Positions 1 to 64,000 of a stretch of 64,000 nucleotides of DNA are shown one piece after another (the stretch's first letter is position 1; each line of letters opens with the position of its first letter). The translations under genes were made by a program, and so were the position numbers. Source of the DNA: Clostridia bacterium (GTDB lineage: Bacteria; Bacillota; Clostridia; UBA1381). The notes beneath the pieces were generated by a model that was not told the origin of the DNA, did not search any database, and saw nothing but the letters and a program-made list of their open reading frames with translations. The stretch spans positions 1-64,000 of the forward strand of contig JAZQKZ010000031.1 in assembly GCA_045542415.1 (NCBI GenBank), read 5' to 3'.

Positions 1-59
1 TCCTTTAATTCGATAATTTGTTTTTCATACTCTTGTATATGTCTATAACTTCTTGGCAT
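1..59 (-). CDS. Partial CDS, N-terminal 19 codons only (MPRSYRHIQEYEKQIIELKE...), continues off the left edge; product unknown
   Basis: Reverse complement of 1-59 begins ATG preceded by GGAGGT (complement of 66-71). Runs off the window. Confidence 0.3.
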   Translation of the reverse strand, partial: MPRSYRHIQEYEKQIIELK

Positions 60-61
60 AA

Positions 62-110
62 AAATACCTCCTATGGCTTTTTTATCATTATACCATAGGA
101 GGCTCTTTTT
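62..110. terminator. Stem-loop with T-run (CCTCCTATGG ... CCATAGGAGG followed by CTCTTTTTTTC on the + strand)
   Basis: Inverted repeat of 10 bp read directly; T-run on the + side. Could terminate the downstream minus-strand operon reading leftwards or a + transcript. Confidence 0.35.
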
Positions 111-179
111 TTCTATTGTCCGTTTTTACTGGTTCTGTTCAATTGACATCTCACTTTTTTTCCGTATATGCTTATGATA

Positions 180-545
180 TTACATGCCCCAAAAAGCATT
201 TTCTATATGGTTAATTTCCTTTATCGACAGCTCTGTACCGTTACCGTTATAAATAATTTCAATCACATCAAAACGCATATCTATATCCGGACTGTAGGCA
301 TAACGCATAGCCGCTTTTATGATACGTCTTTGTTTCCTGTAGTCAACAAACTCTGCCGGTCTGCCAAAAAGCTCGGATTTTCTTGTTTTCACCTCGACAA
401 AAACAGTGGTACCGTTTTTATTCGCAACAATATCAAGCTCACCCTCACGGCATTTGAAGTTTCTGCAACGGACAGCATATCCCTTTTCTCCAAGATATTT
501 TACTGCCTGCTCCTCTCCCCATGCTCCTATATCAATCGCACGCAT
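180..545 (-). CDS. yraN: YraN/UPF0102 family endonuclease-like protein
   Basis: ORF 180-581(-). Internal Met start MRAIDIGAWGEEQAVKYL matches the YraN N-terminal pattern. Sits immediately downstream of rnhB as in many Firmicutes. Confidence 0.7.
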   Translation of the reverse strand: MRAIDIGAWGEEQAVKYLGEKGYAVRCRNFKCREGELDIVANKNGTTVFVEVKTRKSELFGRPAEFVDYRKQRRIIKAAMRYAYSPDIDMRFDVIEIIYNGNGTELSIKEINHIENAFWGM

Positions 546-1215
546 TTTCTGCCATCTCCCGTTTTTTCCTTGCAGTATCAAGTGCCTTATCTACAAATTT
601 CTTTCTGTGTATCGGACACATACCAAGCCGCTCCAGTGCCGCAACATGCTCTGCTGTTCCATAGCCCTTATGATTTTCAAAGCCGTATCCCGGATACTCC
701 TGCGCCAGACGGGTAATTTCCCTGTCTCTTGCAACCTTTGCAAGAATCGATGCCGCCGCAATTGAAATTGACCTTGCATCTCCCTTTACCACCGTTTCAT
801 TCGGGGTAGTAATTCCTGTATTACGGTTACCGTCAATCAAGGCATAATCCGCCTTTACCACAAGCGAATTTATCGCTCTTTCCATAGCATCAAGCGTAGC
901 GGCGAGAATATTCTTTTCCTCTATTTCCTCTACTCCCGCACTTTCGATGCTGTAGGCAACGGCATTTTCAACTATTATGTCAAACAGTTCCTCACGCTTT
1001 GCCTCACTTAATTTCTTTGAATCGTTTATTCCGGGCAGATATATATCAGGCGGCAGTATTACTGCCGCCGTATATACAGAGCCTGCCAACGGACCTCTGC
1101 CTGCTTCATCCACTCCGGCAATTGCACAATAGCCTTTTTCTCTTAATGAGTTTTCTATTTCATGCAGCTGTGCAACTCTTTCTCTGTCCTGTGCCTCTGT
1201 AAGCTTCTTTGCCAT
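532..1215 (-). CDS. rnhB: Ribonuclease HII
   Basis: 227 aa. Carries the RNase HII motif GVDEAGRGPLAGSV. The DSK and D(I)DGN catalytic residues are visible. Confidence 0.9.
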   Translation of the reverse strand: MAKKLTEAQDRERVAQLHEIENSLREKGYCAIAGVDEAGRGPLAGSVYTAAVILPPDIYLPGINDSKKLSEAKREELFDIIVENAVAYSIESAGVEEIEEKNILAATLDAMERAINSLVVKADYALIDGNRNTGITTPNETVVKGDARSISIAAASILAKVARDREITRLAQEYPGYGFENHKGYGTAEHVAALERLGMCPIHRKKFVDKALDTARKKREMAENACD

Positions 1216-1688
1216 CAGTCTTCAAGTACCGGTACATCTGCGACAGACATTTCCTCTGCCTTTGCAAAGTTAACACCCTCTATATGGATATTTACCTTGT
1301 CAACCTCAAGACCTGTCATGTTCTCAACACTGTTCTTTACATTTTCCTGAATCTCCCAAGCAAGCTCAGGGATTCTTACACCGTAATCAACAACGATATA
1401 TACATCAATTACGGCTATGTTTTCAGTCATCTCAACCTTTACACCCTTTGACGGATTTTTCTTTGCTCCTAATTTTTCTGCAATTCCGTTCGCAAAGGGG
1501 CGATACATTCCTGCAACGCCTTTAATCTCGCCTGTTGCAATTCCTGCAATAGTTGATACGACATCTACCGATATCTTGATATTTCCTACATCCTCAGCAT
1601 CCTGAGCTGTTTTCTCAACAACCGGTTCCTCTACAGACTGAACAGTCTCTACTACTTCTTCTGCCTCTTTTATAATTTCCTCTGCCAT
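1215..1688 (-). CDS. Asp23/Gls24 family alkaline-shock protein
   Basis: 157 aa acidic protein. The central region (VVSTIAGIATGEIKGV ... VIDVYIVVDYGVRIPE) is typical of Asp23. Confidence 0.75.
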   Translation of the reverse strand: MAEEIIKEAEEVVETVQSVEEPVVEKTAQDAEDVGNIKISVDVVSTIAGIATGEIKGVAGMYRPFANGIAEKLGAKKNPSKGVKVEMTENIAVIDVYIVVDYGVRIPELAWEIQENVKNSVENMTGLEVDKVNIHIEGVNFAKAEEMSVADVPVLED

Positions 1689-1816
1689 AATAACTACATC
1701 CTTTCATAAATTGTATTTATGAATATTATATCAAATAAATTCTGTTTTGTAAACTGTTTTTTTATAAAAAACGAGGACAAAAAGAGCAGATTTACATCTT
1801 TTTGTCCATAAAACCG

Positions 1817-2446
1817 TTATTTAACCTCAACAATTTTCACTGCATCGGCACTAAGATTAGATTTTTCACATACAAGCTCGCTCAGCTTTATTGCGTCCTC
1901 TTCTCCGAAAGCCTCCTTTTTAACCATAACCGTTGCACTTCCGTCACTGACATATATGCATATGTCTGAGTATCCCTTTGACTGTGCGATACTTTCAATT
2001 TCCTGCTCTGCATTGATGTTATCCGTTTCGGCAATTATCTTATCCCCTGCTTTACGCCTTGTTTCCTCGTCAAAGCTGTCATTTGCACAGGTCTGATTAA
2101 GAATTTCAAGGGATTTTGATCTTGAATTTTCACGCTCATATCTTGCTTTCTCGAAATAGCTCCCGTCACTGTCACTTTGAGTCTCTACCGCAGGTATCTC
2201 CGCATTTTCCTGCGTATCTGCGGCAGTTTCCTCTGCGACTTCATCAGTGTCCTCACTCTGTGCCTCAACATTCTCTGCCTCAGAGTTTACAAGCTGTGCC
2301 TCTCCCAATCGCCTACCCGTTTCTATATAGCTCTCACCGTCGCGAACCGTCATGGTGTCCTGATACGACCAGTTCAGATATCCGGCACAGCCAATCAGTA
2401 CCACCAATGCCGCCGCTATTATTTCTTTTTTCTTTAAAATCATCAT
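1817..2446 (-). CDS. spoIIIAH: Stage III sporulation protein AH
   Basis: Last gene of the spoIIIA cluster. N-terminal TM helix, acidic linker and a C-terminal YscJ/FliF-like domain (SDICIYVSDGSATVMVK). Confidence 0.75.
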   Translation of the reverse strand: MMILKKKEIIAAALVVLIGCAGYLNWSYQDTMTVRDGESYIETGRRLGEAQLVNSEAENVEAQSEDTDEVAEETAADTQENAEIPAVETQSDSDGSYFEKARYERENSRSKSLEILNQTCANDSFDEETRRKAGDKIIAETDNINAEQEIESIAQSKGYSDICIYVSDGSATVMVKKEAFGEEDAIKLSELVCEKSNLSADAVKIVEVK

Positions 2447-2486
2447 TTTTTTCTATCCTTTCATTTATTTCAAACACCCTGCCGTG

Positions 2487-2993
2487 TCATCCTCCCAAGC
2501 TCTTTTCATAAACACACACATCCGAGGCTCCGACCCCCATAGCCGCTGTTACCGCCTCTCTCAGTGCACGCTTGACTCCGATATCGTCCGCCCCCTGTGC
2601 AACTACTATTACACCCTTCACCTTTGGATAAAGCTCCTGTATCACAACAGGACTATTTCCGGACATCACAGCACGCTTATCCGTCTGTCTCGATTTCTCC
2701 TCCACCTCAGACTTTGTCTCATATGCTATGCTTGTCTGTGAGCTTCCGTAATATGTAATCATCACCTCAACCTTACCGGCACCGTTTATTTTTGACAAAA
2801 TATTTTCCAGACGCTCCTCCTGCTCCTGTATGTTCAGTGTGTCATGCACCTCCTTTTTCTCTACGTCCTCCGGCATGAAGGTCATAAGGAAAACCCCAAT
2901 TATTAATATTATTATAATCTTCAATTTATTACTGTCTTTTATAAAATCCACCGCTTTGTGCGGTAATAATTTTTTCAACTCCATACACCTCAC
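2487..2993 (-). CDS. spoIIIAG: Stage III sporulation protein AG
   Basis: 168 aa, single TM helix. C-terminal region KVEVMITYYGS...GVIVVAQGADD is typical of SpoIIIAG. Position in operon. Confidence 0.75.
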   Translation of the reverse strand: MRCMELKKLLPHKAVDFIKDSNKLKIIIILIIGVFLMTFMPEDVEKKEVHDTLNIQEQEERLENILSKINGAGKVEVMITYYGSSQTSIAYETKSEVEEKSRQTDKRAVMSGNSPVVIQELYPKVKGVIVVAQGADDIGVKRALREAVTAAMGVGASDVCVYEKSLGG

Positions 2994-3345
2994 ACAGCCT
3001 TGCAGCAGCTCTATCGCCTATTTTCCCATTTATTTTTATTTCCTTTACACCCGTAATTTTTCCCTCTCCGTTTATATCAATTTTTACACTTGCCTGTATC
3101 TCTTTTCCAAACTCATTTCTGACCCTCTCCTCTATATCTGAATTTATCCTTTCGGTAAGCTCCCTTTCTAACAGATCATTCCTGTATTCCTCGCCCTTTT
3201 TCAAATCAATCTCAGCCGTCCCCGACTCAAATGATGTAAAAAGCCTTTCCGGATCAAGCCTTGTAACAGGTGCAACAACAGCACATAATATGACGGCACC
3301 GCTGATAATGCCGACATACCTACGCCATTTTTCAGGCGACATCAA
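2929..3345 (-). CDS. spoIIIAF: Stage III sporulation protein AF
   Basis: 138 aa membrane protein between the AE and AG genes. Overlaps the AG start. Confidence 0.65.
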   Translation of the reverse strand: MMSPEKWRRYVGIISGAVILCAVVAPVTRLDPERLFTSFESGTAEIDLKKGEEYRNDLLERELTERINSDIEERVRNEFGKEIQASVKIDINGEGKITGVKEIKINGKIGDRAAARLCEVYGVEKIITAQSGGFYKRQ

Positions 3346-3413
3346 AGATGCTATCCCTGAGAGAATTGCAGCAGAAATAACGGATATAATATACTCCTTT
3401 ATCTAAATCACCC

Positions 3414-4508
3414 CTAACCGAAATTTGTTGCCGCAAGAATTATGCATAAGTTTATGATAAACAGCACAGCACTCATGACGGTAAGTGCGAAAACCCCACC
3501 GACTGCCGAAGCCATATCTGTAAGCATTGTACTTATCCGCTTATCTGCTATCGGCTCCGAAACTGCCGCAGAGAGTCGGAGCATAATATGTATTACACCG
3601 ATTTTTATTGCAGGGGTGAAGCATATCACGCACACCGTAATCACACCTGCTGTTCCCACCGCATTTTTCATAAGCCTTGATGCACTTATCACCGTTTCAA
3701 GCGTATCCGACAAAAATCCTCCCACCACCGGAACAAGCGTTCCTGCGGCAAATTTCATAGTTTTTGCCGCCACTGCATCCAACGACGGAGCACTGAAGCC
3801 GTATATTGTGCTTATACCTGAAAACACCGTCACAATCGCCGCCATTATCCATTTATTCACCGAGCCGACCGTACGGCACAAAGCCGATATACGGTTTTCG
3901 CTGCCTATATTCCCGGATACAGACAAAACCGCACTAAATATACACAGCGGAATCATAACCTTTTCTACGATAAGACCCGTAATGTAAATTGCACTTGCAA
4001 GCACAGGATGAAAAACCGATGCACTGACGGTATTTCCGCAGGCTATAAGCGTTATCATCAAGAGTGGCGAAAGCTTGCTTATAAAAGCGGTCATTGCTTC
4101 TATTGCATCCTTTCCGTACTGCAATACATAATTGAAGCAATTAAGTGCCGATGCACTCATAAAGGTAAAGCAGCAGAAAAATGCCGCCTCACTTCCCGAC
4201 CCCTTTCTGTTCTCCGACAGCAGTGAAATCACTCCTGACATCATCGCCGTTATTACAAGCACTATTATTTCCTTTGCACACATCCGTATTTCCTTTGTAA
4301 AGGAGCTGATAATTTCCGACAGTATCTCATCAGGTCCCATCAGTTCTTCACCGTTGTAAATACTCTCAACCAGACTGTTAAAGCCATTCTCACCGCTAAG
4401 CTCCGGTATTTCCGCCGCACTCACATCCGTCCCTAAAAAAACACCTGCCGCTACTATAAATATACATATATACCGCAGCATCATATCCCCTCCACTGCCC
4501 TCATGCAT
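3414..4508 (-). CDS. spoIIIAE: Stage III sporulation protein AE (polytopic membrane protein)
   Basis: 364 aa with multiple TM helices. Position in operon. Confidence 0.75.
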   Translation of the reverse strand: MHEGSGGDMMLRYICIFIVAAGVFLGTDVSAAEIPELSGENGFNSLVESIYNGEELMGPDEILSEIISSFTKEIRMCAKEIIVLVITAMMSGVISLLSENRKGSGSEAAFFCCFTFMSASALNCFNYVLQYGKDAIEAMTAFISKLSPLLMITLIACGNTVSASVFHPVLASAIYITGLIVEKVMIPLCIFSAVLSVSGNIGSENRISALCRTVGSVNKWIMAAIVTVFSGISTIYGFSAPSLDAVAAKTMKFAAGTLVPVVGGFLSDTLETVISASRLMKNAVGTAGVITVCVICFTPAIKIGVIHIMLRLSAAVSEPIADKRISTMLTDMASAVGGVFALTVMSAVLFIINLCIILAATNFG

Positions 4509-4876
4509 ATTTCAAGAAATTCACCTATTATGGGAAGTGTCAGATAAAGTATGAAAATTTTTCCTGCCAGCTCACACTTTGACGCAATTGCACTTTCTCC
4601 TCCGTCACGAAGCATATCTGCACCAAACTGTGTAACATATGCTATTCCTATCACCTTTACAACCGATTCTATATATCGGTTATCAAGGCCACCGCTTTGT
4701 ATGATTACCTTGATTTCATCTACAACCGTACTCATATCATCAAGCAGCGAAATAACAACAACACATCCAACCGCAAGAGCCACCACCGTTCCGAGCGGGG
4801 CATTGACGCTCCGTACGGTCATTGTCATCACACCGCCCACCACTGCAAGTCCCACCATTGCAAACAGCTCACTCAT
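4481..4876 (-). CDS. spoIIIAD: Stage III sporulation protein AD
   Basis: 131 aa small hydrophobic protein. Operon context. Confidence 0.7.
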   Translation of the reverse strand: MSELFAMVGLAVVGGVMTMTVRSVNAPLGTVVALAVGCVVVISLLDDMSTVVDEIKVIIQSGGLDNRYIESVVKVIGIAYVTQFGADMLRDGGESAIASKCELAGKIFILYLTLPIIGEFLEICMRAVEGI

Positions 4877-5067
4877 AGTTCAAAAATCCTTTTGATTCCG
4901 TCAAACAGTCCGCTTATCTCCTGAGATACTACATATAATCCGCCCACCAGACCTGCAATTACTACAAGCAGTGCTATATCATCACGTCCGGCTCTTGATA
5001 AAAGCTGGTTCAGTACAGCAATAACAATTCCGGCTCCTGCAAGCTGAAATACAAGCTCAACATTCAT
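4873..5067 (-). CDS. spoIIIAC: Stage III sporulation protein AC
   Basis: 64 aa two-TM protein overlapping AD by 4 nt. Confidence 0.7.
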   Translation of the reverse strand: MNVELVFQLAGAGIVIAVLNQLLSRAGRDDIALLVVIAGLVGGLYVVSQEISGLFDGIKRIFEL

Positions 5068-5080
5068 TATCTTCTTCTCC

Positions 5081-5566
5081 TTACATTAACATCAATACTG
5101 CAAATATCCCAAGAAGCACACCGCCCCGCATAAAGAGCGTGCCGTTTTTTTCATAAAACTCTGCCGCATTTTTTCTTGCCTCTCTTGCAAGTCCGCCAAC
5201 GTAGTCTATATGCCTTACCTGACCCTGTGCATCCGTTTTTCCCAGCTTTGACGATAGCAGCATAAAAATACGCCTGTCCTGCTCATTTATATCCTTATTT
5301 TCAACTGCTCTTTTCCACGCAGCCGCTATCCCCTCCGACTCGATATACCTTGCCGAGTCTGCAAAAATATCTGCTCCGCTCAGCTTCGCCGCATGCTTGA
5401 ATGCTGTTTTTAAATCAGAGCCGTTAAACGCAATTTCAGATTTCAAAATCTCAAGCGCTGTAATAAAAGCCCCCAGCAGCTCACACCTTTTTTTCATTGT
5501 ATTGCTTATATTGAAGCCGCACCACACAAACACTCCTAATATAAGCACCGCTCCCATTATTTTCAT
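5081..5566 (-). CDS. spoIIIAB: Stage III sporulation protein AB
   Basis: ORF 5081-5617. The likely start is MKIMGAVLIL at 5566, directly abutting the AA stop. ~160 aa as expected for SpoIIIAB. Confidence 0.7.
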   Translation of the reverse strand: MKIMGAVLILGVFVWCGFNISNTMKKRCELLGAFITALEILKSEIAFNGSDLKTAFKHAAKLSGADIFADSARYIESEGIAAAWKRAVENKDINEQDRRIFMLLSSKLGKTDAQGQVRHIDYVGGLAREARKNAAEFYEKNGTLFMRGGVLLGIFAVLMLM

Positions 5567-6486
5567 AGCTCTATCAGGCTTTCCAACGTTCCTGCACCGT
5601 TTGCCTTCGAAAGGCATACAAAGGTTTCAAAATACGACAATGCCGCTTTTAAATCACTGCGTGCTTTAATCTGTTCAAGACTGTAGCCGTGAACTGTTGT
5701 TATAACCTTTGTCCCGCTGTTTATAATTCTTGTAACCGCCGCCGCATCTGTGCTTGTACCGATTTCATCCGTAACGATTACATCAGGCGACATCGCCCGA
5801 AGCATCATCAGCATCCCTGCCGCCTTTGGTGCACCTGAAAACACCGTTGTCGAGCAGCCCAGATCAAATCCGCACCTGCCGTTACACATTGCCGCAATTT
5901 CCCGTCTTTCATCCACAACACAAACCCGTATCCCCTCATCCGAGAGCAAGCGAACCATATCTCTGAGCATTGTGGTTTTCCCTGCACCGGGCGGCGAGAT
6001 AATCAGTGTATTTTTAACCTCTCTGTCTCTCAATACAGCTTCTATTACCGGCTGTGCCGCACCCTTTATTTCTCTTGCCAGCCTGTAATTCAGTGCTGAA
6101 ATATCTCTTACAAAGGTGATTTTTCCATCGCGTATAACAGCACTGCCGCATATTCCTATCCTGTGTCCGCCGTCAACGGTAATATATCCATTCCTGATTT
6201 CCTCCTCAACGGAATATACCGATGACTTCGATGCTATTTCCATAGCCTCCCTTATATTCTCCTGTGTAACCCGTGCCGCATCATACGGGTTGTCCGTCAG
6301 CTCACCGTCACATGATATAAATTTTCTTGTGTCCGGATAGTAAATCAGCATTGGCTTTCCCGGACATAAATGTATCTCATTTACCTGTGAAATATCTACA
6401 CCGTAGAGATATTTCCGCAAGGAATGCGGTATGTAGCTTATTATACTATCCATCGCACATGATGCGATATTGTTTGCTATGTACAT
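5563..6486 (-). CDS. spoIIIAA: Stage III sporulation protein AA (secretion-ATPase-like)
   Basis: 307 aa with Walker A (SPPGAGKTT). First gene of the operon. Confidence 0.8.
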   Translation of the reverse strand: MYIANNIASCAMDSIISYIPHSLRKYLYGVDISQVNEIHLCPGKPMLIYYPDTRKFISCDGELTDNPYDAARVTQENIREAMEIASKSSVYSVEEEIRNGYITVDGGHRIGICGSAVIRDGKITFVRDISALNYRLAREIKGAAQPVIEAVLRDREVKNTLIISPPGAGKTTMLRDMVRLLSDEGIRVCVVDERREIAAMCNGRCGFDLGCSTTVFSGAPKAAGMLMMLRAMSPDVIVTDEIGTSTDAAAVTRIINSGTKVITTVHGYSLEQIKARSDLKAALSYFETFVCLSKANGAGTLESLIEL

Positions 6487-6509
6487 TCGCTCTCGCTCCT
6501 TTCTCTATC

Positions 6510-6548
6510 CTATATTATGGCGGACAAGTATGGTTTATGACTGTTTCA
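6510..6548 (-). promoter_or_regulatory. Candidate sigma-E-type promoter for spoIIIA (TCATAAA -14 nt- CATAATAT)
   Basis: Reverse complement upstream of spoIIIAA reads gTCATAAAccatacttgtccgcCATAATATagg. This resembles the sigma-E consensus (-35 kmATATT, -10 CATACAnT). An RBS AAAGGAG follows. Confidence 0.35.
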
Positions 6549-6602
6549 GGGATAAAAAAAATCGTTGCATGTCATCTAACATACAACGATATAATATGTA
6601 TC

Positions 6603-7280
6603 TTAATTGCCCTCAAGCTTCTTTATGCCTTCTGCCATCGATGAAAGCTTTGTTCCTTTTGCTATCAATTCACCGTGTTCTCTTATATGCTCAAATACTA
6701 TCGCACGTCTGACACCATCCGCAAACTCCATAACCATCGCAATATCATCAAGACATCCTGCATTTGTGGGAATTAACAGTGCATATACCTCATCCATTCT
6801 GTAAAACTCCGATATTTCCGTAACGGACGGACTCATTCTCATAAGTGCTGCACATACGTTTTCAAAATCCGAGAAAATAAAGGTCTGCATTGACTTCGGT
6901 GTTGAACCCGGCTTTATTACTCTTATATTTTTTATTTTTTTCTTTTCAGGAGCTTTTCTGAGCCGACGTGTTCTCACCTCAGATACTGCCATAATTCCTT
7001 TTATTCCCGGCTTGCCCTTATCCGGCATCGGAAACGCACTGTTCGTCTTTGAGAGAAGAATAGTCATTCCACCCGTCTCCGACTGTGCTTCCATTTTTAT
7101 ATTCCCATGATACGGATTAAAATCTGTTTTTTCATAGATTTCGTGCATAAGCTCAACAATAAATCCGTTCAGTGCATTTGTATCTGAAAGAAAACATGTA
7201 GGATCAATCTCCATATCAACAAGATCCGCATCTGATAATGTCACTTTGACCTTATCGGGAGCAATCTGTTCTATTTTCAT
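6603..7280 (-). CDS. mecA: MecA-like adaptor protein (ClpC/ClpE substrate adaptor)
   Basis: N-terminus MKIEQIAPDKVKVTLSDADL parallels MecA (MEIERINEHTVKF...). The C-terminal domain (FIFSDFENVCAALMRM ... EFADGVRRAIVFEHIREHGELIAKG) parallels MecA FVLRFGDFEDVISL...EYATESSISIHRLEEYGKLI. Confidence 0.75.
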   Translation of the reverse strand: MKIEQIAPDKVKVTLSDADLVDMEIDPTCFLSDTNALNGFIVELMHEIYEKTDFNPYHGNIKMEAQSETGGMTILLSKTNSAFPMPDKGKPGIKGIMAVSEVRTRRLRKAPEKKKIKNIRVIKPGSTPKSMQTFIFSDFENVCAALMRMSPSVTEISEFYRMDEVYALLIPTNAGCLDDIAMVMEFADGVRRAIVFEHIREHGELIAKGTKLSSMAEGIKKLEGN

Positions 7281-7479
7281 ATTATCACCCTGCCTTCCTT
7301 ACTTTTTTAATAAATCACCCATCAGCCCGGCTGAGGGATATTTTTTAATATATACTATTATACTATAAAAAACTTCATTTGTACAGTGTATTTTTATTTT
7401 ATTTTTTTCCTTTTTGTAAATTTGATATGAATTTACATGTAATTTTTTCATAAATTGTAAGTTTTTATATTCACACTTG

Positions 7480-7509
7480 GTATAAAATGCATTGAACCGG
7501 GTCAAAATA
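7480..7509 (+). promoter_or_regulatory. Sigma-F/G-type forespore promoter (GTATA -15 nt- GGTCAAAATA)
   Basis: GTATA at 7480-7484, a 15-nt spacer, then GGTCAAAATA at 7500-7509. This matches the sigma-F consensus GYATA-N15-GGnnAnAHTR and lies 43 nt upstream of the ATG at 7552. Confidence 0.5.
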
Positions 7510-7551
7510 TGTTTAGCAAAGCTAATAAATTTATTATGAGGAGGTTATTAT

Positions 7552-8298
7552 ATGAATAATAACTCAAGCAAAGACTCAAAAAAGACTTCCAACCGACTTC
7601 CTATGTTCTACATAGCACTCTGCTGCTGTGTACTCGCAATAGGTGTCGGCGGATATATTTCACAAAGTCTTTCAACCAGTGAAACAAGCTCTGTTTCGGA
7701 AAATGCGGTTGCCTATACACCAAAGCCCGTATTTACACCTGCACCGATTGAAACTCTTGAGCCTGTTGAGGAATTGCAGGTATTTGATGAGGAATATATC
7801 CCGGTGATTGTTCCGACAGAAATCCCTGTGGCTATGGCTCCGGACTACACCTATGACAATCCCGATACCATATATGCCAATGCGGACGCTGAAGTATTTG
7901 ACGGAGCGATTATCCCTGTCGAGGGCGATATTTTACAGCCCTACACCGATACCCCTTACTACAACGAAGTATTTGGTGACTGGCGTACTCATAACGGCAT
8001 AGATATCGCCGCCTCCGAGGGATGCGAGGTTATATGTGCCGCCAACGGAGAAGTAAAAAGCATCCGTTCTACAATATACGGTCACGAAATAACCGTATCA
8101 CACAGTGACGGTTATGAAACTGTATATTCACAGCTTACTCCCGTTGATACCTTAAATGAGGGTTCAAATGTACGCTGCGGCGATGTTATCGGAACGGTAA
8201 CAGCATCAAAAGGCGAGCCGGTCAAGGATCCGCATTTACACTTTGAAGTAAAGTGCGACGGTAAGTATATCAATCCTGCGGACTATGTCTCAAATTAA
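7552..8298 (+). CDS. Membrane-anchored M23/LytM family metallopeptidase, candidate SpoIIQ
   Basis: N-terminal TM helix. LytM motifs HNGIDIAASEG (HxxxD) and HLHFEV (HxH). Strong RBS AGGAGG. Forespore-type promoter and spoIIIA neighbourhood. Confidence 0.8.
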   Translation: MNNNSSKDSKKTSNRLPMFYIALCCCVLAIGVGGYISQSLSTSETSSVSENAVAYTPKPVFTPAPIETLEPVEELQVFDEEYIPVIVPTEIPVAMAPDYTYDNPDTIYANADAEVFDGAIIPVEGDILQPYTDTPYYNEVFGDWRTHNGIDIAASEGCEVICAANGEVKSIRSTIYGHEITVSHSDGYETVYSQLTPVDTLNEGSNVRCGDVIGTVTASKGEPVKDPHLHFEVKCDGKYINPADYVSN

Positions 8299-8311
8299 AG
8301 AGGATAATACG

Positions 8312-8345
8312 AAAAGAGGATGCTGATTACTTCGGCATCCTCTTC
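8312..8345. terminator. Bidirectional stem-loop (GAGGATGC...GCATCCTC) between the convergent M23 and GH35 genes
   Basis: 8-bp perfect stem followed by TTCGATTT. Confidence 0.5.
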
Positions 8346-8348
8346 GAT

Positions 8349-10388
8349 TTAAAATTCTCTGTAAAAATCATTTTTCATTTCGGACATTACCAGATATGCC
8401 TCTTTTCCGTAAAGCAGCTTTGCCGGAACTCTCCACTTTGCTCCATAGTAGAACTCATCTGCTACAAGCTGACCGTCAGCATAAAGCTGTGCCACATCAC
8501 ACTCAAACGGAATTTCAATAAATCCCGCATCTGTATTTACCTCTACTTTTTTCCACATAAGCTTACGCTCACCGTTTATATGCAACTCTTCAGGATGTGA
8601 CGGCTCAATCGGTGCCGAAGCAAGGTCAGTAAATATTACCTGTGCCTGATTTATACTGTTATCAACACTTCCGTTTTCAAACTCCGTACCGTTCCATACC
8701 TTATATGTATAGCTGCCGTACTGAATCACCTCAATTTGACCATCATACTCATACAAGTCGCACTTATCACCGACATAAAGCTTACCCAAAAGCAGTCTTG
8801 CATATCTCGCCTCATCCCATGTAAGGGTTATGATTTTTATACCATTATAGTCAAAGCTGCCCTTGAATATATCATCACCGAATTTATACTCTGCTTCTAT
8901 TCCGTTTATTCCGATAAAGAAATATGTATTATCAACCTTGCATAATGGCTGTGCAGTTGCATATTCAAGCATGTTTTTGCCAAGCTTCATGTTATACGGC
9001 ATAAAGAACGCAATATCACCGCATACATCAATTGACGGAAATACCACAGAGCCTGTATCAATTACCACATCATATACATCTCCAAGCGCGTCAAGTCTCT
9101 GATAGTGATTTACAAATACAAATCCGCTGTTACCGTCGGTTCTTAAACCGTAACGAAGTGAAGAATAATCATCACGCTTAGGCATGTATGATGCATTCAC
9201 AGCCTCCATAGGAGCAATGATATCACCGAAGCTCTTTATAAAAAGATGCAGTGTATTGAGCATTCCATACTGTTCTCTTGCCTCACCGTATTCAGATAAT
9301 GCAGTCTGGAAATCATATGAAAGTATCGGCAAATCATTCGGGTAACCCGTTGCTTTCGTTTCATTGAACGTAGAAAGCTTACCAATCTTATTCACACCTC
9401 CATGATACATATAATATCCTGCAAGATTGTTGCCACTGCCGATTTTAACAAGCGACAGTGCGTATATATCCATCGGCTTGATCCAAGGTCTGCGGTGATG
9501 TGTCACCTGAATACCGCCGCCAAGCTCACATGTAGCGAACGGATAGCGTTCATATGGAAGCTGATAGCCGTCGGTTGCAATATGACCTATCAAATCTGTA
9601 CCGATTGCCGAGTCGTTACGCATTTTATTAAAGAAATAATGACTTGACGGCTTCTGCTTGTTCATATGCTGATCCCAGGGTGCCTCGGGGTAACCTCCGA
9701 ACACCGGCACAACCTCGTCAAGCGGAAGCTTTGCACCTGCGGCACTGTTCCAGCCTGTTGCCGTATATAACGGTACAACAAAACCTGCATCAATTGCCAT
9801 TTCTTTGAGCTTTGCGATATGTTCCGCAATATCAACAAGCTCATTTTCAAGCTGCACGGCAATTATATTGCCTCCATCCTTGTAGAAGAGACCCTGAAGC
9901 TGCTCATAAATTTTATCAAACCAGATTTTAACCTTTGCAAGGTATTCAGCATTATTGTCTCTAAGCTTGTAAGGCTTTTGGAGTAACCAGTCCGGGAAGC
10001 CGCCATTTCTGCATTCACCGTGCGCCCAGGGTCCGAAGCGTATAACAACATCAAGTCCCAGTTCCTTACACAGCTCAACAAATGTGCGTATATCAAGGTC
10101 ACCGTTAAAATCAAACTCTCCCTCAATTTCCTCATGATATATCCAGAAAAGATATGTCGCAACCAAGGTTATGCCACCGGCTTTCATTTTGCAAAGCTCT
10201 TTTTTCCAGTTTTCACGGTTATCACGGGAGAAGTGATACTCACCCATTACAGCAATCCAGGGTTTTCCTCCACGTTCAAAGTAAAGACTTGTAACGTCAA
10301 TTCTTTCGCCGTCCGGATTTGAACCGCCGACGTTTAAGTGGTTGCGCAAAAGTTCCGATTTTTTATATTCCTTGAAAGTATATCGCAT
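8349..10388 (-). CDS. Beta-galactosidase, glycoside hydrolase family 35 (intracellular)
   Basis: 679 aa. GH35 N-terminal catalytic signature (GGNIIAVQLENE, with the catalytic Glu in the ENE context). FGPWAHGECRNGGFPDWL block. No signal peptide. Confidence 0.8.
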   Translation of the reverse strand: MRYTFKEYKKSELLRNHLNVGGSNPDGERIDVTSLYFERGGKPWIAVMGEYHFSRDNRENWKKELCKMKAGGITLVATYLFWIYHEEIEGEFDFNGDLDIRTFVELCKELGLDVVIRFGPWAHGECRNGGFPDWLLQKPYKLRDNNAEYLAKVKIWFDKIYEQLQGLFYKDGGNIIAVQLENELVDIAEHIAKLKEMAIDAGFVVPLYTATGWNSAAGAKLPLDEVVPVFGGYPEAPWDQHMNKQKPSSHYFFNKMRNDSAIGTDLIGHIATDGYQLPYERYPFATCELGGGIQVTHHRRPWIKPMDIYALSLVKIGSGNNLAGYYMYHGGVNKIGKLSTFNETKATGYPNDLPILSYDFQTALSEYGEAREQYGMLNTLHLFIKSFGDIIAPMEAVNASYMPKRDDYSSLRYGLRTDGNSGFVFVNHYQRLDALGDVYDVVIDTGSVVFPSIDVCGDIAFFMPYNMKLGKNMLEYATAQPLCKVDNTYFFIGINGIEAEYKFGDDIFKGSFDYNGIKIITLTWDEARYARLLLGKLYVGDKCDLYEYDGQIEVIQYGSYTYKVWNGTEFENGSVDNSINQAQVIFTDLASAPIEPSHPEELHINGERKLMWKKVEVNTDAGFIEIPFECDVAQLYADGQLVADEFYYGAKWRVPAKLLYGKEAYLVMSEMKNDFYREF

Positions 10389-10500
10389 AATGAATACCTT
10401 CCTATCTCTGTTTTTTCTTTAGAATACCATATCAGGGATTATTTTTCAAGTACTTCGCAATTTTTATATATTTTTCAGCAAGAAAACAAAAATTCCTAAA

Positions 10501-10537
10501 CGAAAGGGAGCTGTTCAAATGAACAACTCCCTTTGAA
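10501..10537 (-). terminator. Rho-independent terminator after the beta-helix protein gene
   Basis: Stem AAAGGGAG...CTCCCTTT followed on the minus strand by a T-rich run. Confidence 0.5.
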
Positions 10538-10538
10538 A

Positions 10539-13500
10539 TTACTTCTTCGCACTAAGTGTCACACTGCTGCTTCCTGTATATGTTCCGCCTGTAACAAGAC
10601 CGTATGTACCATCAGTACTTCCGCTGACTTCACCGCCCGATACACTTCCGCCATAGTTCAATGTATAGCTGCTGCCGGATGTAAGTCCCGGTGCTGATAC
10701 CATTACCCATGCATAAGTCTTTGACGGAACATAAGTTACTATCTCATTTCCGCTTGCATCAGTAAGCTTAAATGCCTTACCTGCTGACTGACTTGTGAAG
10801 CTGCCTGTCGAGCTGCTGCTCTGACCCGGACGACCACCGCCCATTCCACCGCTGCTGCCTGATGTAACAACATAAGCCTGCGAATTTGTTGATGAGTTCG
10901 GTGTTACCGACATATCCGCACTGCCTGCACCGATTACTATACCGCCTGTGACTGTAAGTGTATAATTGCTTCCGTCACCGATATCAAATACGCCGTTACC
11001 GCCCGAGGTCGGACCGTTTACGAATACCATACCGCCGCTGACTAACGCTGATCCGTTTGAGTCAAAGCCGTCGCCCTCTGCTTCGATATAAAGCATACCG
11101 CCTGTAACCTCCAAGTAACCGTAGGTTGATGTATCCTCCTGTCCCCAGTTACCACCGCCGTTGAAACCGCCTGCCATAAGACTCGCCGACTCTGAAAGCG
11201 CTGCAGCTTCAACCGAATATGCATCCTCTGTCGGTTGGTCTCCTGCTGCATTGGCACCATCGTCCGACGCAACTACTCTAGTTTCACCGCCTGAGATATA
11301 AATTTCAGCTGCTTCAATTCCCTCATAGCTCTTGGTTACGTTAATCTTCGCACCCTCGCCTATGTAGAGATAATAATCGCCATGAACACCGTCGTCACCC
11401 GTTGCGGCAGTAATGTCACCGCCGTTAATTCTTACAGTGTGATTTGAATGAATTGCATCGTCATATGTATCAATATCAAATGTACCGCCTGTGATATTCA
11501 CAAGCTGACCTGCCTTTACGCCCTTGCAACTATCTGCCGCCTCGGCATTGTTCTCTGATGCCTGTGCAGGCGAACCACCGTATGCAGTCACATCAAATGT
11601 ACCGCCCGAAATATCTAAGATATAATCACTCTGGATACAGTCCATATATGAATCGATTATAAACTCGCCGTCAGTAATCGTTATATCACCCGTACCGCAC
11701 TGGATTCCGTCCTCACTGCATGTAATGTTTATTTTACCGCCCGTGAATTCCATTTCTCCATCCACCTGATAAAGAATAGTTTCTCCGTCAGTATCTGTGA
11801 TTGTTTCGTTTACCTGAATACCCTCAAGTGCCTTTAAAATTGTAATTTCGCCACCTGAAACAGTGATTTTCTTAACCGCCTTTATAGCGTCCTCACCTGC
11901 TTCAATTTCGATTGTGCCGCCACTGATTTCAATTGCACCGTCACCCTCTGCAAGAGTTACATCAGCAGTAGAATCAGCAAGATATCCAATACTTGATGCA
12001 TTCGCCTTCAAGGCTTCGCCCGTTGCATTGATTTTTATTGTTCCGCCCTTGATTGTAAGCAGTGTATCAGCCTGAATACCATCGCTCGTTGATACCTCAC
12101 CTGTTGTTGCATCAACCTCTGTTCCTGTTGTGATTGTTATATCACCACCGTTTATAGTAACCGTTCCACCGATAACCTCTCCTGTTGTTGCATCAAGCTC
12201 TGTCGGAGCTGTATCTGACTTGATGCCATCACCTACCGAATCAATAGTTATTGACTTATTCTTCTTTGTAACCTTTACTGAGTTATCACCCTTGATACCG
12301 TTATTTCCTGCCTTTACATAAATATCGCATACACCGATTTCAAGGTCTGCCTTTGAACGAATACCGTTTCCGTTTTCGGAAATTGCATTAATCTTACCGT
12401 CACCCTTGATTGTAAGATCATTCTTTGAATTAATTGCACAGCCGTCAGTTGTTGTAAATGTATTTTCCGTATCAGCTAACGGCACGAGTGTAATCTTACC
12501 CTTTTTACCGCTTATCGGGTCCTCCGATACCGATGTTACATTTACATTGTCAAGGTTAAGGATAATTTCGTCATCTGCTGTTGCGGATGATACTACAATC
12601 TGTCCCTCGTCAAGTGTACCCTCAACAGTATATTCACCAGGTGCTGAAATTGTAACAACACTTCCTACAACCGATGCACCCTCAACACCTGCCGCATTAA
12701 TTTCAGTACCCATAAGATGGATTATTCCATCTCCCTCCGGTACCTCTGTCGGCTCCGGAGTAGCTTCCGGTTCCGCTGTTGCACTACCTGTTGCAGTTCC
12801 GTATATAATAATATCATTAACCGCATATTCGCCGCTGTTACCTGTCAATACACCGCCGTTGATTGTTGTATTATCTGCCGGAACAATTCTTATGTAAAGC
12901 TTTTCAAGCTCTGATGAATCCGGAATACTTACTTTTTCAAAAGCATTGAAAAGCGTTTTATTGCTTGTTAACGTGTATTCTGTAACATTATTGAAGGTCA
13001 CTCCGTCTGTTGAATACTGTAATGCAATATTTGCAGGTCCTTTCTTTGTTGCACCCACCTTTGCCGATACCGTTATATCGGTATAGCCAAGTGTTGATAG
13101 TTCAACCTGAATATACGGATTTTCTCCCCATGCAGTTATTGGGGCAAGTGCAGGTGTATTTCTCACCAAGCCGCAGTCAGGGTCTGTATAGTCGCCCGAT
13201 GTAAGCGTCAATGCCGTTGCATTCGTTCCGTCCTCACTTGCTGAAATAAACGCCTGCGCAATTCCGTCTGTGTTATATTTATCTATCTTTGAATTGTTAA
13301 CATATCTGAATGCCGAAATAGCCCCCTCCTCAAGCGGTACTATTGTAGGTACTGCTGTCGGCTCCGGAGTTGCTGTTTCTGCCGGTGCATCCGTCACTGT
13401 CGGTACCTCTGTTGCTTGCGGTGTTTCTTCCGGAGTTGCTGTCTCTGCCGGCACCTCTGTTGCTTGCGGTGTTTCTGCCGGTGCTTCTGTCTCTGACGGT

Positions 13501-13901
13501 ACCTCTGTTACTTCCGGCTTTTCTGTTGCTTCTGTATTTCCATTCCATACAAACATTCCCGACATCGGCTCAATTGTCATATTGCCGTTATCGTCATTCT
13601 TCCAAACAAAGCCCTTTAAACTTTCGCCCTCACCTACAGTCAGGGCATCCGAAAAAGTAACTACTTTTTCACCCTCACCGCTTAAATCCTGCCCTGAGAT
13701 TACAAGCCTCATCAATCTGCCGTCAGCATCATACACCGCAGCAATGCTCTTTCCGTTTTCCGCCTCACTCTTTGAAACTGTCATCGACTGCAACACACCG
13801 TCTGTAACGGTCATATCCGTTACAACCGCCGCCTGCGCTGTAGTCATAAGCATCGCAGTGCTTAATACGAGCGATAAAATCTTTCTTTTCATATAAAACA
13901 T
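10539..13901 (-). CDS. Secreted 1120-aa parallel beta-helix repeat protein (Cthe_2159-like carbohydrate-binding family) with Pro/Thr/Glu linkers and Gly/Ser-rich C-terminus
   Basis: Signal peptide. Many GG(T/E)I(T/E)I / DGI(K/Q) beta-helix rungs. Two PT-rich linkers. No catalytic motif recognised. Confidence 0.6.
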   Translation of the reverse strand: MFYMKRKILSLVLSTAMLMTTAQAAVVTDMTVTDGVLQSMTVSKSEAENGKSIAAVYDADGRLMRLVISGQDLSGEGEKVVTFSDALTVGEGESLKGFVWKNDDNGNMTIEPMSGMFVWNGNTEATEKPEVTEVPSETEAPAETPQATEVPAETATPEETPQATEVPTVTDAPAETATPEPTAVPTIVPLEEGAISAFRYVNNSKIDKYNTDGIAQAFISASEDGTNATALTLTSGDYTDPDCGLVRNTPALAPITAWGENPYIQVELSTLGYTDITVSAKVGATKKGPANIALQYSTDGVTFNNVTEYTLTSNKTLFNAFEKVSIPDSSELEKLYIRIVPADNTTINGGVLTGNSGEYAVNDIIIYGTATGSATAEPEATPEPTEVPEGDGIIHLMGTEINAAGVEGASVVGSVVTISAPGEYTVEGTLDEGQIVVSSATADDEIILNLDNVNVTSVSEDPISGKKGKITLVPLADTENTFTTTDGCAINSKNDLTIKGDGKINAISENGNGIRSKADLEIGVCDIYVKAGNNGIKGDNSVKVTKKNKSITIDSVGDGIKSDTAPTELDATTGEVIGGTVTINGGDITITTGTEVDATTGEVSTSDGIQADTLLTIKGGTIKINATGEALKANASSIGYLADSTADVTLAEGDGAIEISGGTIEIEAGEDAIKAVKKITVSGGEITILKALEGIQVNETITDTDGETILYQVDGEMEFTGGKINITCSEDGIQCGTGDITITDGEFIIDSYMDCIQSDYILDISGGTFDVTAYGGSPAQASENNAEAADSCKGVKAGQLVNITGGTFDIDTYDDAIHSNHTVRINGGDITAATGDDGVHGDYYLYIGEGAKINVTKSYEGIEAAEIYISGGETRVVASDDGANAAGDQPTEDAYSVEAAALSESASLMAGGFNGGGNWGQEDTSTYGYLEVTGGMLYIEAEGDGFDSNGSALVSGGMVFVNGPTSGGNGVFDIGDGSNYTLTVTGGIVIGAGSADMSVTPNSSTNSQAYVVTSGSSGGMGGGRPGQSSSSTGSFTSQSAGKAFKLTDASGNEIVTYVPSKTYAWVMVSAPGLTSGSSYTLNYGGSVSGGEVSGSTDGTYGLVTGGTYTGSSSVTLSAKK
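13385..13530 (-). repeat. Tandem ~45-nt coding repeats (PT-linker TEVPAETATPEETPQA...)
   Basis: Direct nucleotide repeats GGTACCTCTGTTGCTTGCGGTGTTTCT... visible three times; in-frame linker of the beta-helix protein. Confidence 0.6.
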
Positions 13902-14202
13902 CCTTTCTTAAAATTTCCATAATTCTCTATGCTACCATTGTATATCCCAAACCTTAAAATTTCCTTAAAATCAGCTCGCACATTTTACATATAAAACCGT
14001 ATTTTTCAATTCATTATTTGTGATATTTTCACCACCATTTTTAACAAATGCGATACCTATGCGATTTTTGCCGTTGCAGACCAATGATTAATATTTCATT
14101 TCAATTGAAGCCGACTTTATTTTTGTGCTTTTAACTCTATTTTCCTTATATAATGTACAATTATTTATTGACACATTAGTACAAAATTCATTAAAATCCA
14201 CC

Positions 14203-14237
14203 AAGATAAAAAGAAGAAGGCTGAAATCAGCCTTCTT
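14203..14237 (-). terminator. Rho-independent terminator of lysA
   Basis: Stem AAGAAGGCTGA/TCAGCCTTCTT then CTTTTTATCTT on the minus strand. Confidence 0.6.
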
Positions 14238-15548
14238 TTAAAATACATCATTCCTTAAAACATCCTCATAAGTCTCTCGCTTTATAACAACCTTTGCCTC
14301 GCCGTCCTTTACAGCAACCACTGCCGGACGCGGTATTCTGTTATAATTCGATGACATTGAATAATTATATGCACCTGTTGCAAGTACTGCCAATGTATCG
14401 CCAACCTCAACCGGTTCAATCTCGATATGCTCTGCTAAAAGATCGCCCGATTCACAGCACTTGCCTGCTATTGTTACCTTGTCTGTTCTCGGCAAACCTG
14501 CCTTGTTTGCAACTACTGCGGTATATTCTGACTGATACATAATGTATCTGGGATTATCGCTCATTCCTCCATCAACGCTTACATACTTTCTGACATTTTT
14601 TATATCTTTAATGCCACCTACTGTATAAAGCGTAATACCTGCCGATGCAACAATTGAACGTCCCGGCTCCATAAGTATGAACGGAATCTCCAAGCCTCGC
14701 TTCTTCGCTGTAGTCTTCACTACCTCACTGACATGCTTGATATACTCATCATACGGAACAGGGTCATCACTTTCAACATATCTTATGCCGTAGCCGCCGC
14801 CAAGATTGAGCTTCTTGATTTCAAGACCAAGCTCATCCTTAAGATCACCGGCAAAGTTCATCATAACCTCTGCCGCTTTCATAAACGGCTCGATATCAAA
14901 AATCTGCGAACCGATATGACAGTGTATTCCGTCCGGATTTACATTTGACATTTCATTTGCCTTTTTATAAATTTCAAAGGCTTCTCCGTTTTCTAACGCT
15001 ACACCAAACTTTGAGTCAATCTGTCCCGTCTGGACAAAGCTGTGCGTATGTGCATCAATTCCCGGCTTGATACGGAACATTATATCCTGCACAATGCCTC
15101 TTGCCTTTGCTATCTCATTAAGCCTTTCAAGCTCATAAATATTATCGCAGATAATGTGCCCTACTCCGTTTTCTACTGCAAGCTCCAGCTCTTCAACTGT
15201 TTTATTGCTGCCGTGAAAATACACCTTATCCATCGGAAAGCCTGCTTTAATCGCAGTATAAAGCTCACCGCCCGATACCACATCAATGCCAAGACCCTCT
15301 TCATTTACTATTTTACAGGTATATACCGAGCAAAATGCCTTGTTTGCATACAGCACAAGACCCTTTCCTCCGTAATATTTATCCATTGCGTTTTTATACA
15401 CCCTGCAATTTTCTCTTAATAAATCTTCGTCAAGAACATACAGAGGAGTCTTAAACTCCTTTGCAAGCTCTACAGTATCATTTTTACCGATAACGAGATG
15501 ATTTTTCTCATTTACGGATAAATTCTCTGATACGAACATCGATATCAC
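14238..15548 (-). CDS. lysA: Diaminopimelate decarboxylase
   Basis: 436 aa, PLP-dependent decarboxylase fold II. Motifs YANKAF (PLP-Lys region), GGGYGI and CESGD are present. Confidence 0.85.
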   Translation of the reverse strand: MISMFVSENLSVNEKNHLVIGKNDTVELAKEFKTPLYVLDEDLLRENCRVYKNAMDKYYGGKGLVLYANKAFCSVYTCKIVNEEGLGIDVVSGGELYTAIKAGFPMDKVYFHGSNKTVEELELAVENGVGHIICDNIYELERLNEIAKARGIVQDIMFRIKPGIDAHTHSFVQTGQIDSKFGVALENGEAFEIYKKANEMSNVNPDGIHCHIGSQIFDIEPFMKAAEVMMNFAGDLKDELGLEIKKLNLGGGYGIRYVESDDPVPYDEYIKHVSEVVKTTAKKRGLEIPFILMEPGRSIVASAGITLYTVGGIKDIKNVRKYVSVDGGMSDNPRYIMYQSEYTAVVANKAGLPRTDKVTIAGKCCESGDLLAEHIEIEPVEVGDTLAVLATGAYNYSMSSNYNRIPRPAVVAVKDGEAKVVIKRETYEDVLRNDVF

Positions 15549-15557
15549 CCTCTATTG

Positions 15558-16838
15558 TTAATTATTCTCACTTTCAGGCAAAGCCTTTGCCGTTGCAACC
15601 CTCTTTCGTCTTGCACGCTTAATTACAGGTAATGCACCGTCTGTGACACATTCCTTTGTTACAATTACTTTCTTAATTGTCTTATCTGAGGGAGTATCAA
15701 ACATTATATCCGAAACTGTCTCCTCAATAATCGCTCTGAGACCTCTTGCTCCTGTATTTCTTTCTATTGCCTTATCTGCTATGGCTTCAACCGCTTCCTT
15801 TTCAAATTCAAGCTCTACACCGTCCATATCCATCAATGCCTGATATTGCTTAATCAAAGCATTCTTAGGCTTTGTAAGAATTGTAACGAGTGTGTCCTTG
15901 TCAAGCAAATCAAGCTTTGCAAATACCGGAAGTCTTCCGACAAACTCCGGAATGAGTCCGAATTTCAATAAATCCTGCGGTAAAATATTTGCAAGTATTT
16001 CATTCAGATTCATATTCCTGCGGCTTTCAATCTTTGCACCGAAGCCCAGTGCCTTTGTGCCAATTCTGTCGCCTATTATCTTCTCAATACCTTCAAACGC
16101 ACCGCCGCATATAAAGAGAATATTGGTTGTATCAATCTGTATGCATTCCTGATTCGGATGCTTTCTTCCGCCCTGCGGCGGTACATTTGCAACCGTTCCC
16201 TCAAGTATCTTTAACAGTGCCTGCTGTACACCCTCACCGCTTACATCGCGTGTAATTGATACATTTTCCGATTTTCTTGCAACCTTATCTATTTCATCGA
16301 TATATATAATTCCCCGCTGTGCCGCATCAATGTCATAATCAGCCGCCTGAATAAGCTTTAAAAGAATGTTCTCTACATCCTCGCCGACATAGCCCGCCTC
16401 GGTAAGTGAGGTTGCATCAGCAATCGCAAACGGAACGTTCAATACTTTCGCAAGATTCTGCACAAGAAATGTCTTACCGCTGCCTGTAGGTCCGAGAATA
16501 AGAATATTACTCTTCTGAAGCTCCACACCGTTGTCCGCACCGCCGTGATTTATTCTCTTATAATGATTATATACAGCTACCGACAAAAGTTTCTTCGCCT
16601 GCTCCTGACCGATAACGTACTTATCAAGAAATTCCTTTATTTCATGCGGTGTGGGAAGGTTCTCAACTCCCGAATATGATTCATTATTTATCTCAAGCTC
16701 ACCTGCGAGAATACTGTTGCACACATCTACACACTCATCGCAGATATAAACACCATGTCCCGAAAGCAGACGTGCAACCTGATCTCCGAACTTACCGCAA
16801 AACGAACATCTTGCCTTATTATTTTCGCCCATAAACAA
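15558..16838 (-). CDS. clpX: ATP-dependent Clp protease ATP-binding subunit ClpX
   Basis: Zinc-binding domain CSFCGK...CDEC, Walker [12 protein letters not shown]-like loop. Confidence 0.92.
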
Positions 16839-16916
16839 ATCCCTTCAAAATTTCAAAAAGTTATCATAATGCACACAAACACCGTATGCCGAAACATACG
16901 ATGTTATGCGATAATG

Positions 16917-17510
16917 TTATTTTCTTGTAATAACCTCGTCGATGAGACCGTATTCCTTAGCCTGCTCTGCAGTGAGATAATTATCACGCTCAGTATCAAG
17001 GCAAATCTGCTCATATGTCTGACCGGTTCTTTCAGCCATAATTCTGTTCATACGCTCTCTGATTCTGATAATATGGTCAGCATGAATCTTGATATCCGTA
17101 GCCTGTCCGCCAAGACCGCCCGAAATCAACGGCTGATGAATCATAACCTCACTGTGCGGAAGTGAATATCTCTTGCCCTTTGTACCTGCCATGAGGAGGA
17201 ATGCTCCCATACTTGCCGCCATACCGATACAGATTGTTGATACATCACACTTGATATACTGCATTGTATCATAAATAGCCATACCTGCCGAAATCGATCC
17301 GCCCGGACTGTCGATATAAAGCTGTATATCCTTGTCCGGATCCTTAGCCTCAAGATAAAGCAGCTGTGCCACTACAAGACTTGCAGTCTGGTCTGTTACC
17401 TGATCCGCCAAAAATATTATTCTGTCCTCTAATAATCTGGAGTAAATATCATAGGAACGCTCGCCTCTGTTGCTCTGTTCCACTACCATAGGTACTAATG
17501 CCATATTCAA
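16917..17510 (-). CDS. clpP: ATP-dependent Clp protease proteolytic subunit ClpP
   Basis: 197 aa. Ser-His-Asp triad context ([16 protein letters not shown]). Confidence 0.92.
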
Positions 17511-17582
17511 TTATCTCCTTTCAATACGGTTATAAATACGCCGAAGCAGATTGCTGCGGCGTATTTTTGTGTTTATTTTAAT

Positions 17583-18869
17583 TTATTTTACAACTGCGTT
17601 GTTTACAAGCATTGTAATTGTGTTCTGAATTCCGAGATCCTTCTTCATGCTCTCTCTTTCAGCCTCGCCTACAAGCTCCTTAATCTTGTCAAGCTCCATG
17701 TTGTACTTCTTTGACATATCAACGAATTCCATCTCAAGCTCTTCGTCTGTAGCAACAATGCCCTCAGCCTTCATGATTGCCTCAAGTACTAATGAACCTC
17801 TTACCTGTGTTTCAGCCTGCGGTCTGAACTGTGCCTTCATAGCTTCCATATTTGAGCCTGTGTACTGAAGATAAAGCTCAAGGTTCATTCCCTGATACTG
17901 TAATCTCTGAGCAAACTCATTGATTGAATTTTCAACCTGAGCCTCAATCATAGCCTCCGGAATATCAACCTCTGCGTTTGATACTACCTTTTCGATAACT
18001 GCATTCTCAGTTTCAACCTTAGCCTTGTTCTCTGCTGCCTCTGTGAGCTTTTCCTTTACTGACTCACGGTACTCAGCCATTGTCTCGAACTTACTTACCT
18101 CGCTTGCAAAATCGTCATCAAGCTCCGGAAGCTCACGAACCTTGATTTCCTTTACCTTACAAGCAAATACTGCTGCCTTGCCGGCTAAATTTTCTGCGTG
18201 ATACTCCTCCGGGAATGTTACGTTAACATTAACGTCTGCATCGATTTCTGCACCAACAAGCTGCTCCTCGAAGCCCGGAATGAATGTGCCTGAGCCAATC
18301 TCAAGCTCATAGTTCTCGCCCTTGCCACCATCAAACGGTACGCCGTCAACGCTACCCTCGAAATCGAGAACAACGATATCACCGTTTTCAACTGCACGGT
18401 CATCAACCTCGATAAGTCTTGCATTCTTCTGCTGTGTTGCTGCGATATCCTTATCTACATCCTCGTCTGTAACTGTTGCGTCAATCTTAGCAACCTCTAC
18501 ACCCTTATACTCACCGAGCTTAACCTCCGGCTTTGTTGTAACGAGTGCTGTAAATACCACCGGCTCACCCTTCTTGATGTCCTCAACATCGATTTCCGGT
18601 CTTGCAACTACATCAAGATCTGCTTCCTTGATTGCTGCCTCATATGCCTCCGGTAATACTGCGTTGATTGCCTCATCATAGAAAACTGCCTCTGTGTAAA
18701 GCTTCTCAATAATAGCCTTCGGAGCCTTACCCTTTCTGTAGCCCGGAACATTGAACTTACCAACATTCTTCTTGTAAGCTGCGTTTACAGCCTTTGCAAA
18801 ATCCTCTGCGCTAACCTCGAATGTTAACTTCACAAGATTCTTTTCAATTGATTCTGTCTTCACTGCCAT
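17583..18869 (-). CDS. tig: Trigger factor
   Basis: ORF 17583-18938. The likely start is MAVKTESIEKNLVKLTFEVS (trigger-factor N-terminal domain). Classic tig-clpP-clpX order. Confidence 0.88.
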   Translation of the reverse strand: MAVKTESIEKNLVKLTFEVSAEDFAKAVNAAYKKNVGKFNVPGYRKGKAPKAIIEKLYTEAVFYDEAINAVLPEAYEAAIKEADLDVVARPEIDVEDIKKGEPVVFTALVTTKPEVKLGEYKGVEVAKIDATVTDEDVDKDIAATQQKNARLIEVDDRAVENGDIVVLDFEGSVDGVPFDGGKGENYELEIGSGTFIPGFEEQLVGAEIDADVNVNVTFPEEYHAENLAGKAAVFACKVKEIKVRELPELDDDFASEVSKFETMAEYRESVKEKLTEAAENKAKVETENAVIEKVVSNAEVDIPEAMIEAQVENSINEFAQRLQYQGMNLELYLQYTGSNMEAMKAQFRPQAETQVRGSLVLEAIMKAEGIVATDEELEMEFVDMSKKYNMELDKIKELVGEAERESMKKDLGIQNTITMLVNNAVVK

Positions 18870-19116
18870 AGTGGTTTTATCCTCCTTGATTATGCATGCA
18901 TTGCATATGCACACACTTTTTTTCATTTTAACATACAATCCATTATACCACGCTTAAAAGAATTTTGCAATTATTTTTTGAAAAAAAATCAATTTTTTCC
19001 TTAAAATTTTCATTTTGTTCATATTAATGCACATTAAAAGACACATTTTCATACAATATGCAGTAGTATTTTCCTTAAAAACAGCACGGAGTGTTCTTTT
19101 GGAACACTCCGACAAC

Positions 19117-20235
19117 TCACTGACCGTTCCTCAGTATTGTCATAAGCTGAGACAACACATCAGAACTGCCGGTCAGGTTAATATTTCCCACATTTTCGCA
19201 GATACGCTCAATGTATTCAAGTTCCTTAAGCTTGTAAAGAGTTGCGTTTTCCTCCAACAGCTTTGCTGTGTTAAGCAACGAACGTGTCGATGCGACCTCC
19301 TCACGGCGGGATATTACATTTGCCTGTGCCTGCTTTTCGGCTATAAGCACAGTATTCATAATCTCACGAACCTCTCCCGGAAGTATTATGTCCTTTACTC
19401 CGGCATCGCTCACCTCTATGAACAAGACCTTTTCCTTTTCCCTGATACGTTCAAAAACATACGCTGACAGCTCTTCCTTGTCTGCAAGAATGTCATCCAT
19501 CTTGTGTTTTCCGATATATTCACGCAGTGCCAGCTGTGCCGCCACATGCAGCTGCTCCTTGTAATCGTCAACCTCGCTGATGCACTTCACATAATCGACT
19601 ATTCTGTAATTGCATACAAAATTTATACGAAGCGAAACCTTGTCAAGCGTCAGCATTTCCTGACCCGTAATATCCATCTGCTGAAGCCGGGTATCTATCA
19701 GGCTGTAATCAACCTTTGTGTTTGTTTTCCAGAAATAATATGTACCTGCATCAAGTATCCTTACCAGCTTGTTATCAAAGTAGAGTCTTGCTTTCTGATA
19801 CTCGCCCACCTCTATTTTAGTATAAATTCTTCCTGCCGGAAGCTGTGCAAATATATACTCAGGTACTCCGCTCACATCCGGCGTAGATATATCCACTATC
19901 TGAAACTCGTGCCTATCCGTAATTTCCCAGAAGGCATGTATTCCGCTGCCAAGTGCCGACGCAAATCTTCCGTTCACAAAATGCAGTGCCAGCTGTGTGT
20001 CATTTACTTCAACAACCGAAATCTGCTTTGAGATTTCTTCATTCTGTATCAAGGCTCTCAAGTCACACCTTTCCGAATGCAGTGGCATATCGGTCGCCGT
20101 AACCTCGATTTCACTGTCCCCGAAGGTATAATGCTTACCTGCAGCAAGCAGCTTGACAAATTTTCCGTTACGGAAAAGGAATCCTCTTTGATTTTCATTA
20201 ATCACTGTCTTTTTCATATTATAAACCCTCCTCAT
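19117..20235 (-). CDS. SPFH/band-7 (stomatin/flotillin-like) domain protein
   Basis: 372 aa. SPFH core (LTLDKVSLRINFVCNYRIVD..., coiled-coil tail). Confidence 0.65.
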   Translation of the reverse strand: MRRVYNMKKTVINENQRGFLFRNGKFVKLLAAGKHYTFGDSEIEVTATDMPLHSERCDLRALIQNEEISKQISVVEVNDTQLALHFVNGRFASALGSGIHAFWEITDRHEFQIVDISTPDVSGVPEYIFAQLPAGRIYTKIEVGEYQKARLYFDNKLVRILDAGTYYFWKTNTKVDYSLIDTRLQQMDITGQEMLTLDKVSLRINFVCNYRIVDYVKCISEVDDYKEQLHVAAQLALREYIGKHKMDDILADKEELSAYVFERIREKEKVLFIEVSDAGVKDIILPGEVREIMNTVLIAEKQAQANVISRREEVASTRSLLNTAKLLEENATLYKLKELEYIERICENVGNINLTGSSDVLSQLMTILRNGQ

Positions 20236-20727
20236 ACTCCTACTTTGTCCGTATAATCATCCATACATTAACAGCGGCCAAACACTTAAGTGTAGGAATC
20301 CGCATGCGTGAACGTGCGTCCGGCAAGCCTTGTAAAGCCATCAGGGTACCAATCACCCTGCCAACTCCAGTCCATGTGAACACCTGTCCCGACATCCCTC
20401 TCCCTTGCACGGTATCCGTATCCGGACAAGGCTGTTAATGCATTGTTTCAGCCGGTTTAGCAACGGAGTGCCCGGCAAAACAGGATAATTATTTTTCCCA
20501 TCATCCCAAACATGTACCGTTTCCGGTAAACCCTAACCATTAGGCATATGCAAAAAAAACATATGTCAGGAATCGAACCTGAGTCCGGCACCGCACATAG
20601 CACGGTTCCGTAAAGCTTATCGGCATACGTTACGGAATCTCCTCACGCACCGCAGTGAATTCATACACTCGCTTTGATAAGCTTGCAGGTATATAATAAC
20701 ACAGAAAATAATTCCAATCACGGAAAA
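20236..20727. ncRNA. Unassigned ~490-nt GC-normal intergenic segment with extensive hairpins and a tRNA-like T-arm/acceptor minihelix; candidate structured RNA or long leader
   Basis: No ORF of 60 aa or more on either strand across 760 nt. Minus-strand GGACTCAGGTTCGATTCCTGACATATGT (20553-20580) resembles a T-stem-loop GGTTCGATTCC. Several local stems (AGGGTaccaatcACCCT, TTCCGTAA...TTACGGAA). Confidence 0.25.
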
Positions 20728-20763
20728 AAAGCTGCGAACTCTTAAAATTCACAGCTTTTTTGA
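20728..20763. terminator. Bidirectional rho-independent terminator (AAAAAGCTG...CAGCTTTTTT)
   Basis: Stem GCTG/CAGC flanked by A-run and T-run; functional on both strands. Confidence 0.5.
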
Positions 20764-20995
20764 ATTTATTATCATTACACATTTACAGCATTATGACTTG
20801 CAAAAACAAAAAGAAAGCCTTATCGCAAAGAGGTCTCGGCAGCTTCGCACCTGCACATTTAAACGATTCAGCTTTCTATACTCCTATTGTACCACCTTCA
20901 GCTTTATTTGTCAAAAATATCATCTCTAAACAATAAAAACCGGCACATCTGAATTTATCAACCCAATAAGCATTTCCGTAATATTAAACAATGAA

Positions 20996-21649
20996 TCATC
21001 TTACAAGCAAACCATTTATACATCTATAAAGCCGCTTATTGAACCATTTTACTACCATTCCCGTTCCTACCGCCGCAATCAAGGTACCCTCTCTCGTACC
21101 CACCAACTGAAAATCAAAAAATATCAGCGACAATATGACCGACAGCGTTACACTGCTTATATCAAACACAATTTTAACATTTCCAAACTCCTTATGCAGT
21201 GTATCCGCAATCACCTTTACAAGTGCTTCTCCCGAATTCATTATTACATTAGCAATAAATGACAGCGATATACCAAAACCAAGTATAATAACACCGGACA
21301 GCACCATAACAAGACGCATTATATATCTGTCAACAGGTATAAAGGAGGCTATCCATAATCCAAAATCCGTAAAATAGCCAAGTGCAAACGCCAACGGTAT
21401 CTGCAAAAGCTGAATAGGTTCAAATTTCTTCCTGAGAATAAGAATCTGAGCAACCACCATCAGGCAGCTCCATATAATAAGCCATGTACCCATCGTGAAA
21501 AACGTAAATTTATAGCTTAAAACATTAGCAACCGACGAAATCGGCGACACACCCAGCTCACCTTTTTTGGTAAATGCAATTCCGAGTGCCGAGAAAAACA
21601 GACTGATTATAAATAATACATATCTCTTGGTTGTTTCTTTTCTATTCAT
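20996..21649 (-). CDS. YczE/YyaS-like polytopic membrane protein (DUF6198-like)
   Basis: 217 aa with 6 predicted TM segments, a GISxSFIANV-type motif and a basic N-terminus. Confidence 0.55.
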   Translation of the reverse strand: MNRKETTKRYVLFIISLFFSALGIAFTKKGELGVSPISSVANVLSYKFTFFTMGTWLIIWSCLMVVAQILILRKKFEPIQLLQIPLAFALGYFTDFGLWIASFIPVDRYIMRLVMVLSGVIILGFGISLSFIANVIMNSGEALVKVIADTLHKEFGNVKIVFDISSVTLSVILSLIFFDFQLVGTREGTLIAAVGTGMVVKWFNKRLYRCINGLLVR

Positions 21650-21831
21650 AATATACTTCCCTTCCGTGCTTCAATTTCTACGATATAATTATAACACGTT
21701 TTTCTCAACTATTCAACAAAATATTTTATTTTTACCTATAATTCTCTGTCTCACCCCAAGTCACTTAACCATAAACAAACGCATATTATAAAGTACAGTT
21801 ATAACTGAATAAATATATAGGAGTAAAAATA

Positions 21832-22023
21832 ATGGCTGAAAACAATAACATTTCACGCTGCTGCGGCTGTGTAGGCTATGCCTATGTTCCGATACAGGAG
21901 CTGAACGATATCTATGAGCCGTGTGACGCACTATTTATGGGAACTATCTTTCCTGAGCTGAATTTAAACATGTGTGAATACGGCAAGGTATGCAAAGGAG
22001 ATGGAGGTATTGTCAATGGATAA
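21832..22023 (+). CDS. cotJA: Spore coat-associated protein CotJA
   Basis: 63 aa with conserved CCGCVGYAYVPIQ...DALFMGTIFPELN motif. Followed by cotJB/cotJC. Confidence 0.8.
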   Translation: MAENNNISRCCGCVGYAYVPIQELNDIYEPCDALFMGTIFPELNLNMCEYGKVCKGDGGIVNG

Positions 22024-22273
22024 TCAGGCACACAGATTACGTCAGCTTCAATCAGCAAACTTTGCTGCATATGACATGCTGCTTTATCTCGACACACACT
22101 CAAATGACAAAAAGGCATTTGAAATTTTTAAATCGCTGGTTGACAAAACCAACAGACTCAGACATGAATACGAAAAAGATTTTGGTTCTTTAACGCCGTT
22201 CAACAGTGCTTACAAGAGCGAATTTGACTGGCTGAACAATCCGTGGCCATGGGATAAGGAGGCGAGCGAATAA
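22016..22273 (+). CDS. cotJB: Spore coat protein CotJB
   Basis: Start at MDNQAHRLRQLQSANFAAYDMLLYLDTH with RBS GGAGGT. Overlaps the cotJA stop by 8 nt. Confidence 0.8.
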   Translation: MDNQAHRLRQLQSANFAAYDMLLYLDTHSNDKKAFEIFKSLVDKTNRLRHEYEKDFGSLTPFNSAYKSEFDWLNNPWPWDKEASE

Positions 22274-22851
22274 TGTTTGAATACAGCAAATTTCTTGAAT
22301 TTCCGGTAAAAGTAAAAAACAAAAACCCCCGCCTCGCAAACATTATCATCACACAATATGGTGGACCCAATGGCGAGCTCGGTGCATCATTGCGATATTT
22401 GTCCCAGCGCTACACCATGCCTGACGAGGTCACAAAAGGGTTGCTGACTGATATAGGTGTTGAAGAACTTGGTCACCTTGAAATTGTGGGAACACTCGTC
22501 AAACAGCTCAGTGGTGATGCCGCTCCAAAAGAATGGTTAGAGATGGGTTCCTGGGAATACTATGCCGACAACGGTGCAAGTGTTTTTCCGCAAAATTCAC
22601 AAGGAACGCCGTTTAACGCCGCATCTATTGCAGTCACCGGCGATCCGCTGACCAATTTATATGAAAATCTTGCAGCAGAACAGAAAGCGAGAGCAGTGTA
22701 TGATAACATCCTCCGCTTATCGGACGATCCCGATGTAAACGAGGTTATAAAGTTCTTGCGACAAAGGGAAATTGTACACTTTCAGCGCTTCGGTGAAGCC
22801 TTGAACAAACTTCAGGAAAAGACCATCCGAAAAGGCTGTAAGATGAAATAA
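22273..22851 (+). CDS. cotJC: Spore coat protein CotJC (manganese catalase family)
   Basis: 192 aa. Mn-catalase-like ferritin-fold motifs (ELGASLRYLSQRY, EELGHLEIVGTLV). TAATG overlap with cotJB. Confidence 0.85.
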   Translation: MFEYSKFLEFPVKVKNKNPRLANIIITQYGGPNGELGASLRYLSQRYTMPDEVTKGLLTDIGVEELGHLEIVGTLVKQLSGDAAPKEWLEMGSWEYYADNGASVFPQNSQGTPFNAASIAVTGDPLTNLYENLAAEQKARAVYDNILRLSDDPDVNEVIKFLRQREIVHFQRFGEALNKLQEKTIRKGCKMK

Positions 22852-22935
22852 TAACCCTGCTATAAGGCACTGCTGTCCATAGACGGCAGTGCTTTTACTT
22901 GTTTTTATTATCGCATATCACGGTGTCTTGCGAAG
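22789..22935 (+). repeat. Repeat family copy A: the genuine cotJC 3' end, terminator and ~30 nt downstream
   Basis: Copy A is homologous to the segments at 33171-33531, 37676-38074 and 39286-39495. Confidence 0.8.
22867..22905 (+). terminator. Rho-independent terminator of cotJ operon
   Basis: Stem GCACTGCTGTC/GACGGCAGTGC, loop CATA, then TTTTACTTGTTTTT. Confidence 0.7.
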
Positions 22936-23147
22936 AATATTCAGATATTCCATAATTATAAAGATAAGGAACAGGACAGAAATAATTAAAATTTATACAG
23001 GTTAATATTTAAATATTGTTATTATTCAGAAAATTTGACACTGAAATTATAGAAGGGATCTGTGATATAATAGTATATAATTGTAAATAGCTGAAAGCAT
23101 TTACGCTGAAGGAGGAATTTTATATAAAAAAACAAATTGCAGTTTTT

Positions 23148-26100
23148 TTGGCAGTGGCTACAATAAGCACTGCTATACCATCGGCTTTGGCATGGACTAC
23201 CTCGCGCGAAGCACCGCCGGAGATTACAGATAAGGATTATATGTTTCCGTCATTTTCAAATGGAGAAACGCTGCTGGATAAGCAGCAGGGACGGCTCCCG
23301 GCAATGGGCTGGAACAGCTGGAATCCGTTTGGAACAGGAAATACAGAGGAGCTTACAAGGGCGCAGGCGGATAAGATTGTTGAGCTGGGATTGGATAAGC
23401 TTGGCTACCAATATGTAGTGCTTGACGTCGGATGTTACAGTGATAATCGTGACAGCGACGGCTATCTTACAAATAATCAGCAGAAATTCCAGAGCGGAAT
23501 ACAGGCAATGTCAGATTATCTTCACGACAAAGGACTTAAATTCGGAATGTATAATGATATCGGAATTTATCATTGTGCAAGCAGAATAATAGGTACTGCC
23601 GGTTATGAGGATCTTGATGCGGAAAAGTATGTGGAGTGGGGTGTTGACTATCTTAAAGTAGATAACTGTGAATATCTGTGGGATAACGCAACCGGAACCG
23701 GCGAGGCTGCGACTAAATATACATATGCACCCGCAATCCGAAGCATTACAGTTTCGGGTAACGAGCTTCAAACTACTTTAAATGCAGTGAATGACGGACT
23801 CCTTACCGGTGACGGCGCACGCAAGGATATCAGCGGTGATTTTGTAAATTATATAGGTACAAAGGACGGAATGAATATAGGTGTATCCCCTATCGGCGAT
23901 ATGTGGAGTGAGCTGGAATTTACGGTCAATGCTCCTTCGGAAGGTCAATACCAATTAACGGTCAACTATGCCTCCGGCGAGCAGACCGGTACCGGACGCT
24001 GGCTCCAGATAGCGGTCGGCGATGTTGAGAATGAAACGAGATATATGGACGAACTGCTTCCGGAGAGCGGTGGCATAGATGTATTCTGTGATAGTGCTCC
24101 GATTACAGTGACGCTTGAAGAGGGCGAAAACACCATCCGCCTGATGAATCACAGAAGACAGGAAAATACTCTTAATTCCTATGCTGCGTTATTTGAGTCT
24201 ATGAAAAAGTACGGAGGAGATGATTATGATTTTGTTCTTTCACTCTGTGAATGGGGAAAGACACAGCCTCAGAACTGGGGCTATAAAGTCGGCAATTCAT
24301 GGCGTATTCTCAACGATATAACCTTCAAGGTAGGTATAGGTGGAAGTGCTGTATGGAGTTCAAATAATACATCGAGTATTACATCGCAGTATAACAAAGC
24401 TGTTATCATGGATGAATTCTCAGGTCTTGACAAGGGCTGGAACGACCCGGATATGATGGTTATAGGCATGAACGGAATTACACCTACTATGGGTAAAACA
24501 CATATGTCAATGTGGTGTATGATGAACGCTCCGCTTATGCTCGGAATGGATTTAAGAAGCGTTGAAGCGGGCGATGATGTATATAATATCATTTCAAATG
24601 CCGATGTGATTGCACTCAATCAGGACACACTTGGCGTTCAGGCAAAGAGAATATACAGCTCAATTTTAAGCTCAGCACCTGATACTACATATGTCCAGGA
24701 CATAAACCGTGTAGATATTCTCGCAAAGCCGCTTTCAAACGGTGATGTTGCTCTTTCGTTTATTAATGTTTCCTCATCCTCAAACAGAGATACTCATACT
24801 GTAAGTGTTGATGATATTATATCGTATATAGGACACAAAATGGTTGATGCAGACAGCTTCGGGAATGCACAGGCATATGTTCTGACAGATCTCTGGAGCG
24901 GTGAAAAGAGCGTAAATACAAGTGGCAGCTTTTCAGTAAGCGAAATTGAAGGTTGTGACAGTATCACGGTAAGAGTAAGCCCGATTGGCAGCGAAGACGA
25001 CGAAAAAGACGCTCTCAAGGCAATAATAGAGGCTGCGGAGACTGAAATAGCATCAAATTCAGAAAAGCCTGTTTCGTTTGCGGACGAAATTCTGCAAGGA
25101 GCTGTTAATGAAGCGAATTCTGTACTTAACTCAGGCGGAAGCTGTCTTGATGAGGCAAAAAAGCTTCAGTCTGCAATTGAAGAATACCGCGAGGTGTACG
25201 GAATCTATTCTGCCCTCGGCACAGAAATTGATACTGTAAAAGATATGACAGGTAATTCGGGTATATACAATAAAGATTCAGCGTGGATGACATTCAACGC
25301 GGAATACGAAAAGGCGCATACAGTATATAATAATCCCGAGTCATTCGCAGACATAGAAAGTGCGATTGTCGGACTCAGAACAGCGGCAGCAAGCTTGAAC
25401 TACAATGTGGATGCAGCGTTTAATCCTATAGCATGGTATGTTTTTAACGATACATCTTCTGACACAGTAAAGGATGTTTCCGGCTACAACAGAGACGCAC
25501 AGCTTGTAAATGACGGTGCAAAAATACCGTCGATAGGTACATTGAGTCTTAACGCGAACGGTGAAAATAACGGATATGTTCAGCTGCCGGCGGGTATCCT
25601 GTCTAATGCGGAGGAGTTTACATTCAGTGCATGGGTAAATATTAAAGAGCATCAGACATGGGGACGTTTGTTTGACTTCGGCATGTCAAGCAATAACGGA
25701 TATATGTTCCTGTCTCCATATTCGGGAAGCGGTGTTTTACAGTATGCAATAACACCGACAAGCAATGGCGGCGAGCAGAGAGTCGTAGCAGATACTACCA
25801 TTGCCGTGGGCGAATGGCTCAATATCACTGCAGTACAAAGCGGAACAACGCTTACGATATATGTAAACGGTGAGCCTGCTACATCGGGTACTGTTACTAA
25901 CACACCTGCTCAATGTATAAAAGAAGCAATAAATTCCTACATAGGCAAATCACAGTGGAATGACAGATATCTTTCAGGCGAAATAAAGGATGTAAGAATA
26001 TACGATAAGGCATTAAGCGAGAATCAGCTTTACGCTATGCTTAACGGAGGCTCTACACTTTCGCTTACCGCAAAAGACAGTGCCGGCTGTACGGTTGTAA

Positions 26101-26939
26101 ATGAGACCGAGGGCAGTATGACGGCTGTACTCTATGTCGCAGAATATGATGAAAACGGTGCACTTTGCAATGTAATGAAAAGCACTGTTGAGCTTAGTAA
26201 TCCGGGAGAATGCGGAAGTACGGTTATAGATATAAGCGATATGAACACAGTGGGACATACGGTAAAGGCATTTTTATGGAATGCGGAAGACAATTCTCCG
26301 ATTACCGATGCAATGTCAGCTGTAATTAAAAAAGATCCTGTGTGGACCGTTAAAAATGCATCACCCGATAATATGACAGTAAACTCGACAACTAATCTTA
26401 CTATTATTACAGAAAGAGGAGACGTGTGGAACACAGCTGACGGTAACGGTACCATCAAGAATATGTATCTCATGCCCGTTCCTCAGGACAGCAAGGATAA
26501 TTTCACAGCCGAGGTCAAGATACACTTTAAGCCGGATGAAATCTACCAGCGTGCCGCACTTATCGCATACGCCGGAGACGGAAATAACGTATCTGTAATG
26601 CGACGCTATCATAACGGCATGGGCGGAAATGCGTTTATGACGACAATGAATTTGAACGGACGTGCGAGCGATGAGAGCGTATATACTCCGGACAGCCACG
26701 GCGAAGAGTGTCTGCTGAGGCTTGAAAAGAACGGAAGTAGCTTCAACGCCGCCTTCAGTGTGGATGACGGAGCTACATGGGAGCCGCTTGAAACACGAAT
26801 TCAGGAGGTGCTTGCCGCGTCGGACAATCTGTTTATAGGCTTATATGCTTCAAACGGAGAACAGAACGCAACTTCAGTTCCGGTAACATTTGAAAACTTT
26901 AAATTTAACGGAGAGGTTATAGAATTTGATGCAGAATAA
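23148..26939 (+). CDS. Secreted multidomain alpha-galactosidase (GH27) with inserted/appended carbohydrate-binding and LamG-like domains
   Basis: 1263 aa. GH27 catalytic motifs (LPAMGWNSWNPFG, YLKVDNC, CEWG). CBM35-like YASG block. LamG-like region (TFSAWVNIKEH...DVRIYDKALSE). Start uncertain: the track uses TTG at 23148, the RBS AAGGAGG lies at 23109 and the in-frame upstream sequence also looks signal-peptide-like. Confidence 0.8.
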   Translation: MAVATISTAIPSALAWTTSREAPPEITDKDYMFPSFSNGETLLDKQQGRLPAMGWNSWNPFGTGNTEELTRAQADKIVELGLDKLGYQYVVLDVGCYSDNRDSDGYLTNNQQKFQSGIQAMSDYLHDKGLKFGMYNDIGIYHCASRIIGTAGYEDLDAEKYVEWGVDYLKVDNCEYLWDNATGTGEAATKYTYAPAIRSITVSGNELQTTLNAVNDGLLTGDGARKDISGDFVNYIGTKDGMNIGVSPIGDMWSELEFTVNAPSEGQYQLTVNYASGEQTGTGRWLQIAVGDVENETRYMDELLPESGGIDVFCDSAPITVTLEEGENTIRLMNHRRQENTLNSYAALFESMKKYGGDDYDFVLSLCEWGKTQPQNWGYKVGNSWRILNDITFKVGIGGSAVWSSNNTSSITSQYNKAVIMDEFSGLDKGWNDPDMMVIGMNGITPTMGKTHMSMWCMMNAPLMLGMDLRSVEAGDDVYNIISNADVIALNQDTLGVQAKRIYSSILSSAPDTTYVQDINRVDILAKPLSNGDVALSFINVSSSSNRDTHTVSVDDIISYIGHKMVDADSFGNAQAYVLTDLWSGEKSVNTSGSFSVSEIEGCDSITVRVSPIGSEDDEKDALKAIIEAAETEIASNSEKPVSFADEILQGAVNEANSVLNSGGSCLDEAKKLQSAIEEYREVYGIYSALGTEIDTVKDMTGNSGIYNKDSAWMTFNAEYEKAHTVYNNPESFADIESAIVGLRTAAASLNYNVDAAFNPIAWYVFNDTSSDTVKDVSGYNRDAQLVNDGAKIPSIGTLSLNANGENNGYVQLPAGILSNAEEFTFSAWVNIKEHQTWGRLFDFGMSSNNGYMFLSPYSGSGVLQYAITPTSNGGEQRVVADTTIAVGEWLNITAVQSGTTLTIYVNGEPATSGTVTNTPAQCIKEAINSYIGKSQWNDRYLSGEIKDVRIYDKALSENQLYAMLNGGSTLSLTAKDSAGCTVVNETEGSMTAVLYVAEYDENGALCNVMKSTVELSNPGECGSTVIDISDMNTVGHTVKAFLWNAEDNSPITDAMSAVIKKDPVWTVKNASPDNMTVNSTTNLTIITERGDVWNTADGNGTIKNMYLMPVPQDSKDNFTAEVKIHFKPDEIYQRAALIAYAGDGNNVSVMRRYHNGMGGNAFMTTMNLNGRASDESVYTPDSHGEECLLRLEKNGSSFNAAFSVDDGATWEPLETRIQEVLAASDNLFIGLYASNGEQNATSVPVTFENFKFNGEVIEFDAE

Positions 26940-27876
26940 TTTAAAGAGAATTTTTTTCACGATTATAGCAACTGTACTGATTTTCAGTACAGTTGCTTTC
27001 GCCCATACTCCATTTAACGATATATCGGGGCACTGGGCACAGAAATATATTGAGCAGCTCTACGACAGAGGAATAGTAAACGGAACGCCGGACGGTGCGT
27101 TTAATCCCGAAGATAATATAACGACAGCGGAATTTATATCAATGCTGCTTCGTGATAAATACGGGTACATAGAGCCTACCGGCAACCATTGGGCATCGGG
27201 CTATATGGATTATGCATACAACAGCAATATGATAGATGCGCAGGAAAAAAACGTGCCCGACGAGCCGTTATTACGCAGATTTGCCGCGCGGATTGTCCAT
27301 GAATTGCTTTTGAATGTGTATGTGGAAAAGGACGAGGATGATATTTCAGTCGCAGAGCAGCTCCTGGATTTATATGACTGCCCATCGTGCGTTATGCATG
27401 TGTCGCAGGTGTATGTCAAGGGCATTATGGGCGGATATGACGATTCCAGGTTCCATCAGACAGATTATATGACGAGAGCACAAGCCGCTACCATTGTCAT
27501 GCGTGTTTTGGATAAGTCCATGCGTGTTGTGCCGGACATGGCAGAAAAACACACTCCGACGGTCGAAACCATAACGCTTGAGGATGCGGCGGAGCTGGTA
27601 AAATCCACCGGAGCAATCATACTTGATGTGCGGACAGCCGAAAAACATGCAAGCGGCTGTATAGAGGGCAGTATAAATATCAGTGCAGATATTATAATGA
27701 ACGATTTATCTGTATTTGATTATGATAAAGCCGTGACAGTTATAGTGCACTGTCAAAGCGGTGCAAATAGTGCTGCCGTGTGCACCAAGCTCAAAGATGC
27801 GGGATATACTAATGTCTATAATCTCGGCGGAGTGACGGATTTTGATGAAGCAAACAGGATTATACACGTTTTATAA
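26926..27876 (+). CDS. Cell-surface protein with N-terminal SLH repeats and C-terminal rhodanese domain
   Basis: Signal peptide. SLH-like repeats (FNDISGHWAQKYIEQLYDRGIVNG..., YMTRAQAATIVMRVL). Rhodanese active-site loop VIVHCQSGANSA. Start overlaps the GH27 stop. Confidence 0.7.
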   Translation: MMQNNLKRIFFTIIATVLIFSTVAFAHTPFNDISGHWAQKYIEQLYDRGIVNGTPDGAFNPEDNITTAEFISMLLRDKYGYIEPTGNHWASGYMDYAYNSNMIDAQEKNVPDEPLLRRFAARIVHELLLNVYVEKDEDDISVAEQLLDLYDCPSCVMHVSQVYVKGIMGGYDDSRFHQTDYMTRAQAATIVMRVLDKSMRVVPDMAEKHTPTVETITLEDAAELVKSTGAIILDVRTAEKHASGCIEGSINISADIIMNDLSVFDYDKAVTVIVHCQSGANSAAVCTKLKDAGYTNVYNLGGVTDFDEANRIIHVL

Positions 27877-27906
27877 AGACGATTATAAAGATCGGAGGGG
27901 TAATAA

Positions 27907-30900
27907 ATGAGTATAAAAAAATTAGCGGCAGCAGTCTGTGCACTGTCCATTGTATGTTCAAGTATGAGCAATGTCGCGTTGCAGGTCAGTGCTGAAACTG
28001 AACACGATATTCAGGTAACGGCAGACGAAGTTAAGTCTGTTGCAACGCTTGACGAGCTTAACGCAGCGCTGTCAGGCGGCGGAAACTATGAGGTCGGAGC
28101 TGATATTGGTGTAAACAACACCGGTATCAGAGGCAATACTGTAATTGACGGAGCAGGACATACCCTGACCTGCATTAATTTTGACAACAATGCTATGATT
28201 TATCAGAATGATGCGGTGGAAACGGAATTTAAGAATGTTGTGTTTAAAGGATGCGCAAAAGGCGATGTTGGTATATGGGAAGGCAACGGCTCAATTACAA
28301 TTACAGATTCAACAATCGAGAATTTTGCGGTAAATTCCGGACGCTGTGCGGCAGTGGCGTTAGGCGGCGGAAGACTGACGCTGAATAATGTAAAATTTAA
28401 GGATAACAGTCAGTACGATATATGTATAGCAGGCAGCGGCGAGGTTAATATCGGAACCACAACGGAGCTTGCAAAGATGAGATTACAGTCAAATACCTGT
28501 ACATTAAATATCGGCACTGACTGGCAGGGCTCGTTTGAAATTACTATTGATTCGCCGGAGGCGAGAATGCTTGGCACTGTTGCCGAGGGTGCAGATATTT
28601 CAAATATAACTGTAACCAATGAGGGTTTTTATCTTGAAAATAAAAACGGACTTCTAAATATTGTGCAGGAGGCCGGAAGCGGTGAGGATGATTTTATTCC
28701 GACATTGACCGTAGATATGACCGACGAGAAGCATCCTATACTGCACGGCAGCGCGGGCTTCTTATATGGTATCTCAAACGAGGGAGTTCCGAATGTTAAT
28801 ACAATCACTCCGCTCAAGCCAAAGGTGCTTGCGACTAAGGGCGCGCTCGGTACGGAGCATCCATATGGCGACGCTTTGGACGTAGCCGAAGAGTTTTTTG
28901 AAGCCGGCGGCGAGCAGGTTATGATGTATAATTCCAATTATTACGGAGTAATCGGTGTTACGGCGACTGCAGAGGATTATGCTGAGGTATTAAGGACAAT
29001 AATAGCGCCGTATGTCGCAGAGTGGAAGGATAATATGCGCGAGAAATATCCCGACATAGACGAAAGAATTATATATATTCCGATAAATGAAGGTACTCCG
29101 ATTCAATTGGCAAGCGGTGAGTATAATTTCAACGAGGCATGGAAGTTGTACTACGAAGCCATTATAGAGGGCGAACGCGAATACTACGAAAAGAACGGAA
29201 AATATCCTCAGGAAACTTACGAAAAGACGGCGTATCTTGCGGGACCAAATGAGGCAATAGCGCGAAACTATGCTTGGATGGAGGAGCTTATTGACTTCTG
29301 CAACGAAAACGACTGTATGCCTGATATTGTGACCTGGCACGAGTTGAATGTGGCGAATTTAAACACGCTGGCACGCAGCGCAGCAGAATACAGAGATATA
29401 TGTGAAAAGCGCGGTCTGGAACCGAAGCAGGTTGTTATAAATGAATATGCTGATGAGGCGGACTGCGGCGTACCGGGCAGACTTGTCAACTGGATAGCGA
29501 GGCTGGAGGATGCCGAGCTATATGGCTGTCTGCCGTTCTGGCATCAGGCGAACAACTTAAATGACCTTGCAGCCGACGATAACAGCGGTAACGGTGCGTG
29601 GTGGGCGTTTAAGTGGTACGGAGATATGTCGGGTATGACTCTCAATGTTAAATCGAATACTTGGTTCGCTCAGCTTTACGGCTGCGCAACGATAGATGAC
29701 ACGAAAAAGATTGCAAATGTGCTTGCCGGAGGAGTAGATGGCAATGCGAAAATTGTGCTTGACAACATAGACGAAACAAAAACCTTCAAAAACGCCGAAA
29801 AGGTGCATATAAAGGTTGAAGCGGCATATTTCTCTGCATACCACGGGGCGGTATATGAGCCGGCAGTTGTGTCTGAAGGTACATATGCGGTTAAAGACGG
29901 AAAGGTTGAAGTTGAATTAAGCGATATGCTGTTCTCTACCGCGTATAATCTGACAATTACAGAGGCAACGGACGAGGTTTCTTTGCCGATGTACGGAGCG
30001 TGGAGAGCAGTATATGAGGCGGAAGACGCCGAACTGCTTGGAAATGCAGCGATAGAACATATAGGAGACTTAGGCATTCCACCATATTATCTTTCCGCAG
30101 AATACAGGGTCAGGAATCTTAACAGTGAGGGTAACGGTGTAAGATATACCGTTGATGTGCCTATTGACGGAAACTATAAACTGGAATTTTTATACGCCAA
30201 CGGCGTAGGTCTTGACAGGGGCAATGTTAATCACGCACCAAAAAATCTCAGTATGAGCATAACTATTGATGACGGTGATGAGGAAACACTGCTGCTGCCG
30301 AACACATTGTTCTTCAGTATGGAAGGTGTGGCGGAAAAATATGTTGATTTGACTGCCGGAACTCATACAATTACACTGATGTGTGACGGTAAAGAAAAGG
30401 AATATTATCCGGGCGAAAATATTGACCCGCAACTGTATCAGGATGCTATGTATGTCACATATTCAGGCAGTAAGGGTGCAGAGCGTAAGATTAATAAAAC
30501 ATATGAAGCGGAAACTGCTGACTTTAACAAGCTCGGTGACACAGAAGTGACTAATGTAAACACACAAAGCACTGCCAATGGCTATAGCGGAAGCGGATAT
30601 GTAAAAGGACTTAACGAATCACCGGTAGAAAACGGCGGCGGAATAAGATGGATAGTCGCGGTAGAAAAGAGTGGTACATATAATCTGCGTTTTAGATATA
30701 TGACATCCGAAAACGGAAATCTGAGGATTTATAAAGACAATACAAATCTTACATTTACGAATTTACTTACCTCTGTGCCGATTGCCGATACAGGCAATAT
30801 ATGGGCGAATGTTTCAGTGCCGGTATATCTTATGAAGGGTATTAACCTGATTGATATTGATACGGATATTGACGCTGCCGTTGACTATATGCAGGTAACG

Positions 30901-33003
30901 GAAACGGATACGGAAAGCATTATTGTAGAGGCTGAGAGCGGAACAGGAAACTTCGAGACTGCATATTCGCCTTATGCGAATGCGACGTATGTAAAAGAAA
31001 TCGTAGCAGACCCCGACGAGGATTCTCGTGAGGAAAACGGAAGATATCTTGAATTTAAGGTGAGTGTTCCGGAAGCAGGAAAGTATAATATGCAAACATT
31101 TATATCGAATGACGATATGTGCGGAACGCATGTTTACAATATTAAGATTATTGACAGATACGCGTGTGTTTCGGTAAACGGCAAAGAAGGCGTAAGATAT
31201 TTCTTCGCAAACACATTCTCTGACGATACATTCAGGGAAAAAACCATTCCCGTAGAGCTTAACGAGGGTGAGAACACAATCAGATTATATAATGACGATT
31301 CGTGGGAGGTATATTACGGAGGCTCGCGAAGTGAACCGGGAACAGACCGACTGGAGAACTATATGCCAAACTTTGACAAGTTTGTATTTACTAAAGCAGT
31401 ATCTGATAATGATGATAGCGTGCTCCCGCAGTACACTGCCGAGATAAAGACCACCAGAGGCGGTTTTGTAACGGTAGATAAGGCATGGATAACAGAAGGT
31501 AAATCTGCCGAGTTTACAATTAGTCCGGAAAAAAGCGTAATCGGTACACCGTCAAAGCTTGAACATTTTTATGTGAATGGCGTTGAAACAGAAGTTGCAG
31601 ATAACAATGACGGAACATACACATATGTTATGGAAAACGTTACGGACAATATCACGGTAACGGCTGTATTCTCGATACCGATTTGGCTTGAGGAGCTTAT
31701 CGAGGAAGCCGAAAAACGTTTAAGTGTAAAGTACTGCTACGCAAGCCCGACAACGGACACGCTGAAAAAAGAGCTGGATAACGCTAAGGTAGTGTACGAT
31801 GGTACTGACGATGAAACTAAGCTTTACAATGCATATCTGAGTTTTGCGAATGCTTACGAGTCGCTTCTGGTAAAACAAACGGAGGTGAGCACCGACGATA
31901 TGGTTGGTTTCTGGCGGTTTGATAATAATCTTATAAGTAACGAGACAGGCGCGGAGCTTACTGTTGTTAACTCGGATTTATCAGCGGGCGGAGAAGAGAA
32001 ATATGTTCCGTACAGCTTCTCGGGTTACGGTGCTGACTTTGACCAATCATATGCCTTGAAGATTGGAACTGTAGGAAAAGAATTTACAGTTTCAGCGTGG
32101 GTTAAGACTGAAAGCACAGGTCTGAATATGAGTATTTTCTTCAAGAATATGGGTACTGCTGTTGATGCAGAACAGAAGTGGGTATGTGTGTGCAACGAAG
32201 GGTCGCGACTTCCGAAAATCTGGGCGCACGACACTCAGGATTTCCTGTGGCGGAACGTCATAAAACACAAAACGGCAACGGTGGGAGTGTGGACGCACTA
32301 TGCATATACAGAAAAAGATGGAAGAGGAACACTGTATATCAATGGTGAAAAAGTAGGCTCCGGATTTGTTCCGACTGCGGACAGTGCAGATTTGTATTTC
32401 GGCGCAACGTACTGGTCTGACCATAGATTAAAGGGAAGCGCCGATAACCTGTTCTTATCCAATAAGCAGATGAATGATTATGAGATTTCAGCGCTTTATT
32501 CGGGTCAGCTTCCGCCGGACAGCAGTATTAACACGAATGAGCTGATAAACAGTATCATAGACGCTTCGTTTATCGACAGAACAGAAATGAGTGAGTCAAA
32601 ATCAGAGTTGATAGATACGGCAATGGCTATTGCGGCAGATGTGATTAAAAACAATTATTCATCACAGGAGGAAATAGATAAAGCAACAGCACAGCTTAAA
32701 AATGCAGTGAATGCCACGGAGGATATTGAGTGGACTGAAATTGACACAATAGGACAATATAAAAATATTGCGACAGTAAAAGCAGCGTATGCCGGTGATT
32801 TTGTGTATGTAAGAATCGTTGGAGCGGATACAGTGAGAGCATATTCCGCGTTGTATGCGGCAGACGGCAAAATGCTAAAAGTGGAATGTATCAAAGGCGC
32901 AATGATGGATAATGACTATGTGTTCAGTGCGCAGGTTAGTGAAAGACAACGAATTTTTATATGGGACAATGAGATGTCACCACTGACTGAAAGTATTGAT
33001 TAA
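27907..33003 (+). CDS. Secreted 1698-aa multimodular protein: N-terminal parallel beta-helix, putative glycoside-hydrolase core, three CBM6/35-like modules, Ig-like and LamG-like domains
   Basis: Signal peptide. Beta-helix rungs (NVVFKGC..., ITITDSTIEN). RYANG-type motifs (FLYANG, RFRYMTSENG). LamG-like block (FTVSAWVKTEST...GTLYINGEKVGS). Confidence 0.7.
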   Translation: MSIKKLAAAVCALSIVCSSMSNVALQVSAETEHDIQVTADEVKSVATLDELNAALSGGGNYEVGADIGVNNTGIRGNTVIDGAGHTLTCINFDNNAMIYQNDAVETEFKNVVFKGCAKGDVGIWEGNGSITITDSTIENFAVNSGRCAAVALGGGRLTLNNVKFKDNSQYDICIAGSGEVNIGTTTELAKMRLQSNTCTLNIGTDWQGSFEITIDSPEARMLGTVAEGADISNITVTNEGFYLENKNGLLNIVQEAGSGEDDFIPTLTVDMTDEKHPILHGSAGFLYGISNEGVPNVNTITPLKPKVLATKGALGTEHPYGDALDVAEEFFEAGGEQVMMYNSNYYGVIGVTATAEDYAEVLRTIIAPYVAEWKDNMREKYPDIDERIIYIPINEGTPIQLASGEYNFNEAWKLYYEAIIEGEREYYEKNGKYPQETYEKTAYLAGPNEAIARNYAWMEELIDFCNENDCMPDIVTWHELNVANLNTLARSAAEYRDICEKRGLEPKQVVINEYADEADCGVPGRLVNWIARLEDAELYGCLPFWHQANNLNDLAADDNSGNGAWWAFKWYGDMSGMTLNVKSNTWFAQLYGCATIDDTKKIANVLAGGVDGNAKIVLDNIDETKTFKNAEKVHIKVEAAYFSAYHGAVYEPAVVSEGTYAVKDGKVEVELSDMLFSTAYNLTITEATDEVSLPMYGAWRAVYEAEDAELLGNAAIEHIGDLGIPPYYLSAEYRVRNLNSEGNGVRYTVDVPIDGNYKLEFLYANGVGLDRGNVNHAPKNLSMSITIDDGDEETLLLPNTLFFSMEGVAEKYVDLTAGTHTITLMCDGKEKEYYPGENIDPQLYQDAMYVTYSGSKGAERKINKTYEAETADFNKLGDTEVTNVNTQSTANGYSGSGYVKGLNESPVENGGGIRWIVAVEKSGTYNLRFRYMTSENGNLRIYKDNTNLTFTNLLTSVPIADTGNIWANVSVPVYLMKGINLIDIDTDIDAAVDYMQVTETDTESIIVEAESGTGNFETAYSPYANATYVKEIVADPDEDSREENGRYLEFKVSVPEAGKYNMQTFISNDDMCGTHVYNIKIIDRYACVSVNGKEGVRYFFANTFSDDTFREKTIPVELNEGENTIRLYNDDSWEVYYGGSRSEPGTDRLENYMPNFDKFVFTKAVSDNDDSVLPQYTAEIKTTRGGFVTVDKAWITEGKSAEFTISPEKSVIGTPSKLEHFYVNGVETEVADNNDGTYTYVMENVTDNITVTAVFSIPIWLEELIEEAEKRLSVKYCYASPTTDTLKKELDNAKVVYDGTDDETKLYNAYLSFANAYESLLVKQTEVSTDDMVGFWRFDNNLISNETGAELTVVNSDLSAGGEEKYVPYSFSGYGADFDQSYALKIGTVGKEFTVSAWVKTESTGLNMSIFFKNMGTAVDAEQKWVCVCNEGSRLPKIWAHDTQDFLWRNVIKHKTATVGVWTHYAYTEKDGRGTLYINGEKVGSGFVPTADSADLYFGATYWSDHRLKGSADNLFLSNKQMNDYEISALYSGQLPPDSSINTNELINSIIDASFIDRTEMSESKSELIDTAMAIAADVIKNNYSSQEEIDKATAQLKNAVNATEDIEWTEIDTIGQYKNIATVKAAYAGDFVYVRIVGADTVRAYSALYAADGKMLKVECIKGAMMDNDYVFSAQVSERQRIFIWDNEMSPLTESID

Positions 33004-33170
33004 ACCAGAAAGAGCGTGCCGAATCGTATAGGGCGATATTATTAAAAGATATGCTAATCGCTTAAATGACGTGAACTACGAAGTATAAAATGATTCTTTG
33101 GAATTTCGTTGCGCGTATATGAAGCGGAATGCTGATTTTAATAAAAGTCATTAAAAATCCAATCAATAGC

Positions 33171-33531
33171 AAAACCTCACAATCCCAGACAACCCCTGCC
33201 TTCCCTCCCCTTTCCTTAACTTACTAATTTCGGTGAGGTCTTGAACAAACTCCAGGAAAAGACTATGCGTAAGGGCTGTAAGATGAAATAATAACCCTAC
33301 AAAAAGGCACTGCTCGCCCAATGGACGGCAGTGCCTTTGCTTGTTTTTATTATCGTATATCACGGTGTCCGGTTGAAGTCAATATTTCATAAAGGAAATT
33401 TTTGCGGCAAAGCAGTGTGTTGAACAATACTGTACGTTATTTGGAACAGTAAGGCGAATATTGACCTAAAATAAAGTTTTTTCTTCGTAAGGTGTATTGA
33501 ATATTATCGGAATAAATGATAGAATGATATT
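33171..33531 (+). repeat. Repeat family copy B (361 bp), containing a cotJC 3' fragment (..LNKLQEKTMRKGCKMK*) plus terminator
   Basis: Near-identical to copy C. Central ~130 nt is ~80% identical to cotJC end 22789-22935. The fragment has an in-frame TAA upstream, so it is non-coding. Confidence 0.85.
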
Positions 33532-33612
33532 GTAAATACAAGGGTGTCAAAAAACAAAGACCGTTTTGTAGTACATTTAATGTGATAGAGTGTAATAAAG
33601 AGGTGATTAATT

Positions 33613-34287
33613 ATGGGAAGAGTATTAACGGAAAATCAAGAATTATTGAAGGGATACTTATTGGAAGTGGGATGTAGCAAAATTGCAGTTTTGGTAATCA
33701 TTTTAGATGTTTGGGAGCCGGAAGAAACGTTAGATATGCTGCAGTTTTGCAAAGAAAATCATGGTACGGCAACAGAAAAAGATTTTGTTGCAGCGGCAAA
33801 AGAAATTTCTGTTAAGAAAGAAAAGCGAACCATTGAAGATGTTTGGAATATTGAGGACGGCTATGCTTTTTTAAGGGCCATGAATTTATACTTATCAATC
33901 AAGTGTAACTATGGTGATGAAATTAAAAATTTGAACGAGGAAGAAAAGACTTTTTTCTGTGTGCAGATTTTTGAAGAATATATACTTGATGGAAGTTTTA
34001 CAGGCTTTTTCTTTAATTCATGCGGAGATTTTGCAAACGAAATAGTTCCGGCATTGAAAAGGGTTGGGGCAATAAAAATGGCAGAAATTTGTGAAAAAGC
34101 ATTTAGCATATATGGTGATAAAGTCCCTATGGTCAGAGATGAAAGAAAAGAGATTTATAATTCAATGGGCGAAATAATGGAGAGAGTTGTTGATGAATGT
34201 CAAAATAGACTTTCGGATTGCAATAATAATCTTCCAGAATTATGTTATCAATTTATATTAAGCAACAAGGAATCTTTTTCGAAATAA
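33613..34287 (+). CDS. Hypothetical protein with C-terminal DUF4375/DMP19-like region (cassette g1)
   Basis: 224 aa. RBS AAAGAGGTG. C-terminal FFCVQIFEEYILDGSFTGFFFNSCGDF resembles the GGFxQFFxN block of DMP19/DUF4375 proteins, a family sometimes seen as immunity proteins. Confidence 0.55.
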   Translation: MGRVLTENQELLKGYLLEVGCSKIAVLVIILDVWEPEETLDMLQFCKENHGTATEKDFVAAAKEISVKKEKRTIEDVWNIEDGYAFLRAMNLYLSIKCNYGDEIKNLNEEEKTFFCVQIFEEYILDGSFTGFFFNSCGDFANEIVPALKRVGAIKMAEICEKAFSIYGDKVPMVRDERKEIYNSMGEIMERVVDECQNRLSDCNNNLPELCYQFILSNKESFSK

Positions 34288-34410
34288 ATCAGTTATTTTT
34301 TTGTATTAACTAAACACGAGTACCAAAGATTGGCGAAAGATGCCAAAAAAAGAAGCATAATATTTATGTGACATTATTATCCCTATAATCATAGATAAAG
34401 GAGTGATATT

Positions 34411-35412
34411 ATGAAATTATTTGATGATTTTGAAGCAGTTAAATTTCCCGAAGAAGATATGATTTTTATAACTGATAATGGATATCTCTATTATATTTAT
34501 AATTCTAAATATGAATATTGGAGAAAGCATCGTAATGCAGGAAACGACCATATCACAGTTAACAAATATCAAGATGTCAGCAAAGAAGAACTAATGAGTG
34601 CAATGCAAGGTATATACCCTGAAAAAGAAACTGACTTTATGAGATTGTGTAATCCTGAGCAATTATGTATTAGAGATATGTTGGATTTACTTAAAGAGGA
34701 TTATTCGAACTATATGTCAGATTACTCACTCTATCATACTGTTCATAGATTTTTATTAAAGTCTAACATATGCCATAAGTCTTTTTTAGAAACAAAAAAA
34801 CTTTTTGACAATGCCATTGCTCTTCAACAAGATAACAGGCAAGTTGTCGTTCAAATTAAAGAACTTTGTATTGCTATTATTGGTAGGGATATTTTCAAAG
34901 AAGAAATCGGCATAGTTGATGGACATGATTGTTCATCGTATTTTTGGATAATGCCGGTGAGAGTTATTGATTATTCAAATACGAATAATTGGGACAATGT
35001 TGCAGAAATGAGAAGTGCGGAGATTTCAATTGAGGAAGATGATGTTGGTCGATACCTTACGCCTTTTCTCTATAAGCACTATGATGATGAGCTTGAAGCT
35101 AATAAAAAGAGAGTTGAAGATTGTTGGATAGATAATGAAGGTAACGAGCAGATATCGGTTGTAAGCGGTTTTGAATGGTATTTGACACATAATTTCTACA
35201 CATTTAATTCTATGATGGATATTCTAAAAGATATTGGCGATACGATTGACGCTTTATCTTCGGGAAGAGAAAATGAATTTACAGTTAAACTAAAAGATAG
35301 CGAGGTTGAGCTCGTTATTGATTTTTACAATAGATTTATATACAGGATGGAATATATGATGAAAGTTGGTAAAGAAAAGGGCTATGATTTAATTTCTTTT
35401 ATGGGACCTTAA
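34411..35412 (+). CDS. Hypothetical protein (cassette g2), no recognisable domain
   Basis: 333 aa acidic, W/Y/F-rich. RBS AAAGGAG. Confidence 0.55.
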   Translation: MKLFDDFEAVKFPEEDMIFITDNGYLYYIYNSKYEYWRKHRNAGNDHITVNKYQDVSKEELMSAMQGIYPEKETDFMRLCNPEQLCIRDMLDLLKEDYSNYMSDYSLYHTVHRFLLKSNICHKSFLETKKLFDNAIALQQDNRQVVVQIKELCIAIIGRDIFKEEIGIVDGHDCSSYFWIMPVRVIDYSNTNNWDNVAEMRSAEISIEEDDVGRYLTPFLYKHYDDELEANKKRVEDCWIDNEGNEQISVVSGFEWYLTHNFYTFNSMMDILKDIGDTIDALSSGRENEFTVKLKDSEVELVIDFYNRFIYRMEYMMKVGKEKGYDLISFMGP

Positions 35413-35499
35413 AAAAGAGTTGAATCTAACCCTTATATCCCGCATAGTAAACACATCGTAAGATGTCGAAAATATTTTGAGAAAGGATGTTGAATCATA

Positions 35500-35640
35500 T
35501 CGTAATGCAATTTTAAATACTGCAAGGGTTCTCGCTCAAAACGGCGTTACGGAAAACTCCTTTTATTGTATAAAAATAAATGAAAAGGACAGGACACTTA
35601 AGCTGTCAGACAGGCAGGTAAAATATTAATAATCGGAAAA
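35500..35640 (+). pseudogene. Start-less gene remnant (..DVENILRKDVESYRNAILNTARVLAQNGVTENSFYCIKINEKDRTLKLSDRQVKY*)
   Basis: 56 sense codons bounded upstream by an in-frame TAA and lacking a start; reads like the C-terminus of a decayed gene. Confidence 0.3.
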
Positions 35641-35730
35641 GGAAGTGTTCAGAGATGTTTTGCGATGAAATAATAGAAAAAGTTTATATTATAGCTCCAG
35701 ACTATGAAGTATAATGTGAGGTGATAAATC

Positions 35731-36372
35731 TTGAACAAAACAGAGTATTTACTTGAACTTTGTCATAAACCGGAGAGTAATATAGCCGAAATAGAACAAT
35801 ATCTCAATGAAAGTGGTTTTAATCCGGAAGAAACTACTCATCTGTTATTCCGTTTCCTGGAGGAGTATGCTTATCACTTTGAATGTCCCAGACCGTTGCC
35901 GGATGACCTTATTGAACCTAAATTAATAGAAGTATTTAAGGTCTTTTCAAAATATGGATTGCAACCTAATCTGATTATTAACGAATTAAATATCATGCAG
36001 GTAATTCGTCATATTTATTATGGCAATACAGCTCCGGTTTTAGTGCGAATGTTGCTGGAGCATGGCTTAGATCCAAATCTGGAAGTTGACGGAGAAACGA
36101 TATTTGAGGAGCTTGATTTCGATATTGTGTTTGATGTTGTGGAGTTGGAAAATAAGGCTCTGTTTAATATTGAATTTAAAGTCTGGCTGGTTATGATGGG
36201 CTACGGAGGAACTATTCAGGGCGGAAGATGTCCGGTAGAACTAAAAAACGGGTATGAGATTGAGATGTTTAAGCGTTTCGAAAACTTTGACTATGAGATA
36301 GAATTTCTTAAAAAGGACTGGATAATGCACATCTTTAACAAGGAGAGCGGCGAAGAGGTTGCGATATTGTAG
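35731..36372 (+). CDS. Hypothetical protein (cassette g3), TTG start in ORF track
   Basis: 213 aa, acidic. No motif recognised. Confidence 0.45.
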   Translation: MNKTEYLLELCHKPESNIAEIEQYLNESGFNPEETTHLLFRFLEEYAYHFECPRPLPDDLIEPKLIEVFKVFSKYGLQPNLIINELNIMQVIRHIYYGNTAPVLVRMLLEHGLDPNLEVDGETIFEELDFDIVFDVVELENKALFNIEFKVWLVMMGYGGTIQGGRCPVELKNGYEIEMFKRFENFDYEIEFLKKDWIMHIFNKESGEEVAIL

Positions 36373-36492
36373 TTTGGCGAAAATATAATGCGAGGTGGCA
36401 AAACCAAAGATGAAAAAACAATAGCGATAATGATGGGGATTCAGGGTAGCGGTATAGCTACATATTTGAAGTTGCAAAGGAGTATTTATATT

Positions 36493-36969
36493 ATGGTTTA
36501 TGGAGCAATAAATAGAAAAGGCGAAAAATGCTATACACATCTGAAAAAAGTTTTTGATGCAATCGGAAATAAACAAAAAGATTATAATTGGTTAATAACA
36601 GATTGCGAATGTTATCCCAATGATAGCACGCTAAGAGAACTATTTAATAAAGAGTACTGTTTCATTTCCGGAGAAGAATTGACAGAGATTGTTTCAAAAG
36701 AAGACTTTCTATGGATTTGGGCAGTTTTGTCGGGATTTGACAAAAAGGTGTCTATAGAGCAAATCTTAAAACATGAATTGCCTTATGCAGATGGGTATGC
36801 CGGTTTTTGGAATAATCCATTATCACTCCAACACCCATTATCTTGTATAGAGATTGTTCCCTGGGATAGTTCGCTGGTTTTGCTTTTGAGCAAGGATACG
36901 GAAGTAGTTGAAAAATTTATTAAATCATTTCCATATAGTGAAAAACTGGAAGACTATAATAGTAAATGA
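36493..36969 (+). CDS. Hypothetical protein (cassette g4; paralogue of 38744-39220)
   Basis: Start MVYGAINRKGEK after RBS AAGGAG. ~90% identical to g4' at protein level. Confidence 0.6.
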   Translation: MVYGAINRKGEKCYTHLKKVFDAIGNKQKDYNWLITDCECYPNDSTLRELFNKEYCFISGEELTEIVSKEDFLWIWAVLSGFDKKVSIEQILKHELPYADGYAGFWNNPLSLQHPLSCIEIVPWDSSLVLLLSKDTEVVEKFIKSFPYSEKLEDYNSK

Positions 36970-37032
36970 TTTTTTGCCTGAATTGACACGAGCATATAAT
37001 CAGTCAAATTTATCAAAAGAGAGGAGTTGTAT

Positions 37033-37618
37033 TATGACAGCACAAATTACGGACATATATTATTATAAAACAAGACAATATAACATTGTGGCGATGAGCG
37101 ACAAACCGGATTTCCATCCAAGAAACTTGGGCTTGGATGTGTCATGTAATAACACCGCTTGTTGGAGAGGGTATTGGTGTGAATATGAAATATCAGAAGA
37201 TATCATTTTCCTGGAAAAGCTGTTTGTTAATACTGTGGACGGGAAATATCCGGATATAAACGGCATAAGAGTTAACAAAAAGTCAGATGAATATAGGGGG
37301 CACAGAGCGTATGAAGGTTTATCAATGGCTATAAATTATACAGGCAAAATACTTCTTGGCGACGAACGGATTCTCGAATATGGTATTAATGCAGGACATC
37401 CAAGTCCGTGGGAATACAAGATATTAAAGGAATTTGTTTTTGAAAAGAGTAAATTAACTAAAATTAATGATTACAGTTCAATTGCAAAAGATATAAGAGA
37501 AACAGCAGAAAACGAGCTTAGGGATGTGGATGAATTCAAACAATTTTATATTCTTGATAAAATAGCAAAAGAAAAGCTCCCTATAGAATATAATATTCAT
37601 AGAGCAAGTTGGGGATGA
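37033..37618 (+). CDS. Hypothetical protein (cassette g5; N-terminus reused in repeat copies C/D)
   Basis: Start MTAQITDIYYYK after RBS AGAGGAG. 195 aa. Confidence 0.55.
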
Positions 37619-37675
37619 TTCAGTAAACATCAAGTATGGGATAAAGTAAATCTCTAAAGAGACTTAAGGAAACAG

Positions 37676-38074
37676 TGCAAATCACTATTTACTAAAATTA
37701 TTGATAAAATAAACAAAACCTCACAAACCCAGACAAATCCTGCCCTAACAGCCCTTTCCTTAAATTACTAATTTCGGTGAAACCTTGAACAAACTCCAGG
37801 AAAAGACTATGCGTAAGGGCTGTAAGATGAAATAATAACCCTACAAAAAGGCACTGCTCGCCCAATGGACGGCAGTGCCTTTGCTTGTTTTTATTGTCGC
37901 ATATCACGGTGTCCGGTTGAAGTCAATATTTCATAAGGGTAATTTTTGCGGCAAAACACTGTGTTGAACAATACTGTACGTTATTTGGAACAGTAAGGCG
38001 AATATTGACCTAAAATAAAGATTTTCTTCGTAAGGTGTATTGAATATTATCGGAATAAATGATAGAATGATATT
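37676..38074 (+). repeat. Repeat family copy C (g5-start remnant, ~60 nt, cotJC 3' fragment, terminator and ~200 nt)
   Basis: 37715-38074 nearly identical to 33171-33531. 37676-37714 matches the 39286-39330 segment of copy D (acagtgcaaatcactattt...ttattgataaaataaac). Confidence 0.85.
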
Positions 38075-38108
38075 AACATAGCATTACGAGGATAGAAGGT
38101 GCAAAATC

Positions 38109-38318
38109 TTGGATAACGTAAAGAGAGAATTATTCAATCAAATAGAAAAGTTAAATCTTGAAGAAGACTGGGCAAGAGGCACACTCAAAGAAGCTCCGTT
38201 TTGGAGAGACGGAATGACACCGGAAGAGTATGATGAAGAAAACATATATTTGCAAAGACATTGGGACGAGTATATGAATAATACTTATGTTCCTCTTTGG
38301 AAGCAGAAGGAGCTTTGA
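38109..38318 (+). CDS. Hypothetical small acidic protein (cassette g6, 69 aa)
   Basis: ORF with RBS-like GGATAGAAGGTG upstream. Confidence 0.4.
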   Translation: MDNVKRELFNQIEKLNLEEDWARGTLKEAPFWRDGMTPEEYDEENIYLQRHWDEYMNNTYVPLWKQKEL

Positions 38319-38319
38319 T

Positions 38320-38685
38320 ATGGTTACATTTAAATTAGTAGAAGAAAACAGTCATAGTCTTATTTATCATTATTTCCCTAATGGAGAAGAAAACAGTGAA
38401 TCTGGCGTTATAGTCGTAGATAAAGAAAAAAATCAAATATATGTAAAAGACTTATCGCCAAAGGATTTTATGAGAATAGAAACTATAGCAGAGCAAAATG
38501 AAATGAGAGATTCCGTGAATGAGATGCGAAAAATAGAAGGACTGGGTGAACTTAGCGAGGAAGAATGGCCGATTGCCACAGAAGATATTGTCATTAGATT
38601 TTTTGCGGATCATGCCATGAATAAAATTTGGAATGCATATGTCAAGGGTGAAGTTTTGCAAAGCGGTACAGTGATGTGGTATTAG
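38320..38685 (+). CDS. Hypothetical protein (cassette g7, 121 aa)
   Basis: Start MVTFKLVEEN after RBS AGAAGGAG. ORF track extends to 38287. Confidence 0.5.
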   Translation: MVTFKLVEENSHSLIYHYFPNGEENSESGVIVVDKEKNQIYVKDLSPKDFMRIETIAEQNEMRDSVNEMRKIEGLGELSEEEWPIATEDIVIRFFADHAMNKIWNAYVKGEVLQSGTVMWY

Positions 38686-38743
38686 CAAATTTGCGAAGAA
38701 TATTCAGATATTACACAAGCGAGATTTTGAAAGGGGCAGTATC

Positions 38744-39220
38744 ATGGTTTATGGAGCAATTAATAAAAAAGGTGAAAAATACTATACGCATCTGAAAAAA
38801 GTTTTTGATGCAATTGGAAATAAACAAAAAGATTATAATTGGTTAATAACAGATTGCGAATGTTGTCCCAATGATAGCACTTTAAGAGAACTATTTGATA
38901 AAGAGTACTGTTTCATTTCCGGAGAAGAATTGACGGATATTGTTTCAAAAGAAGACTTCCAATGGATTTGGGCAGTTTTATCCGGGTTTGACAAAAAGGT
39001 ATCTATAGAGCAAATCTTGAAACATGAATTACCTTATGCAAATGGATATACCGGATTTTGGAATAATCCATTATCGCTGCAACACCCATTATCTTGTATA
39101 GAGATTGTTCCTTGGGATAGTTCGCTGGTTTTGCTTTTGAGCGAGGATAAGGAAGTAGTTGAAAAATTTATTAAATCATTTCCGCATAGTGAAAAACTGG
39201 AAGACTATAATAGCAAATGA
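38744..39220 (+). CDS. Hypothetical protein (cassette g4'; paralogue of 36493-36969)
   Basis: 158 aa, near-identical to g4. Confidence 0.6.
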   Translation: MVYGAINKKGEKYYTHLKKVFDAIGNKQKDYNWLITDCECCPNDSTLRELFDKEYCFISGEELTDIVSKEDFQWIWAVLSGFDKKVSIEQILKHELPYANGYTGFWNNPLSLQHPLSCIEIVPWDSSLVLLLSEDKEVVEKFIKSFPHSEKLEDYNSK

Positions 39221-39284
39221 TTTTGTGCCTGAATTGACACGAGCATATAATCAGTCAAATTTATCAAAAGAGAGAAGTTTTATT

Positions 39285-39386
39285 ATGACAGCACAAATCA
39301 CTATTTCTGGAATTATTGATAAAATAAACAAAGCCCAACAACCCCAGGCAAACACCGGCTTCCCTCCCCCATCCTTAAATTACTAA
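39285..39386 (+). pseudogene. Truncated g5 paralogue (MTAQITISGIIDKINKA...) running into repeat copy D
   Basis: First 6 codons identical to g5, then the reading frame continues into repeat sequence and stops after 33 codons. Confidence 0.5.
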
Positions 39387-39495
39387 TTTCGGTGAAGCCT
39401 TGAACAAACTCCAGGAAAAGACCATGCGTAAGGGCTGTAAGATAAAATAATAACCCTGCTATAAGGCACTGCTCGCCCAATGGACGGCAGTGTCT
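39286..39495 (+). repeat. Repeat family copy D (truncated, mosaic of copy A-like and copy B/C-like segments)
   Basis: ttcggtgaagccttgaacaaac identical to true cotJC; middle ccctgctataaggcactgct is A-like; cgcccaatggacggcagtg is B/C-like. Confidence 0.8.
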
Positions 39496-39653
39496 TTTTT
39501 CCGTTTCTTATAACGTAAAACTGTTAGGTTGATATAAACTATTGATGCCAAATAGTTTGGAATGTGAACAAATATATGTTGAAAAATCTTTTCTGGTATA
39601 GTATAATAAAAACAATAAAGAATTCCATTTTGATTTCAGGGAGGGATAATAAA

Positions 39654-42600
39654 ATGAATAAAAAGCTGATTTCGCTGGCATTGTCATTATCAATGCTTGG
39701 CATGTCAATCCCGTATTTTACAACAGCACAGGCCGCCGAACCTATTATAGCATTTCCGGGCGCAGAGGGTGCAGGTAAATATGCAACCGGCGGACGAGGC
39801 GGTACAGTGTATCATGTAACAAATCTTAACGACAGCGGTACAGGGTCTTTTCGTGACGCTGTTTCGAGAGGTAACAGGATTGTCGTATTTGATGTAGGCG
39901 GAACAATTGAGTTGAAATCAGACGTAAGCGTAGCCGGCAATATCACCATTGCCGGACAGACGGCACCCGGTGGAGGCGGTATAACGCTTCGTGGCGGCAA
40001 AATCGGTATGGCGGGCGATAATATTATTATCCGATTCATAAGCTCTCGTCCGGGTGAAAACGGGAGCAGTGAATGTGACGCATGGGGCGGAAGCAAGGGC
40101 TCGAACTCCATGATAGACCACTGCTCAATCGGTTGGGCAAATGACGAACAGTTTGGTCTGTATTCGGCAACACAGCAGACAATACAATATTCGCTCATAG
40201 GACCTGCAAACTGTATTTCATACCATTCAAAGGGCGCACATGGCTTTGGTGTTATGATGGGAGCAGGACACAACACATGGCATCATAATATGATTGCACA
40301 TAATATTTCACGAAATTACCGTGGTAAGGTTTCGGGAACAAATACTTTAGACTATGTAAATAACGTAATCTTTAACTGGGGCTATCAGACAGCGTACGGT
40401 ACCTTCGGACATGTAAACTATGTCGGAAATTATTTTAAGAAAGGACTCTCTACAAACGGAGGATACAGATACATAAGCATAAGCAGCGGTACTGCTCCGG
40501 AAAAATACAGATTCTATCTTACAGGCAACAAGATGGTTAATGCAGATGGCACAGACCACAACTCCGCCATGAACAGCGATAACTGGCAGGGTGTGGACTA
40601 TGGAAGTGCCGGATACACACAGTCGCATTACCAGATAACTTCACCGGTCAGAGTAAATGATGTCAACGGCAATGACGCATCGGTAGTTGCAAATGCACAG
40701 ACAGCGGATGAAGCCTTTGAAACAGTACTTGCATATGCAGGTGCCGGAATCCGTGCGGATCTACGTCCTGAAATTGACCGCCAGGTAATGGATGAAGCTC
40801 GCACAGGTAACGGTTATCTCACCGGAGGACGTGACTTCTCAACCCTCACCTCAAGCGATACAGCATTGAATGAAGCTATCGAGAAATATAATATCAAAGA
40901 AATGAATTATGACGAGTATTATCCGATACCGATTACTCAAAAAGAGATAATTGATTCAGATAATGACGGAATGAGCGACGACTGGGAATTAGCAAGGGGC
41001 TTAGACCCCTACACCAACGACGCAACACTTGATTATCTGGGACAGGGATATAACAACATTGAGTATTACATAAATGACCTTACGGTTGATTCGTTCCCGG
41101 AGGGTGTTGTAACGCTTTCTCCTGAAACGGTTGATTTGGGTGAAGATTTCGAGAAAGCAAAGGCAGATGCAGATGCAATTACTATTTCAACCACATTTGT
41201 TAAGACACCGGAAGATTTAATACTGCCCACACAGTCTGCCAACGGCTCTGTAATCACCTGGAGCAGTACATCAAGCGAGATTATCATAGAAAATAATCAG
41301 ATTGTGTCAGTTAATCGCCCATCATCAGTAAGTGCTGTAGTAACTTTAAGTGCCGGTATTACATACGGCGAATATACCCTAAAACGTGCTTTTTCAATAA
41401 CAGTTCCACCACTTCCGTATAAATTCGATTTTGGCAACGGAAGCGTCCAAAGCGGATTTACAGCTGTAAGTGCATCAACAACATATTCACCTGAGACGGG
41501 ATATGGTTTTGTCGGCACAGCACCAAGTGATATGGTACGCGCACCGGAAAATATCCCATCAGGATATGAAAACATGCATGAGGATCAGATTTTTGGCGAA
41601 ACACAATTCAAGGCGGAAATACCAAACGGAAAATATATAGTAGTCATTCATTACGGAAGCTGGAATACGAACTTTGGAACAAATTATACGGTAGAGGGTA
41701 TAAATTCAGGTAATCTTTCCGCCACAGCCGCGACAGAATATGTCACAGCTGTAGAGATAACGGACGGAATACTTGATTTAACTATTGCCAAGGGTTCAAA
41801 CTCATACGGAGGATATATAAACGGCCTGGAAATCCTGCCACCACCTGACCCGCAGTATCACTTTGACTTTGGCGATGGCACGATACAGGATGGATATGTC
41901 GGAGTCAGTGCTTCAACTGTATATTCACCTGCTACATGCTACGGCTTTGCAGATGCAGCGGCACAAACCTCAATGGAACGTGCTCCGGCGAATATTCCTT
42001 CAGGATATGAAAATCTGCACGCTGACCAGATAAGCGGAATAACATCCTTTAAATCAGATCTCCCGAACGGAAAATATATTGTAACCATTCATTATGGCAG
42101 CTGGAACACCGGCTTTGGCACAAGCTACAATATAGAGGGTGTAGAATCGGGCAATCTCGCATCAACCGATGCCGCACAGTATATCGCAAAGGTAGAAGTA
42201 ACGGACGGAATGCTCGATGTAGCAATAAATACGGGAGGCAACAAGTACGGAGGATATATAAACGGCATAGATATTATGCCTTTGCCTACACTCCCCTATC
42301 ATTTCGATTTCGGTGACGGAGCTGTTCAGACAGATTATTTTTCAGTAACCTCATCAACCATATACTCATCAGATACGGAATTTGGATTTGTAGATTCAGC
42401 CGTGCAGGAGGGAATGGCTCGTGCACCCGGTAATATTGCATCGGGATTCGAGGATTTATATAATGACCAGATACTTGGTGAAACGCAATTCAAAGCAGAT
42501 ATACCGAACGGAAAATATGACGTCATTATTCATTACGGAAGTTGGAACACAGGATTTGGAGTAAATTATACAATAGAGGGTGTATCCTCGGGCAATCTTA

Positions 42601-43043
42601 CATCAACCGACGCCACACAATATCGCACCACAGTAGATGTGACAGATGAGATGCTTGATGTAAGTATTGGAAAGGGATCAAAGCAATACGGAGGCTATAT
42701 CAGCGGTATGGATGTAATTCCGATAGAATCAACTCCCGAACCGACTCCGACACCGATACCGACAATTGCACCCACTACAGCTCCGACTGCTCCCCCGGTA
42801 CCTGTGCCGATAACGTATTCGGATAATGCTGTAACGGTAACGTTGAGCAAGGTAAATCAGGCAATACTGATACATTCTGTATATGAATCAGGAAAACTGA
42901 TTTCGGTTGAAATAATTCCTCTGGAATTCGAGAACGGAACAGCAACTGTACTAAAAGCAGATATTAATATCGGCGACAAGCTTATGGTGTGGGATAATAT
43001 AAATGATATGAAGCCTTTAAGCAAACCATATGTAAAACATTGA
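39654..43043 (+). CDS. Secreted pectate-lyase-like beta-helix enzyme with three tandem ~145-aa modules, PT linker and C-terminal domain
   Basis: Start MNKKLISL after RBS GGGAGGGA. Signal peptide. N-terminal AFPGAEGAGKYATGGRGGTVYHVTNLNDSGTGSFRDAV pectate-lyase-type opening. Module repeated 3 times (FDFG(N/D)G.VQ.G(F/Y)..VS.ST.YS...GYGF...HYGSWNT.FG..Y..EG..SGNL). Confidence 0.75.
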   Translation: MNKKLISLALSLSMLGMSIPYFTTAQAAEPIIAFPGAEGAGKYATGGRGGTVYHVTNLNDSGTGSFRDAVSRGNRIVVFDVGGTIELKSDVSVAGNITIAGQTAPGGGGITLRGGKIGMAGDNIIIRFISSRPGENGSSECDAWGGSKGSNSMIDHCSIGWANDEQFGLYSATQQTIQYSLIGPANCISYHSKGAHGFGVMMGAGHNTWHHNMIAHNISRNYRGKVSGTNTLDYVNNVIFNWGYQTAYGTFGHVNYVGNYFKKGLSTNGGYRYISISSGTAPEKYRFYLTGNKMVNADGTDHNSAMNSDNWQGVDYGSAGYTQSHYQITSPVRVNDVNGNDASVVANAQTADEAFETVLAYAGAGIRADLRPEIDRQVMDEARTGNGYLTGGRDFSTLTSSDTALNEAIEKYNIKEMNYDEYYPIPITQKEIIDSDNDGMSDDWELARGLDPYTNDATLDYLGQGYNNIEYYINDLTVDSFPEGVVTLSPETVDLGEDFEKAKADADAITISTTFVKTPEDLILPTQSANGSVITWSSTSSEIIIENNQIVSVNRPSSVSAVVTLSAGITYGEYTLKRAFSITVPPLPYKFDFGNGSVQSGFTAVSASTTYSPETGYGFVGTAPSDMVRAPENIPSGYENMHEDQIFGETQFKAEIPNGKYIVVIHYGSWNTNFGTNYTVEGINSGNLSATAATEYVTAVEITDGILDLTIAKGSNSYGGYINGLEILPPPDPQYHFDFGDGTIQDGYVGVSASTVYSPATCYGFADAAAQTSMERAPANIPSGYENLHADQISGITSFKSDLPNGKYIVTIHYGSWNTGFGTSYNIEGVESGNLASTDAAQYIAKVEVTDGMLDVAINTGGNKYGGYINGIDIMPLPTLPYHFDFGDGAVQTDYFSVTSSTIYSSDTEFGFVDSAVQEGMARAPGNIASGFEDLYNDQILGETQFKADIPNGKYDVIIHYGSWNTGFGVNYTIEGVSSGNLTSTDATQYRTTVDVTDEMLDVSIGKGSKQYGGYISGMDVIPIESTPEPTPTPIPTIAPTTAPTAPPVPVPITYSDNAVTVTLSKVNQAILIHSVYESGKLISVEIIPLEFENGTATVLKADINIGDKLMVWDNINDMKPLSKPYVKH

Positions 43044-43056
43044 TGAAAAACACATT

Positions 43057-43152
43057 CTAAAAGGCGAATTTCGCGGGTATGTCCCCGATTTTGTGTAAGA
43101 CTTCACCACAACCGCCTTTCAATATTTCACAATCAATTGTGATTTTGAGCAT
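43057..43152 (-). pseudogene. Truncated copy of the Mu-F-like gene (MLKITIDCEILKGG then divergent, 31 aa)
   Basis: First 14 codons identical to those of 44028-44480, including the TCACAATCAATTGTGA palindrome. Confidence 0.5.
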
Positions 43153-43221
43153 GATAAAAGCACGTTCAGCGGCGACTTTGTCGTCTGCATTAGTAACGTG
43201 CTTTAAATCCTTTATTTAGTT

Positions 43222-43413
43222 TTATAAAATCAATTTTACCGTTTCACACATATAATCACCACATTCGTCACATTTGAATTGATGGCATTTTTTTAAATCC
43301 TCATACCCACTTCCAACCGGTCTGTAGAAGCCTTTTTCACAATTCGAGCATCTAACTTCTTCGCTAGCATGTAACTTTTTAAAGTTCTTAATTATATCCA
43401 TATAAATCCCCAT
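43222..43413 (-). CDS. Small CxxC...CxxC zinc-ribbon protein (paralogue of 44507-44671)
   Basis: 63 aa, likely start MDIIKNF at 43401. Motif VRCSNCEKGFYR...KCDECGDYM. Confidence 0.5.
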   Translation of the reverse strand: MGIYMDIIKNFKKLHASEEVRCSNCEKGFYRPVGSGYEDLKKCHQFKCDECGDYMCETVKLIL

Positions 43414-43554
43414 TTCTTAGATGCGAATATTCCTTGCTTACATGATTTATAATCTCTTTTATATCTTCTTCTGTTGCATTACTTTTTTATGCATAAGCTC
43501 CGCCAAATAACAATTTATTTCATTTCCAGCGAACCTCTCCAAGTAAAACGTGCT

Positions 43555-43794
43555 TTAAAAATATTCATCTAAATCAATGTCTGATTTAATGTATATTGCT
43601 CCTATAAGAAAATCATTATATACTTTTATCCTATCATTGTCTCTCCTGTATTCCTGAATACAGGAGCCATCTACATCTTCTAAAAGAGACTCTTTTATCA
43701 ATCCGGGTATTCTATTCTCCAATACCTCACACTGTTTATAAAATATTTCCTCGTCTGCTTGATTGCATATATTATATTCTTTCATATAACTCAC
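43555..43794 (-). CDS. Hypothetical 79-aa acidic protein
   Basis: ORF ending at a copy of the ACGTGCTTTAA motif. Confidence 0.4.
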   Translation of the reverse strand: MSYMKEYNICNQADEEIFYKQCEVLENRIPGLIKESLLEDVDGSCIQEYRRDNDRIKVYNDFLIGAIYIKSDIDLDEYF

Positions 43795-43799
43795 TCCAA

Positions 43800-44027
43800 A
43801 CCGTATTTTTTGTTTACTTCTTTATTTGTTTTTGGTGCTGTGGCTAATATATCTTCAATGGCGTCATCTCTTGTCATAAATTTTCTTTTCATTTTATCTT
43901 CAATCAATTCTTAAAAAGATTTATTAGGTCTTTTATCATCTAGTCTCTTGCATTCTTTTTGGTCTTTCATCAAATCTCTGCGCGTTCGTCCTGTACTCAC
44001 AAGCCCCGACATATCTTTAAAATCCAT
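43800..44027 (-). pseudogene. Frameshifted gene remnant (MDFKDMSGLVSTGRTRRDLMKDQKECKRLDDKRPNKSF* / ..ELIEDKMKRKFMTRDDAIEDILATAPKTNKEVNKKYGLE*)
   Basis: Two adjacent reading frames on the minus strand separated by a frameshift near 43915. Both read as sensible protein segments. Confidence 0.35.
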
Positions 44028-44480
44028 TTAATTTAAGCGACTTTGCTTTTGCTTTTTCAGCTCCGCCCACTTTGCACTATCATTATACTTCAATTCTTGG
44101 AACTTGTCAATGCTTCGTGGTACGTCCTTTCCAAATATAGCTCTGTATTTTTCGTGCTGTGCCTTATCAGCGTCATTATTTCTATACTTCCGTCCGGTCA
44201 CCTCAAAAGCCGCCTTTTCCTCCGGGTTCATACCGTCCCGCCACTGTTCATATGTAACCGAACCGTCAATCATATCATCATGCCCCGTCCCCGGATTCCT
44301 CGCACGTTTCACACGTCCTCTCGTCAAGCGTAGCCATGTATTTGTAGTATTTTCATTATACCCCTTTAAATCGCCCCCGGAACGTGCGTGAGCAATTTCT
44401 GTGCGTATCAGCGTAGTTGCTCTTGACTCTGTCACATCACCGCCTTTCAATATTTCACAATCAATTGTGATTTTGAGCAT
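44028..44480 (-). CDS. Stand-alone phage Mu-F / SPP1 gp7-like (head-morphogenesis-type) domain protein
   Basis: 150 aa. LIRTEIAHARSGG and ARNPGTGHDDMIDGSVTYEQW match the Mu-F-domain pattern (aRTE...R..H...DG....W). Confidence 0.55.
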   Translation of the reverse strand: MLKITIDCEILKGGDVTESRATTLIRTEIAHARSGGDLKGYNENTTNTWLRLTRGRVKRARNPGTGHDDMIDGSVTYEQWRDGMNPEEKAAFEVTGRKYRNNDADKAQHEKYRAIFGKDVPRSIDKFQELKYNDSAKWAELKKQKQSRLN

Positions 44481-44506
44481 GATAAAAGCACGTTACAAAA
44501 CGTGCT
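44481..44506. repeat. Perfect 10-bp inverted repeat hairpin AAAGCACGTT-ACAA-AACGTGCTTT
   Basis: Read directly. Half-sites recur at 43150-43159 / 43194-43203 (split by 34 nt), 43547-43557 and 44751-44761. Confidence 0.7.
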
Positions 44507-44671
44507 TTAATCTATATTCATTTTTGCTTTGCAATAATCACATTCAAAATAATGGCTTATTTTATAATCATATGGAGTCCTCCAAAAACCTTTATTACAG
44601 AGGTCGCACTTTACTTCTTCGCCATTTCTTAATTTCTCCAGTTCGTTTAAAAACTTTTCTCCATAATTCAT
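44507..44671 (-). CDS. Small CxxC...CxxC zinc-ribbon protein
   Basis: Start MNYGEKFLNE after RBS GGAGGAAG. VKCDLCNKGFWR...ECDYCKAKM. Confidence 0.55.
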   Translation of the reverse strand: MNYGEKFLNELEKLRNGEEVKCDLCNKGFWRTPYDYKISHYFECDYCKAKMNID

Positions 44672-44809
44672 ACTACTTCCTCCATGAATATTCAGGATAT
44701 AATGAACTGTACCATTTTGTGCGGACAGCACAAAATGGTGCAGTTCAAACGTGCTTTAAATCCTTTATTTAGCTTCAATATATAATTTGTCAAAAGGTGC
44801 GTTTCGTTC

Positions 44810-44989
44810 CTACCAAAACGTACCTCCTTCTTTGGGTTTATAATCAATTCCATTGTTGCACTCTTTCAGTTCCTCCAAATCTTTAAATGCATGGTCATAC
44901 CGAACACCGTCAGGAAACGCATCGCATACAAAAATTCCATTTTTCAACCCTCTGCAATTAGCACAATTATCACAATAACTAAACTTCAT
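44810..44989 (-). CDS. Small Cys-rich protein (59 aa, CDNCANC...C...C)
   Basis: Below the ORF-track cutoff. ATG preceded by GGGAGGTG. Translation MKFSYCDNCANCRGLKNGIFVCDAFPDGVRYDHAFKDLEELKECNNGIDYKPKEGGTFW. Confidence 0.4.
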   Translation of the reverse strand: MKFSYCDNCANCRGLKNGIFVCDAFPDGVRYDHAFKDLEELKECNNGIDYKPKEGGTFW

Positions 44990-45222
44990 CGTTTTTCACC
45001 TCCCATATATTTATTGAAAAAACCCATTGCTTTTTTAGGAATTTTATTTATCTCTTTTCGCTCCAATAATACTCCGATTTCTGCAATACATTCAGCCCCA
45101 TCATCACTCGCTATTTGACTTACATTTGGGATTCTTATATTTTAATTCGCCATACAGCTTCCCTGTATTAGCTTCACATAACCATATTCATGTATTACAG
45201 AAAATTCGTCTCAATCGATTCC

Positions 45223-45645
45223 TCAAATCAAAATACCGTTGCAATGATCAATCTCATGCTGAATAATCTGTGCTGTCCACCCCTCAAAGGTCTTTGTCCG
45301 TACCTTGAAATCAGCCGTCTGATACTGTACTCTGATTTTCTTATATCTTTTTGTTTTCCTCGGACCGCCAAGCAATGACAGACATCCCTCCTCTGTCTCG
45401 TATGGCTCCGAAAATTTAATTATTTCCGGATTGAACATGGTCATGTAAGCACCGTTATTATCAAAGCAAATAATTCTCTTCTTAACGCCTATCATATTCG
45501 CCGCCATCCCTACACAGCCGTCCTTATGTGCAATTAATGTATCAAGCAAATCCTCGGCTGTCTGTAAATCCGCAGCAGCTGCCGCCTCCGATTTTTGTCC
45601 TAAAAATATCGGATCATGTATCAATTCTTTTATCATAAATATCAC
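45223..45645 (-). CDS. def: Peptide deformylase (short form)
   Basis: Motifs GMAANMIG, EGCLS, HEIDHCNG (metal ligands Cys and two His). Confidence 0.8.
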   Translation of the reverse strand: MIFMIKELIHDPIFLGQKSEAAAAADLQTAEDLLDTLIAHKDGCVGMAANMIGVKKRIICFDNNGAYMTMFNPEIIKFSEPYETEEGCLSLLGGPRKTKRYKKIRVQYQTADFKVRTKTFEGWTAQIIQHEIDHCNGILI

Positions 45646-45674
45646 CTGTATTTCTATAATATATTATTAGTCCG

Positions 45675-45989
45675 TCAATCCGCATCCTCTTCAAGTGCTT
45701 CAATATAAAAGCTCACGGGTCTGAAGCCGTCATTACATGAAATCATCGCGGATTTTTTATTTTTCATCCACCCGTCATATAAATTTTCACCGCCATGAGA
45801 TAATGCCATAACAAATGAGGACATACTTTCCCACGCACTGTCACATAAATCCTGAGGCTTTTGCCAGCCGTTTGCAATAAAAACCTGTCCCTTTTGCATA
45901 TCACACGCATGCTCTATAGGATTTTCATACTGCTCTATTAAATCATCATACCGAGCTGTTTTCATTACTGTTATTCTGCACTTTTTCAT
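45675..45989 (-). CDS. Small Cys-containing protein, TIGR04076-like
   Basis: 104 aa. MKKCRITVMKT... C..GQVF..G.QKP.DLCDSAW..M...V.ALSHGG...YDGWMK...ISCNDGFRPV.FYIE. Confidence 0.45.
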   Translation of the reverse strand: MKKCRITVMKTARYDDLIEQYENPIEHACDMQKGQVFIANGWQKPQDLCDSAWESMSSFVMALSHGGENLYDGWMKNKKSAMISCNDGFRPVSFYIEALEEDAD

Positions 45990-46078
45990 TCAATCTCACT
46001 CCCCTGTCCTATGGTGGATTATAATAATATTATAGCATATAAGCTTATAAAAGGTCAAGCTCTATGCTTTTCACAAAT

Positions 46079-46969
46079 CTATTTACAGCTTTCCTTAAAC
46101 TCCTCCGGAGTCATGCCTGCAAATCTGATAAAAGCACGGTAAAATGTAGAGTAATCAAGAAATCCACACTTATCAAAAATCTCAGTTGCCTTTTCACCGC
46201 CCATCATAAGATTTTTTGCATTAGTCACCCGACGCATATTAAGATATGCCTTTATTGTCATACCTGTTTCCTTTCTGAATAACCGACTTGCATATGCTGT
46301 TGACATAAAAGTAGCCTCAGCTATATCGGGAACCGTTATGTTTCTTTCAAAGTTATGGTCTATAAAATGTCGTATGCTGTTTGACTTTTCGTTCAGAGCC
46401 GGTGCTGAATACTGTATTGTTTCTGTTTCAAGTAAACGCTTGATCTGCACTATCATCTGTACTGTATGCGTAAGCATTAACAAATCCGTGCTTGAATCAG
46501 ATTCGCGACAACAGTTCTCCATATTCCTGAAAATATTATCCAGTCTGTACTTTTCTACAAGCTCTGACGGCACAAGATTGTGTTTTCCGGCTTTTCGTGA
46601 ATTCAGGAAATCAATCAGCTCAGGAAAACACTTGAGAAAGCCCGGATATATATGCAGAAACTCACGATGATATATATTATTTCCCGGAAAGCTGAATGAG
46701 TGCAGTTCCTCCGGATTTGTCATAACTATATCCCCGTCCGAAAGCATATAATCAACACCCTCAACTCTGTAAAGAATATTCCCTTTCAGTACATGAATAA
46801 ATTCATAGCATGTATGCAAATGAGAACTGAAGCTGTATGCATCCGAATAACTCAGATTATATATATACCCATTTTCGCTATCACCAAGAACATGATTTCC
46901 GTATTTTAACCCTTTCATCTGAACCACCTCAATTACATTATAACACAACAGGTCATAAAATGCAAACAA
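46079..46969 (-). CDS. AraC-family transcriptional regulator (N-terminal cupin sensor, C-terminal HTH)
   Basis: C-terminal AraC HTH (ITVPDIAEATFMSTAYASRLFRKETGMTIKAYLNMRRVTNAKNLM). Confidence 0.8.
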   Translation of the reverse strand: MFAFYDLLCYNVIEVVQMKGLKYGNHVLGDSENGYIYNLSYSDAYSFSSHLHTCYEFIHVLKGNILYRVEGVDYMLSDGDIVMTNPEELHSFSFPGNNIYHREFLHIYPGFLKCFPELIDFLNSRKAGKHNLVPSELVEKYRLDNIFRNMENCCRESDSSTDLLMLTHTVQMIVQIKRLLETETIQYSAPALNEKSNSIRHFIDHNFERNITVPDIAEATFMSTAYASRLFRKETGMTIKAYLNMRRVTNAKNLMMGGEKATEIFDKCGFLDYSTFYRAFIRFAGMTPEEFKESCK

Positions 46970-47054
46970 AAATGCAGAAAATGTAATTTGATTTTTACTG
47001 CAAATATGATATTATATAATTATAAAAATAAAATAGGAAAGTGAGGCTATTTTT

Positions 47055-50000
47055 ATGAAAGCAAAAAAGCTAATCAGTGCATTGACAGCGGCAGCAATTT
47101 CTTTATCAACTATTACTCCGCTTGCAATGACAGCATCAGCTGAGGATGCAGTTTATACCTGCGATTTTACTCAGCTCATCAAAAACGGTGCAGATACCAC
47201 CTACGGTACATCAACTGATATTTATCAGCTTGATGACTACACCACCGCATATCTTACATATGAGGGTACATATGTAACAGCTGCGGGAGAAGTATATTTA
47301 AAAAGTAACACTGTAACAAATGGAGCAGGCAGGTATGCAAAGGGCAGTTATATTGCGTTTACTGCACCATCCTACGGTACTGTAACGATTAAGGGTAAGG
47401 ACATCGGTTTTTGTTTTAACGATGACGGTTCGGAAACCTATATGGGATACGGCCCAAGCATGACCTTTGACGTAACGGCAGGCGACATTGTTTATACCGG
47501 CTACAGAAAGACTTCAACCTATGTTTCATCAATTACTTTTGAGGCACTTCCGGAACCGACAGCAGCTCCGACAGCAGACCCAAACGCCACTCTTCCGCCG
47601 TCGTTTAACGAGCCGGACAGAGAGGTGCTGTATTCAGAGAACTTTGAGGGTTATGAAGACGGAGCAACGGGCGGCTGGACTTCACCGGCAGGAACGATGA
47701 AGATAAAGACAGACACCGAAAGCTTAATAAGCAAGTATCAGACAGTTGTATCCGGCAAAAGCGGCACCTGCCGTTCAGGATATGTTGAAATCCCGGCTAT
47801 AACGGATAATTTCGTATTTGAATGTGATTTCAAGTCAACCTCAAACGTAAATGTATCAGACCTTGAGCTTCTTGAAACGAAGTCATCGGTATATGCGAAT
47901 CACGGAAGATACTCTAATGCAAAGTATGCTTTCACAATGGCAAGACCTCAAGGTTCAAATCTTTATGTTTTAAATAATGCCTTGGACGACAGCGGAATGA
48001 CACTTAACCGCTATGAGGCACCAATCGTTACAACTCCGGAAATTGCAGACAATCCGTGGCTTCATGTAAAGGTTGTAGGTAACTACGACACACACACTGC
48101 AATAGTTTACATAATGTCACTTGACAGAGAAACAACATACTATCACGGTATGCTTGATATGTCACCGGACATCAGCTCATGGAAGTGTATCCACCTCCTT
48201 TCACCGTCAACCGGTGCTGATACCTGTATTGACAACATAAAGGTATCAAAGGCACTCGATGAGGACTTGGCAGAGGTATTCCATACAGTAAAAATCAATA
48301 ACGGTATTTCTGAATTTTCGCAGTATGTTGCAGACGGCAAGTCACCGGTGAATATCCCGGACATGTCACTTTACGGCAGCTATTTCCTTGGTTGGAATGT
48401 GAACGGAACACTCCTTTCATCAACACAGCTTGCTTCATATGCAGTTACTGCCGACACAACAATCACTGCTCAGATTTCACCGGACTATATCGAAAATATA
48501 GCAAAAGTCGAGTTCAACTCATTCCCGGCAAATTCAATGCTTGTCATGGGACCTGATGGCGATACATATGCAGATAACAATATTTCTCTTACAATTACCG
48601 GCGAAAGAGGTACAAGCCTTGTTTCAAATCCGGATTCAAGAGTTAGTGACTATACAATAGACTGGAAATTTGACGGTTTCCGTACAATGAACGGTATAGC
48701 AACAGGTGAGACAGGCTCATCATACTGCGACAGCTACGGAAGTGTTACAATCGACAGCGCAAACCAGAGCAACGTCAATTTCAGATTGAAGAATACATCA
48801 GCAAATTACTACGGTTTAGTAACTGCTACTGTTACATATAACGGAAAGACTGTCACTGTTTCAAAACCGTTGGTACTCCTTGCAGATACAAACGTTGACA
48901 CATCGCAGATTTTACCGAGAGCTGGTTATAGTGCGGATTACAGCAAGTATGACGATACGCTCGTTGGATACTCAATCAAAAATAACGACATATTGACGGG
49001 CGGCTGGTCAATGGACGGTTCAGACGCTACATATGTAACACTCCGGGAAGAAAATGGAGGCAAGTATCTTGCTTTATCAAGAGCATTAAGCGGTAATTCA
49101 TCATATGTATATCAGAACATAGGAAACATTACCTCACAGACAGTATTCTCACAGGATGTACGCTTCAATATGCCGGCTAATATAGAATACGGTACCGGAA
49201 AGGCAGTAACCTCCTTTACGTCAACTGCATTTAACCTGGCATTTAGCGGTTCAGCATTTACACTCAATACTACACAAATTTGTGAGGCTTCGGCAGGTAC
49301 ATGGTATCATATTGAGATAGTAGCAGATCCGACATCAAAGCTTTGCATGGCAAAGATATATGAATACCGTGCAGACGGTGACTACAGCAGTGCTGTGCCG
49401 ATTGGCGCAACTGATGTGTCAGCATTCACGGACGGATATACATCAGGTTCATATTACAGAATAGCATTAACCAAAAACAGTGGTACTATTGATATAAATA
49501 ATGTAGAAATCACTGCACCCTCCGTTACCTCAGCAACTGTAAACGCTCCTGAGACATTAACAATTTCAGAAACAGCACAGGTAACTGCAGATTTATCGTT
49601 AAATGCACTTATGGCAGACGGTTCGGTAGCTCTGGGTGTTGCTTCATGGGAAATTGCCGATGAATTTGCAACAGGTGTAAGTATAGCTTCATCAGGCAAT
49701 CAGAGTGCAGTATTAACTGTTGATTCTACAGCTTCATCAGGCGAATTACCGATTAATGTTACAATTAACGGATATAAGACAACTCATACAATAAAGCTTT
49801 TAGGTACAAAGGACAACGTTGCATTTGTAAAGGCACCTACCGGTGCGGCAATTCCGACAGAGGGAAATGCTGTATATACATACGTTGCACAGGTAATTGA
49901 CGGAAGCGCTGAAATGGTTGTCGGCAGAACAATTACATATACATTACTTAATGCAGACGGTAGTACATTAAGTGATTCGGACATTTCAATTGCATCAGAC

Positions 50001-53000
50001 GGTACATTAACTGTAGCATCATCAGCTTCACCGCAGGAAATTCTCGTTAAGGCAATATCAACAGATACAAGCGGCAATGAGATTTCAAAATCAGTTAAGG
50101 TAAGCCTTTACGGAAACAAGTTCAGCTTCGGTTCAACCTACACAAGCGGCTATACACAGGTAAATGCAGCTGATACATATTCAGATAACAGAGGCTTCGG
50201 TACAGTTGGTTCAGCTGTTGATAACAATGGATATATCAGCGGTAGCGGTGCAGGCTTTAAGGTAAAGCTTGAGGCAGGTAATGTATATTCGGTAAAGACT
50301 TCATACGAGGGTACACTCCGATGTGAATATATCAACTCCGATCTCCCCGGCTTTGAGAAAACAAAGGCTTCTCTGGGCGAAGACACATATAACGTTGCAG
50401 TGTTCGGAGACGGAATAATGGATATTACATTATCAGGCGACGGCAAAATAGCATCACTTGAATTTGAAAAGCTTGAAAGAAGCTCAAACACAAAGCCGGC
50501 ATGGTTTACAATCGGTGACTCAACAGTTCAGCAAAACGGAAGCTGGGCATACACCATTGCAAGTGATTCAACCTCGGACCTTTCAGCATACCCGGCACTT
50601 GCCGAGACTGTAAGTACATTCTATAACAGCGGACGTGCCGGCAGACAACACCGTTCATACTACACAGAGGGCTTATTCAATAATGTACTCACACGCTTAA
50701 AGCCGGGTGATGTCGTTTCAATAAGCGGTATGGGCACAAACGATTCAAGCTCTTCAAAGGAAACCTTTAAGAATTACAACAATATCTACATAGACGCAAT
50801 TGAAGCTATGGGCGGATATGTGATTTTAGGAAGCTACACACCGACAGGTAACTACGGTTCAACTGAGGGCAAGGTATATGACGCAGACAACATTCTCTTT
50901 AAGGGAATGAGAACAAACTCATATGATGCTGCAATCCGTGAGGTATATGAAGAGCGTGTAGCAGCAGGCGATGACAAGGTTATCGGCTTTATTGATATCG
51001 GTAAGATAAGTGATAATCTTATGACAAATGACGTAAGAGCAGAATATAACGCAGCAGCGGCTGACGGCAAGTCAATCGTTGAAGCACGTTCAGCGGCAAA
51101 TAATAAGGCAGATGAAATGATGGCATGGTGGAAAGACTATAACCACTATTACACCTCGTTCTCAAGCTACATTTTACCTGAAATAACAAACCGTGCGGCA
51201 CAACTTATAAGCGGTCAGGAGCAGGATGCATTACCTGAGATAATTGAACTTGCAGAAATCGACCCGGCAATCACTCCGGCGCCGACAGCAACTCCCGAAC
51301 CCACTGCCACACCTGCTCCCACAGCAACCCCTACCCCCTCTCCTGCTCCGCTTGACGGCACAGGTGTTGAGGTAGTGTCATCAGAAGAATATGTTGATGT
51401 TTCATCACTTGTTATGTATAATAACAACACATACCGAATGTATGCTGCCGATGGTACATACACAAGCGTAAGCGCAACTAACGGCAAGGTTCATAACACA
51501 ACAGGCGGCGAGGTTATTATTGTACCGGAATACAAGTTTGAATTTACAAATACAACAGCTTCAACAGACCCGTATATCAGCGGTTATGTGAAAGTAGGTG
51601 CAAATTCATATACACAAACAAAGGGCTACGGCTTAACAAGCAGCGGCTCAATCAACGAAAACGGATGCAGACCTGAATCCGGTTCGCCGATTAAGGTTGA
51701 CGTTCCGAAAGGCTACTACGACATAACCGTTTACCGCAAGGGCGGTGCACGCGCAGACGTATATGCCGAAGGTACTCAGATTATTCAGAATACTACCTCG
51801 GCGAGTCCTCAGAACCGAAATGCCGGCAGCGCACTGATGTATGCTCCCGGAATAATGATCGAAAGCGGATGCGTAGATATTACAATCGGCAACACAAGCG
51901 GCTCAAACGAAAGAGTTGCATCTGTTTCAATCGTAAGAGTACCGGAGAAATTAAGAAAGCCGGTAATCTGGGTTGCAGGTGACTCAGAGTCAGCTAACTA
52001 CTATGCAATTGATGCAAACGGTAGTGACTTAGACAGCGAAAAGATAATGATTACAGGCTTCGGTACACAGCTTGACAAGTACCTTTCAAACAAGTACAGC
52101 ATAGCAAATTTCGGTCAGCCGAGTGCTACGGCAGGCACATGGAACAACGAAAGCCTTGAATCAGTTACAAAGCAGATGATACCGGGAGATACGATCCTTA
52201 TCTGCTTCGGTATCAATGACGCAGTTTCATCATCAAATAAGGTTGATATTGAAACTGCAAAGGCAAATATCAAGAAGATTGTTGACGCAGCACTTTCAAA
52301 GGGTGCAAAGCCGATACTTTTAAGCCCGGTTTATAACAGCAAATATCAGGGCAAGTCATACTTTACATACTCAAACAATACAAATGTACTCGGCGAGTAT
52401 GCAAAAGAAATTGGTGTTGACTTTATTGACATCAACCGTTTCTCAATGAAGTATGTAAATGATTCAATCATTGCAACAGAGGATTCAAGTTGGCTTTCAC
52501 ACAACTATCACGTTGCAGATAATCTCCACCTCACACAGCACTCAGCTATGCTTATCGCATCAATTATTGCGGCAGGCATGGAGGATATCGGCTACGAGGT
52601 TAAGGATTATGCTTATACATACGCTGATATTGCCGAAGTAGGTGAAGGCAACGTAAGAGGCACTGAAACAGGAGTAACAAGAGTTTACAGTGTGGATGAA
52701 GCACATAAGCTTATGGAGCTTGCCCTTGCAACTCCTGAGCCGGAAAGTAATGTTTTAGCATCATATACAGCTCCGTCAACAACATGGACATTTAACGCCG
52801 CACAGCCGGCAACAGCCGGAAATAACGTTCCGGTAGTATCAGGCGGTGCAACATGGAACGAAGCAAGCGGAACAGTTAAGTTTGATGCTTCATCAAAGAC
52901 CACAGGCAAGCTCACGGTAACGCTTGACCCGAAGATCAAGAACAATGTAACAGTCGAGTTTGATGCATACATGACCGCTTTAGGACAGCAGTACTTTGCA

Positions 53001-55142
53001 TATACAATTACCGATACAGAAGGCAATAAATTAATTGACTGCTATTTTGATAAGTACAATAACAAAGGTGAATTAAGCGTAGCAGGTACAGTAATTGCAA
53101 CCGACGGTGCTGTTGCCGACTCATTTGGCTCGGTTAAGGGCGACGGAATGAGTGGTACACCTACTCATGTAAAGAATGTAATTGACTTTGCAGCAGGTAC
53201 AGTAACAGTGAAGTTTGGTTCAAAAGAACTTACAGGAACACTTACAGGCTCAGAGACAGGTGATGTCAAGGTTATCGAAATCCAGTCATACCGTTCAAAG
53301 ACTGCTGACAGACATATTCATATAGATAACCTTACAATCTCGGAGGAAGAGAGTGCAGACGTAACTCCGCAGCCCACACCTGAGGTTGATGTAAACAATA
53401 TCAATGTATTAAAGACTTATGTCGATGAAGCAAATGTAGGCGTAACAATCGACTCAGACTTTGAGGGATGTGCTATTGCCGCACTTTACACAGCAGACGG
53501 CAGACTCGTGGCTACAAAGACAGTTAACGATAACTCAAAGGCAACTACAATCATGTTTGATAAGCCGTCAGAAATGACAGGCTACATCAAGCTCTATGGT
53601 TGGGACATGAGCAGTATAAAGCCATATGACGAAGCAGTTTATATAAGTCTTGCAGATATCACTGCACCTGATTCAGACAATGTTGAAAGCTTTGAATATG
53701 CTTCATACACTAACGGAGAAGTAACGATGCCATATCGTTACTATCTCCCTGCAAACTATAATGCAAATGAGAAATATCCTGTAATTGTATATCTTCATGC
53801 AGAGACACGAACAGGAAGCGATAACGAAGGACAGCTCTACAATGCACAGTATATGTTTAACGAGCTGTTAAACGAGGAAAATATCACAAAGTATCCTGCA
53901 ATTCTCGTTGCACCGCAGTGCGGCGATTCAGATACCTGGACGAGTGATAATGCAGCTTTCGCTGTTAAGGGTATTGTAAATGAGCTTACAAATAAGTTCA
54001 GCGTCAATACAGACAAAGTATATCTTGCCGGATATTCAATGGGTGCAAACGGCTGTTACAGTATCGCTGCTGCAAATTCGGGCATGTTTGCAGCAATCAT
54101 GCCCGCAGGCGGTGAGTGTGACACAGTCACAGCACAAAAGCTTGCAGCAGAAAACACCGCAGCGATGGTATTTCACGGCAGTGCTGATGAAAGCGTGACA
54201 GCAGATAAGGCAAGAGGCATTGTTTCTGTAATGGTAGCAGGCGGTGCAAGCAATGCACAATACTGTGAATTTTACGGCGAGGGACACAACGTGCAGGAGT
54301 TAGCTGCAAAGGCTGACGGTATTTATGAATGGTTATTCAACATGAGCTTAACAACTAACAGCGAAAACAAAGAAAAGGTAGTTGACCTTGCAATATTCAT
54401 GGGGCAGTCAAATATGGCAGGCCGAGGCTCTTATAAAGATGCTACTGTTTGCCCTGTAGGTCATGGATATGAGTTCAGATCAATTACCGCACCTGATGTA
54501 TTATGCAACATCTCAGGACCTTTCGGAAAGAACGAAAACAATGACACACTTAATGACAACAGTGGTCAGGGCATAGACAGACGTTCGGGTGATATGGTAT
54601 CTTCAATCATGGAAAGCTACTACAGTGCTACCGGTACACCTATCGTAGGAGTACAATGTTCAAGAGGCGGCACAAATACAGGTTACTGGACCGGCTCGGC
54701 TATAAAGGCTGAAGCAAAGGCAAGATTAACTGCCGCAAAGACATATCTTGAGGATAACGGATACACAATCAACCGAATCTTCATGGTATGGTGTCAGGGC
54801 GAGAGTGACGGTGACAAGATATACTCAGGAAGCCAGAGTACATCAGGATATAAGAGTGCAACACTCAATATATTCAACTACATGAAAGAGGTCGGTGTAA
54901 CTGACATGTTCATTGTTCAGACCGGACATTATAACGGCGACGACACCGCACATGATGAGGCATATGTTGCAATCCACGATGCACAGTCAGAACTTGCCGC
55001 TGAGAACGATAATATCTACACTGTAGGTTCATTCCTTGAATATAAAGACGATATGATAGACACATATCACTACAACCAAAAAGCATATAACGAGGTTGGT
55101 ACAGCAGCAGGTGCCGCTATAGCTCAGATATATCAGAACTAA
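47055..55142 (+). CDS. Giant secreted multi-esterase (2695 aa): Ig/CBM-like N-terminal array, SGNH hydrolase, second SGNH hydrolase, alpha/beta-hydrolase esterase and SASA (sialate-O-acetylesterase-like) domain
   Basis: Signal peptide. SGNH-1 (FTIGDSTVQ, GMGTNDSSS). SGNH-2 (VAGDSESANYY, FGINDAV, DNLHLTQHS). Alpha/beta-hydrolase (PVIVYLHA, GYSMGANG). SASA (FMGQSNMAGRG, WCQGESDGD). Two PT linkers. Confidence 0.8.
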   Translation: MKAKKLISALTAAAISLSTITPLAMTASAEDAVYTCDFTQLIKNGADTTYGTSTDIYQLDDYTTAYLTYEGTYVTAAGEVYLKSNTVTNGAGRYAKGSYIAFTAPSYGTVTIKGKDIGFCFNDDGSETYMGYGPSMTFDVTAGDIVYTGYRKTSTYVSSITFEALPEPTAAPTADPNATLPPSFNEPDREVLYSENFEGYEDGATGGWTSPAGTMKIKTDTESLISKYQTVVSGKSGTCRSGYVEIPAITDNFVFECDFKSTSNVNVSDLELLETKSSVYANHGRYSNAKYAFTMARPQGSNLYVLNNALDDSGMTLNRYEAPIVTTPEIADNPWLHVKVVGNYDTHTAIVYIMSLDRETTYYHGMLDMSPDISSWKCIHLLSPSTGADTCIDNIKVSKALDEDLAEVFHTVKINNGISEFSQYVADGKSPVNIPDMSLYGSYFLGWNVNGTLLSSTQLASYAVTADTTITAQISPDYIENIAKVEFNSFPANSMLVMGPDGDTYADNNISLTITGERGTSLVSNPDSRVSDYTIDWKFDGFRTMNGIATGETGSSYCDSYGSVTIDSANQSNVNFRLKNTSANYYGLVTATVTYNGKTVTVSKPLVLLADTNVDTSQILPRAGYSADYSKYDDTLVGYSIKNNDILTGGWSMDGSDATYVTLREENGGKYLALSRALSGNSSYVYQNIGNITSQTVFSQDVRFNMPANIEYGTGKAVTSFTSTAFNLAFSGSAFTLNTTQICEASAGTWYHIEIVADPTSKLCMAKIYEYRADGDYSSAVPIGATDVSAFTDGYTSGSYYRIALTKNSGTIDINNVEITAPSVTSATVNAPETLTISETAQVTADLSLNALMADGSVALGVASWEIADEFATGVSIASSGNQSAVLTVDSTASSGELPINVTINGYKTTHTIKLLGTKDNVAFVKAPTGAAIPTEGNAVYTYVAQVIDGSAEMVVGRTITYTLLNADGSTLSDSDISIASDGTLTVASSASPQEILVKAISTDTSGNEISKSVKVSLYGNKFSFGSTYTSGYTQVNAADTYSDNRGFGTVGSAVDNNGYISGSGAGFKVKLEAGNVYSVKTSYEGTLRCEYINSDLPGFEKTKASLGEDTYNVAVFGDGIMDITLSGDGKIASLEFEKLERSSNTKPAWFTIGDSTVQQNGSWAYTIASDSTSDLSAYPALAETVSTFYNSGRAGRQHRSYYTEGLFNNVLTRLKPGDVVSISGMGTNDSSSSKETFKNYNNIYIDAIEAMGGYVILGSYTPTGNYGSTEGKVYDADNILFKGMRTNSYDAAIREVYEERVAAGDDKVIGFIDIGKISDNLMTNDVRAEYNAAAADGKSIVEARSAANNKADEMMAWWKDYNHYYTSFSSYILPEITNRAAQLISGQEQDALPEIIELAEIDPAITPAPTATPEPTATPAPTATPTPSPAPLDGTGVEVVSSEEYVDVSSLVMYNNNTYRMYAADGTYTSVSATNGKVHNTTGGEVIIVPEYKFEFTNTTASTDPYISGYVKVGANSYTQTKGYGLTSSGSINENGCRPESGSPIKVDVPKGYYDITVYRKGGARADVYAEGTQIIQNTTSASPQNRNAGSALMYAPGIMIESGCVDITIGNTSGSNERVASVSIVRVPEKLRKPVIWVAGDSESANYYAIDANGSDLDSEKIMITGFGTQLDKYLSNKYSIANFGQPSATAGTWNNESLESVTKQMIPGDTILICFGINDAVSSSNKVDIETAKANIKKIVDAALSKGAKPILLSPVYNSKYQGKSYFTYSNNTNVLGEYAKEIGVDFIDINRFSMKYVNDSIIATEDSSWLSHNYHVADNLHLTQHSAMLIASIIAAGMEDIGYEVKDYAYTYADIAEVGEGNVRGTETGVTRVYSVDEAHKLMELALATPEPESNVLASYTAPSTTWTFNAAQPATAGNNVPVVSGGATWNEASGTVKFDASSKTTGKLTVTLDPKIKNNVTVEFDAYMTALGQQYFAYTITDTEGNKLIDCYFDKYNNKGELSVAGTVIATDGAVADSFGSVKGDGMSGTPTHVKNVIDFAAGTVTVKFGSKELTGTLTGSETGDVKVIEIQSYRSKTADRHIHIDNLTISEEESADVTPQPTPEVDVNNINVLKTYVDEANVGVTIDSDFEGCAIAALYTADGRLVATKTVNDNSKATTIMFDKPSEMTGYIKLYGWDMSSIKPYDEAVYISLADITAPDSDNVESFEYASYTNGEVTMPYRYYLPANYNANEKYPVIVYLHAETRTGSDNEGQLYNAQYMFNELLNEENITKYPAILVAPQCGDSDTWTSDNAAFAVKGIVNELTNKFSVNTDKVYLAGYSMGANGCYSIAAANSGMFAAIMPAGGECDTVTAQKLAAENTAAMVFHGSADESVTADKARGIVSVMVAGGASNAQYCEFYGEGHNVQELAAKADGIYEWLFNMSLTTNSENKEKVVDLAIFMGQSNMAGRGSYKDATVCPVGHGYEFRSITAPDVLCNISGPFGKNENNDTLNDNSGQGIDRRSGDMVSSIMESYYSATGTPIVGVQCSRGGTNTGYWTGSAIKAEAKARLTAAKTYLEDNGYTINRIFMVWCQGESDGDKIYSGSQSTSGYKSATLNIFNYMKEVGVTDMFIVQTGHYNGDDTAHDEAYVAIHDAQSELAAENDNIYTVGSFLEYKDDMIDTYHYNQKAYNEVGTAAGAAIAQIYQN

Positions 55143-55440
55143 AGTAACCTGCAAGTGATAAAAAATCGAATTACAGCGAAGCCGAAGCAATTCATTGCTT
55201 CGGCTTCATTAATGTTTACTTTAAATAATACCCTTTACATCAAATATCAATCCCCACACACCTTATAGAGTCAAATAAAGTATATCAGATACTCCATAAA
55301 TCTGCATCAGTTTCATTGACATTTTCACTGAACAGGTGTATAATTATTTCAGATGTAGCAGACGCAAAAAAAATCCATGTGTACAGACTCACATTGCACT
55401 GTTATAACTATAATACAAGGAGGTTCTGCTGTAAGTTCAT

Positions 55441-56490
55441 ATGAATAACAAATTGTTTAACTTAATTGATAAGCTGGCATCAGAACACTCCCTTTCGTTA
55501 CAGGAGTACCGTCACCTGCTTACTGAATATGATAATGATACGGCAAATTATTTAGCCCAAAAAGCCGTAAGCGAAAAAGAGAAATATTACGGCGATTCCG
55601 TATTTATACGGGGACTCATTGAAATCAGTAACATCTGTAAAAATGACTGCTATTATTGCGGTATCCGCCGCAGTAATGTAAATTGCGAGCGTTACCGACT
55701 TACGGAAGATGATATTTTAGAATGCTGCCGCGAGGGTTATGAACTTGGCTTTCGTACATTCGTACTACAGGGTGGCGAGGACGCACATTTTACTGATGAT
55801 TTTCTGGCATCGTTGCTGAAAAAAATCAAAACAAGCCACCCCGACTGTGCCATAACCTTATCACTTGGAGAGCGAAGCAAGGACAGCTACCGACTGTTAC
55901 GCTCTGCCGGAGCGGACCGATATTTGCTTCGGCACGAAAGTGCCAATCCCACTCACTACAGCATGCTTCATCCCCCGGAGCTTTCATGGCAACACCGTAT
56001 TGACTGCCTGAAATGGCTTCGTGAATGTGGGTATCAGGTAGGCTGCGGTTTCATGGTCGGCTCTCCTTATCAGACAATTGATATGCTCTGTGAGGAGCTT
56101 AAATTTATCGAAAGCTTTAAACCGGATATGTGCGGTATAGGACCGTTTATCCCTCATAAGGAGACTGTATTCCACGACCGCCCTTCCGGTTCGGTGGAGC
56201 TGACCTGTATATTGCTCAGCTGTATCCGTCTCATACATCCTAAGATACTTCTTCCTGCTACCACAGCATTGGGAACTCTTTCCCCAAACGGTAGAGAAAA
56301 AGGTATTCTTTCAGGTGCAAACGTAGTTATGCCTAACCTATCCCCTGCTTCGGCAAGGAAGAAATATATGCTATATGACAACAAGCTCTCTGACGGAGCA
56401 GAGTCAGCACAGGAAAAAGACACATTTGAAAAAAGACTGGCATCCATAGGCTGTACTGTTACAGCACAGCGCGGCGACGTTTGTAAATAA
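55441..56490 (+). CDS. hydE: [FeFe]-hydrogenase maturase HydE (radical SAM)
   Basis: CKNDCYYCGIRRSN radical-SAM motif, biotin-synthase-like. Adjacent hydG/hydF. Confidence 0.85.
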   Translation: MNNKLFNLIDKLASEHSLSLQEYRHLLTEYDNDTANYLAQKAVSEKEKYYGDSVFIRGLIEISNICKNDCYYCGIRRSNVNCERYRLTEDDILECCREGYELGFRTFVLQGGEDAHFTDDFLASLLKKIKTSHPDCAITLSLGERSKDSYRLLRSAGADRYLLRHESANPTHYSMLHPPELSWQHRIDCLKWLRECGYQVGCGFMVGSPYQTIDMLCEELKFIESFKPDMCGIGPFIPHKETVFHDRPSGSVELTCILLSCIRLIHPKILLPATTALGTLSPNGREKGILSGANVVMPNLSPASARKKYMLYDNKLSDGAESAQEKDTFEKRLASIGCTVTAQRGDVCK

Positions 56491-56523
56491 AAATCTATAT
56501 TAAACTAAAGGAACTTAACTGAA

Positions 56524-58023
56524 ATGACTATATACGATCCAAAATCACGCAAAGCGGAAGAATTCATTAACGATGCTGAAATTCAGGCTACATTGGAATA
56601 TGCCGAGGCAAATAAAAACAACGTTGAGCTTATTGATCAGATACTTGAAAAAGCCCGTCCGCGTAAAACCGAGGACGGCTGGAACTGTGCCGGTCTGACG
56701 CACCGTGAGGCATCCCTACTTCTCGCATGTGACTTACCGGATAAGGTTCAAAAGATTTACGATATTGCAGAGGAGATAAAGCATGCATTCTACGGCAACC
56801 GCATAGTAATCTTTGCACCGCTTTACCTTTCCAACTACTGCGTCAACGGATGCGTTTATTGTCCGTACCACGCAAAAAATAAAACTATCCCACGAAAAAA
56901 ACTGACGCAGGAAGAAATCCGACGTGAAGTTATTGCACTTCAGGATATGGGACACAAGCGCCTTGCAATAGAAACCGGTGAAGATCCTATCAACTGCCCC
57001 CTGGATTATGTGCTTGAAAGTATCAACACTATTTACAGTGTTCACCACAAGAACGGAGATATCCGACGTGTCAATGTCAATATCGCCGCTACTACAGTAG
57101 AAAATTACCGCAAGCTCAAGGAAGCCGGAATCGGCACTTATATTCTTTTTCAGGAGACCTATCATAAAAAGAGCTACGAGCAACTTCACCCCACAGGTCC
57201 CAAGAGCAACTATGCATATCACACCGAGGCACATGACCGTGCAATGGAGGGCGGACTTGACGATGTAGGTCTGGGAGTACTTTTCGGACTTGAAATGTAT
57301 AAATACGAATTTGCAGGTCTTCTGATGCATGCAGAGCATCTTGAAGCTGTATTCGGAGTTGGTCCGCACACTATCAGTGTCCCACGCTTAAAGCGTGCTG
57401 ATGATATTAATCCCGACGATTTTGACAATGGTATTGATGACGATACCTTTGCAAAAATTACCGCCTGCATACGTCTGGCTGTGCCTTACACGGGTATAAT
57501 CATTTCTACCCGTGAAACTGAAGCTGTACGAGGTAAGCTGTTGCGGATGGGAGTTTCACAGATAAGCGGCGGCTCACGCACCTCCGTCGGCGGATATGCC
57601 GGTTATTCTGCGGATGAAAGACCTCATGATACCGAACAGTTTGACGTATCCGACCAGCGTTCTCTTGACGATGTTGTGAAGTGGCTTATGGAAAACGGCC
57701 ACATACCATCATTCTGTACTGCGTGCTACCGTTTAGGCCGTACCGGTGACAGGTTTATGAGTCTGTGCAAAAGCGGTCAGATCAGCAATTGCTGTCTCCC
57801 TAACGCATTGATGACATTAACAGAATACCTTGTTGACTACGCATCTGAGGATACCCGTTCATTAGGATTTAAGGTTGTAGAGCAGGAGCTTATGAATATT
57901 CCCAAAGAAAAGGTACGCACCCTTGCAACTGAGCAGATTGAATATATCAAAGACTTCGCTACCGATTCCGGGGATGATTCTCAGGAAAGGAGAGAGGCAC
58001 GCAGACCTCGTGTAGAAATATGA
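56524..58023 (+). CDS. hydG: [FeFe]-hydrogenase maturase HydG (radical SAM, ThiH-like)
   Basis: CVNGCVYCPY motif. C-terminal Cys-rich auxiliary cluster region (CTACYRLGRTGDRFMSLCKSGQISNCC). Confidence 0.85.
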   Translation: MTIYDPKSRKAEEFINDAEIQATLEYAEANKNNVELIDQILEKARPRKTEDGWNCAGLTHREASLLLACDLPDKVQKIYDIAEEIKHAFYGNRIVIFAPLYLSNYCVNGCVYCPYHAKNKTIPRKKLTQEEIRREVIALQDMGHKRLAIETGEDPINCPLDYVLESINTIYSVHHKNGDIRRVNVNIAATTVENYRKLKEAGIGTYILFQETYHKKSYEQLHPTGPKSNYAYHTEAHDRAMEGGLDDVGLGVLFGLEMYKYEFAGLLMHAEHLEAVFGVGPHTISVPRLKRADDINPDDFDNGIDDDTFAKITACIRLAVPYTGIIISTRETEAVRGKLLRMGVSQISGGSRTSVGGYAGYSADERPHDTEQFDVSDQRSLDDVVKWLMENGHIPSFCTACYRLGRTGDRFMSLCKSGQISNCCLPNALMTLTEYLVDYASEDTRSLGFKVVEQELMNIPKEKVRTLATEQIEYIKDFATDSGDDSQERREARRPRVEI

Positions 58024-59219
58024 ACCTACAGGAAACAGTATCCGCCGAAAGGATACATATCAGTTTTTTCGGAAAACGTAATGTCGGAAAATCAAGTCTG
58101 GTAAATGCCGTTACAGCTCAGGCTCTGTCTGTTGTTTCAAACGTTCGCGGCACTACCACTGACCCTGTAAAAAAATCGATGGAGCTGCTGCCAATCGGCC
58201 CTGTTGTTATAATCGACACTCCGGGATTTGATGACGAGGGTGAGCTTGGTGAATTGCGTGTGCAAAAGACACGCGAAATACTTGCTAAAACAGATATTGC
58301 AGTTCTTGTTCTCGATTCCTGTGCTGAAACGCAAGAAGCCGACACAGAGTTTCTTACACTTATTAAAGAAAAGAATCTCCCCTATCTTATAGTACACAAC
58401 AAAGCAGATTTACTGAGTGATATCCCCCCTGCTGACAAGAATAATATCTGGGTCAGTGCGGCTGAGGGAATCAATATTTCCGAGTTGAAAGATAAGCTCG
58501 GTGAGTTTGCAAAAAGCCGTACAGTTAACCGCAGAGTAGTAGGAGACCTTATTGATAAAGGAGATATTATTGTTCTGGTCACTCCTATCGATGAATCAGC
58601 TCCGAAAGGTCGTCTTATTCTGCCTCAGCAGCAGACTATCCGTGATATTCTCGACTCAGGCTGTACGGCAGTGGTATGCCAGGACACTCAGCTTTCCGGT
58701 ACATTAGCTGCTCTTGCAGTTCCTCCGAAAATGGTTATTACCGACTCACAGGCGTTCGGAAAAGTAGCCGGAATTGTACCTGAAAATATTCCCCTGACAT
58801 CATTCTCTATTCTTTTTGCACGCTATAAAGGCGATCTGCATGTGCTGGTACGGGGTGCGGCAATGCTGAGCAAGCTGCACGACGGAGATAAAATACTTAT
58901 TTGCGAGGGATGCACTCATCACCGTCAGTGCGGTGACATAGGTACGGTTAAAATGCCTGCATGGATAAAAAAATTTTCCGATGCGGACGTCAGCTTTGAT
59001 TTTACATCAGGCGGACAGTTCCCGCAAAATCTTTCGGAATATAAGCTGATAGTTCACTGCGGCGGATGCATGCTGAACGAAGCTGAAATGAAACACCGAT
59101 TATCTTTAGCAGCCGAACACGGAATACCGATTGTCAATTACGGTGTTGCAATTGCACATATGAACGGAATTTTAAAACGCTCTTTAGAGCTGTTTCCGAC
59201 CGTAGCATCACTTTTATAA
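58020..59219 (+). CDS. hydF: [FeFe]-hydrogenase maturation GTPase HydF
   Basis: G1 GKRNVGKSS, G3 DTPG, C-terminal CxH...HC cluster-binding motif (CEGCTHHRQCG). Confidence 0.85.
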   Translation: MNLQETVSAERIHISFFGKRNVGKSSLVNAVTAQALSVVSNVRGTTTDPVKKSMELLPIGPVVIIDTPGFDDEGELGELRVQKTREILAKTDIAVLVLDSCAETQEADTEFLTLIKEKNLPYLIVHNKADLLSDIPPADKNNIWVSAAEGINISELKDKLGEFAKSRTVNRRVVGDLIDKGDIIVLVTPIDESAPKGRLILPQQQTIRDILDSGCTAVVCQDTQLSGTLAALAVPPKMVITDSQAFGKVAGIVPENIPLTSFSILFARYKGDLHVLVRGAAMLSKLHDGDKILICEGCTHHRQCGDIGTVKMPAWIKKFSDADVSFDFTSGGQFPQNLSEYKLIVHCGGCMLNEAEMKHRLSLAAEHGIPIVNYGVAIAHMNGILKRSLELFPTVASLL

Positions 59220-59227
59220 ACAAAAAA

Positions 59228-59305
59228 TACCGTCCTAAAAATTGCGTGATTAAATAGGGCGGTATTTTTATTTACATCAAAAATCCGGGGAACGTGTCCC
59301 CGGAT
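59228..59305. terminator. Two convergent rho-independent terminators (hydF on +, hydA on -)
   Basis: Hairpin ACCGTCCTA...TAGGGCGGT + TTTTTATTT, then CCGGGGAacgtgTCCCCGG with A-run/T-run. Confidence 0.65.
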
Positions 59306-59312
59306 TATTTCA

Positions 59313-61079
59313 TCAATCATTAAAGCCAACTCTTGCACTGTAGTTCGTATGCAGAAGCTCATGTGCCTTATGCGAATTGGGCTTACCCAGGAAGTCAGCA
59401 TATAAAGCCTTAATCTGCGGATTATTATGCGACTGACGAAGAGTCTGTCTTTCATCCTCACTATATAAAGCTTTCGCTCTCTTTTCCTTATATGTATCAA
59501 GAATATCATCATCCTCGTTCGGCAGGAAGCACGGTCTCACGAACGGCTGACCGCCTCCGGCAATACATCCGCCCGGACAACCCATAATCTCAATAAAGTG
59601 GTACTTTGACTCGCCTGCACGAATTTCATCGAGCAACACCTTTGCATTTTTCATACCGTGTGCAATAGCTACATTCACGGTTGTACCGTTAATGTCAATT
59701 GATGCCTCACGCACGCCATCAAAACCACGCACTTCATTAAATACAATTGCTCCGTGTTCTTCACCTGTCAATATATAATATACTGTACGCAATGCAGCCT
59801 CCATTACACCGCCGGTTACACCGAATATAACGCCGGCACCTGTGTAGTCACCCATAAGATCCTGGTCAAATTCCTCGTCCGGAAGACGGTTGAAGATAAT
59901 ACCTGCACGCTTAATCATACGAGCAAGCTCACGGGTTGTAAGAACTGCGTCAACATCCTTGATGCCGTCACGCTGCATCTGCTCACGCTCTTTTTCGTCT
60001 TTCTTCGCTGTACACGGCATAATTGATACAACAAAGATATCCTTAGGATCTATATTATTCTTTTCAGCATAATATGACTTGATAATTGCACCCTGCATCT
60101 GATGCGGAGACTTACATGATGACAGATGGTCTAAAAGGTCGCTGTAGTTATACTCTGCATAGTTAACCCAACCCGGTGAGCATGATGTAATCATCGGCAA
60201 CACACCGTTATTCTGTATTCTCGATAAAAGCTCTGTTCCCTCTTCCATAATAGTAAGGTCAGCAGCGAAGTTTGTGTCATATACCCTGTCAAAGCCAAGA
60301 CGTCTTAAAGCTGCTACCATCTTACCCGTAACAGCTGTTCCGATAGGCATACCAAACTCTTCACCCAATGCAGCTCTTACAGCAGGTGCTGTCTGTACTA
60401 CAACATGCTTTCCCGATCTCATAGCTTCATCTACTTTTGATATCTCTGATTTTTCCATCAGAGCACCCGTCGGACATACGCTTACACACTGTCCGCACAG
60501 AATACACGGTGAGTTTGCCATAGAACGGTTTTCTGCCGGTCCGACAATAGTATTAAATCCACGATTAGCAAAGCCCAAAATACCCATTCCGTGAGCGTTC
60601 TGACATCTTGACACACATCGTCCGCACAGAATACACTTTGATGTATCACGGACAATTGACGGAGTCAATTCGTCAACAGTTACAGGTGTCTTTGCACCCT
60701 CAAAACGTCCCTCACGGGCACCGGTAAGATATGCAACGTGCAAAAGCTCACACTGACCGTTCTTATCACACTGCTGACAGTTTTTATTGTGATTGGAAAG
60801 CAGAAGCTCTACCGATGCACGGCGTGCCTCTGTAGCCTTGGGAGTGGAAACCATAATTTCCATACCCTCATTTACGGGATATGTACATGAAGCAACAAGT
60901 CCTCTCGCTCCCTTAACCTCAACAAGACACACACGGCACGAGCCGAGCGAACACTCACCATGATTGAATGCACAAAGTGACGGAATTTCATATCCGCAGG
61001 CTTTTGCCGCTTCAAGGATAGTCAAGCCCTCCTCAACCTGATAGGAGACACCCTCTATTTTAATATTTATTTTAGCCAT
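59313..61079 (-). CDS. hydA: [FeFe] hydrogenase catalytic subunit HydA (2Fe-2S, multiple 4Fe-4S, H-cluster)
   Basis: H-cluster motifs TSCSPGW, MPCTAKK, EIMGCPGGC. N-terminal ferredoxin-like Cys clusters. Confidence 0.88.
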   Translation of the reverse strand: MAKINIKIEGVSYQVEEGLTILEAAKACGYEIPSLCAFNHGECSLGSCRVCLVEVKGARGLVASCTYPVNEGMEIMVSTPKATEARRASVELLLSNHNKNCQQCDKNGQCELLHVAYLTGAREGRFEGAKTPVTVDELTPSIVRDTSKCILCGRCVSRCQNAHGMGILGFANRGFNTIVGPAENRSMANSPCILCGQCVSVCPTGALMEKSEISKVDEAMRSGKHVVVQTAPAVRAALGEEFGMPIGTAVTGKMVAALRRLGFDRVYDTNFAADLTIMEEGTELLSRIQNNGVLPMITSCSPGWVNYAEYNYSDLLDHLSSCKSPHQMQGAIIKSYYAEKNNIDPKDIFVVSIMPCTAKKDEKEREQMQRDGIKDVDAVLTTRELARMIKRAGIIFNRLPDEEFDQDLMGDYTGAGVIFGVTGGVMEAALRTVYYILTGEEHGAIVFNEVRGFDGVREASIDINGTTVNVAIAHGMKNAKVLLDEIRAGESKYHFIEIMGCPGGCIAGGGQPFVRPCFLPNEDDDILDTYKEKRAKALYSEDERQTLRQSHNNPQIKALYADFLGKPNSHKAHELLHTNYSARVGFND

Positions 61080-61095
61080 TTGTTTGTCCTCCCGA

Positions 61096-62982
61096 TTACT
61101 TCTTCACAATTGCCTTAAACTTACATGTAGCCATACAAGCACCGCACTTCACGCACTTTTCCGGATCAATCTGATAAGCCGGCAATTTTTTACCCGGAGC
61201 TGTATAGTCCGTCTTTTGGATACAGTCAGCAGGACATGCTCTTGCACACATACCGCAGCCAAAGCACTGATTCTGAACAATTGTATATTTCATAAGCTTC
61301 TTACATACCTTTGCCGGACATCTCTTTTCTACAATATGTGCGATATATTCGTCTCTGAAATGTGTCAGAGTTGAGATAACCGGATTAGCCGCTGTCTGTC
61401 CGAGTGCACACAGTGAATTTGCCTGTACGGAACGACCAAGCTCTTCAAGCTCTTCAAGATCCTGCATAGTACCTCTGCCCTCAGTAATGCGTGTAAGAAT
61501 TTCAAGCATTCTCTTTGTACCGATACGGCACGGTGAACACTTTCCGCACGATTCATCACAGATAAATTCCATATAGAACTTTGCAACGTCAACCATACAG
61601 TTGTCCTCGTCCATAACAATAGCACCGCCTGAACCCATCATTGATCCCTTTGCAACCAGATTATCGAAATCAATCGGCTCATCAAGGTACTCCGCCGTGA
61701 GACATCCTCCCGACGGGCCGCCTGTCTGGATAGCCTTAAATTCCTTACCGTCAGGGATACCGCCGCCTACAGTATATATAAGCTCACGCAATGTTGTACC
61801 CATAGGAATTTCCACAAGTCCTACATTGTTGATTTTACCGCCAAGTGCAAATACCTTTGTACCCTTTGAATTTTCTGTTCCGCAGCTTGCAAATACTTCT
61901 GCACCCTCACGCAATATGTACGGAACACATGCAAGCGTTTCAACATTATTAACTATTGTCGGCTTCTGCCACAAACCCTTTACTGCCGGGAACGGCGGAC
62001 GCGGACGCGGCATTCCTCGCTTACCCTCTATTGAGTTGAGCAATGCTGTTTCTTCACCGCACACAAATGCTCCTGCACCAAGACGTATATGTGCCTGGAA
62101 ATTGAAGCCTGTACCTAAAATGTTTTCACCTAAAAGACCGTATTTATTCATCTGCTCAATAGCCATACGCAGACGGTTAACCGCAATCGGATACTCAGCG
62201 CGGACATAGAAATATCCCTCAGATGCACCGATAGCATAGCCGGCAATCATCATACCCTCTAAAACAGCAAACGGATTTCCCTCTAAAATTGAACGGTCCA
62301 TAAATGCACCCGGGTCACCCTCGTCACCGTTACATACCACATATTTCTGATCCGCAGCGTTAGCATATGCAAACGACCATTTTCTTCCCGTCGGGAAGCC
62401 TGCACCGCCTCTGCCTCTCAGGCCTGCTTTAAGAACCTCGTCAATAACCTCCTTGGGTTCCATTGACAATGCACGCTTCAAGCCCTGGAATGCTCCTTGA
62501 CCGAGTGCTTCATCAATATCCTCCGGATTAATAACACCGCAGCCATGTAAGGCTATTCTCTTCTGACTTTTATAGAATGTGATATCATCCTGCTTTACAA
62601 CAGTCTCCTTAGTTGCCGGATCTACATAAAGCAGTCTCTCAACAATTTCACCGTTTAAGATATCCTTCTCAAAGATTTCCGTAACGTCATCAATACTTAC
62701 CATACGGTATAAGGTGTCCTCAGGGAAAATCTTAACAAACGGTCCCTGCGAACAGAAGCCGAAGCAACCTACTATATTTACTGTAACCTTATCGCCGATA
62801 TTGTTTTCTGCAATCAGCTGCTCAAACTTCTCCTTAATCTGCATGGAGTTTGATGAGAGACATCCTGTACCTCCGCAAAGAAGAATTGCACGCTTACCGT
62901 TGGAGCCGTCGTGCTTACTTTCAAAGGCATCCGTACAGACGCAAATCTTCGCATTTAATTCCTCAAATGTTTTTGTTTTCAT
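61096..62982 (-). CDS. hydB: NuoF-like NADH-binding flavoprotein subunit HydB of bifurcating hydrogenase
   Basis: 628 aa. NuoF-like FMN/NADH motifs (GRGGAGFPTGRKW), C-terminal 4Fe-4S ferredoxin motifs. Confidence 0.85.
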   Translation of the reverse strand: MKTKTFEELNAKICVCTDAFESKHDGSNGKRAILLCGGTGCLSSNSMQIKEKFEQLIAENNIGDKVTVNIVGCFGFCSQGPFVKIFPEDTLYRMVSIDDVTEIFEKDILNGEIVERLLYVDPATKETVVKQDDITFYKSQKRIALHGCGVINPEDIDEALGQGAFQGLKRALSMEPKEVIDEVLKAGLRGRGGAGFPTGRKWSFAYANAADQKYVVCNGDEGDPGAFMDRSILEGNPFAVLEGMMIAGYAIGASEGYFYVRAEYPIAVNRLRMAIEQMNKYGLLGENILGTGFNFQAHIRLGAGAFVCGEETALLNSIEGKRGMPRPRPPFPAVKGLWQKPTIVNNVETLACVPYILREGAEVFASCGTENSKGTKVFALGGKINNVGLVEIPMGTTLRELIYTVGGGIPDGKEFKAIQTGGPSGGCLTAEYLDEPIDFDNLVAKGSMMGSGGAIVMDEDNCMVDVAKFYMEFICDESCGKCSPCRIGTKRMLEILTRITEGRGTMQDLEELEELGRSVQANSLCALGQTAANPVISTLTHFRDEYIAHIVEKRCPAKVCKKLMKYTIVQNQCFGCGMCARACPADCIQKTDYTAPGKKLPAYQIDPEKCVKCGACMATCKFKAIVKK

Positions 62983-63470
62983 CAGTGTGCACCTCCAAGA
63001 TTACGATATTCTTCAATAACATGAGCAACCATATCAACTGTCATCTTAGGATATACTGTTCCGTTGATAGTAATAGCCGGTGCAATACCACACGCTCCTA
63101 TACAACGCAATGCATCAATGGTAAACATTCCGTCCTTTGTTGTTTCTCCCGGAGCAATACCAAGTATCTCCGAAAACTTGTCAATAATCTGCTGCGCTCC
63201 CTTTACATAACAAGCAGTTCTCATACAACATCCTATTACATACTTGCCCTTCGGTTCAAGAGAAAAGAACGAATAAAAGGTAACAACACCGTAAATTTCT
63301 GCTACCGAGATTCCTGTTTTCTCAGATACAATTTCCTGTACATCCAGCGGAATATATCCGTACTCATTCTGGATGTCACTCAAAATCATCATAAGCGGTG
63401 TTTTTTCGTTTGCATATCTGTCACAGATTTCGCAAATGGTTTTAATACCCACTTCATTGATACGAGCCAT
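62982..63470 (-). CDS. hydC: NuoE-like 2Fe-2S thioredoxin-like subunit HydC
   Basis: 162 aa. Cys motifs CxxxxC...CxxxC (GCCMRTACYVKG...CIGACGIAP). Confidence 0.8.
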   Translation of the reverse strand: MARINEVGIKTICEICDRYANEKTPLMMILSDIQNEYGYIPLDVQEIVSEKTGISVAEIYGVVTFYSFFSLEPKGKYVIGCCMRTACYVKGAQQIIDKFSEILGIAPGETTKDGMFTIDALRCIGACGIAPAITINGTVYPKMTVDMVAHVIEEYRNLGGAH

Positions 63471-63894
63471 ATAATAATCCTCCTAAGTATATATTTTTAT
63501 CTGCCGTACCCTTATGTACAGCTCCGTTAAATGTATTATGCCGTCTTTACTGCTTATACGGTAAAACCCAACAAATACTATATTAATATAATCATACTAT
63601 ATTTTCATAAAAAATGCAAGCAAATTTGGCAAATTTTTACCAATAAATCACGAAAATTATGTTGTCCTCTGCTAACCACTAAGCCTTGCCTAAAAAACAC
63701 AAGGAAATCTTCACAAAAAGCCATTTGCATACGAATATATGTTAATTAATATGTCCCGGTATTTTCAATTCCGCCTTCAAATTTAATTTTTCATATATAC
63801 AACAACTAAAGTTGTCAAATAGTCAGATTTTTCTGTTTACTTTTTTTTCAAAATAATATATAATAAACTAAAAGGAGAATGAGCTATGGAAGTA

Positions 63895-64000
63895 CATAAC
63901 CAAAATCAGATTTTTAATCAATATATTTCAAAATTGCAGACAGAGTTCATATTAATAGATCATGGGCTTTGTCCCGACTGGTCAAGGGGACCTCACCGTC
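63895..64000 (+). CDS. Partial CDS (MEVHNQNQIFNQYISKLQTEFILIDHGLCPDW...), runs off the right edge
   Basis: ATG after RBS AAGGAGAATG. Function unknown. Confidence 0.3.

Follow-up and report, generated by a model that had tools for sequence, protein, structure and literature searches.

The window, that is the whole 64-kb stretch of DNA analysed here, carries the cotJ operon with an intact cotJC, which matches the genes of relatives over its full length (the closest at 94% amino acid identity) and is followed on the same strand by blocks of genes bounded by further copies of its own 3′ end (Table 1). Searched with a 23-nt core probe at a tolerance of three mismatches, the window matches at 22801, 33241, 37785 and 39400 only, the chance expectation from 100 shuffles being 0.00, and the left edge of the shared sequence falls in each case exactly at TTCGGTGA (copy A at 22789, B at 33229, C at 37773 and D at 39388). 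The four direct copies of the original prediction are thus real. The unit common to all of them consists of the last 21 cotJC codons and the terminator; in copies B, C and D, all on the + strand and downstream of cotJC, the 21 codons are present as a tail relic, and the core is preceded by a left arm of 60–100 nt that is common to the three but is not derived from cotJC. This arm had been left uninterpreted and proved key.

Table 1. Positions in the window of the cotJ genes, the repeat copies and the DNA between them.
Feature	Position	Strand	Evidence and remarks
cotJA	21832-22023	+	Pfam CotJA, 3.5e-12; upstream cotJ operon gene
cotJB	21974-22273	+	Pfam CotJB, 1.1e-24; upstream cotJ operon gene
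cotJC	22273-22851	+	Pfam Mn_catalase, 1.8e-51; intact, 192 aa, manganese-catalase family spore-coat protein
Putative attB-type site in cotJC	22765-22820 (outer limits approximate)	+	Junction position in relatives; centred on TTCGGTGA (22789-22796, codons Phe-Gly-Glu)
Copy A	22789-22927	+	Genuine cotJC tail 22789-22851, hairpin 22864-22895, about 32 nt beyond common to B and C
Segment A-to-B	22928-33149	+	Pfam; three large secreted carbohydrate-active genes; GC 0.42-0.47
GH27/melibiase-LamG gene	23148-26939	+	Pfam
SLH-rhodanese gene	26926-27876	+	Pfam
LamG/CBM35 gene	27907-33003	+	Pfam
Copy B, left arm	33150-33228	+	Alignment; mirror symmetry to P′ arms of relatives; non-cotJC
Copy B, core	33229-33369	+	cotJC tail relic (FGEVLNKLQEKTMRKGCKMK, then stop), terminator hairpin 33304-33337
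Copy B, right arm	33370-33531	+	94.5% identical to C; promoter scan, promoter-like site at its end
Segment B-to-C, cargo	33613-37618	+	GC 0.30-0.36
DMP19-like gene	33613-34287	+	Pfam, 9.2e-18
ORFs without family	34411-35412; 35731-36372	+	
DUF2691 gene	36388-36969	+	Pfam
g5	37034-37618	+	
Copy C, left arm	37672-37772	+	Putative P-type half-site CCTTAAATTACTAAT from 37758
Copy C, core	37773-37913	+	Tail relic, terminator hairpin 37848-37881
Copy C, right arm	37914-38074	+	Promoter-like site 38040-38068, as in B
Segment C-to-D, cargo	38109-39220	+	Includes ORFs 38109-38318 and 38287-38685
DUF2691 paralogue	38744-39220	+	93% aa identity to 36388-36969
Copy D, left arm	39285-39387	+	MTAQIT start codon at 39285; putative P-type half-site CCTTAAATTACTAAT from 39373
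Copy D, core	39388-39497	+	Tail relic ending KGCKIK, then stop; terminator hairpin 39463-39496
Next chromosomal gene	39564-43043	+	ORF with AGA-YXIM galactose-binding domains; GC back to about 0.44

The repeats and the DNA between them

Self-comparison by blastn revealed a similarity to the true cotJC end of 87–94%, stronger than the roughly 80% first read, with copy A aligning to B over 141 nt (87.2% identity), to C over 141 nt (87.9%) and to D over 111 nt (90.1%). Copies B and C, described as nearly identical over about 360 bp, indeed share 362 nt at 94.5% (33170-33531 and 37714-38074), while C and D share 211 nt at 86.7% (37672-37882 and 39288-39497), so that divergence among B, C and D amounts to 5–13%. 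The in-frame stop just upstream of the copies is likewise present (P-stop-LTNFGE or P-stop-ITNFGE), in keeping with non-coding relics, but the encoded tails are not uniformly KGCKMK, since D reads KIK, B FGEV and C FGET. Copy D, taken before for a mosaic, need not be one, because the SNPs are compatible with a simple tree that leaves the ancestral states in D and places about seven private changes on A and four common ones on B and C. The most derived copy is the functional one, A, which would not be expected had the unit simply been duplicated in place and the pseudo-copies then decayed, and which weighs against the attR reading given below. The homology between D and the other three copies fades directly after the hairpin of D, as would be the case if D lay against the native flank. 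Neither the core probe nor blastn detected a copy in the 64-kb window away from the region downstream of cotJC, a search of about 90 related loci, of viral contigs and of JGI metagenomes gave no copy of the unit, and none of the relatives found was close enough to have the repeat in common with the window at the DNA level. No known structured RNA matched between 32900 and 39800 (Rfam, E ≤ 1).

The DNA between the copies had been regarded as a single 16-kb island, which its composition contradicts: segment A-to-B has host-like GC, whereas B-to-D (0.30–0.36, versus 0.42–0.47 around it) is foreign-like cargo by composition. The chromosome-like GC and ordinary carbohydrate-active genes of A-to-B make this segment awkward to explain as a remnant of an element. 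The B-to-C cargo has no matches in PHROGs or NCBIfam, and the two DUF2691 paralogues have Pfam E-values of 5e-8 and 3e-6; apart from these and the DMP19-like gene, no cargo ORF could be placed in a family. Positions 38740-39301 match 36489-37050 at 93.4%, and C-to-D corresponds to B-to-C without g5, which was lost between 14-nt repeats at 37037-37050 and 37672-37685; C-to-D is a deletion derivative of B-to-C. This relationship accounts for the MTAQIT motif noted in both C and D, which is intact in D, while C has only TVQIT and no ATG.

The terminator hairpins of all four copies are stable, with folding energies of −20 to −28 kcal/mol and z-scores of −3.4 to −5.8, and a promoter scan found a promoter-like TTGAAT-17-(TG)TAGAAT in copy B (33497-33525) as well as TTGAAA-17-TATAAT on the + strand after copy D (39579-39607). 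Each unit would therefore serve as transcriptional punctuation, its strong terminator ending the cotJ operon or the preceding cassette, and the predicted promoter in B and C would drive the next cargo genes. The repeats could also be substrates for RecA-type deletion or duplication, realistically mainly B with C, since only these share a perfect identity of 112 nt. The proposal that direct repeats bracket variable DNA is retained, and recombination between them would delete or duplicate blocks and leave cotJC unharmed. Loss of the entire island by recombination of A with D, however, is probably rare, as these two copies are identical over no more than 29 nt at a stretch.

Serine-recombinase elements in the cotJC genes of relatives

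The TTCGGTGA point is also the exact position at which cotJC is interrupted in at least 12 related gut Clostridia. These 12 come from several lineages; their CotJC proteins lose the normal tail directly behind HFQRFG(E/D), and a consensus is shared by the DNA beyond the break. A large serine recombinase (LSR) gene lies 0.1–2 kb downstream of the break, on the opposite strand, at all nine loci checked, these being the loci with enough downstream sequence (L015, L021, L032, L034, L040, L048 and L067 by Pfam, L013 and L085 by tblastn); the proteins have 506–531 aa and contain the Resolvase, Recombinase and Zn_ribbon_recom domains. The relatives are uncultured and represented by metagenome-assembled genomes. 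Altogether, three separate insertion points in cotJC occur among them, and some genes are occupied twice. Integration into cotJC is already known from the literature, the gene being cited as a frequent target of integration by phages or transposons (bioRxiv 10.1101/2021.11.22.469490, citing Abe et al. 2013).

One complete element of 6.7 kb, with attL at 2643 and attR at 9344, is present in L067 and carries non-phage cargo. Its attR consists of a P arm joined to TTCGGCGA, followed by the tail FGELLNIYQEKIHC with its stop codon and the terminator, which is the same build as that of copies B, C and D in the window, and its P arm is identical to that of the window at 15 of 20 positions in the same register. 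The attL of the relatives’ elements is canonical, with a P′ arm and not a tail-bearing site. In the elements of L021 and L085 the segment after P′ is homologous to the post-stop/terminator segment of the window, whose continuation CTTGTTTTTATTAT is present in A, B and C and absent from D. Searches for an attP or attR belonging to the closest elements, those of L021 type, recovered none.

The duplicated target 3′ end, at 110–140 nt, is long, with the gene to the left of the first copy and native flank to the right of the last, as expected if tyrosine-integrase islands carrying replacement 3′ ends had accreted in tandem, and such arrays are known for e14 and phage 21 at icd (PMC7192596). However, no tyrosine integrase was found in the island or in any relative’s cotJC insertion, none lay next to a cotJC-tail repeat among about 90 loci, every examined insertion came with a serine recombinase, and the symmetry of the left arms, described below, suits an LSR attP, so that this origin is highly improbable.

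Junction structure of copies B, C and D

The left arms of the window mirror the reverse complement of the P′ arms of L021, L014, L085 and L048, the counterpart of TCCTTAAATTACTAA in the arms of B, C and D being TCCTTAAATTAGTAA of L021, with the GA of TTCGGTGA as the centre of symmetry. Between copy C and the L021 P′ arm 17 of 30 positions are identical, a value reached by 11 of 5000 composition-preserving shuffles. Copy B has its P-type half-site, CCTTAACTTACTAAT, from 33214 onwards, continuing as far as the crossover (33229-33236). As a control, the cotJC-side arm of copy A has no P-type symmetry (p ~0.25–0.65). No P′ arm follows TTCGGTGA at 22789, cotJC being unsplit, and there is no attL to pair with an attR; no LSR remnant was detected in the 64-kb window by tblastn, and no integrase among its annotated ORFs by Pfam.

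Since the left arms end in a half-site that mirrors the element-side half-sites of relatives, copy A is best read as attB type and B, C and D as attR type. We consider it probable that B, C and D are attR-type junctions of LSR elements in cotJC, and that A is the restored, intact attB-type end. The order in such a junction would be the P half-site of the element’s right end, the crossover, and then the cotJC tail with its terminator. What limits this assignment is the extent of the P-arm evidence, a mirror symmetry of about 15 nt and one distant complete element. The common left boundary of the copies is the LSR crossover point, and the original prediction of homologous or illegitimate recombination at the cotJC end is replaced by that of site-specific recombination. 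The three repeats are then the fossil of a known kind of element and not a new recombination system or mechanism. As the window contains neither an attL nor a recombinase, the blocks would be stranded and beyond excision by the canonical LSR reaction.

Plain tandem segmental duplication, in which one illegitimate junction into the cotJC tail was amplified by unequal crossover with no site-specific recombinase involved, would account for the identical position of the three left-arm/core junctions, for which one founding junction is enough, and for the clear paralogy of B-to-C and C-to-D; unequal crossover is, moreover, also required if the copies are attR junctions. Yet the junction coincides with the LSR crossover used in at least 12 relatives, the P-type half-site symmetry occurs to its left and is missing on the cotJC side, and duplication predicts no extra core past the last unit, although copy D exists and its flank differs. 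We therefore regard it as improbable.

The same half-sites bear on the model first put forward, in which recombination relics anchored on the cotJC end swap in the manner of orphan cassettes in polymorphic toxin/immunity loci. Direct repeats could mediate swaps, and the DMP19-like and DUF2691 cargo encodes small cytoplasmic proteins of a type common in immunity-gene islands. The analogy nevertheless fails, as no neighbouring ORF contains a toxin domain (Pfam) and the repeats, which combine the cotJC tail with an LSR P half-site, are not toxin-derived; close homologues of the DUF2691 proteins also occur elsewhere with no such repeat beside them. This model is very unlikely.

A living capture platform at cotJC, like SCC or an integron, would involve an LSR encoded elsewhere in the genome and acting in trans on recombinase-less P-B′ cassettes, which would be excised as circles and re-inserted behind a never disrupted cotJC via non-canonical pairs (attR × attR or attR × attB). 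The layout resembles SCC, with an intact target followed by cassettes that are bounded by direct repeats with an att core, some lacking a recombinase; every cassette comes with a promoter and a terminator of its own, and Ccr recombinases have been reported to act on non-canonical att pairs (PMC5595907). By contrast, no recombinase lies within the 64-kb window, the relatives’ LSR elements all have the canonical attL, and the divergence of B, C and D together with the deletion derivative C-to-D indicates decay, not turnover; an active platform is accordingly improbable.

How attR-type junctions came to lie behind a restored cotJC is a matter of conjecture, because canonical LSR reactions alone cannot give attB and attR on one chromosome. 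Tentatively, and with more doubt than confidence, we suggest unequal crossover, followed by excision and loss of the recombinase end. Some elements of the cotJC-targeting LSR family carry a homologue of the cotJC terminator just inside P′, and unequal crossover between this P′-adjacent segment and the native terminator could produce a duplicated unit of element plus attR. If attL next recombined with the attR closest to it, the DNA between them would be excised and cotJC restored, and the distal copies would be left with attR only; these would subsequently lose the recombinase end and diverge by deletion, as in the loss of g5.

Serine-recombinase elements thus land frequently in the spore-coat gene cotJC of uncultured gut Clostridia, and the window would show elements stranded behind a restored gene, with their cargo kept together with element-derived terminators and promoters. 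Such loci offer a natural attB and half-sites for diverse LSRs sharing one target, which is useful for the discovery of integrase tools, and in annotation repeats of the cotJC 3′ end should be taken as marks of old integration junctions.

Comparison with known systems

In orphan arrays of polymorphic toxins, gene-fragment direct repeats likewise precede small cassettes, some of immunity-island-type families, but at cotJC there is no full-length toxin and the repeats are bounded by a recombinase crossover site. At a single attB, integrative elements can also form tandem arrays, as do e14 and phage 21 at icd; there too, direct repeats of the target 3′ end separate foreign blocks, and recombination inside the array yields hybrids (PMC7192596). 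These are the work of tyrosine integrases, and their attP carries a replacement 3′ end, whereas the cotJC family uses serine recombinases with a canonical attP that has no target tail.

The SCC/SCCmec elements at the 3′ end of rlmH (orfX) in staphylococci also depend on large-family serine recombinases and leave the target gene intact, and in composite islands, including pseudo-SCC, cassette arrays are bounded by direct repeats of the att core, with some units lacking a recombinase; the formation of such arrays has been ascribed to non-canonical att pairs (PMC5595907). The likeness of the window to SCC is one of architecture only, since it has no ccr homologue or rlmH, its target is cotJC, there is no evidence of current mobility, and its repeats span 110–360 nt with a whole terminator and promoter, as against about 15–20 nt in SCC.

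Gene-intervening LSR elements in sporulation genes (PMC5595907), namely skin in sigK, SPbeta in spsM, vfbin in spoVFB, vrin in spoVR and gin in gerE, share with the cotJC family a mother-cell sporulation gene as target. In contrast to these, the gene in the window is intact and followed by three serial attR-type junctions lacking a recombinase, RDF or attL, so that nothing in the window could be excised during sporulation. The insertions in the cotJC of relatives resemble gene-intervening elements: an LSR gene adjoins attL, the crossover is short, lies within the coding sequence and is flanked by inverted-repeat half-sites, and the element in L067, like gin, carries cargo that is not of phage type.

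Anatomy of the repeat copies and of the DNA between them

Judged from its sequence, the window probably holds a fossil array of attR-type (right-hand) junctions left by elements whose large serine recombinase (LSR) targets cotJC. The four direct cotJC-tail repeats of the original prediction were confirmed by repeat finding, gapped alignment and self-BLAST, and comprise copy A, the genuine cotJC end, and the downstream relics B, C and D (see table). A 23-nt core probe with up to three mismatches matched the window only at these four places, against zero matches expected. In all four copies the shared sequence starts precisely at TTCGGTGA, and the common core spans the final 21 cotJC codons with their stop and a terminator hairpin, which is strong in each copy upon folding. 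A, B and C have ~141 nt in common with 87-88% identity, and A and D 111 nt with 90%, which is higher than the ~80% initially estimated for the identity to the true cotJC end; B and C match over 362 nt (94.5%) and C and D over 211 nt (86.7%). Upstream of the core, a left arm of 60-100 nt that is not cotJC recurs in B, C and D, and a right arm of ~160 nt is common to B and C and carries a promoter-like TTGAAT-17-(TG)TAGAAT at its 3' end. A further promoter-like site is located beyond D (39579-39607). The predicted in-frame stop upstream of the relic tails is present as TAA. The encoded tails are also there, although they differ slightly from copy to copy instead of being alike, and the MTAQIT start ascribed to C and D is intact in D only. 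Decayed cotJC paralogues were rejected as an explanation of the tails, given the sharp boundary and the lack of cotJC similarity in the left arms. A structured-RNA reading was also rejected, since an Rfam search of 32900-39800 matched nothing and the hairpins are ordinary terminators. The ~65% similarity of the right flank of D to B and C is due solely to the core, the flank being without convincing homology.

Coordinates of features in the window and in related contigs (L-numbers: cotJC loci, or contigs linked to them, of related gut Clostridia)
Feature	Location	Strand	Basis
cotJA, cotJB, intact 192-aa cotJC	5' of copy A	+	Pfam
Copy A, shared start; core probe match	22789; 22801	+	core probe
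Copy B, shared start; core probe match	33229; 33241	+	core probe
Copy C, shared start; core probe match	37773; 37785	+	core probe
Copy D, shared start; core probe match	39388; 39400	+	core probe
Promoter-like site, copy B	33497-33525	+	promoter scan
Promoter-like site, copy C	38040-38068	+	promoter scan
DUF2691 gene and downstream spacer, duplicated	36489-37050; 38740-39301
Second matching segment	37672-37882; 39288-39497
Gene g5	37034-37618
14-nt repeats at g5 block edges	37037-37050; 37672-37685
56-nt repeat	43111-43166; 44439-44494
28-nt repeat	43195-43222; 44748-44775
Tandem ~441-nt units	41466-42721
Short degenerate repeats	12738-13540
ORF containing the degenerate repeats	10539-13901	-
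L067 attL; right junction	2643; 9344
L021 P' arm	ACCAATCCTTACTAATTTAAGGAG
Replacement tail, L021	10524-10640
Replacement tail, L085	5560-5680	-
Replacement tail, L089	628-740
Second-hotspot loci	L024, L025, L028, L030, L031, L032, L033, L034, L040, L048, L057, L085
L042 split cotJC and element	6357-16648
tRNA-fragment borders	L090 3300-3900; L093 1-820

Between A and B lie three large secreted carbohydrate-active genes with a GC content of 0.42-0.47, as elsewhere in the window (Pfam, composition). From B to D the GC content is 0.30-0.36, and the ORFs are small and cytoplasmic, encoding a DMP19-like protein, a pair of DUF2691 paralogues with 93% mutual identity, and several products without a family; PHROGs and NCBIfam scans of the cargo returned no matches. 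The C-to-D segment derives from B-to-C, such that a DUF2691 gene recurs, together with the spacer behind it, with 93.4% identity, followed by a second matching segment. Missing from C-to-D are 620 nt with gene g5, a block edged in B-to-C by 14-nt imperfect direct repeats (ACAGCACAAATTAC and ACAGTGCAAATCAC); the sequence suggests that g5 was lost or gained via short-homology recombination. The nearest DUF2691 homologue loci (L086, L087) have only the DUF2691 gene in common with the window.

The window contains other repeats. An exact 56-nt repeat and a 28-nt repeat occur in a stretch of low GC content (0.33), where the 5' regions of small minus-strand ORFs without family match (e.g. 44028-44480) seem to have been duplicated. 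Three tandem ~441-nt units, 67-72% identical, correspond to three AGA-YXIM galactose-binding domains within a 1159-aa ORF, and short degenerate repeats with periods of 12-54 nt are probably a low-complexity linker region of a 1120-aa ORF.

Elements inserted in cotJC of related Clostridia

The CotJC proteins nearest to that of the window, with 86-94% identity, belong to uncultured gut Clostridia, including Candidatus Ornithomonoglobus; in the closest relative (L081, 94% at the amino acid level) the terminator and flank differ from those of the window. When the parts of the repeat were compared with 80+ related cotJC loci by BLAST, the only matches were weak ones to the coding tail and a single one to the terminator (L021); the DNA of the relatives is too diverged for the window repeat itself to be present. 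The 24-nt core had no match in viral contigs and JGI metagenomes, and locus-by-locus self-BLAST in the relatives did not find cotJC-tail arrays like that of the window.

Tabulation of the CotJC C-termini revealed 12 loci, spread over several lineages, whose frame departs from the consensus directly after HFQRFG(E/D), here termed the FGE site. The break follows TTCGGYGA, which is the exact start of the window core, and the replacement sequences beyond it have a common DNA consensus. An LSR gene is located 0.1-2 kb downstream of the break on the opposite strand in all seven loci tested with Pfam, and in two more by tblastn. A complete 6.7-kb element with non-phage cargo is present in L067, where the right junction consists of the element arm, TTCGGCGA, the CotJC tail and the terminator, a build as in B, C and D. 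L067 (CAVIFG010000032.1) is titled Escherichia coli, yet has an Oscillospiraceae-type cotJC and a serine-recombinase element, and is most likely a mis-binned contig. A search with the P' sequence (P and P' being the element-side half-sites) for a free attP or additional attR returned just two further attL (left) junctions, and a walk along the L021-type element toward attR did not reach the right end, the flanking amidotransferase being element cargo. The contigs L090 and L093, related to this element, end at a tRNA 3' fragment, not a cotJC tail.

The tRNA fragment of L090 and L093 includes GGTTCAAATCCCGTCCCCGCAACCA, and the element genes there encode a KAP NTPase, an amidoligase with a glutamine amidotransferase, two small resolvases, a D5-type primase and an LSR, which suggests a composite with, or an insertion beside, a tRNA-targeting element. 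At the FGE site, the truncated cotJC gains a short tail encoded by the P' half-site (PILTNLRRILPY or PIHTNLRRFFPY, each closed by a stop), with an element-borne terminator directly after it; the truncated gene may keep its expression with a new C-terminus and not be simply inactivated. A second cotJC hotspot is located at about residues 28-30 (YGGPNGE), where the gene lacks its 5' part from a break inside the contig. Immediately upstream, on the same strand, L025, L030, L033, L040, L048, L057 and L085 encode another LSR that is only distantly related, and L040, L048 and L085 have elements at both this and the FGE site. At a third site, near residue 136, a 9.7-kb element interrupts cotJC of L042, carrying FtsK/SpoIIIE, a Rep protein, an LSR with DUF4368, a ParE/Phd toxin-antitoxin and two Cu_amine_oxidN1 proteins. 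Many MAG contigs stop a few hundred bases from cotJC (L002, L006, L026, L030, L035, L043, L055, L077 and others), which is consistent with assemblies breaking where the locus has repeated or mobile DNA.

Left arms as probable attachment half-sites and a proposed history of the array

The attP sites of LSRs are imperfect inverted repeats around a central crossover (PMC5595907). The window left arms terminate in TCCTTAA(A/C)TTACTAAT immediately before TTCGGTGA, and the reverse complement of the L021 element-side arm reads CTCCTTAAATTAGTAAGGATTGGT followed by TCACCGAA, with L014, L048 and L085 similar. The symmetry centre of the window and L021 arms is the GA of TTCGGTGA. In a register-constrained comparison, C and L021 have 17 identities in 30 positions, which was attained by 11 of 5000 composition-preserving shuffles, while the control, the cotJC-side arm of A, gave p ~0.25-0.65 in the same test. 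In this register, the window arm matches the P arm of the genuine L067 attR at 15 of 20 positions. Direct similarity of the left arm to L021 P' (CCTTACTAATTT) was rejected, as the inverted half-site symmetry explains it better. Because of this symmetry, the register test and the L067 match, A is read as an intact attB-type (target) site, at about 22765-22820, whereas the other three copies are taken to be attR-type junctions, comprising P arm (in C, within 37745-37780), crossover and a B' arm that is the cotJC tail. The original prediction of homologous or illegitimate recombination anchored on cotJC is judged wrong about the origin of the repeats, the junctions being most likely of attR type and from an LSR-element family. 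Since the window has no attL and no recombinase of any type was found in it (Pfam-scanned ORFs; LSR by tblastn), the blocks between the copies are regarded as stranded remnants.

Canonical reactions of serine integrases are not known to yield attB together with attR in a single chromosome. In the L021 and L085 elements, the segment just inside P' (ACCATACTAAAAGACAC, a hairpin and CTTGTTTTTATTAT) is homologous to the post-stop and terminator segment of the window. Past the hairpin, A, B and C keep the continuation of this segment and D diverges, as expected if D abuts the native flank. Tentatively, an unequal crossover between the element-borne and native terminators would have duplicated the element with its attR, and attL would then have recombined with the attR closest to it, an excision that restored cotJC and stranded the remainder. 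This path, which is possible rather than probable, does not account for the host-like composition of A-to-B. Nor does it explain why copy A is the most derived: A has ATC CGA AAA and a loop shortened by 2 nt, and the other states are common to B, C, D and two outgroups, L081 and L021.

In its present form, each unit would provide a terminator; B and C would in addition supply a promoter that drives the cargo genes behind it. In part the original prediction stands, as the direct copies hold up as relics and possible deletion substrates. After recombination among the copies cotJC would still be functional, since its genuine tail and the relic tails are nearly synonymous. The longest perfect block is 112 nt in B/C and 25-30 nt in every other pair, which makes loss or duplication of B-to-C plausible and frequent deletion of the entire 16-kb island implausible.

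Comparison with known systems

The analogy drawn to polymorphic-toxin loci fails on the defining features of that system. The elements of the relatives belong to the class of serine-recombinase elements that interrupt sporulation genes, such as skin, SPbeta, vfbin, vrin and gin (PMC5595907), and a preprint already names cotJC as a frequent integration target (bioRxiv 10.1101/2021.11.22.469490). The layout of the window is like that of SCC composite islands, whose units include recombinase-less pseudo-SCC, and also like that of tandem integrative-element arrays (PMC7192596); with respect to recombinase and target it matches neither, which places the window outside both classes. A trans-mobilised, SCC-like cassette platform is improbable compared with a fossil array of attR-type junctions.

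Follow-up and report, generated by a model that had tools for sequence, protein, structure and literature searches.

A low-GC islet of small genes bounded by cotJC-derived repeats in a Clostridia chromosome, tentatively interpreted as decayed cargo of integrative elements

The window analysed here, a stretch of 64,000 nucleotides from a Clostridia bacterium (contig JAZQKZ010000031.1), contains between 33.2 and 39.5 kb a low-GC islet of small genes on one strand, which is surrounded by core genes (spoIIIAA/AE, lysA, clpX, tig and hydF). Its GC content amounts to 0.30-0.36 compared to 0.42-0.46 in the flanks, and lower values are likewise found for the genes (0.31-0.37 versus 0.41-0.45 in ten other window genes) and for GC3 (0.26-0.39 versus 0.38-0.47). 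A preceding sequence-only reading had listed the genes g1-g7 as a plus-strand array of AT-rich, acidic and mostly W/Y/F-rich products and regarded it as a candidate immunity or defence-like island. All listed ORFs are indeed present on the plus strand (Table 1), the AT-richness is evident from the values above, and the W+Y+F content of the islet products is 10.7-14.5% versus 4.8-10.4% in the other window proteins. Their acidity (pI 4.5-5.7) is real but no mark of the islet, because the remaining window proteins are equally acidic (pI 4.3-5.8). The genes are arranged in two blocks, each of which closes with a repeat that includes the last ~19 codons of cotJC and the cotJC terminator. A second low-GC patch, located 4.6 kb downstream of the islet, carries a phage minor-head (MuF-like) fragment on the minus strand (44028-44480) followed by small acidic ORFs.

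Table 1. Features of the islet and of its cotJC source (window coordinates)
Feature	Coordinates	Strand	Description	Evidence
cotJC	22273-22851	+	intact, manganese catalase	Pfam Mn_catalase, E 1.8e-51
R0	core from 22789	+	repeat source: last ~19 codons of cotJC and terminator	alignment with repeats
R1	33170-33531	+	left arm, 56-nt cotJC 3' core 33229-33284, hairpin terminator ~33301-33337, ~190-nt segment	
g1	33613-34287	+	224 aa; N-terminal ~78-aa module and C-terminal DMP19 domain	
g2	34411-35412	+	333 aa; large unnamed family, several domains	
Remnant 1	35477-35629	+	start-less 3' end (~41 codons) of a gene for 175 aa	tblastn, 49% identity to L001 14644-14766, E 6e-9
Remnant 2	35655-35714	+	first 19 codons and stop of a 210-aa gene	gene intact in L006, 9104-9736
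g3	35731-36372	+	213 aa	weak ankyrin-repeat similarity, middle part
g4	36493-36969	+	158 aa; DUF2691; mechanical ORF 36388-36969, probable start 36493	PF10903, E 5.3e-8
g5	37034-37618	+	194 aa; small family; ORF 36908-37618, probable start 37034	
R2	37672-38074	+	14-nt g5-start relic 37672-37685, left arm, core 37773-37828, terminator ~37845-37881, promoter-like site 38040-38068	
g6	38109-38318	+	69 aa; TTG start; 1 nt before g7	ORF list, sequence
g7	38320-38685	+	121 aa; unnamed family; ORF 38287-38685, probable start 38320	
g4'	38744-39220	+	second DUF2691 copy	
g5'	39285-39386	+	33-codon ORF (within ORF 39159-39386)	ATG and 14 nt of g5, fused to R3 left arm
R3	39288-39497	+	left arm, cotJC core 39388-39443, terminator ~39463-39499	

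As noted before on the basis of the missing catalytic motifs, no catalytic domain was recognised in the islet products by Pfam, NCBIfam, PADLOC or PHROGs, and none of the genes matches a housekeeping or sporulation family or a defence, immunity or toxin model. The suspected DMP19-like C-terminus turned out to make g1 a true member of this family (PF14300, E 9.2e-18, 65 bits at a cutoff of 25, residues 106-218), and two small ORFs of a viral contig (L098) resemble its N-terminal module with 40-45% identity. An enzyme fold was not recognised in g2, and residues 99-123 of g3 match an ankyrin-repeat protein in a PDB sequence search (E 5.7e-4). The g5 family, unnamed like those of g2 and g7, comprises 13 cluster matches, in whose alignment the N-terminus MTAQ is invariant and a CWRGYWCEY motif appears. 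For g7 neither a Pfam nor a PDB match was obtained; its family encompasses 180 representative clusters at E <= 1e-3, and an HTH_3 gene, of the XRE type, is positioned immediately upstream of the g7 homologue in 28 of the 73 loci in which an upstream ORF was found. The least certain gene is g6, which is frameshifted (two HSPs) in the related MAG L006 and has a homologue at none of the 80 g7-bearing loci. Four genes are under purifying selection (dN/dS 0.11-0.25), as calculated for g3 (0.19, orthologue in L006 90% identical), g5 (0.25, 81% identical) and g7 (0.15) against L006 and for the pair g4/g4' (0.11, dS 0.28). Apart from this pair the islet genes are not mutual paralogues, the sole direct comparison being that between the g7 and g4 families (hhalign probability 0.1%).

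Duplication and decay, both pointed out previously, are found in a partly modified form. A block of 562 nt occurs twice with 93.4% identity (36489-37050 and 38740-39301), and the proteins of g4 and g4', estimated to be about 90% identical, share 93% of their residues. The homology of g5' to g5, from which a truncated copy had been deduced, exists, but truncation is an understatement since it is confined to the upstream region and the 17 initial coding nucleotides, the ATG plus ACAGCACAAATCAC, and ends at 39301. Because the 14-nt motif ACAGCACAAATCAC is present at the g5 start (37037), shortly before R2 (37672) and at 39288, and only 17 nt of coding homology are left, g5' looks like the outcome of a g5 deletion between 14-nt direct repeats and not like a working copy. 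The start-less remnant reported at 35.5 kb corresponds to the last 41 residues of a protein of 175 aa in L001. Remnant 2 is a further one, absent from the initial reading; it is detected by blastn (window 35651-35715 onto L006 9100-9163, 91% over 65 nt), is followed by a deletion of ~600 nt, and homology returns at 35720 (L006 9765).

The intact cotJC gene, whose translation terminates with FGEALNKLQEKTIRKGCKMK, is the origin of the interspersed repeats, in agreement with their earlier designation as cotJC fragments. Its 3' end is found again at 33229, 37773 and 39388, where 0 chance matches are expected; the match extends from FGEALNKLQEKT.RKGCKMK and the stop codon through the terminator, and in every copy the cotJC homology begins abruptly at TTCGGTGA. 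R1 and R2 are 94.5% identical over 362 nt and R3 and R2 86.7% over 211 nt. All three are 10 kb apart from cotJC, with three CAZyme genes of normal GC in between. In R1 and R2 the cotJC terminator, a hairpin followed by a T-run, precedes a promoter-like site, which in R1 reads TTGAAT-17-TAGAAT (33497-33525) at the end of the ~190-nt segment; in these sites TG precedes the -10 hexamer, and the homology ends ~6 nt past the -10 box. R3 is devoid of the promoter segment, and the gene downstream of it has its own promoter-like site (39579-39607). Such promoter-like matches are overall as frequent as in shuffled sequence (30 found versus 30.5 expected). On the basis of the terminator and promoter-like site in R1 and R2, the islet is probably organised as two predicted transcription units, of which one would proceed from the R1 promoter through g1-g2-g3-g4-g5 to the R2 terminator and the other from the R2 promoter through g6-g7-g4' to the R3 terminator.

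The same genes are differently arranged in L006, which contains g3, g5, g6 and g7 (g7 twice) in changed order and with 80-96% protein identity. Its cotJC-core copies separate a Fic gene with a 61-aa ORF, two HipA genes, the succession g6-g7-127aa-YgjP and the succession 111aa...g7-g5-210aa-g3-AAA_33-Thg1, and mark block boundaries in this genome too. The array is thus not syntenic in L006, the one close relative found. These data support the view of a horizontally acquired, non-syntenic accessory islet in the chromosome of a spore-forming member of the Clostridia.

Beyond this, we incline, with moderate confidence, to interpret the region from 33.2 to 39.5 kb as a decayed cargo islet of integrative mobile elements within the core chromosome and not as an immunity or defence array. 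The reading of the repeats as att sites is based on seven 56-nt core copies from two genomes, of which the window contributes four and L006 three. Six of them are mutually 84-96% identical, and the seventh is 70-75% identical to those six. The left arm at cotJC bears no relation to those of the other copies (16-36% identity), a second left arm is common to five copies (62-82%), and the R0-type right arm is likewise common to five copies, being weakest in R0 itself. Two L006 copies have kept only the ~56-nt core, followed by unrelated right arms (20-39%) and different terminators, and one of these two also has a distinct left arm. Such different combinations of left and right arms around one core are suggestive of att sites, and the 56-nt core might represent the identity segment of an attachment site, its copies being scars of elements that integrated at the cotJC terminus. 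Gene blocks could subsequently have been duplicated and reordered through homologous recombination among these scars, a deletion between short repeats would have eliminated one copy of g5, and the two remnants would stem from internal deletions.

That cotJC attracts mobile elements is also indicated by a preprint (10.1101/2021.11.22.469490), which, in a passage referring to Abe et al. 2013, counts it among the sporulation genes often hosting phage or transposon integration. In six IMG/VR contigs the encoded CotJC, 85-88% identical to that of the window, is interrupted near residue 66; one contig has a large serine recombinase directly adjoining the N-terminal piece, and another has a phage amidase upstream of the C-terminal piece. 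The prophage-split genes show that cotJC is an integration target; the cut lies near codon 66 and not at the 3' end, so it is no support for the specific site proposed here. Moreover, serial integration at cotJC does not by itself explain repeats 10 kb away beyond three CAZyme genes. One may alternatively assume that a single ancestral cotJC-terminator-promoter segment was multiplied by ordinary segmental duplication with unequal crossing-over, and that foreign DNA entered by recombination at this homology, without a site-specific recombinase. Consistent with this assumption, a recombinase gene was found neither among the scanned window ORFs nor at the L006 locus, the 362 nt shared by R1 and R2 far exceed a minimal att core, and the duplicated g4-g5-R block and the 14-nt microhomology deletion attest to general recombination at this place. 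In addition, the repeat is limited to a single lineage, as its core was detected in one other contig only among 185,579 species genomes (in collections without the source genome or close strains) and had no match in JGI metagenomes or viral contigs. However, plain duplication accounts poorly for the two L006 copies reduced to the core with foreign right arms and terminators, for the abrupt start of the cotJC homology at the same point in all copies and for the independently documented use of cotJC as an integration target, and we consider it unlikely.

The proposal of an immunity or defence-like island is retained in part: acquisition, duplication, decay, repeats, a DMP19 protein and defence-island homologues are found, while the functional label is not borne out. 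An array of orphan immunity genes, in which g1-g7 would each neutralise a competitor toxin (such as LXG/T7SS, Rhs or MuF-borne ones), would persist in the absence of the matching toxin genes and would have diversified by duplication, could draw on the DNA-mimic fold of g1, which might block nuclease toxins, on the small, acidic and aromatic-rich products with their duplication and decay, and on the MuF-like fragment with small acidic ORFs 4.6 kb away. Against it, the profile search suggested earlier returned DMP19 for g1 and DUF2691 for g4/g4' but no Imm, SUKH or SMI1/KNR4 family in Pfam at E <= 1. Homologues were to be sought downstream of LXG, Rhs or WXG100 toxins, but in none of the sampled places does a homologue adjoin a recognisable toxin of these kinds (three places each for g2, g5 and g4, and 80 for g7, for which clustering was restricted to the closest ORFs and the Pfam scan to representatives of five neighbour clusters). 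Toxin and secretion-system genes were not identified in the window, and the stated absence of toxin, nuclease and ATPase genes next to the array holds within 33.6-39.4 kb. The families of g2 and DUF2691 retain 57-81% identity to the query across the ~120 clusters listed for each; fast-evolving immunity genes are usually far less conserved. The genes are, moreover, unrelated except for one pair, with a direct comparison made for the g7 and g4 families. Such an array appears improbable.

A bona fide anti-phage island, in which at least one set of these genes forms a defence system, could draw on other genomes, where g2, g4 and g5 homologues in some cases reside inside defence islands with CBASS-like, Abi, restriction-modification or toxin-antitoxin neighbours (SMODS/SLATT, CD-NTase/Cap15, Abi_alpha, AAA_15/21 ATPase), and on the Fic, HipA and Thg1/AAA_33 modules of the equivalent L006 island. 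Yet PADLOC gave zero matches for any islet gene, and nuclease, ATPase, NTase, protease and membrane effector domains are lacking. A conserved partner of g2, g4 or g5 across loci is absent, and relatives of these genes and of g7 are patchily distributed over defence islands, places beside integrase, VapE, IS200 or PDDEXK_2 genes, viral contig ends, arrays of unrelated small genes and ordinary metabolic genes. This explanation is therefore regarded as highly improbable, and nothing shows that the islet serves in immunity or in defence against phages.

Where elements integrate serially at the 3' end of a gene, tandem partial copies of this target are left behind, as in the tycheposon arrays delimited by tRNA fragments. 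The islet shares with such islands direct repeats from the 3' end of one gene that bound unrelated cargo blocks, a common core with differing arms, a foreign composition and many blocks without their own recombinase. In contrast, its target is a protein-coding sporulation gene, a recombinase and an excision product were not seen, the repeats are 10 kb away from the intact target, and two of them contain a promoter-like site. The elements skin in sigK, SPbeta in spsM and vfbin in spoVFB are comparable insofar as cotJC, according to the preprint passage, is a recognised integration locus; however, they are inserted within the coding sequence and leave it again by excision in the course of sporulation, whereas here cotJC is intact, the repetition concerns only its last ~19 codons, and a few cargo genes are all that is left of the element content. 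Arrays of orphan immunity genes are known as recombinase-associated acquired interbacterial defence clusters in Bacteroidales and as DUF600/EsaG arrays in Staphylococcus. Small cytoplasmic proteins encoded on the same strand, inter-unit repeats, duplication, decay and horizontal acquisition are common to both, but the islet has no head recombinase, DMP19 as its only immunity family, mostly unrelated instead of paralogous genes and, among the homologues sampled, no toxin association. Promoterless single-gene units in one orientation behind a shared promoter and gene-sized breakpoints relative to L006 are reminiscent of integron cassettes, from which the islet deviates by the lack of an IntI-type integrase and by repeats bounding multi-gene blocks; inspection of the short intergenic regions by eye revealed no attC-like hairpins.

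Considering the cargo, stoichiometric binding and inhibition of other proteins would be the likeliest mode of action, as we infer from the size and charge of the products, one family assignment and a weak fold resemblance. The g1 protein might block a DNA-binding protein by mimicking DNA in the manner of DMP19, and g7 may act together with an XRE-type regulator. DMP19 of Neisseria meningitidis is a DNA-mimic protein blocking an XRE-type transcription factor. The acidic g1 protein matches the full Pfam profile with its residues 106-218 but deviates from the Neisseria system by the lack of an adjacent XRE-type gene and by an additional N-terminal part of ~100 residues, whose initial ~78 positions match the small ORFs of the viral contig.

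The islet between 33.2 and 39.5 kb of the window, which carries g1–g7, a second g4 copy (g4′) and a g5 derivative (g5′), is surrounded by the core chromosome of a spore-former (spoIIIAA/AE, lysA, clpX, trigger factor, cotJC and hydE/G/F-type genes), in which large secreted carbohydrate-active enzymes are also encoded; tRNA genes were not found in the window. The GC content amounts to 0.30–0.36 across the islet compared to 0.42–0.46 on either side, and the GC3 values of its genes to 0.26–0.39 compared to 0.38–0.47 for ten other window genes measured. Every ORF described in the sequence-only reading was recovered on the plus strand, and composition measurements substantiated the AT-richness of the genes and the enrichment of their products in aromatic residues. 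The products are acidic, as also proposed, but this property does not set them apart because the ten other window proteins measured are equally acidic. The dN/dS values of 0.11 for g4/g4′ and of 0.15–0.25 for g3, g5 and g7 versus their counterparts on the related contig L006 indicate that these are working genes. The likely starts of g4, g5 and g7 (Table) were chosen on the basis of homologue lengths and ribosome-binding sites. With small corrections, the region is thus an accessory, duplicated and decaying islet interspersed with cotJC-fragment repeats, as originally described.

A 24-mer from the 3′ end of cotJC occurs at four window sites with at most one mismatch (none expected by chance), one within the intact gene (R0) and one each in the repeats R1, R2 and R3. 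Homology of these repeats to cotJC ranges from TTCGGTGA through the stop codon and the hairpin terminator and extends in R1 and R2 ca. 30 nt further. The left arms upstream of the core are 73–82% identical among R1, R2 and R3 and unrelated to the cotJC flank (16–36%). R1 and R2 share 94.5% identity over 362 nt, and their post-terminator segment of ca. 190 nt ends with the promoter-like arrangement TTGAAT-17-TAGAAT, with TG preceding the second hexamer. Predicted transcription starts are located a few nt past 33525 and 38068, and the predicted 3′ ends coincide with the hairpins around 33340, 37885 and 39500. The homology of R1, R2 and the copies of the relative stops ca. 6 nt past the -10-like box, and each is followed by a different gene. 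In R3 the ca. 190-nt segment is absent, and the gene downstream has its own strong promoter-like site. For this AGA-YXIM-type gene the mechanical ORF begins with a GTG inside the R3 flank; the signal-peptide-like MNKKLISLALSLSMLG begins at an ATG downstream of the promoter-like site, and this ATG is the more likely start. A left arm coding in continuity with the cotJC fragment was discarded due to a TAA in the cotJC frame three codons upstream of FGE. A known RNA in the repeats was likewise rejected, as Rfam gave no match at gathering thresholds in the whole window and none at E <= 1 between 32.9 and 39.75 kb; R2 folds only modestly better than its shuffles (z -2.1).

Table. Positions of the repeats, gene starts, gene remnants and neighbouring features in the window and on two retrieved contigs (L006, related MAG contig; L098, viral contig).
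Feature	Position	Strand	Remark
Intact cotJC (R0)	22273-22851		Mn_catalase E 1.8e-51; product ends ...FGEALNKLQEKTIRKGCKMK*
56-nt cotJC core			TTCGGTGAAGCCTTGAACAAACTCCAGGAAAAGAC.ATGCGTAAGGGCTGTAAG
R1, 24-mer site	from 33229		
R1, promoter-like site	33497-33525		
C-terminal end of 175-aa gene	35477-35629		start-less remnant
First 19 codons of 210-aa gene	35655-35714		
g4, likely start	36493	plus	
g5, likely start	37034	plus	
R2, 24-mer site	from 37773		
R2, promoter-like site	38040-38068		
g7, likely start	38320	plus	
R3, 24-mer site	from 39388		
AGA-YXIM-type gene, GTG	39564		mechanical ORF start
Promoter-like site downstream of R3	39579-39607		
AGA-YXIM-type gene, ATG	39654		more likely start
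Patch of small low-GC genes	43100-46000	minus	GC 0.33-0.39
Phage minor-head (MuF-like) fragment	44028-44480	minus	150 aa; phrog_21033 E 5.5e-8, phrog_115 E 6.3e-6
Segment shared with L006	44839-44990		matches L006 12044-12195
Short peptide-deformylase paralogue	45223-45645	minus	
104-aa gene	45675-45989	minus	matches L007 13212-13504
Cys-rich ORFs (59-74 aa) and acidic 79-aa ORF	within 43100-46000	minus	
L006, core-only copies (ca. 56-nt cotJC core)	1843 and 11744		each followed by a different terminator
L006, promoter segment alone	4951-5158		in front of g6-g7
L006, full repeat copy	6827-7194		
L098, g1-like ORFs	6345-6572 and 7992-8216		74-75 aa; 40-45% identical to g1 residues 1-78

The sole close relative found is L006, a 22.8-kb contig of the Clostridia MAG GCA_045540855.1, which encodes counterparts of g3 (90% protein identity), g5 (81%) and g7 (two copies, 87–90%) as well as a frameshifted g6. 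Unlike in the window, the genes are arranged in the order g6-g7 ... g7-g5-(210-aa gene)-g3, and Fic, two HipA genes, YgjP and an AAA_33/Thg1 pair are interspersed among them. The breakpoints between window and L006 are no more than a few tens of nucleotides away from start or stop codons, and the repeat copies in L006 mark the boundaries of functionally coherent blocks.

Among six copies the core is 84–96% identical; the left arm of cotJC shows no relation to the others, nor do two of the right arms to the remaining ones. The repeats thus combine a core common to the target gene with differing arms, as is characteristic of att repeats. The rival explanation is a spread through general recombination alone. 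Duplication of a single segment would, however, not join one conserved core to various unrelated arms on its left and right, whereas site-specific integration does so. We therefore regard R1–R3 as att scars with moderate confidence. The confidence is only moderate because no site-specific recombinase was found among the window ORFs scanned and the called genes of L006, because R1–R3 are 10 kb away from cotJC, with three compositionally normal CAZyme genes in between, and because the collections searched contain hardly any members of the lineage: among species genomes the L006 contig gave the sole match to the core, JGI metagenomes and IMG/VR gave none, and exact-protein look-ups of g1, g2 and CotJC were without a hit. 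A preprint that refers to Abe et al. 2013 (10.1101/2021.11.22.469490) names cotJC as one of the sporulation genes into which phages or transposons often integrate. In C. difficile, the phi027 prophage adjoins a CotJC-like gene. Six IMG/VR contigs (L102–L107) contain a CotJC 85–88% identical to that of the window but split into residues 1–68 and 64–177. The direct neighbour of the N-terminal piece in L106 is the gene for a 526-aa large serine recombinase (Resolvase + Recombinase + Zn_ribbon_recom), while a phage amidase gene is located upstream of the C-terminal piece in L103. The arrangement resembles an intervening, skin-like prophage in the cotJC of a related Clostridia lineage and shows that cotJC is targeted by elements in this clade, but elsewhere than at the 3′-end core of R1–R3.

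Integrons are defined by an IntI integrase, attI and attC hairpins between cassettes, and the islet differs from them: no integrase was found, and inspection by eye revealed neither attC-like motifs between the islet genes nor a shared hairpin motif in the intergenic regions of 16–123 nt. A plasmid or phage origin was rejected for want of matches, as island DNA, g1, g2 and g7 had none in plasmids, g2 none in phages, and g2 and g3 no relative in IMG/VR. In the best-supported account, elements would have integrated at cotJC-derived sites and the islet would represent their decayed cargo; the repeats would now serve as recombination substrates and terminator-promoter units, and the islet products would most likely be non-enzymatic binders.

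Later rearrangements are superimposed on this layout. The g4 duplication noticed previously comprises a 562-nt block of g4 and the start of g5 with 93.4% identity. At 0.28, the dS of the g4/g4′ pair resembles the divergence measured against the L006 orthologues (0.24–0.40), so the second copy appears to be old or else an import from a related lineage. The motif ACAG(C/T)(A/G)CAAAT(C/T)AC is present at three sites only, namely at the g5 start, just upstream of R2 and at the g5′/R3 junction, and a deletion between the first two sites in a g4-g5-R copy yields exactly g4′-g5′-R3. The supposedly truncated g5′ is therefore a g5 derivative indeed, but better described as a deletion product between direct repeats of this motif. 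A 175-aa gene proved to be the source of the start-less remnant, which corresponds to its C-terminal end; the islet also preserves the first codons of the 210-aa gene, whose intact form is found in L006.

The suggested likeness of the g1 product to DMP19/DUF4375 is well founded (PF14300, E 9.2e-18, 65.3 bits versus a cutoff of 25): residues 106–218 cover profile positions 2–112 of 112, and the protein consists of an N-terminal module of ca. 78 residues and a full DMP19 domain. A partner gene for a possible DNA-mimic function, by which a DNA-binding protein would be bound and blocked, is not adjacent. The N-terminal module recurs as two small ORFs on the viral contig L098 (Table). Both are located in an alternative frame within a stop-free 2756-aa ORF (2981-11251), whose product contains internal repeats, and may represent overprinted genes or a mis-read gene structure. 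The g4 and g4′ products belong to DUF2691 (PF10903; 33.3 and 27.6 bits versus a cutoff of 25), a domain carried by most of the 120 g4 relatives listed; a BFVD fold search with g4′ gave no match at E <= 0.001. The g3 product has a weak ankyrin-like stretch. The g5 family comprises only 13 clusters with a CWRGYWCEY motif and an invariant MTAQ N-terminus, such that Thr2 would be exposed after Met removal. The g7 family, with 180 representative clusters, has no Pfam or PDB match, and profile searches with the g7 and g4 families against PDB sequences were equally negative; distant paralogy of g4 and g7 was rejected (hhalign probability 0.1%). Support for g6 consists solely of the ORF itself and the frameshifted L006 copy. 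A conserved g6-g7 toxin-antitoxin pair was dismissed, given this frameshift and the lack of a g6 homologue beside any of 80 g7 relatives.

The neighbourhoods of the homologues correspond to mobile cargo without a fixed partner, g7 being the exception. Relatives of g2 were found in an array of unrelated small same-strand genes, amid sugar-metabolism genes, and beside SMODS/SLATT, Hen1/Pnkp, PemK and an integrase. Those of g5 reside in the L006 island, in a small-gene array downstream of guaA, and behind a serpin gene near CD-NTase/Cap15 and restriction-modification genes. In two loci (L008, L009) the g5 relative P0127 directly follows the serpin gene within the conserved run 335 aa, radical SAM, 155 aa, serpin, g5-like. 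DUF2691 relatives of g4 occur between Abi_alpha, a CyanoTRADDas_TM gene, an AAA_15/21 ATPase and a Gp49/HTH pair, amid small metabolic genes, or alone on Priestia plasmids (37% identity) with no toxin nearby. For g7, 80 metagenome loci (L018–L097) were sampled, of which 73 provided an upstream and 66 a downstream ORF. The upstream neighbour is a same-strand HTH_3 protein in 28, VapE in 8 and, as assigned by eye, an IS200-type transposase in 7 of the 73, while a PDDEXK_2 transposase-like gene (19/66) or EF-Tu (15/66, assigned by eye) follows downstream. The pairing of g7 relatives with a directly upstream XRE-type HTH gene, which encodes 177 aa, points to a regulator module of two genes that travels on mobile elements. 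For 28 of the 80 matches the distance to a contig end is within 800 nt, as if they adjoined repeated DNA, and three IMG/VR matches occupy the extreme end of the viral region. Long arrays of short, mutually unrelated genes on one strand were also seen in different Clostridia (L001, L007, L016). Their organisation resembles cassette arrays, they share DUF5714, LMWPc, PAS, rhodanese, GNAT, nitroreductase, ArsC, DHFR, Pirin and other families, and the L007 array begins just downstream of guaA.

The proposal of an immunity or defence-like island gained no support from any direct test and is retained as a minority possibility. At E <= 1, ten ORFs gave no SUKH/SMI1_KNR4 or Imm match in Pfam, and NCBIfam returned nothing relevant. 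In the sampled neighbourhoods, no homologue immediately follows a recognisable toxin gene such as LXG, Rhs, CdiA or MuF-toxin; the sample comprised g2, g4 and g5 (small) and g7 (80 loci, nearest ORFs clustered, partly scanned). We consequently consider it unlikely that g1–g7 are immunity genes, the DMP19 domain of g1 notwithstanding. An anti-phage function of the islet is highly improbable, as PADLOC-DB contained no matching family at E <= 1 for seven islet proteins; PADLOC, PHROGs and NCBIfam yielded no meaningful match. The locus alone leaves the current understanding of defence and immunity unchanged.

As an object the islet is of a known kind, and its interest derives from the clear repeat anatomy and three large uncharacterised families. 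The g2-like (at least 748 clusters), DUF2691 (at least 852) and g7-like (180 at 50% identity) proteins stand out as probable common mobile cargo of uncharacterised function; as their structure models are confident or obtainable and no role is known, they are reasonable targets for functional screens. One may speculate, at rather long odds, that the 56-nt core is the recombination site of a system that uses a recombinase encoded elsewhere in the genome. In Clostridia, such a system would insert and reorder small cargo modules behind a portable unit of terminator and promoter, and would be the Firmicute equivalent of gene capture by integrons or tycheposons. The g2, DUF2691 and g7 families, widespread and highly conserved, would then be new inhibitor classes (immunity or anti-defence) travelling as cargo. 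If the best-supported account of integration at cotJC-derived sites is right, the islet would be a compact example of how sporulation-gene integration scars turn into recombination/expression modules by which gut or rumen Clostridia gather and reshuffle cargo.

Two further observations concern the surroundings. Between 21000 and 23000 the GC skew flips from about -0.25 to +0.18, with the cumulative skew minimum at the same place; the switch coincides with the point shortly before the cotJ genes at which minus-strand genes give way to plus-strand ones, and could reflect gene orientation alone or a replication landmark. Downstream of the islet, a second patch of small low-GC genes on the minus strand, which includes a phage minor-head fragment and segments matching L006 and L007 (Table), looks like further cargo or a phage-remnant patch.

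Follow-up and report, generated by a model that had tools for sequence, protein, structure and literature searches.

Phage-derived DNA beside def in a Clostridia bacterium: a probable relic array of orphan MuF toxin/candidate immunity cassettes

The locus and its four cassettes

We report that the window, i.e. the whole 64-kb stretch of DNA that was analysed, carries a patch of ~2.0 kb (45102-43088, minus strand) that DNA comparison with phage contigs identifies as phage-derived and that sits between def and a convergent polysaccharide-lyase-like gene. The patch matches the phage segment that separates the MuF minor-head-protein gene from the scaffold gene, with up to 97% identity to contig L004, and the source lineage is a siphophage known only from metagenome contigs (relatives: L004, L047, L129, L130 and L132). 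The intact phage module consists of a minor head protein with a variable C-terminal toxin-type domain, a small gene, a hairpin, an intergenic element and the scaffold gene; the gene order in L004 is terS-terL-portal-MuF-59aa-scaffold, and the portal/terminase neighbourhood of the MuF gene is present in all related phage contigs. Specifically, the patch holds four stacked cassettes, each with a dead 3' piece of a toxin gene, an intact small gene and an arm of the phage's terminator-like hairpin. Every toxin piece is inactivated and all four small genes (ORF A, Z1, the 76-aa ORF and Z2) are intact, each coming after a toxin stub. In related phages the homologue of each small gene sits straight after a MuF/Phage_min_cap2 protein with a variable C-terminal extension (directly 3' of full-length toxins in L004, L047, L040-45, L003 and L006/7). 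It is this location directly after the toxin carrier that places the small genes in the immunity-gene position, and an immunity role would follow from it.

The carriers in the intact relatives have the PF04233 MuF domain (L004, L047, L048, L129, L130 and L132) or PF06152 (L003 and L040), which are both counted as MuF (PMC5576092). Among 66 relatives of the L004 MuF protein the N-terminal ~65% is common and the C-termini differ, including Ntox50. None of the three C-terminal domains represented in the patch gave a significant Pfam match, and no related solved structure was found for them.

Cassette 1 begins with the 3' stub of a MuF toxin with the L004-type domain, here called domain A (44990..45102, minus strand; 38 codons, ending in AECIAEIGVLLERKEINKIPKKAMGFFNKYMGGEKR and a stop), followed by ORF A (44810..44989, minus strand), an intact 59-aa Cys-rich candidate immunity protein without a Pfam or PHROG match. 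Over 355 nt, the window segment 45102-44748 and L004 5868-6222 are 97.2% identical; the L004 segment covers the end of a 553-aa Phage_Mu_F protein and the next gene, and 7 of the 10 mismatches fall in the toxin stub. The product of that next gene, P0006, differs from ORF A by one residue; its gene lies directly after, and overlaps, the 553-aa MuF gene and is ahead of the scaffold gene.

Cassettes 2 and 4 carry the remains of HExxH-type toxins. In cassette 2 only the last nine codons and the stop are left (44673..44702, minus strand; LYPEYSWRK), which align with the C-terminal YPEYKWRR/K of P0011, the minor capsid protein of L040 and an orphan domain in L129. They are followed by Z1 (44507..44671, minus strand), an intact 54-aa zinc-ribbon protein and candidate immunity protein for the HExxH C-terminal domain. 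Z1 is 72% identical over 81% of its length (local BLASTP; 62% over the full MAFFT alignment) to P0009, which is encoded directly 3' of a 550-aa Phage_min_cap2 protein in six phage contigs, and 44% identical to the 55-aa ORF after the MuF protein P0011 in L047. The stub in cassette 4 (43402..43540, minus strand; ~46 codons with two stops, i.e. GEVRWK-stop-NKLLFGGAYA-stop-KSNATEEDIKEIINHVSKEYSHLRNGDLY) begins just past the position of the HExxH motif, as judged by alignment with the C-terminal domains of P0011, L040 and L129. The following gene, Z2 (43222..43401, minus strand), encodes an intact 59-aa zinc-ribbon protein and is a paralogue of Z1 (42% identity, with an invariant CxxC...CDxxC). 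A stretch of ~187 nt across Z2 is 80.7% identical to metagenome contig L046, where the gene overlaps the end of the upstream ORF, and dN/dS for Z2 and this homologue is 0.12.

The first-pass annotation had paired the zinc ribbon with the ORF downstream of it. In the phages the zinc ribbon instead follows the HExxH C-terminal domain of a MuF or Phage_min_cap2 protein, and short 3' stubs of HExxH toxins persist upstream of both zinc-ribbon genes in the window. Moreover, the order in L047, MuF(HExxH)-zinc ribbon-hairpin-intergenic element, is that of the Z1 cassette, and the sequence is closely similar. A Phage_Mu_F carrier and a Phage_min_cap2 carrier have HExxH domains with 42% identity, and a zinc-ribbon homologue comes after both; in L129 an orphan truncated HExxH domain plus zinc ribbon lies between the primary immunity gene and the scaffold gene. 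The best Pfam match of the HExxH domain, which is sub-threshold (E 6.6e-4), is DUF6782, a putative metallopeptidase family; the zinc ribbons would neutralise this metallopeptidase-like domain.

Cassette 3 contains a MuF polymorphic-toxin pseudogene (43794..44438, minus strand) that extends from MuF residue ~227 to the end and includes a C-terminal domain here called B. Three ORFs listed earlier, one of 150 aa and two of 38 aa, are parts of this single pseudogene, which tblastn recovers in one frame against P0002 (E 3e-45) and P0015 (E 2e-61; residues 224-528 of its 528 aa) and which also aligns with L004 MuF codons from about 227 on. At the DNA level it matches L004 MuF at 5003-5143 (77%) and 5267-5373 (94%). 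In-frame TAA stops follow SRLN and NKSF, and ~40 codons are deleted from the toxin domain; what had been read as a frameshifted remnant shares the frame of the preceding 150-aa ORF, 44480-43794 being one frame with two in-frame TAA codons. Also deleted are the 123 nt for the CxxC...HPRCRC core; positions 44352-44302 do not follow the MuF frame, and of the MuF domain the window retains only the RTE...AHAR stretch. The pseudogene and its 150-aa ORF match minor-head-protein PHROGs and gave no Pfam MuF match. What was taken for a stand-alone 150-aa Mu-F protein is thus the middle-to-C-terminal part of a longer MuF toxin gene, of which relatives have intact copies.

Downstream lies the intact 76-aa ORF (43555..43785, minus strand), a candidate immunity protein for domain B with homologues after domain-B toxins: the 83-aa ORFs that immediately follow P0002 in L006/L007 and the 513-aa Phage_min_cap2 toxin in L003 share 46% (E 2e-22) and 39% identity (E 3e-16) with it, respectively. 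The gene after the P0015-type toxin is unrelated to it, so the pairing with domain B is not universal. Domain B occurs at the extreme C-terminus of 829 cluster representatives (104-910 aa), and nine of ten sampled carriers are Phage_Mu_F or Phage_min_cap2 proteins; it also ends an M. abscessus prophage ORF annotated 'polymorphic toxin' and C. tetani phage 'Rhs' ORFs. Its match to DUF7587, a domain of unknown function, is below the curated cut-off (E 0.0043). As domain B is very common on phage head proteins, a structural role is also possible. Homology points to the downstream 76-aa gene, and not the upstream zinc ribbon, as the partner of the MuF fragment; the 76-aa protein would neutralise domain B, and the L004-type domain would be neutralised by the Cys-rich protein.

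In all, three candidate pairs emerge: a zinc ribbon for HExxH, a 76-83-aa protein for domain B and, for the L004-type domain, the Cys-rich 59-aa protein. Co-occurrence on different carriers, Phage_Mu_F and Phage_min_cap2, supports the first two putative pairs; the third, a candidate, comes from a single phage lineage.

The terminator-like hairpin and the intergenic element

The decamer AAAGCACGTT, i.e. AAGCACGTT with an A in front, or its complement occurs seven times in the 64 kb, where 0.12 occurrences would be expected; a count of seven was reached in none of 100 shuffles, and six of the seven lie within 43157-44757. A 56-nt direct repeat (43111-43166 and 44439-44494) is 100% identical and spans the right hairpin arm and the first 14 codons of both ORFs starting MLKITIDCEILKGG, including TCACAAT-N2-ATTGTGA. 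A second repeat (43186-43235 and 44739-44788, 78% identity) bears the left arm. The duplicated features described by the first-pass annotation are therefore present, as is the order zinc ribbon, hairpin and 14 identical codons, which occurs twice.

The complete hairpin (I8; 44485..44508, minus strand) reads AAAGCACGTT-ttgt-AACGTGCTTT, with a stem of ten pairs (four G-C), a 4-nt loop and a flanking A-run and T-run. Its predicted RNA fold has an energy significantly below that of shuffled sequence. This is the hairpin of the phage module (AAAGCACGTT...AACGTGCTTT): the same form is found 3' of the gene in the immunity position in L004 and L047, with divergent versions in L129 and L132. In the phages L004 and L047 the tail is TTTTTT, in the window it is TTTTAT, and the terminator scan calls the hairpin only on the plus strand. 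The second copy (I22; 43157..43204, minus strand) has its arms (43204-43195 and 43166-43157) 28 nt apart, compared with 4 nt in the first. It had been described as split by a 34-nt insertion; the spacer is instead that of a long-loop form, and the I22 loop aligns with a long two-tier hairpin upstream of terS in L004 (658-713).

Two further places have the left arm only. One, in the phage DNA 3' of ORF A (D2; 44748..44788, minus strand), carries the arm AAAGCACGTT at 44757-44748; the stretch is colinear with L004 up to 6222, where homology breaks in the hairpin loop, and the right arm is missing. At the other (D3; 43547..43556, minus strand) the right arm is again missing and the cassette 3/4 junction is in the loop. 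Such half-sites were said to end two small genes, which is true of the 76-aa gene, whose stop codon overlaps 43547-43556, but not of ORF A, whose stop is 53 nt before 44748-44757. Each of the four cassettes terminates in TTAAAGCACGTT; the 4-nt hairpin loop is the exact location of two junctions.

The intergenic element is also of phage origin, and together with the complete hairpin it closes cassettes 2 and 4. D1b (44433..44494, minus strand) comprises the right arm, the small TCACAAT-N2-ATTGTGA hairpin and GAAAGGCGGTGATGTG, and is 94.9% identical over 78 nt of colinear DNA to L004 6211-6288. D1a, with ~24 nt of further phage intergenic DNA (43088..43166, minus strand), is 93.8% identical over 81 nt to L004 6227-6307, has a 2-nt deletion relative to the phages and forms the end of the patch. 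We rejected MLKITIDCEILKGG as a gene start: both occurrences are conserved phage intergenic DNA between the terminator of the immunity gene and the scaffold gene, no Shine-Dalgarno sequence is in front, and the ATG is absent from L132 and L129. The '31-aa truncated Mu-F' ORF (43152-43057), read earlier as a second Mu-F gene, is spurious, since it lies in this intergenic DNA.

A separate inverted repeat (I1; 44703..44747, minus strand) with 20-bp arms that are 95% complementary lies at the cassette 1/2 junction. Its RNA folds with -32 kcal/mol (z = -7.6); it is unique in the window, was not found in the 48 loci examined and gave only sub-threshold matches to miRNA models in Rfam. It is possibly a fold-back junction scar. 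Neither this repeat (44747-44703) nor the 12/12 promoter at 44110-44082 described below had been recorded in the first-pass annotation.

Judged by its sequence relationships, the hairpin is the phage's terminator-like stem-loop and not a dedicated processing or recombination site. Of the roles suggested earlier (processing, termination or recombination) only the second is retained, as the probable one, though two cassette junctions do lie in the loop.

Origin of the patch and its possible role

We are highly confident of the identity and origin of the patch as what remains of the 'MuF toxin - immunity gene - terminator' segment in this siphophage lineage. Overall it is best explained as a relic array of four orphan MuF toxin/candidate immunity cassettes, a reading that we consider likely. 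The array would have arisen by illegitimate recombination, with one junction, between D1b and the MuF segment, at the shared 6-nt microhomology GATGTG and two in the 4-nt terminator loop, and the same process would make orphan cassettes inside phages such as L129. The earlier suggestions of a prophage relic and of a toxin-domain/immunity pair were thus right in spirit, although the anatomy was not.

A predicted sigma-70-type promoter (44082..44110, minus strand; TTGACA-17-TATAAT, 12/12 consensus) lies 297 nt upstream of the 76-aa gene and is encoded by the conserved linker motif IDKFQELKYN of the dead toxin. The same hexamers are found in L048, L129, L130/131 and L132/133 (12/12) and in L006/7 (11/12), and are kept across phages despite synonymous differences in the spacer. 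The linker before the variable toxin domain may hence hold an internal promoter for the candidate immunity gene. If active, the patch would be an orphan immunity islet that may be transcribed as two units, with a complete hairpin at the end of each: the first, through read-through from def, would cover ORF A and Z1, and the second would start from the promoter within the dead toxin and cover the 76-aa gene and Z2. Such an islet would guard the cell against MuF toxins of related phages or lysogens. A present-day immunity function, as opposed to neutral debris, is a tentative proposal.

Neutral prophage debris, i.e. the same origin with nothing expressed or useful and with small ORFs open because they are short and recently acquired, is quite conceivable. 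Cassette 1 is recent, given its 97% identity to phage DNA, the T-run of the window's terminators is weakened relative to the phages, and the patch was not seen at the def locus of any relative examined. Four disrupting events in 687 nt of toxin sequence against none in 744 nt of small genes has a chance probability of about 0.05, and that the small genes are intact is a weak sign of selection, the genes being short and cassette 1 recent. Set against this, each toxin piece is broken, yet the start codon, Shine-Dalgarno sequence and stop codon are preserved in all four small genes; in the block shared with L004 there are 7 mismatches in the 113 nt of the stub compared with 2 in the 180 nt of ORF A; the 12/12 consensus promoter faces the 76-aa gene; and the internal cassettes lack exactly the terminator arm able to block read-through.

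A site-specific cassette array, integron-like or recombinase-associated, with AAAGCACGTT sites and a recombinase acting at the hairpin, could account for the common cassette ends and for the two junctions placed exactly in the loop, yet it is very unlikely. No recombinase is present among the window ORFs scanned, and the motif, a simple perfect 10-bp stem with a 4-nt loop, does not fit attC R''(RYYYAAC)...R'(GTTRRRY). It is the left arm of the phage terminator after the immunity gene in L004, L047, L129 and L132; the 32 IMG/VR matches to the inverted repeat are unrelated terminators; and the third junction (D1b/MuF) is plain microhomology elsewhere.

Finally, a functional duplicated two-gene system of zinc ribbon and stand-alone Mu-F protein, toxin/antitoxin-like and with the hairpin as processing or recombination site, can be practically dismissed: the twofold order and the PHROG matches of the 150-aa ORF speak for it, but the 14 shared codons are intergenic, without a Shine-Dalgarno sequence or a conserved ATG, and the 150-aa ORF lacks the MuF core and a Pfam MuF match, is partly out of the MuF frame and runs through two stops. 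As for the proposed co-occurrence of pair and hairpin in other genomes, the inverted repeat does recur in the phage relatives; the zinc ribbon, however, pairs with the HExxH carrier, and it is the scaffold gene, not a MuF gene, that comes after the hairpin. Relatives have the larger minor-head gene intact and the 150-aa protein is a piece of it, so that the two-gene model is refuted on the very point by which it had proposed to be judged. This removes a false lead, i.e. a new zinc-ribbon/Mu-F two-gene system and a special recombination hairpin.

Returning to the relic array, we also considered a bolder version, in which a non-lysogenic host has retained the immunity genes as a defence islet and the pre-toxin linker xDKFQELKYN doubles as a sigma-70 promoter. 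This is speculative and rather unlikely. If true, the linker promoter would express the immunity gene apart from the phage late operon, which would explain the immunity of lysogens while the head genes are silent, and the patch would be indirect evidence of MuF toxins reaching and harming cells in nature.

Comparison with known systems

Like intrinsic terminators, the hairpin has a 10-bp stem, a 4-nt loop and A-run/T-run flanks and comes after the last gene of a module. Unlike them, its sequence is kept even between phages with no more than about 60% identity in their MuF proteins, it has a short-loop and a long two-tier form, it always precedes a second small hairpin and GAAAGGCGGTGA, and in L004 it occurs twice, after the immunity gene and before terS. 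The hairpin therefore belongs to a larger intergenic element that is conserved.

Polymorphic toxins of the MuF type, with a small immunity ORF downstream, form an established family (Jamet et al. 2017, BMC Biol 15:75, PMC5576092), of which 20% are metallopeptidases (PMC5576092), and for Apk2/IapK (the Apk2/IapK/Aph1 system of an S. pneumoniae prophage) toxicity and immunity have been demonstrated experimentally (PMC12226406). On homology, the patch is an orphan toxin/immunity relic that belongs to this already known type. Shared features are carriers of the Phage_Mu_F (MuF1) or Phage_min_cap2 (MuF2) kind beside portal and terminase in the relatives; a variable C-terminal extension (≥100 aa; one class is of the metallopeptidase type), which is found in the relatives and is there but disrupted in the window; an ORF of <150 aa immediately downstream of the carrier; and the same C-terminal domain in other polymorphic-toxin families. 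In contrast to the known type, the window has no full-length MuF gene or other intact carrier, and the N-terminal MuF domain (PF04233/PF06152) is not present as such; the rest of the 64 kb contains neither portal, terminase and integrase genes nor any other gene of a phage, and the patch has no surrounding prophage. Moreover, four cassettes are stacked, and the three C-terminal domains and the small proteins match no curated family.

The closest parallel in arrangement is with orphan CT/I arrays (CdiA, Rhs, T6SS/T7SS) and immunity islets. Here too, 5'-truncated toxin pieces and intact immunity-type genes are in tandem, one cassette keeps part of the conserved pre-toxin region, the toxins are inactivated and the immunity-type genes are open. 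The patch differs in that the parent system is a phage structural protein and not a secretion-system effector, in that cassette boundaries fall at the terminator hairpin loop, and in that the array is not 3' of a full-length toxin gene, as the one in phage L129 is. The two papers on MuF toxins (PMC5576092 and PMC12226406) do not use the word 'orphan' and mention no such cassettes; our data document orphan MuF toxin/immunity-type cassettes in two settings, within phage L129 and in a chromosomal patch that stands alone.

Organisation of the patch and its surroundings

Flanked by def (45645-45223) and by the end of a convergent gene for a 1159-aa lyase-like protein (stop at 43043), a run of small ORFs occupies the minus strand; the genes around it are ordinary chromosomal ones. 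The repeated character of the patch is real: the decamer AAAGCACGTT or its complement is present seven times in the 64-kb window, where 0.12 occurrences would be expected, with six copies within 43157-44757, and duplication of DNA is borne out by a 56-nt exact repeat (43111-43166, copy a, and 44439-44494, copy b). Within the 56-nt repeat are the hairpin's right arm, an ATG, 14 codons and TCACAAT-N2-ATTGTGA, and a second repeat (43186-43235 and 44739-44788; 78% identical) includes the left hairpin arm. The two zinc-ribbon ORFs, Z1 (54 aa) and Z2 (59 aa), are paralogues (42% identical). Several details of the first-pass annotation had to be corrected: the second inverted repeat, said to be split by a 34-nt insertion, has arms 28 nt apart; the supposed frameshifted remnant is in frame; and the half-site at 44748-44757, said to end a small gene, lies 53 nt past the stop of the 59-aa Cys-rich ORF (ORF A).

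The patch (45102-43088) consists of four cassettes. The first ends at a left terminator arm and is joined to the second through an inverted repeat, I1, while the second ends with a full hairpin plus intergenic element and is joined to a pseudogene of the phage minor head protein MuF at GATGTG, which is common to the intergenic element (~6283 in the phage contig L004) and MuF codon ~227 (L004 ~5003). The third cassette ends at a left arm only, where it is joined to the fourth, which ends with a long hairpin and the intergenic element. The junctions look like the product of illegitimate recombination, two of them breaking within the loop of the terminator and one at a microhomology. The arms of I1 (44703-44747) are 20 bp long and 95% complementary, with an RNA fold of -32 kcal/mol (z = -7.6), and the repeat falls exactly where the left terminator arm of cassette 1 meets the stub of 9 toxin codons ahead of Z1. 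I1 was found once, with no other copy in the window or any fetched locus, and Rfam searches of the patch and L004 gave only sub-threshold miRNA noise on its palindrome; I1 could be the scar of a fold-back repair, or else a terminator of foreign origin. An integron-like array was also considered, and the patch was judged not to be one.

No phage homology other than the patch was detected in the 64-kb window. No patch gene is present in 80 def loci taken from MAGs of Clostridia, Acutalibacteraceae and Oscillospiraceae, whose def genes are no more than 88% identical, and what follows def in these loci is neither conserved nor syntenic. Very large secreted carbohydrate-active proteins are encoded at 39564-43043, 47055-55142 and 23148-33003, namely the lyase-like protein of 1159 aa, which has galactose-binding-like repeats, a multi-esterase of 2695 aa, and alpha-galactosidase and CBM35 proteins that have SLH partners. 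For def, the closest homologues are from gut MAGs of uncultured Clostridia, Acutalibacteraceae and Oscillospiraceae, and a gut relative of Clostridium that degrades fibre or pectin is the probable host. A series of mid-sized genes on the plus strand (33613-39220), several without family match, lies shortly before the lyase-like gene and includes genes for a DMP19-like protein (33613-34287) and two DUF2691 proteins (36388-36969 and 38744-39220); this series may be a second immunity-type gene cluster.

The MuF pseudogene and C-terminal toxin-type domains

The 150-aa ORF had been taken for a stand-alone Mu-F protein. It gave no match in a Pfam search, matches PHROG minor-head-protein families in their middle regions, and in a word-indexed homologue search returned only itself and one protein, P0002; at 90% identity the window proteins, ORF A excepted, were all singletons. 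P0002 aligned to window 44309 -> 43794 in one reading frame, through a gap of 40 codons and two TAA stops in that frame, and therefore the 150-aa ORF and the two following 38-aa ORFs constitute one pseudogene, which aligned to the full-length 528-aa MuF protein P0015 from residue 224 to the C-terminus. Given these two alignments, the ORF is part of the pseudogene of a larger minor-head gene. Its DNA matches the L004 MuF gene at 44439-44309 (77%) and 44307-44201 (94%), a deletion of 123 nt has removed the sequence encoding the CxxC...HPRCRC core of the MuF domain, and 44352-44302 is off the MuF frame. Both the MuF domain in the window copy and a prophage context for the patch were looked for and found to be absent, and hence the patch is not an intact MuF-family member.

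The N-terminal half of P0002 matches minor head proteins and its C-terminal half the C-termini of a "polymorphic toxin protein" from an M. abscessus prophage and those of C. tetani phage ORFs with the annotation Rhs. Domain B, the toxin-type domain of the pseudogene, was represented by the C-terminal 125 residues in a full HMMER scan, which recovered 829 cluster representatives, proteins of 104-910 aa that without exception end in this domain; of ten carriers sampled, nine also have Phage_Mu_F or Phage_min_cap2. A search of solved structures with domain B gave no match. In 66 relatives of the L004 MuF protein the N-terminal ~65% is common and the C-termini differ, Ntox50 being among them. Another C-terminal domain is shared by the MuF carrier P0011 (493 aa) and a 550-aa min_cap2 carrier (42% identical, both with IIHExxH). 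MuF polymorphic toxins were defined by Jamet et al. 2017 (PMC5576092), who counted both Pfam families as MuF and reported a small ORF downstream in 89% and a metallopeptidase domain in 20%; for one member, Apk2/IapK, toxicity and immunity have been shown experimentally (PMC12226406). The carriers of domain B and the L004 MuF relatives share the MuF polymorphic-toxin architecture of Jamet et al. 2017.

Small genes, terminator-like hairpin and intergenic element

In L004 a near-identical homologue of ORF A runs across the stop codon of the MuF gene (553 aa), and the gene order there is terS, terL, SPP1-type portal, MuF, 59-aa ORF and DUF4355 scaffold. The 76-aa ORF is 46% identical to an 83-aa ORF directly 3' of P0002 and 39% identical to an 83-aa ORF directly 3' of a Phage_min_cap2 protein of 513 aa that ends in the same domain; two other ORFs considered as immunity partners, which follow P0015 and the M. 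abscessus toxin, are not homologous to it. Z1 is 72% identical, across 81% of its length in a local alignment, to P0009, whose gene is directly 3' of the 550-aa Phage_min_cap2 protein in six phage contigs, and 44% identical to a 55-aa ORF after P0011 in the contig L047. Since the HExxH domains of P0011 and the min_cap2 carrier are alike, HExxH domain and zinc ribbon stay linked from one carrier family to another. A Z2 homologue in the contig L046 overlaps the end of the upstream ORF, and Pfam searches of the zinc ribbons gave only sub-threshold zinc-finger noise. Stubs of toxin genes precede three of the small genes: for Z1 an HExxH toxin stub (LYPEYSWRK*), for Z2 an HExxH toxin stub of ~46 codons with two stops, beginning just past the position of the HExxH motif, and for ORF A an L004-type stub of 38 codons. 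As candidate immunity genes, the small genes are thus placed by homology in the immunity position of MuF toxins. A toxin-antitoxin pair of zinc ribbon and Mu-F, one of the possibilities raised at first, is not what the patch is, the zinc ribbon going with the HExxH domain in phages. Three candidate toxin/immunity pairs emerge as a side lead worth testing: domain B and the 76-aa protein, the HExxH domain and the zinc ribbons, and the C-terminus of the L004 MuF protein and ORF A.

One of the phage contigs, L129, carries an orphan cassette (4728-5214) with a 107-aa truncated HExxH toxin fragment and a 60-aa zinc ribbon between the primary MuF immunity gene and the scaffold gene, and therefore such arrays form inside phages of this lineage. 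Upstream of this cassette is a remnant like the MuF "DGSVTYEQW" region.

Downstream of the immunity gene, L004 and L047 both have TTAAAGCACGTT-loop-AACGTGCTTTTTT, then CATGCTCAAAATCACAAT..ATTGTGAAATATTGAAAGGCGGTGATGTGGTGAAGTCTTACAC, then ~130 nt and the scaffold gene, and both window copies of the 56-nt repeat correspond to this intergenic phage DNA (94-95% identity). The hairpin is kept in more distant phages (L132, L129 and L130), as are parts of the element after it, and the ATG is absent there; no Shine-Dalgarno precedes the ATG of "MLKITIDCEILKGG" in any copy compared. To read "MLKITIDCEILKGG" as the start of a gene is therefore wrong, and there is no 31-aa "truncated Mu-F" gene, the repeat being intergenic. 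A 24-aa peptide within the element (MLKITI[VD]CEILKGGDVV[KR]SYTKYT* in L004 and L047) is likewise unlikely: it is without Shine-Dalgarno, its ATG is missing in L132 and L129, and its ORF is frameshifted in copy a. The element occurs at L004 658-741 and 6213-6300 (before terS and before the scaffold gene) and at L047 2483-2560. The copy upstream of terS has a long two-tier form to which the 28-nt loop of copy a aligns, and in it the small palindrome differs on both arms (CACAAT/ATTGTG to CGCAAT/ATTGCG).

The hairpin folds significantly better than shuffles in three of the five copies folded (z -2.9, -2.9 and -5.7); the score is weaker in copy a (z -1.8) and in the L004 immunity-gene copy (z -2.2), for which 10 and 5 of 200 shuffles, respectively, were at least as good. 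The hairpin resembles an intrinsic terminator, and in other phages its position is taken by terminators of unrelated sequence. For the bare inverted repeat, an IMG/VR scan for AAAGCACGTT-N(2-32)-AACGTGCTTT found 32 loci, each of them an unrelated terminator that lacks the element downstream, and therefore the decamer pair is not diagnostic. Exact scans for the intergenic element in viral, genome and metagenome collections returned nothing, and the phage lineage was seen only in Logan and ENA assemblies.

Putative internal promoter and present state of the patch

All toxin parts of the patch are dead, and the four small genes (ORF A, Z1, Z2 and the 76-aa ORF) all retain start codon, ribosome-binding site and stop codon. 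Over the block in common with L004, 7 mismatches fall in the 113 nt of the toxin stub and 2 in the 180 nt of ORF A, and dN/dS of the Z2 family is 0.12. We tentatively regard it as plausible that the patch is an orphan immunity islet; that it is neutral recent debris is equally plausible.

A 12/12 match to a TTGACA-17-TATAAT promoter lies inside the pseudogene (44082-44110, minus strand), 297 nt upstream of the 76-aa gene, in DNA encoding the conserved MuF pre-toxin linker IDKFQELKYN (motif xDKFQELKYN) just upstream of the variable toxin domain and its immunity gene. Five other phage versions have the same hexamers at 12/12 and a sixth has them at 11/12, with varying spacer codons (linker-promoter sites at L048 ~1822, L129 ~3941, L130 ~5141, L132 ~1798 and L006 ~265). 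Codon usage alone would give GAC+TAT+AAT in ~20% of cases. The sequences are related, so that the conservation of the hexamers is suggestive only. The linker-encoded site may be an internal promoter for immunity expression, a side lead worth testing. The internal cassettes have lost a terminator arm; two transcription units are therefore conceivable, each of which would stop at a complete hairpin. In its layout the patch resembles the orphan arrays of toxin and immunity genes at CDI and Rhs loci; it derives from MuF polymorphic toxin-immunity modules and would work like them.
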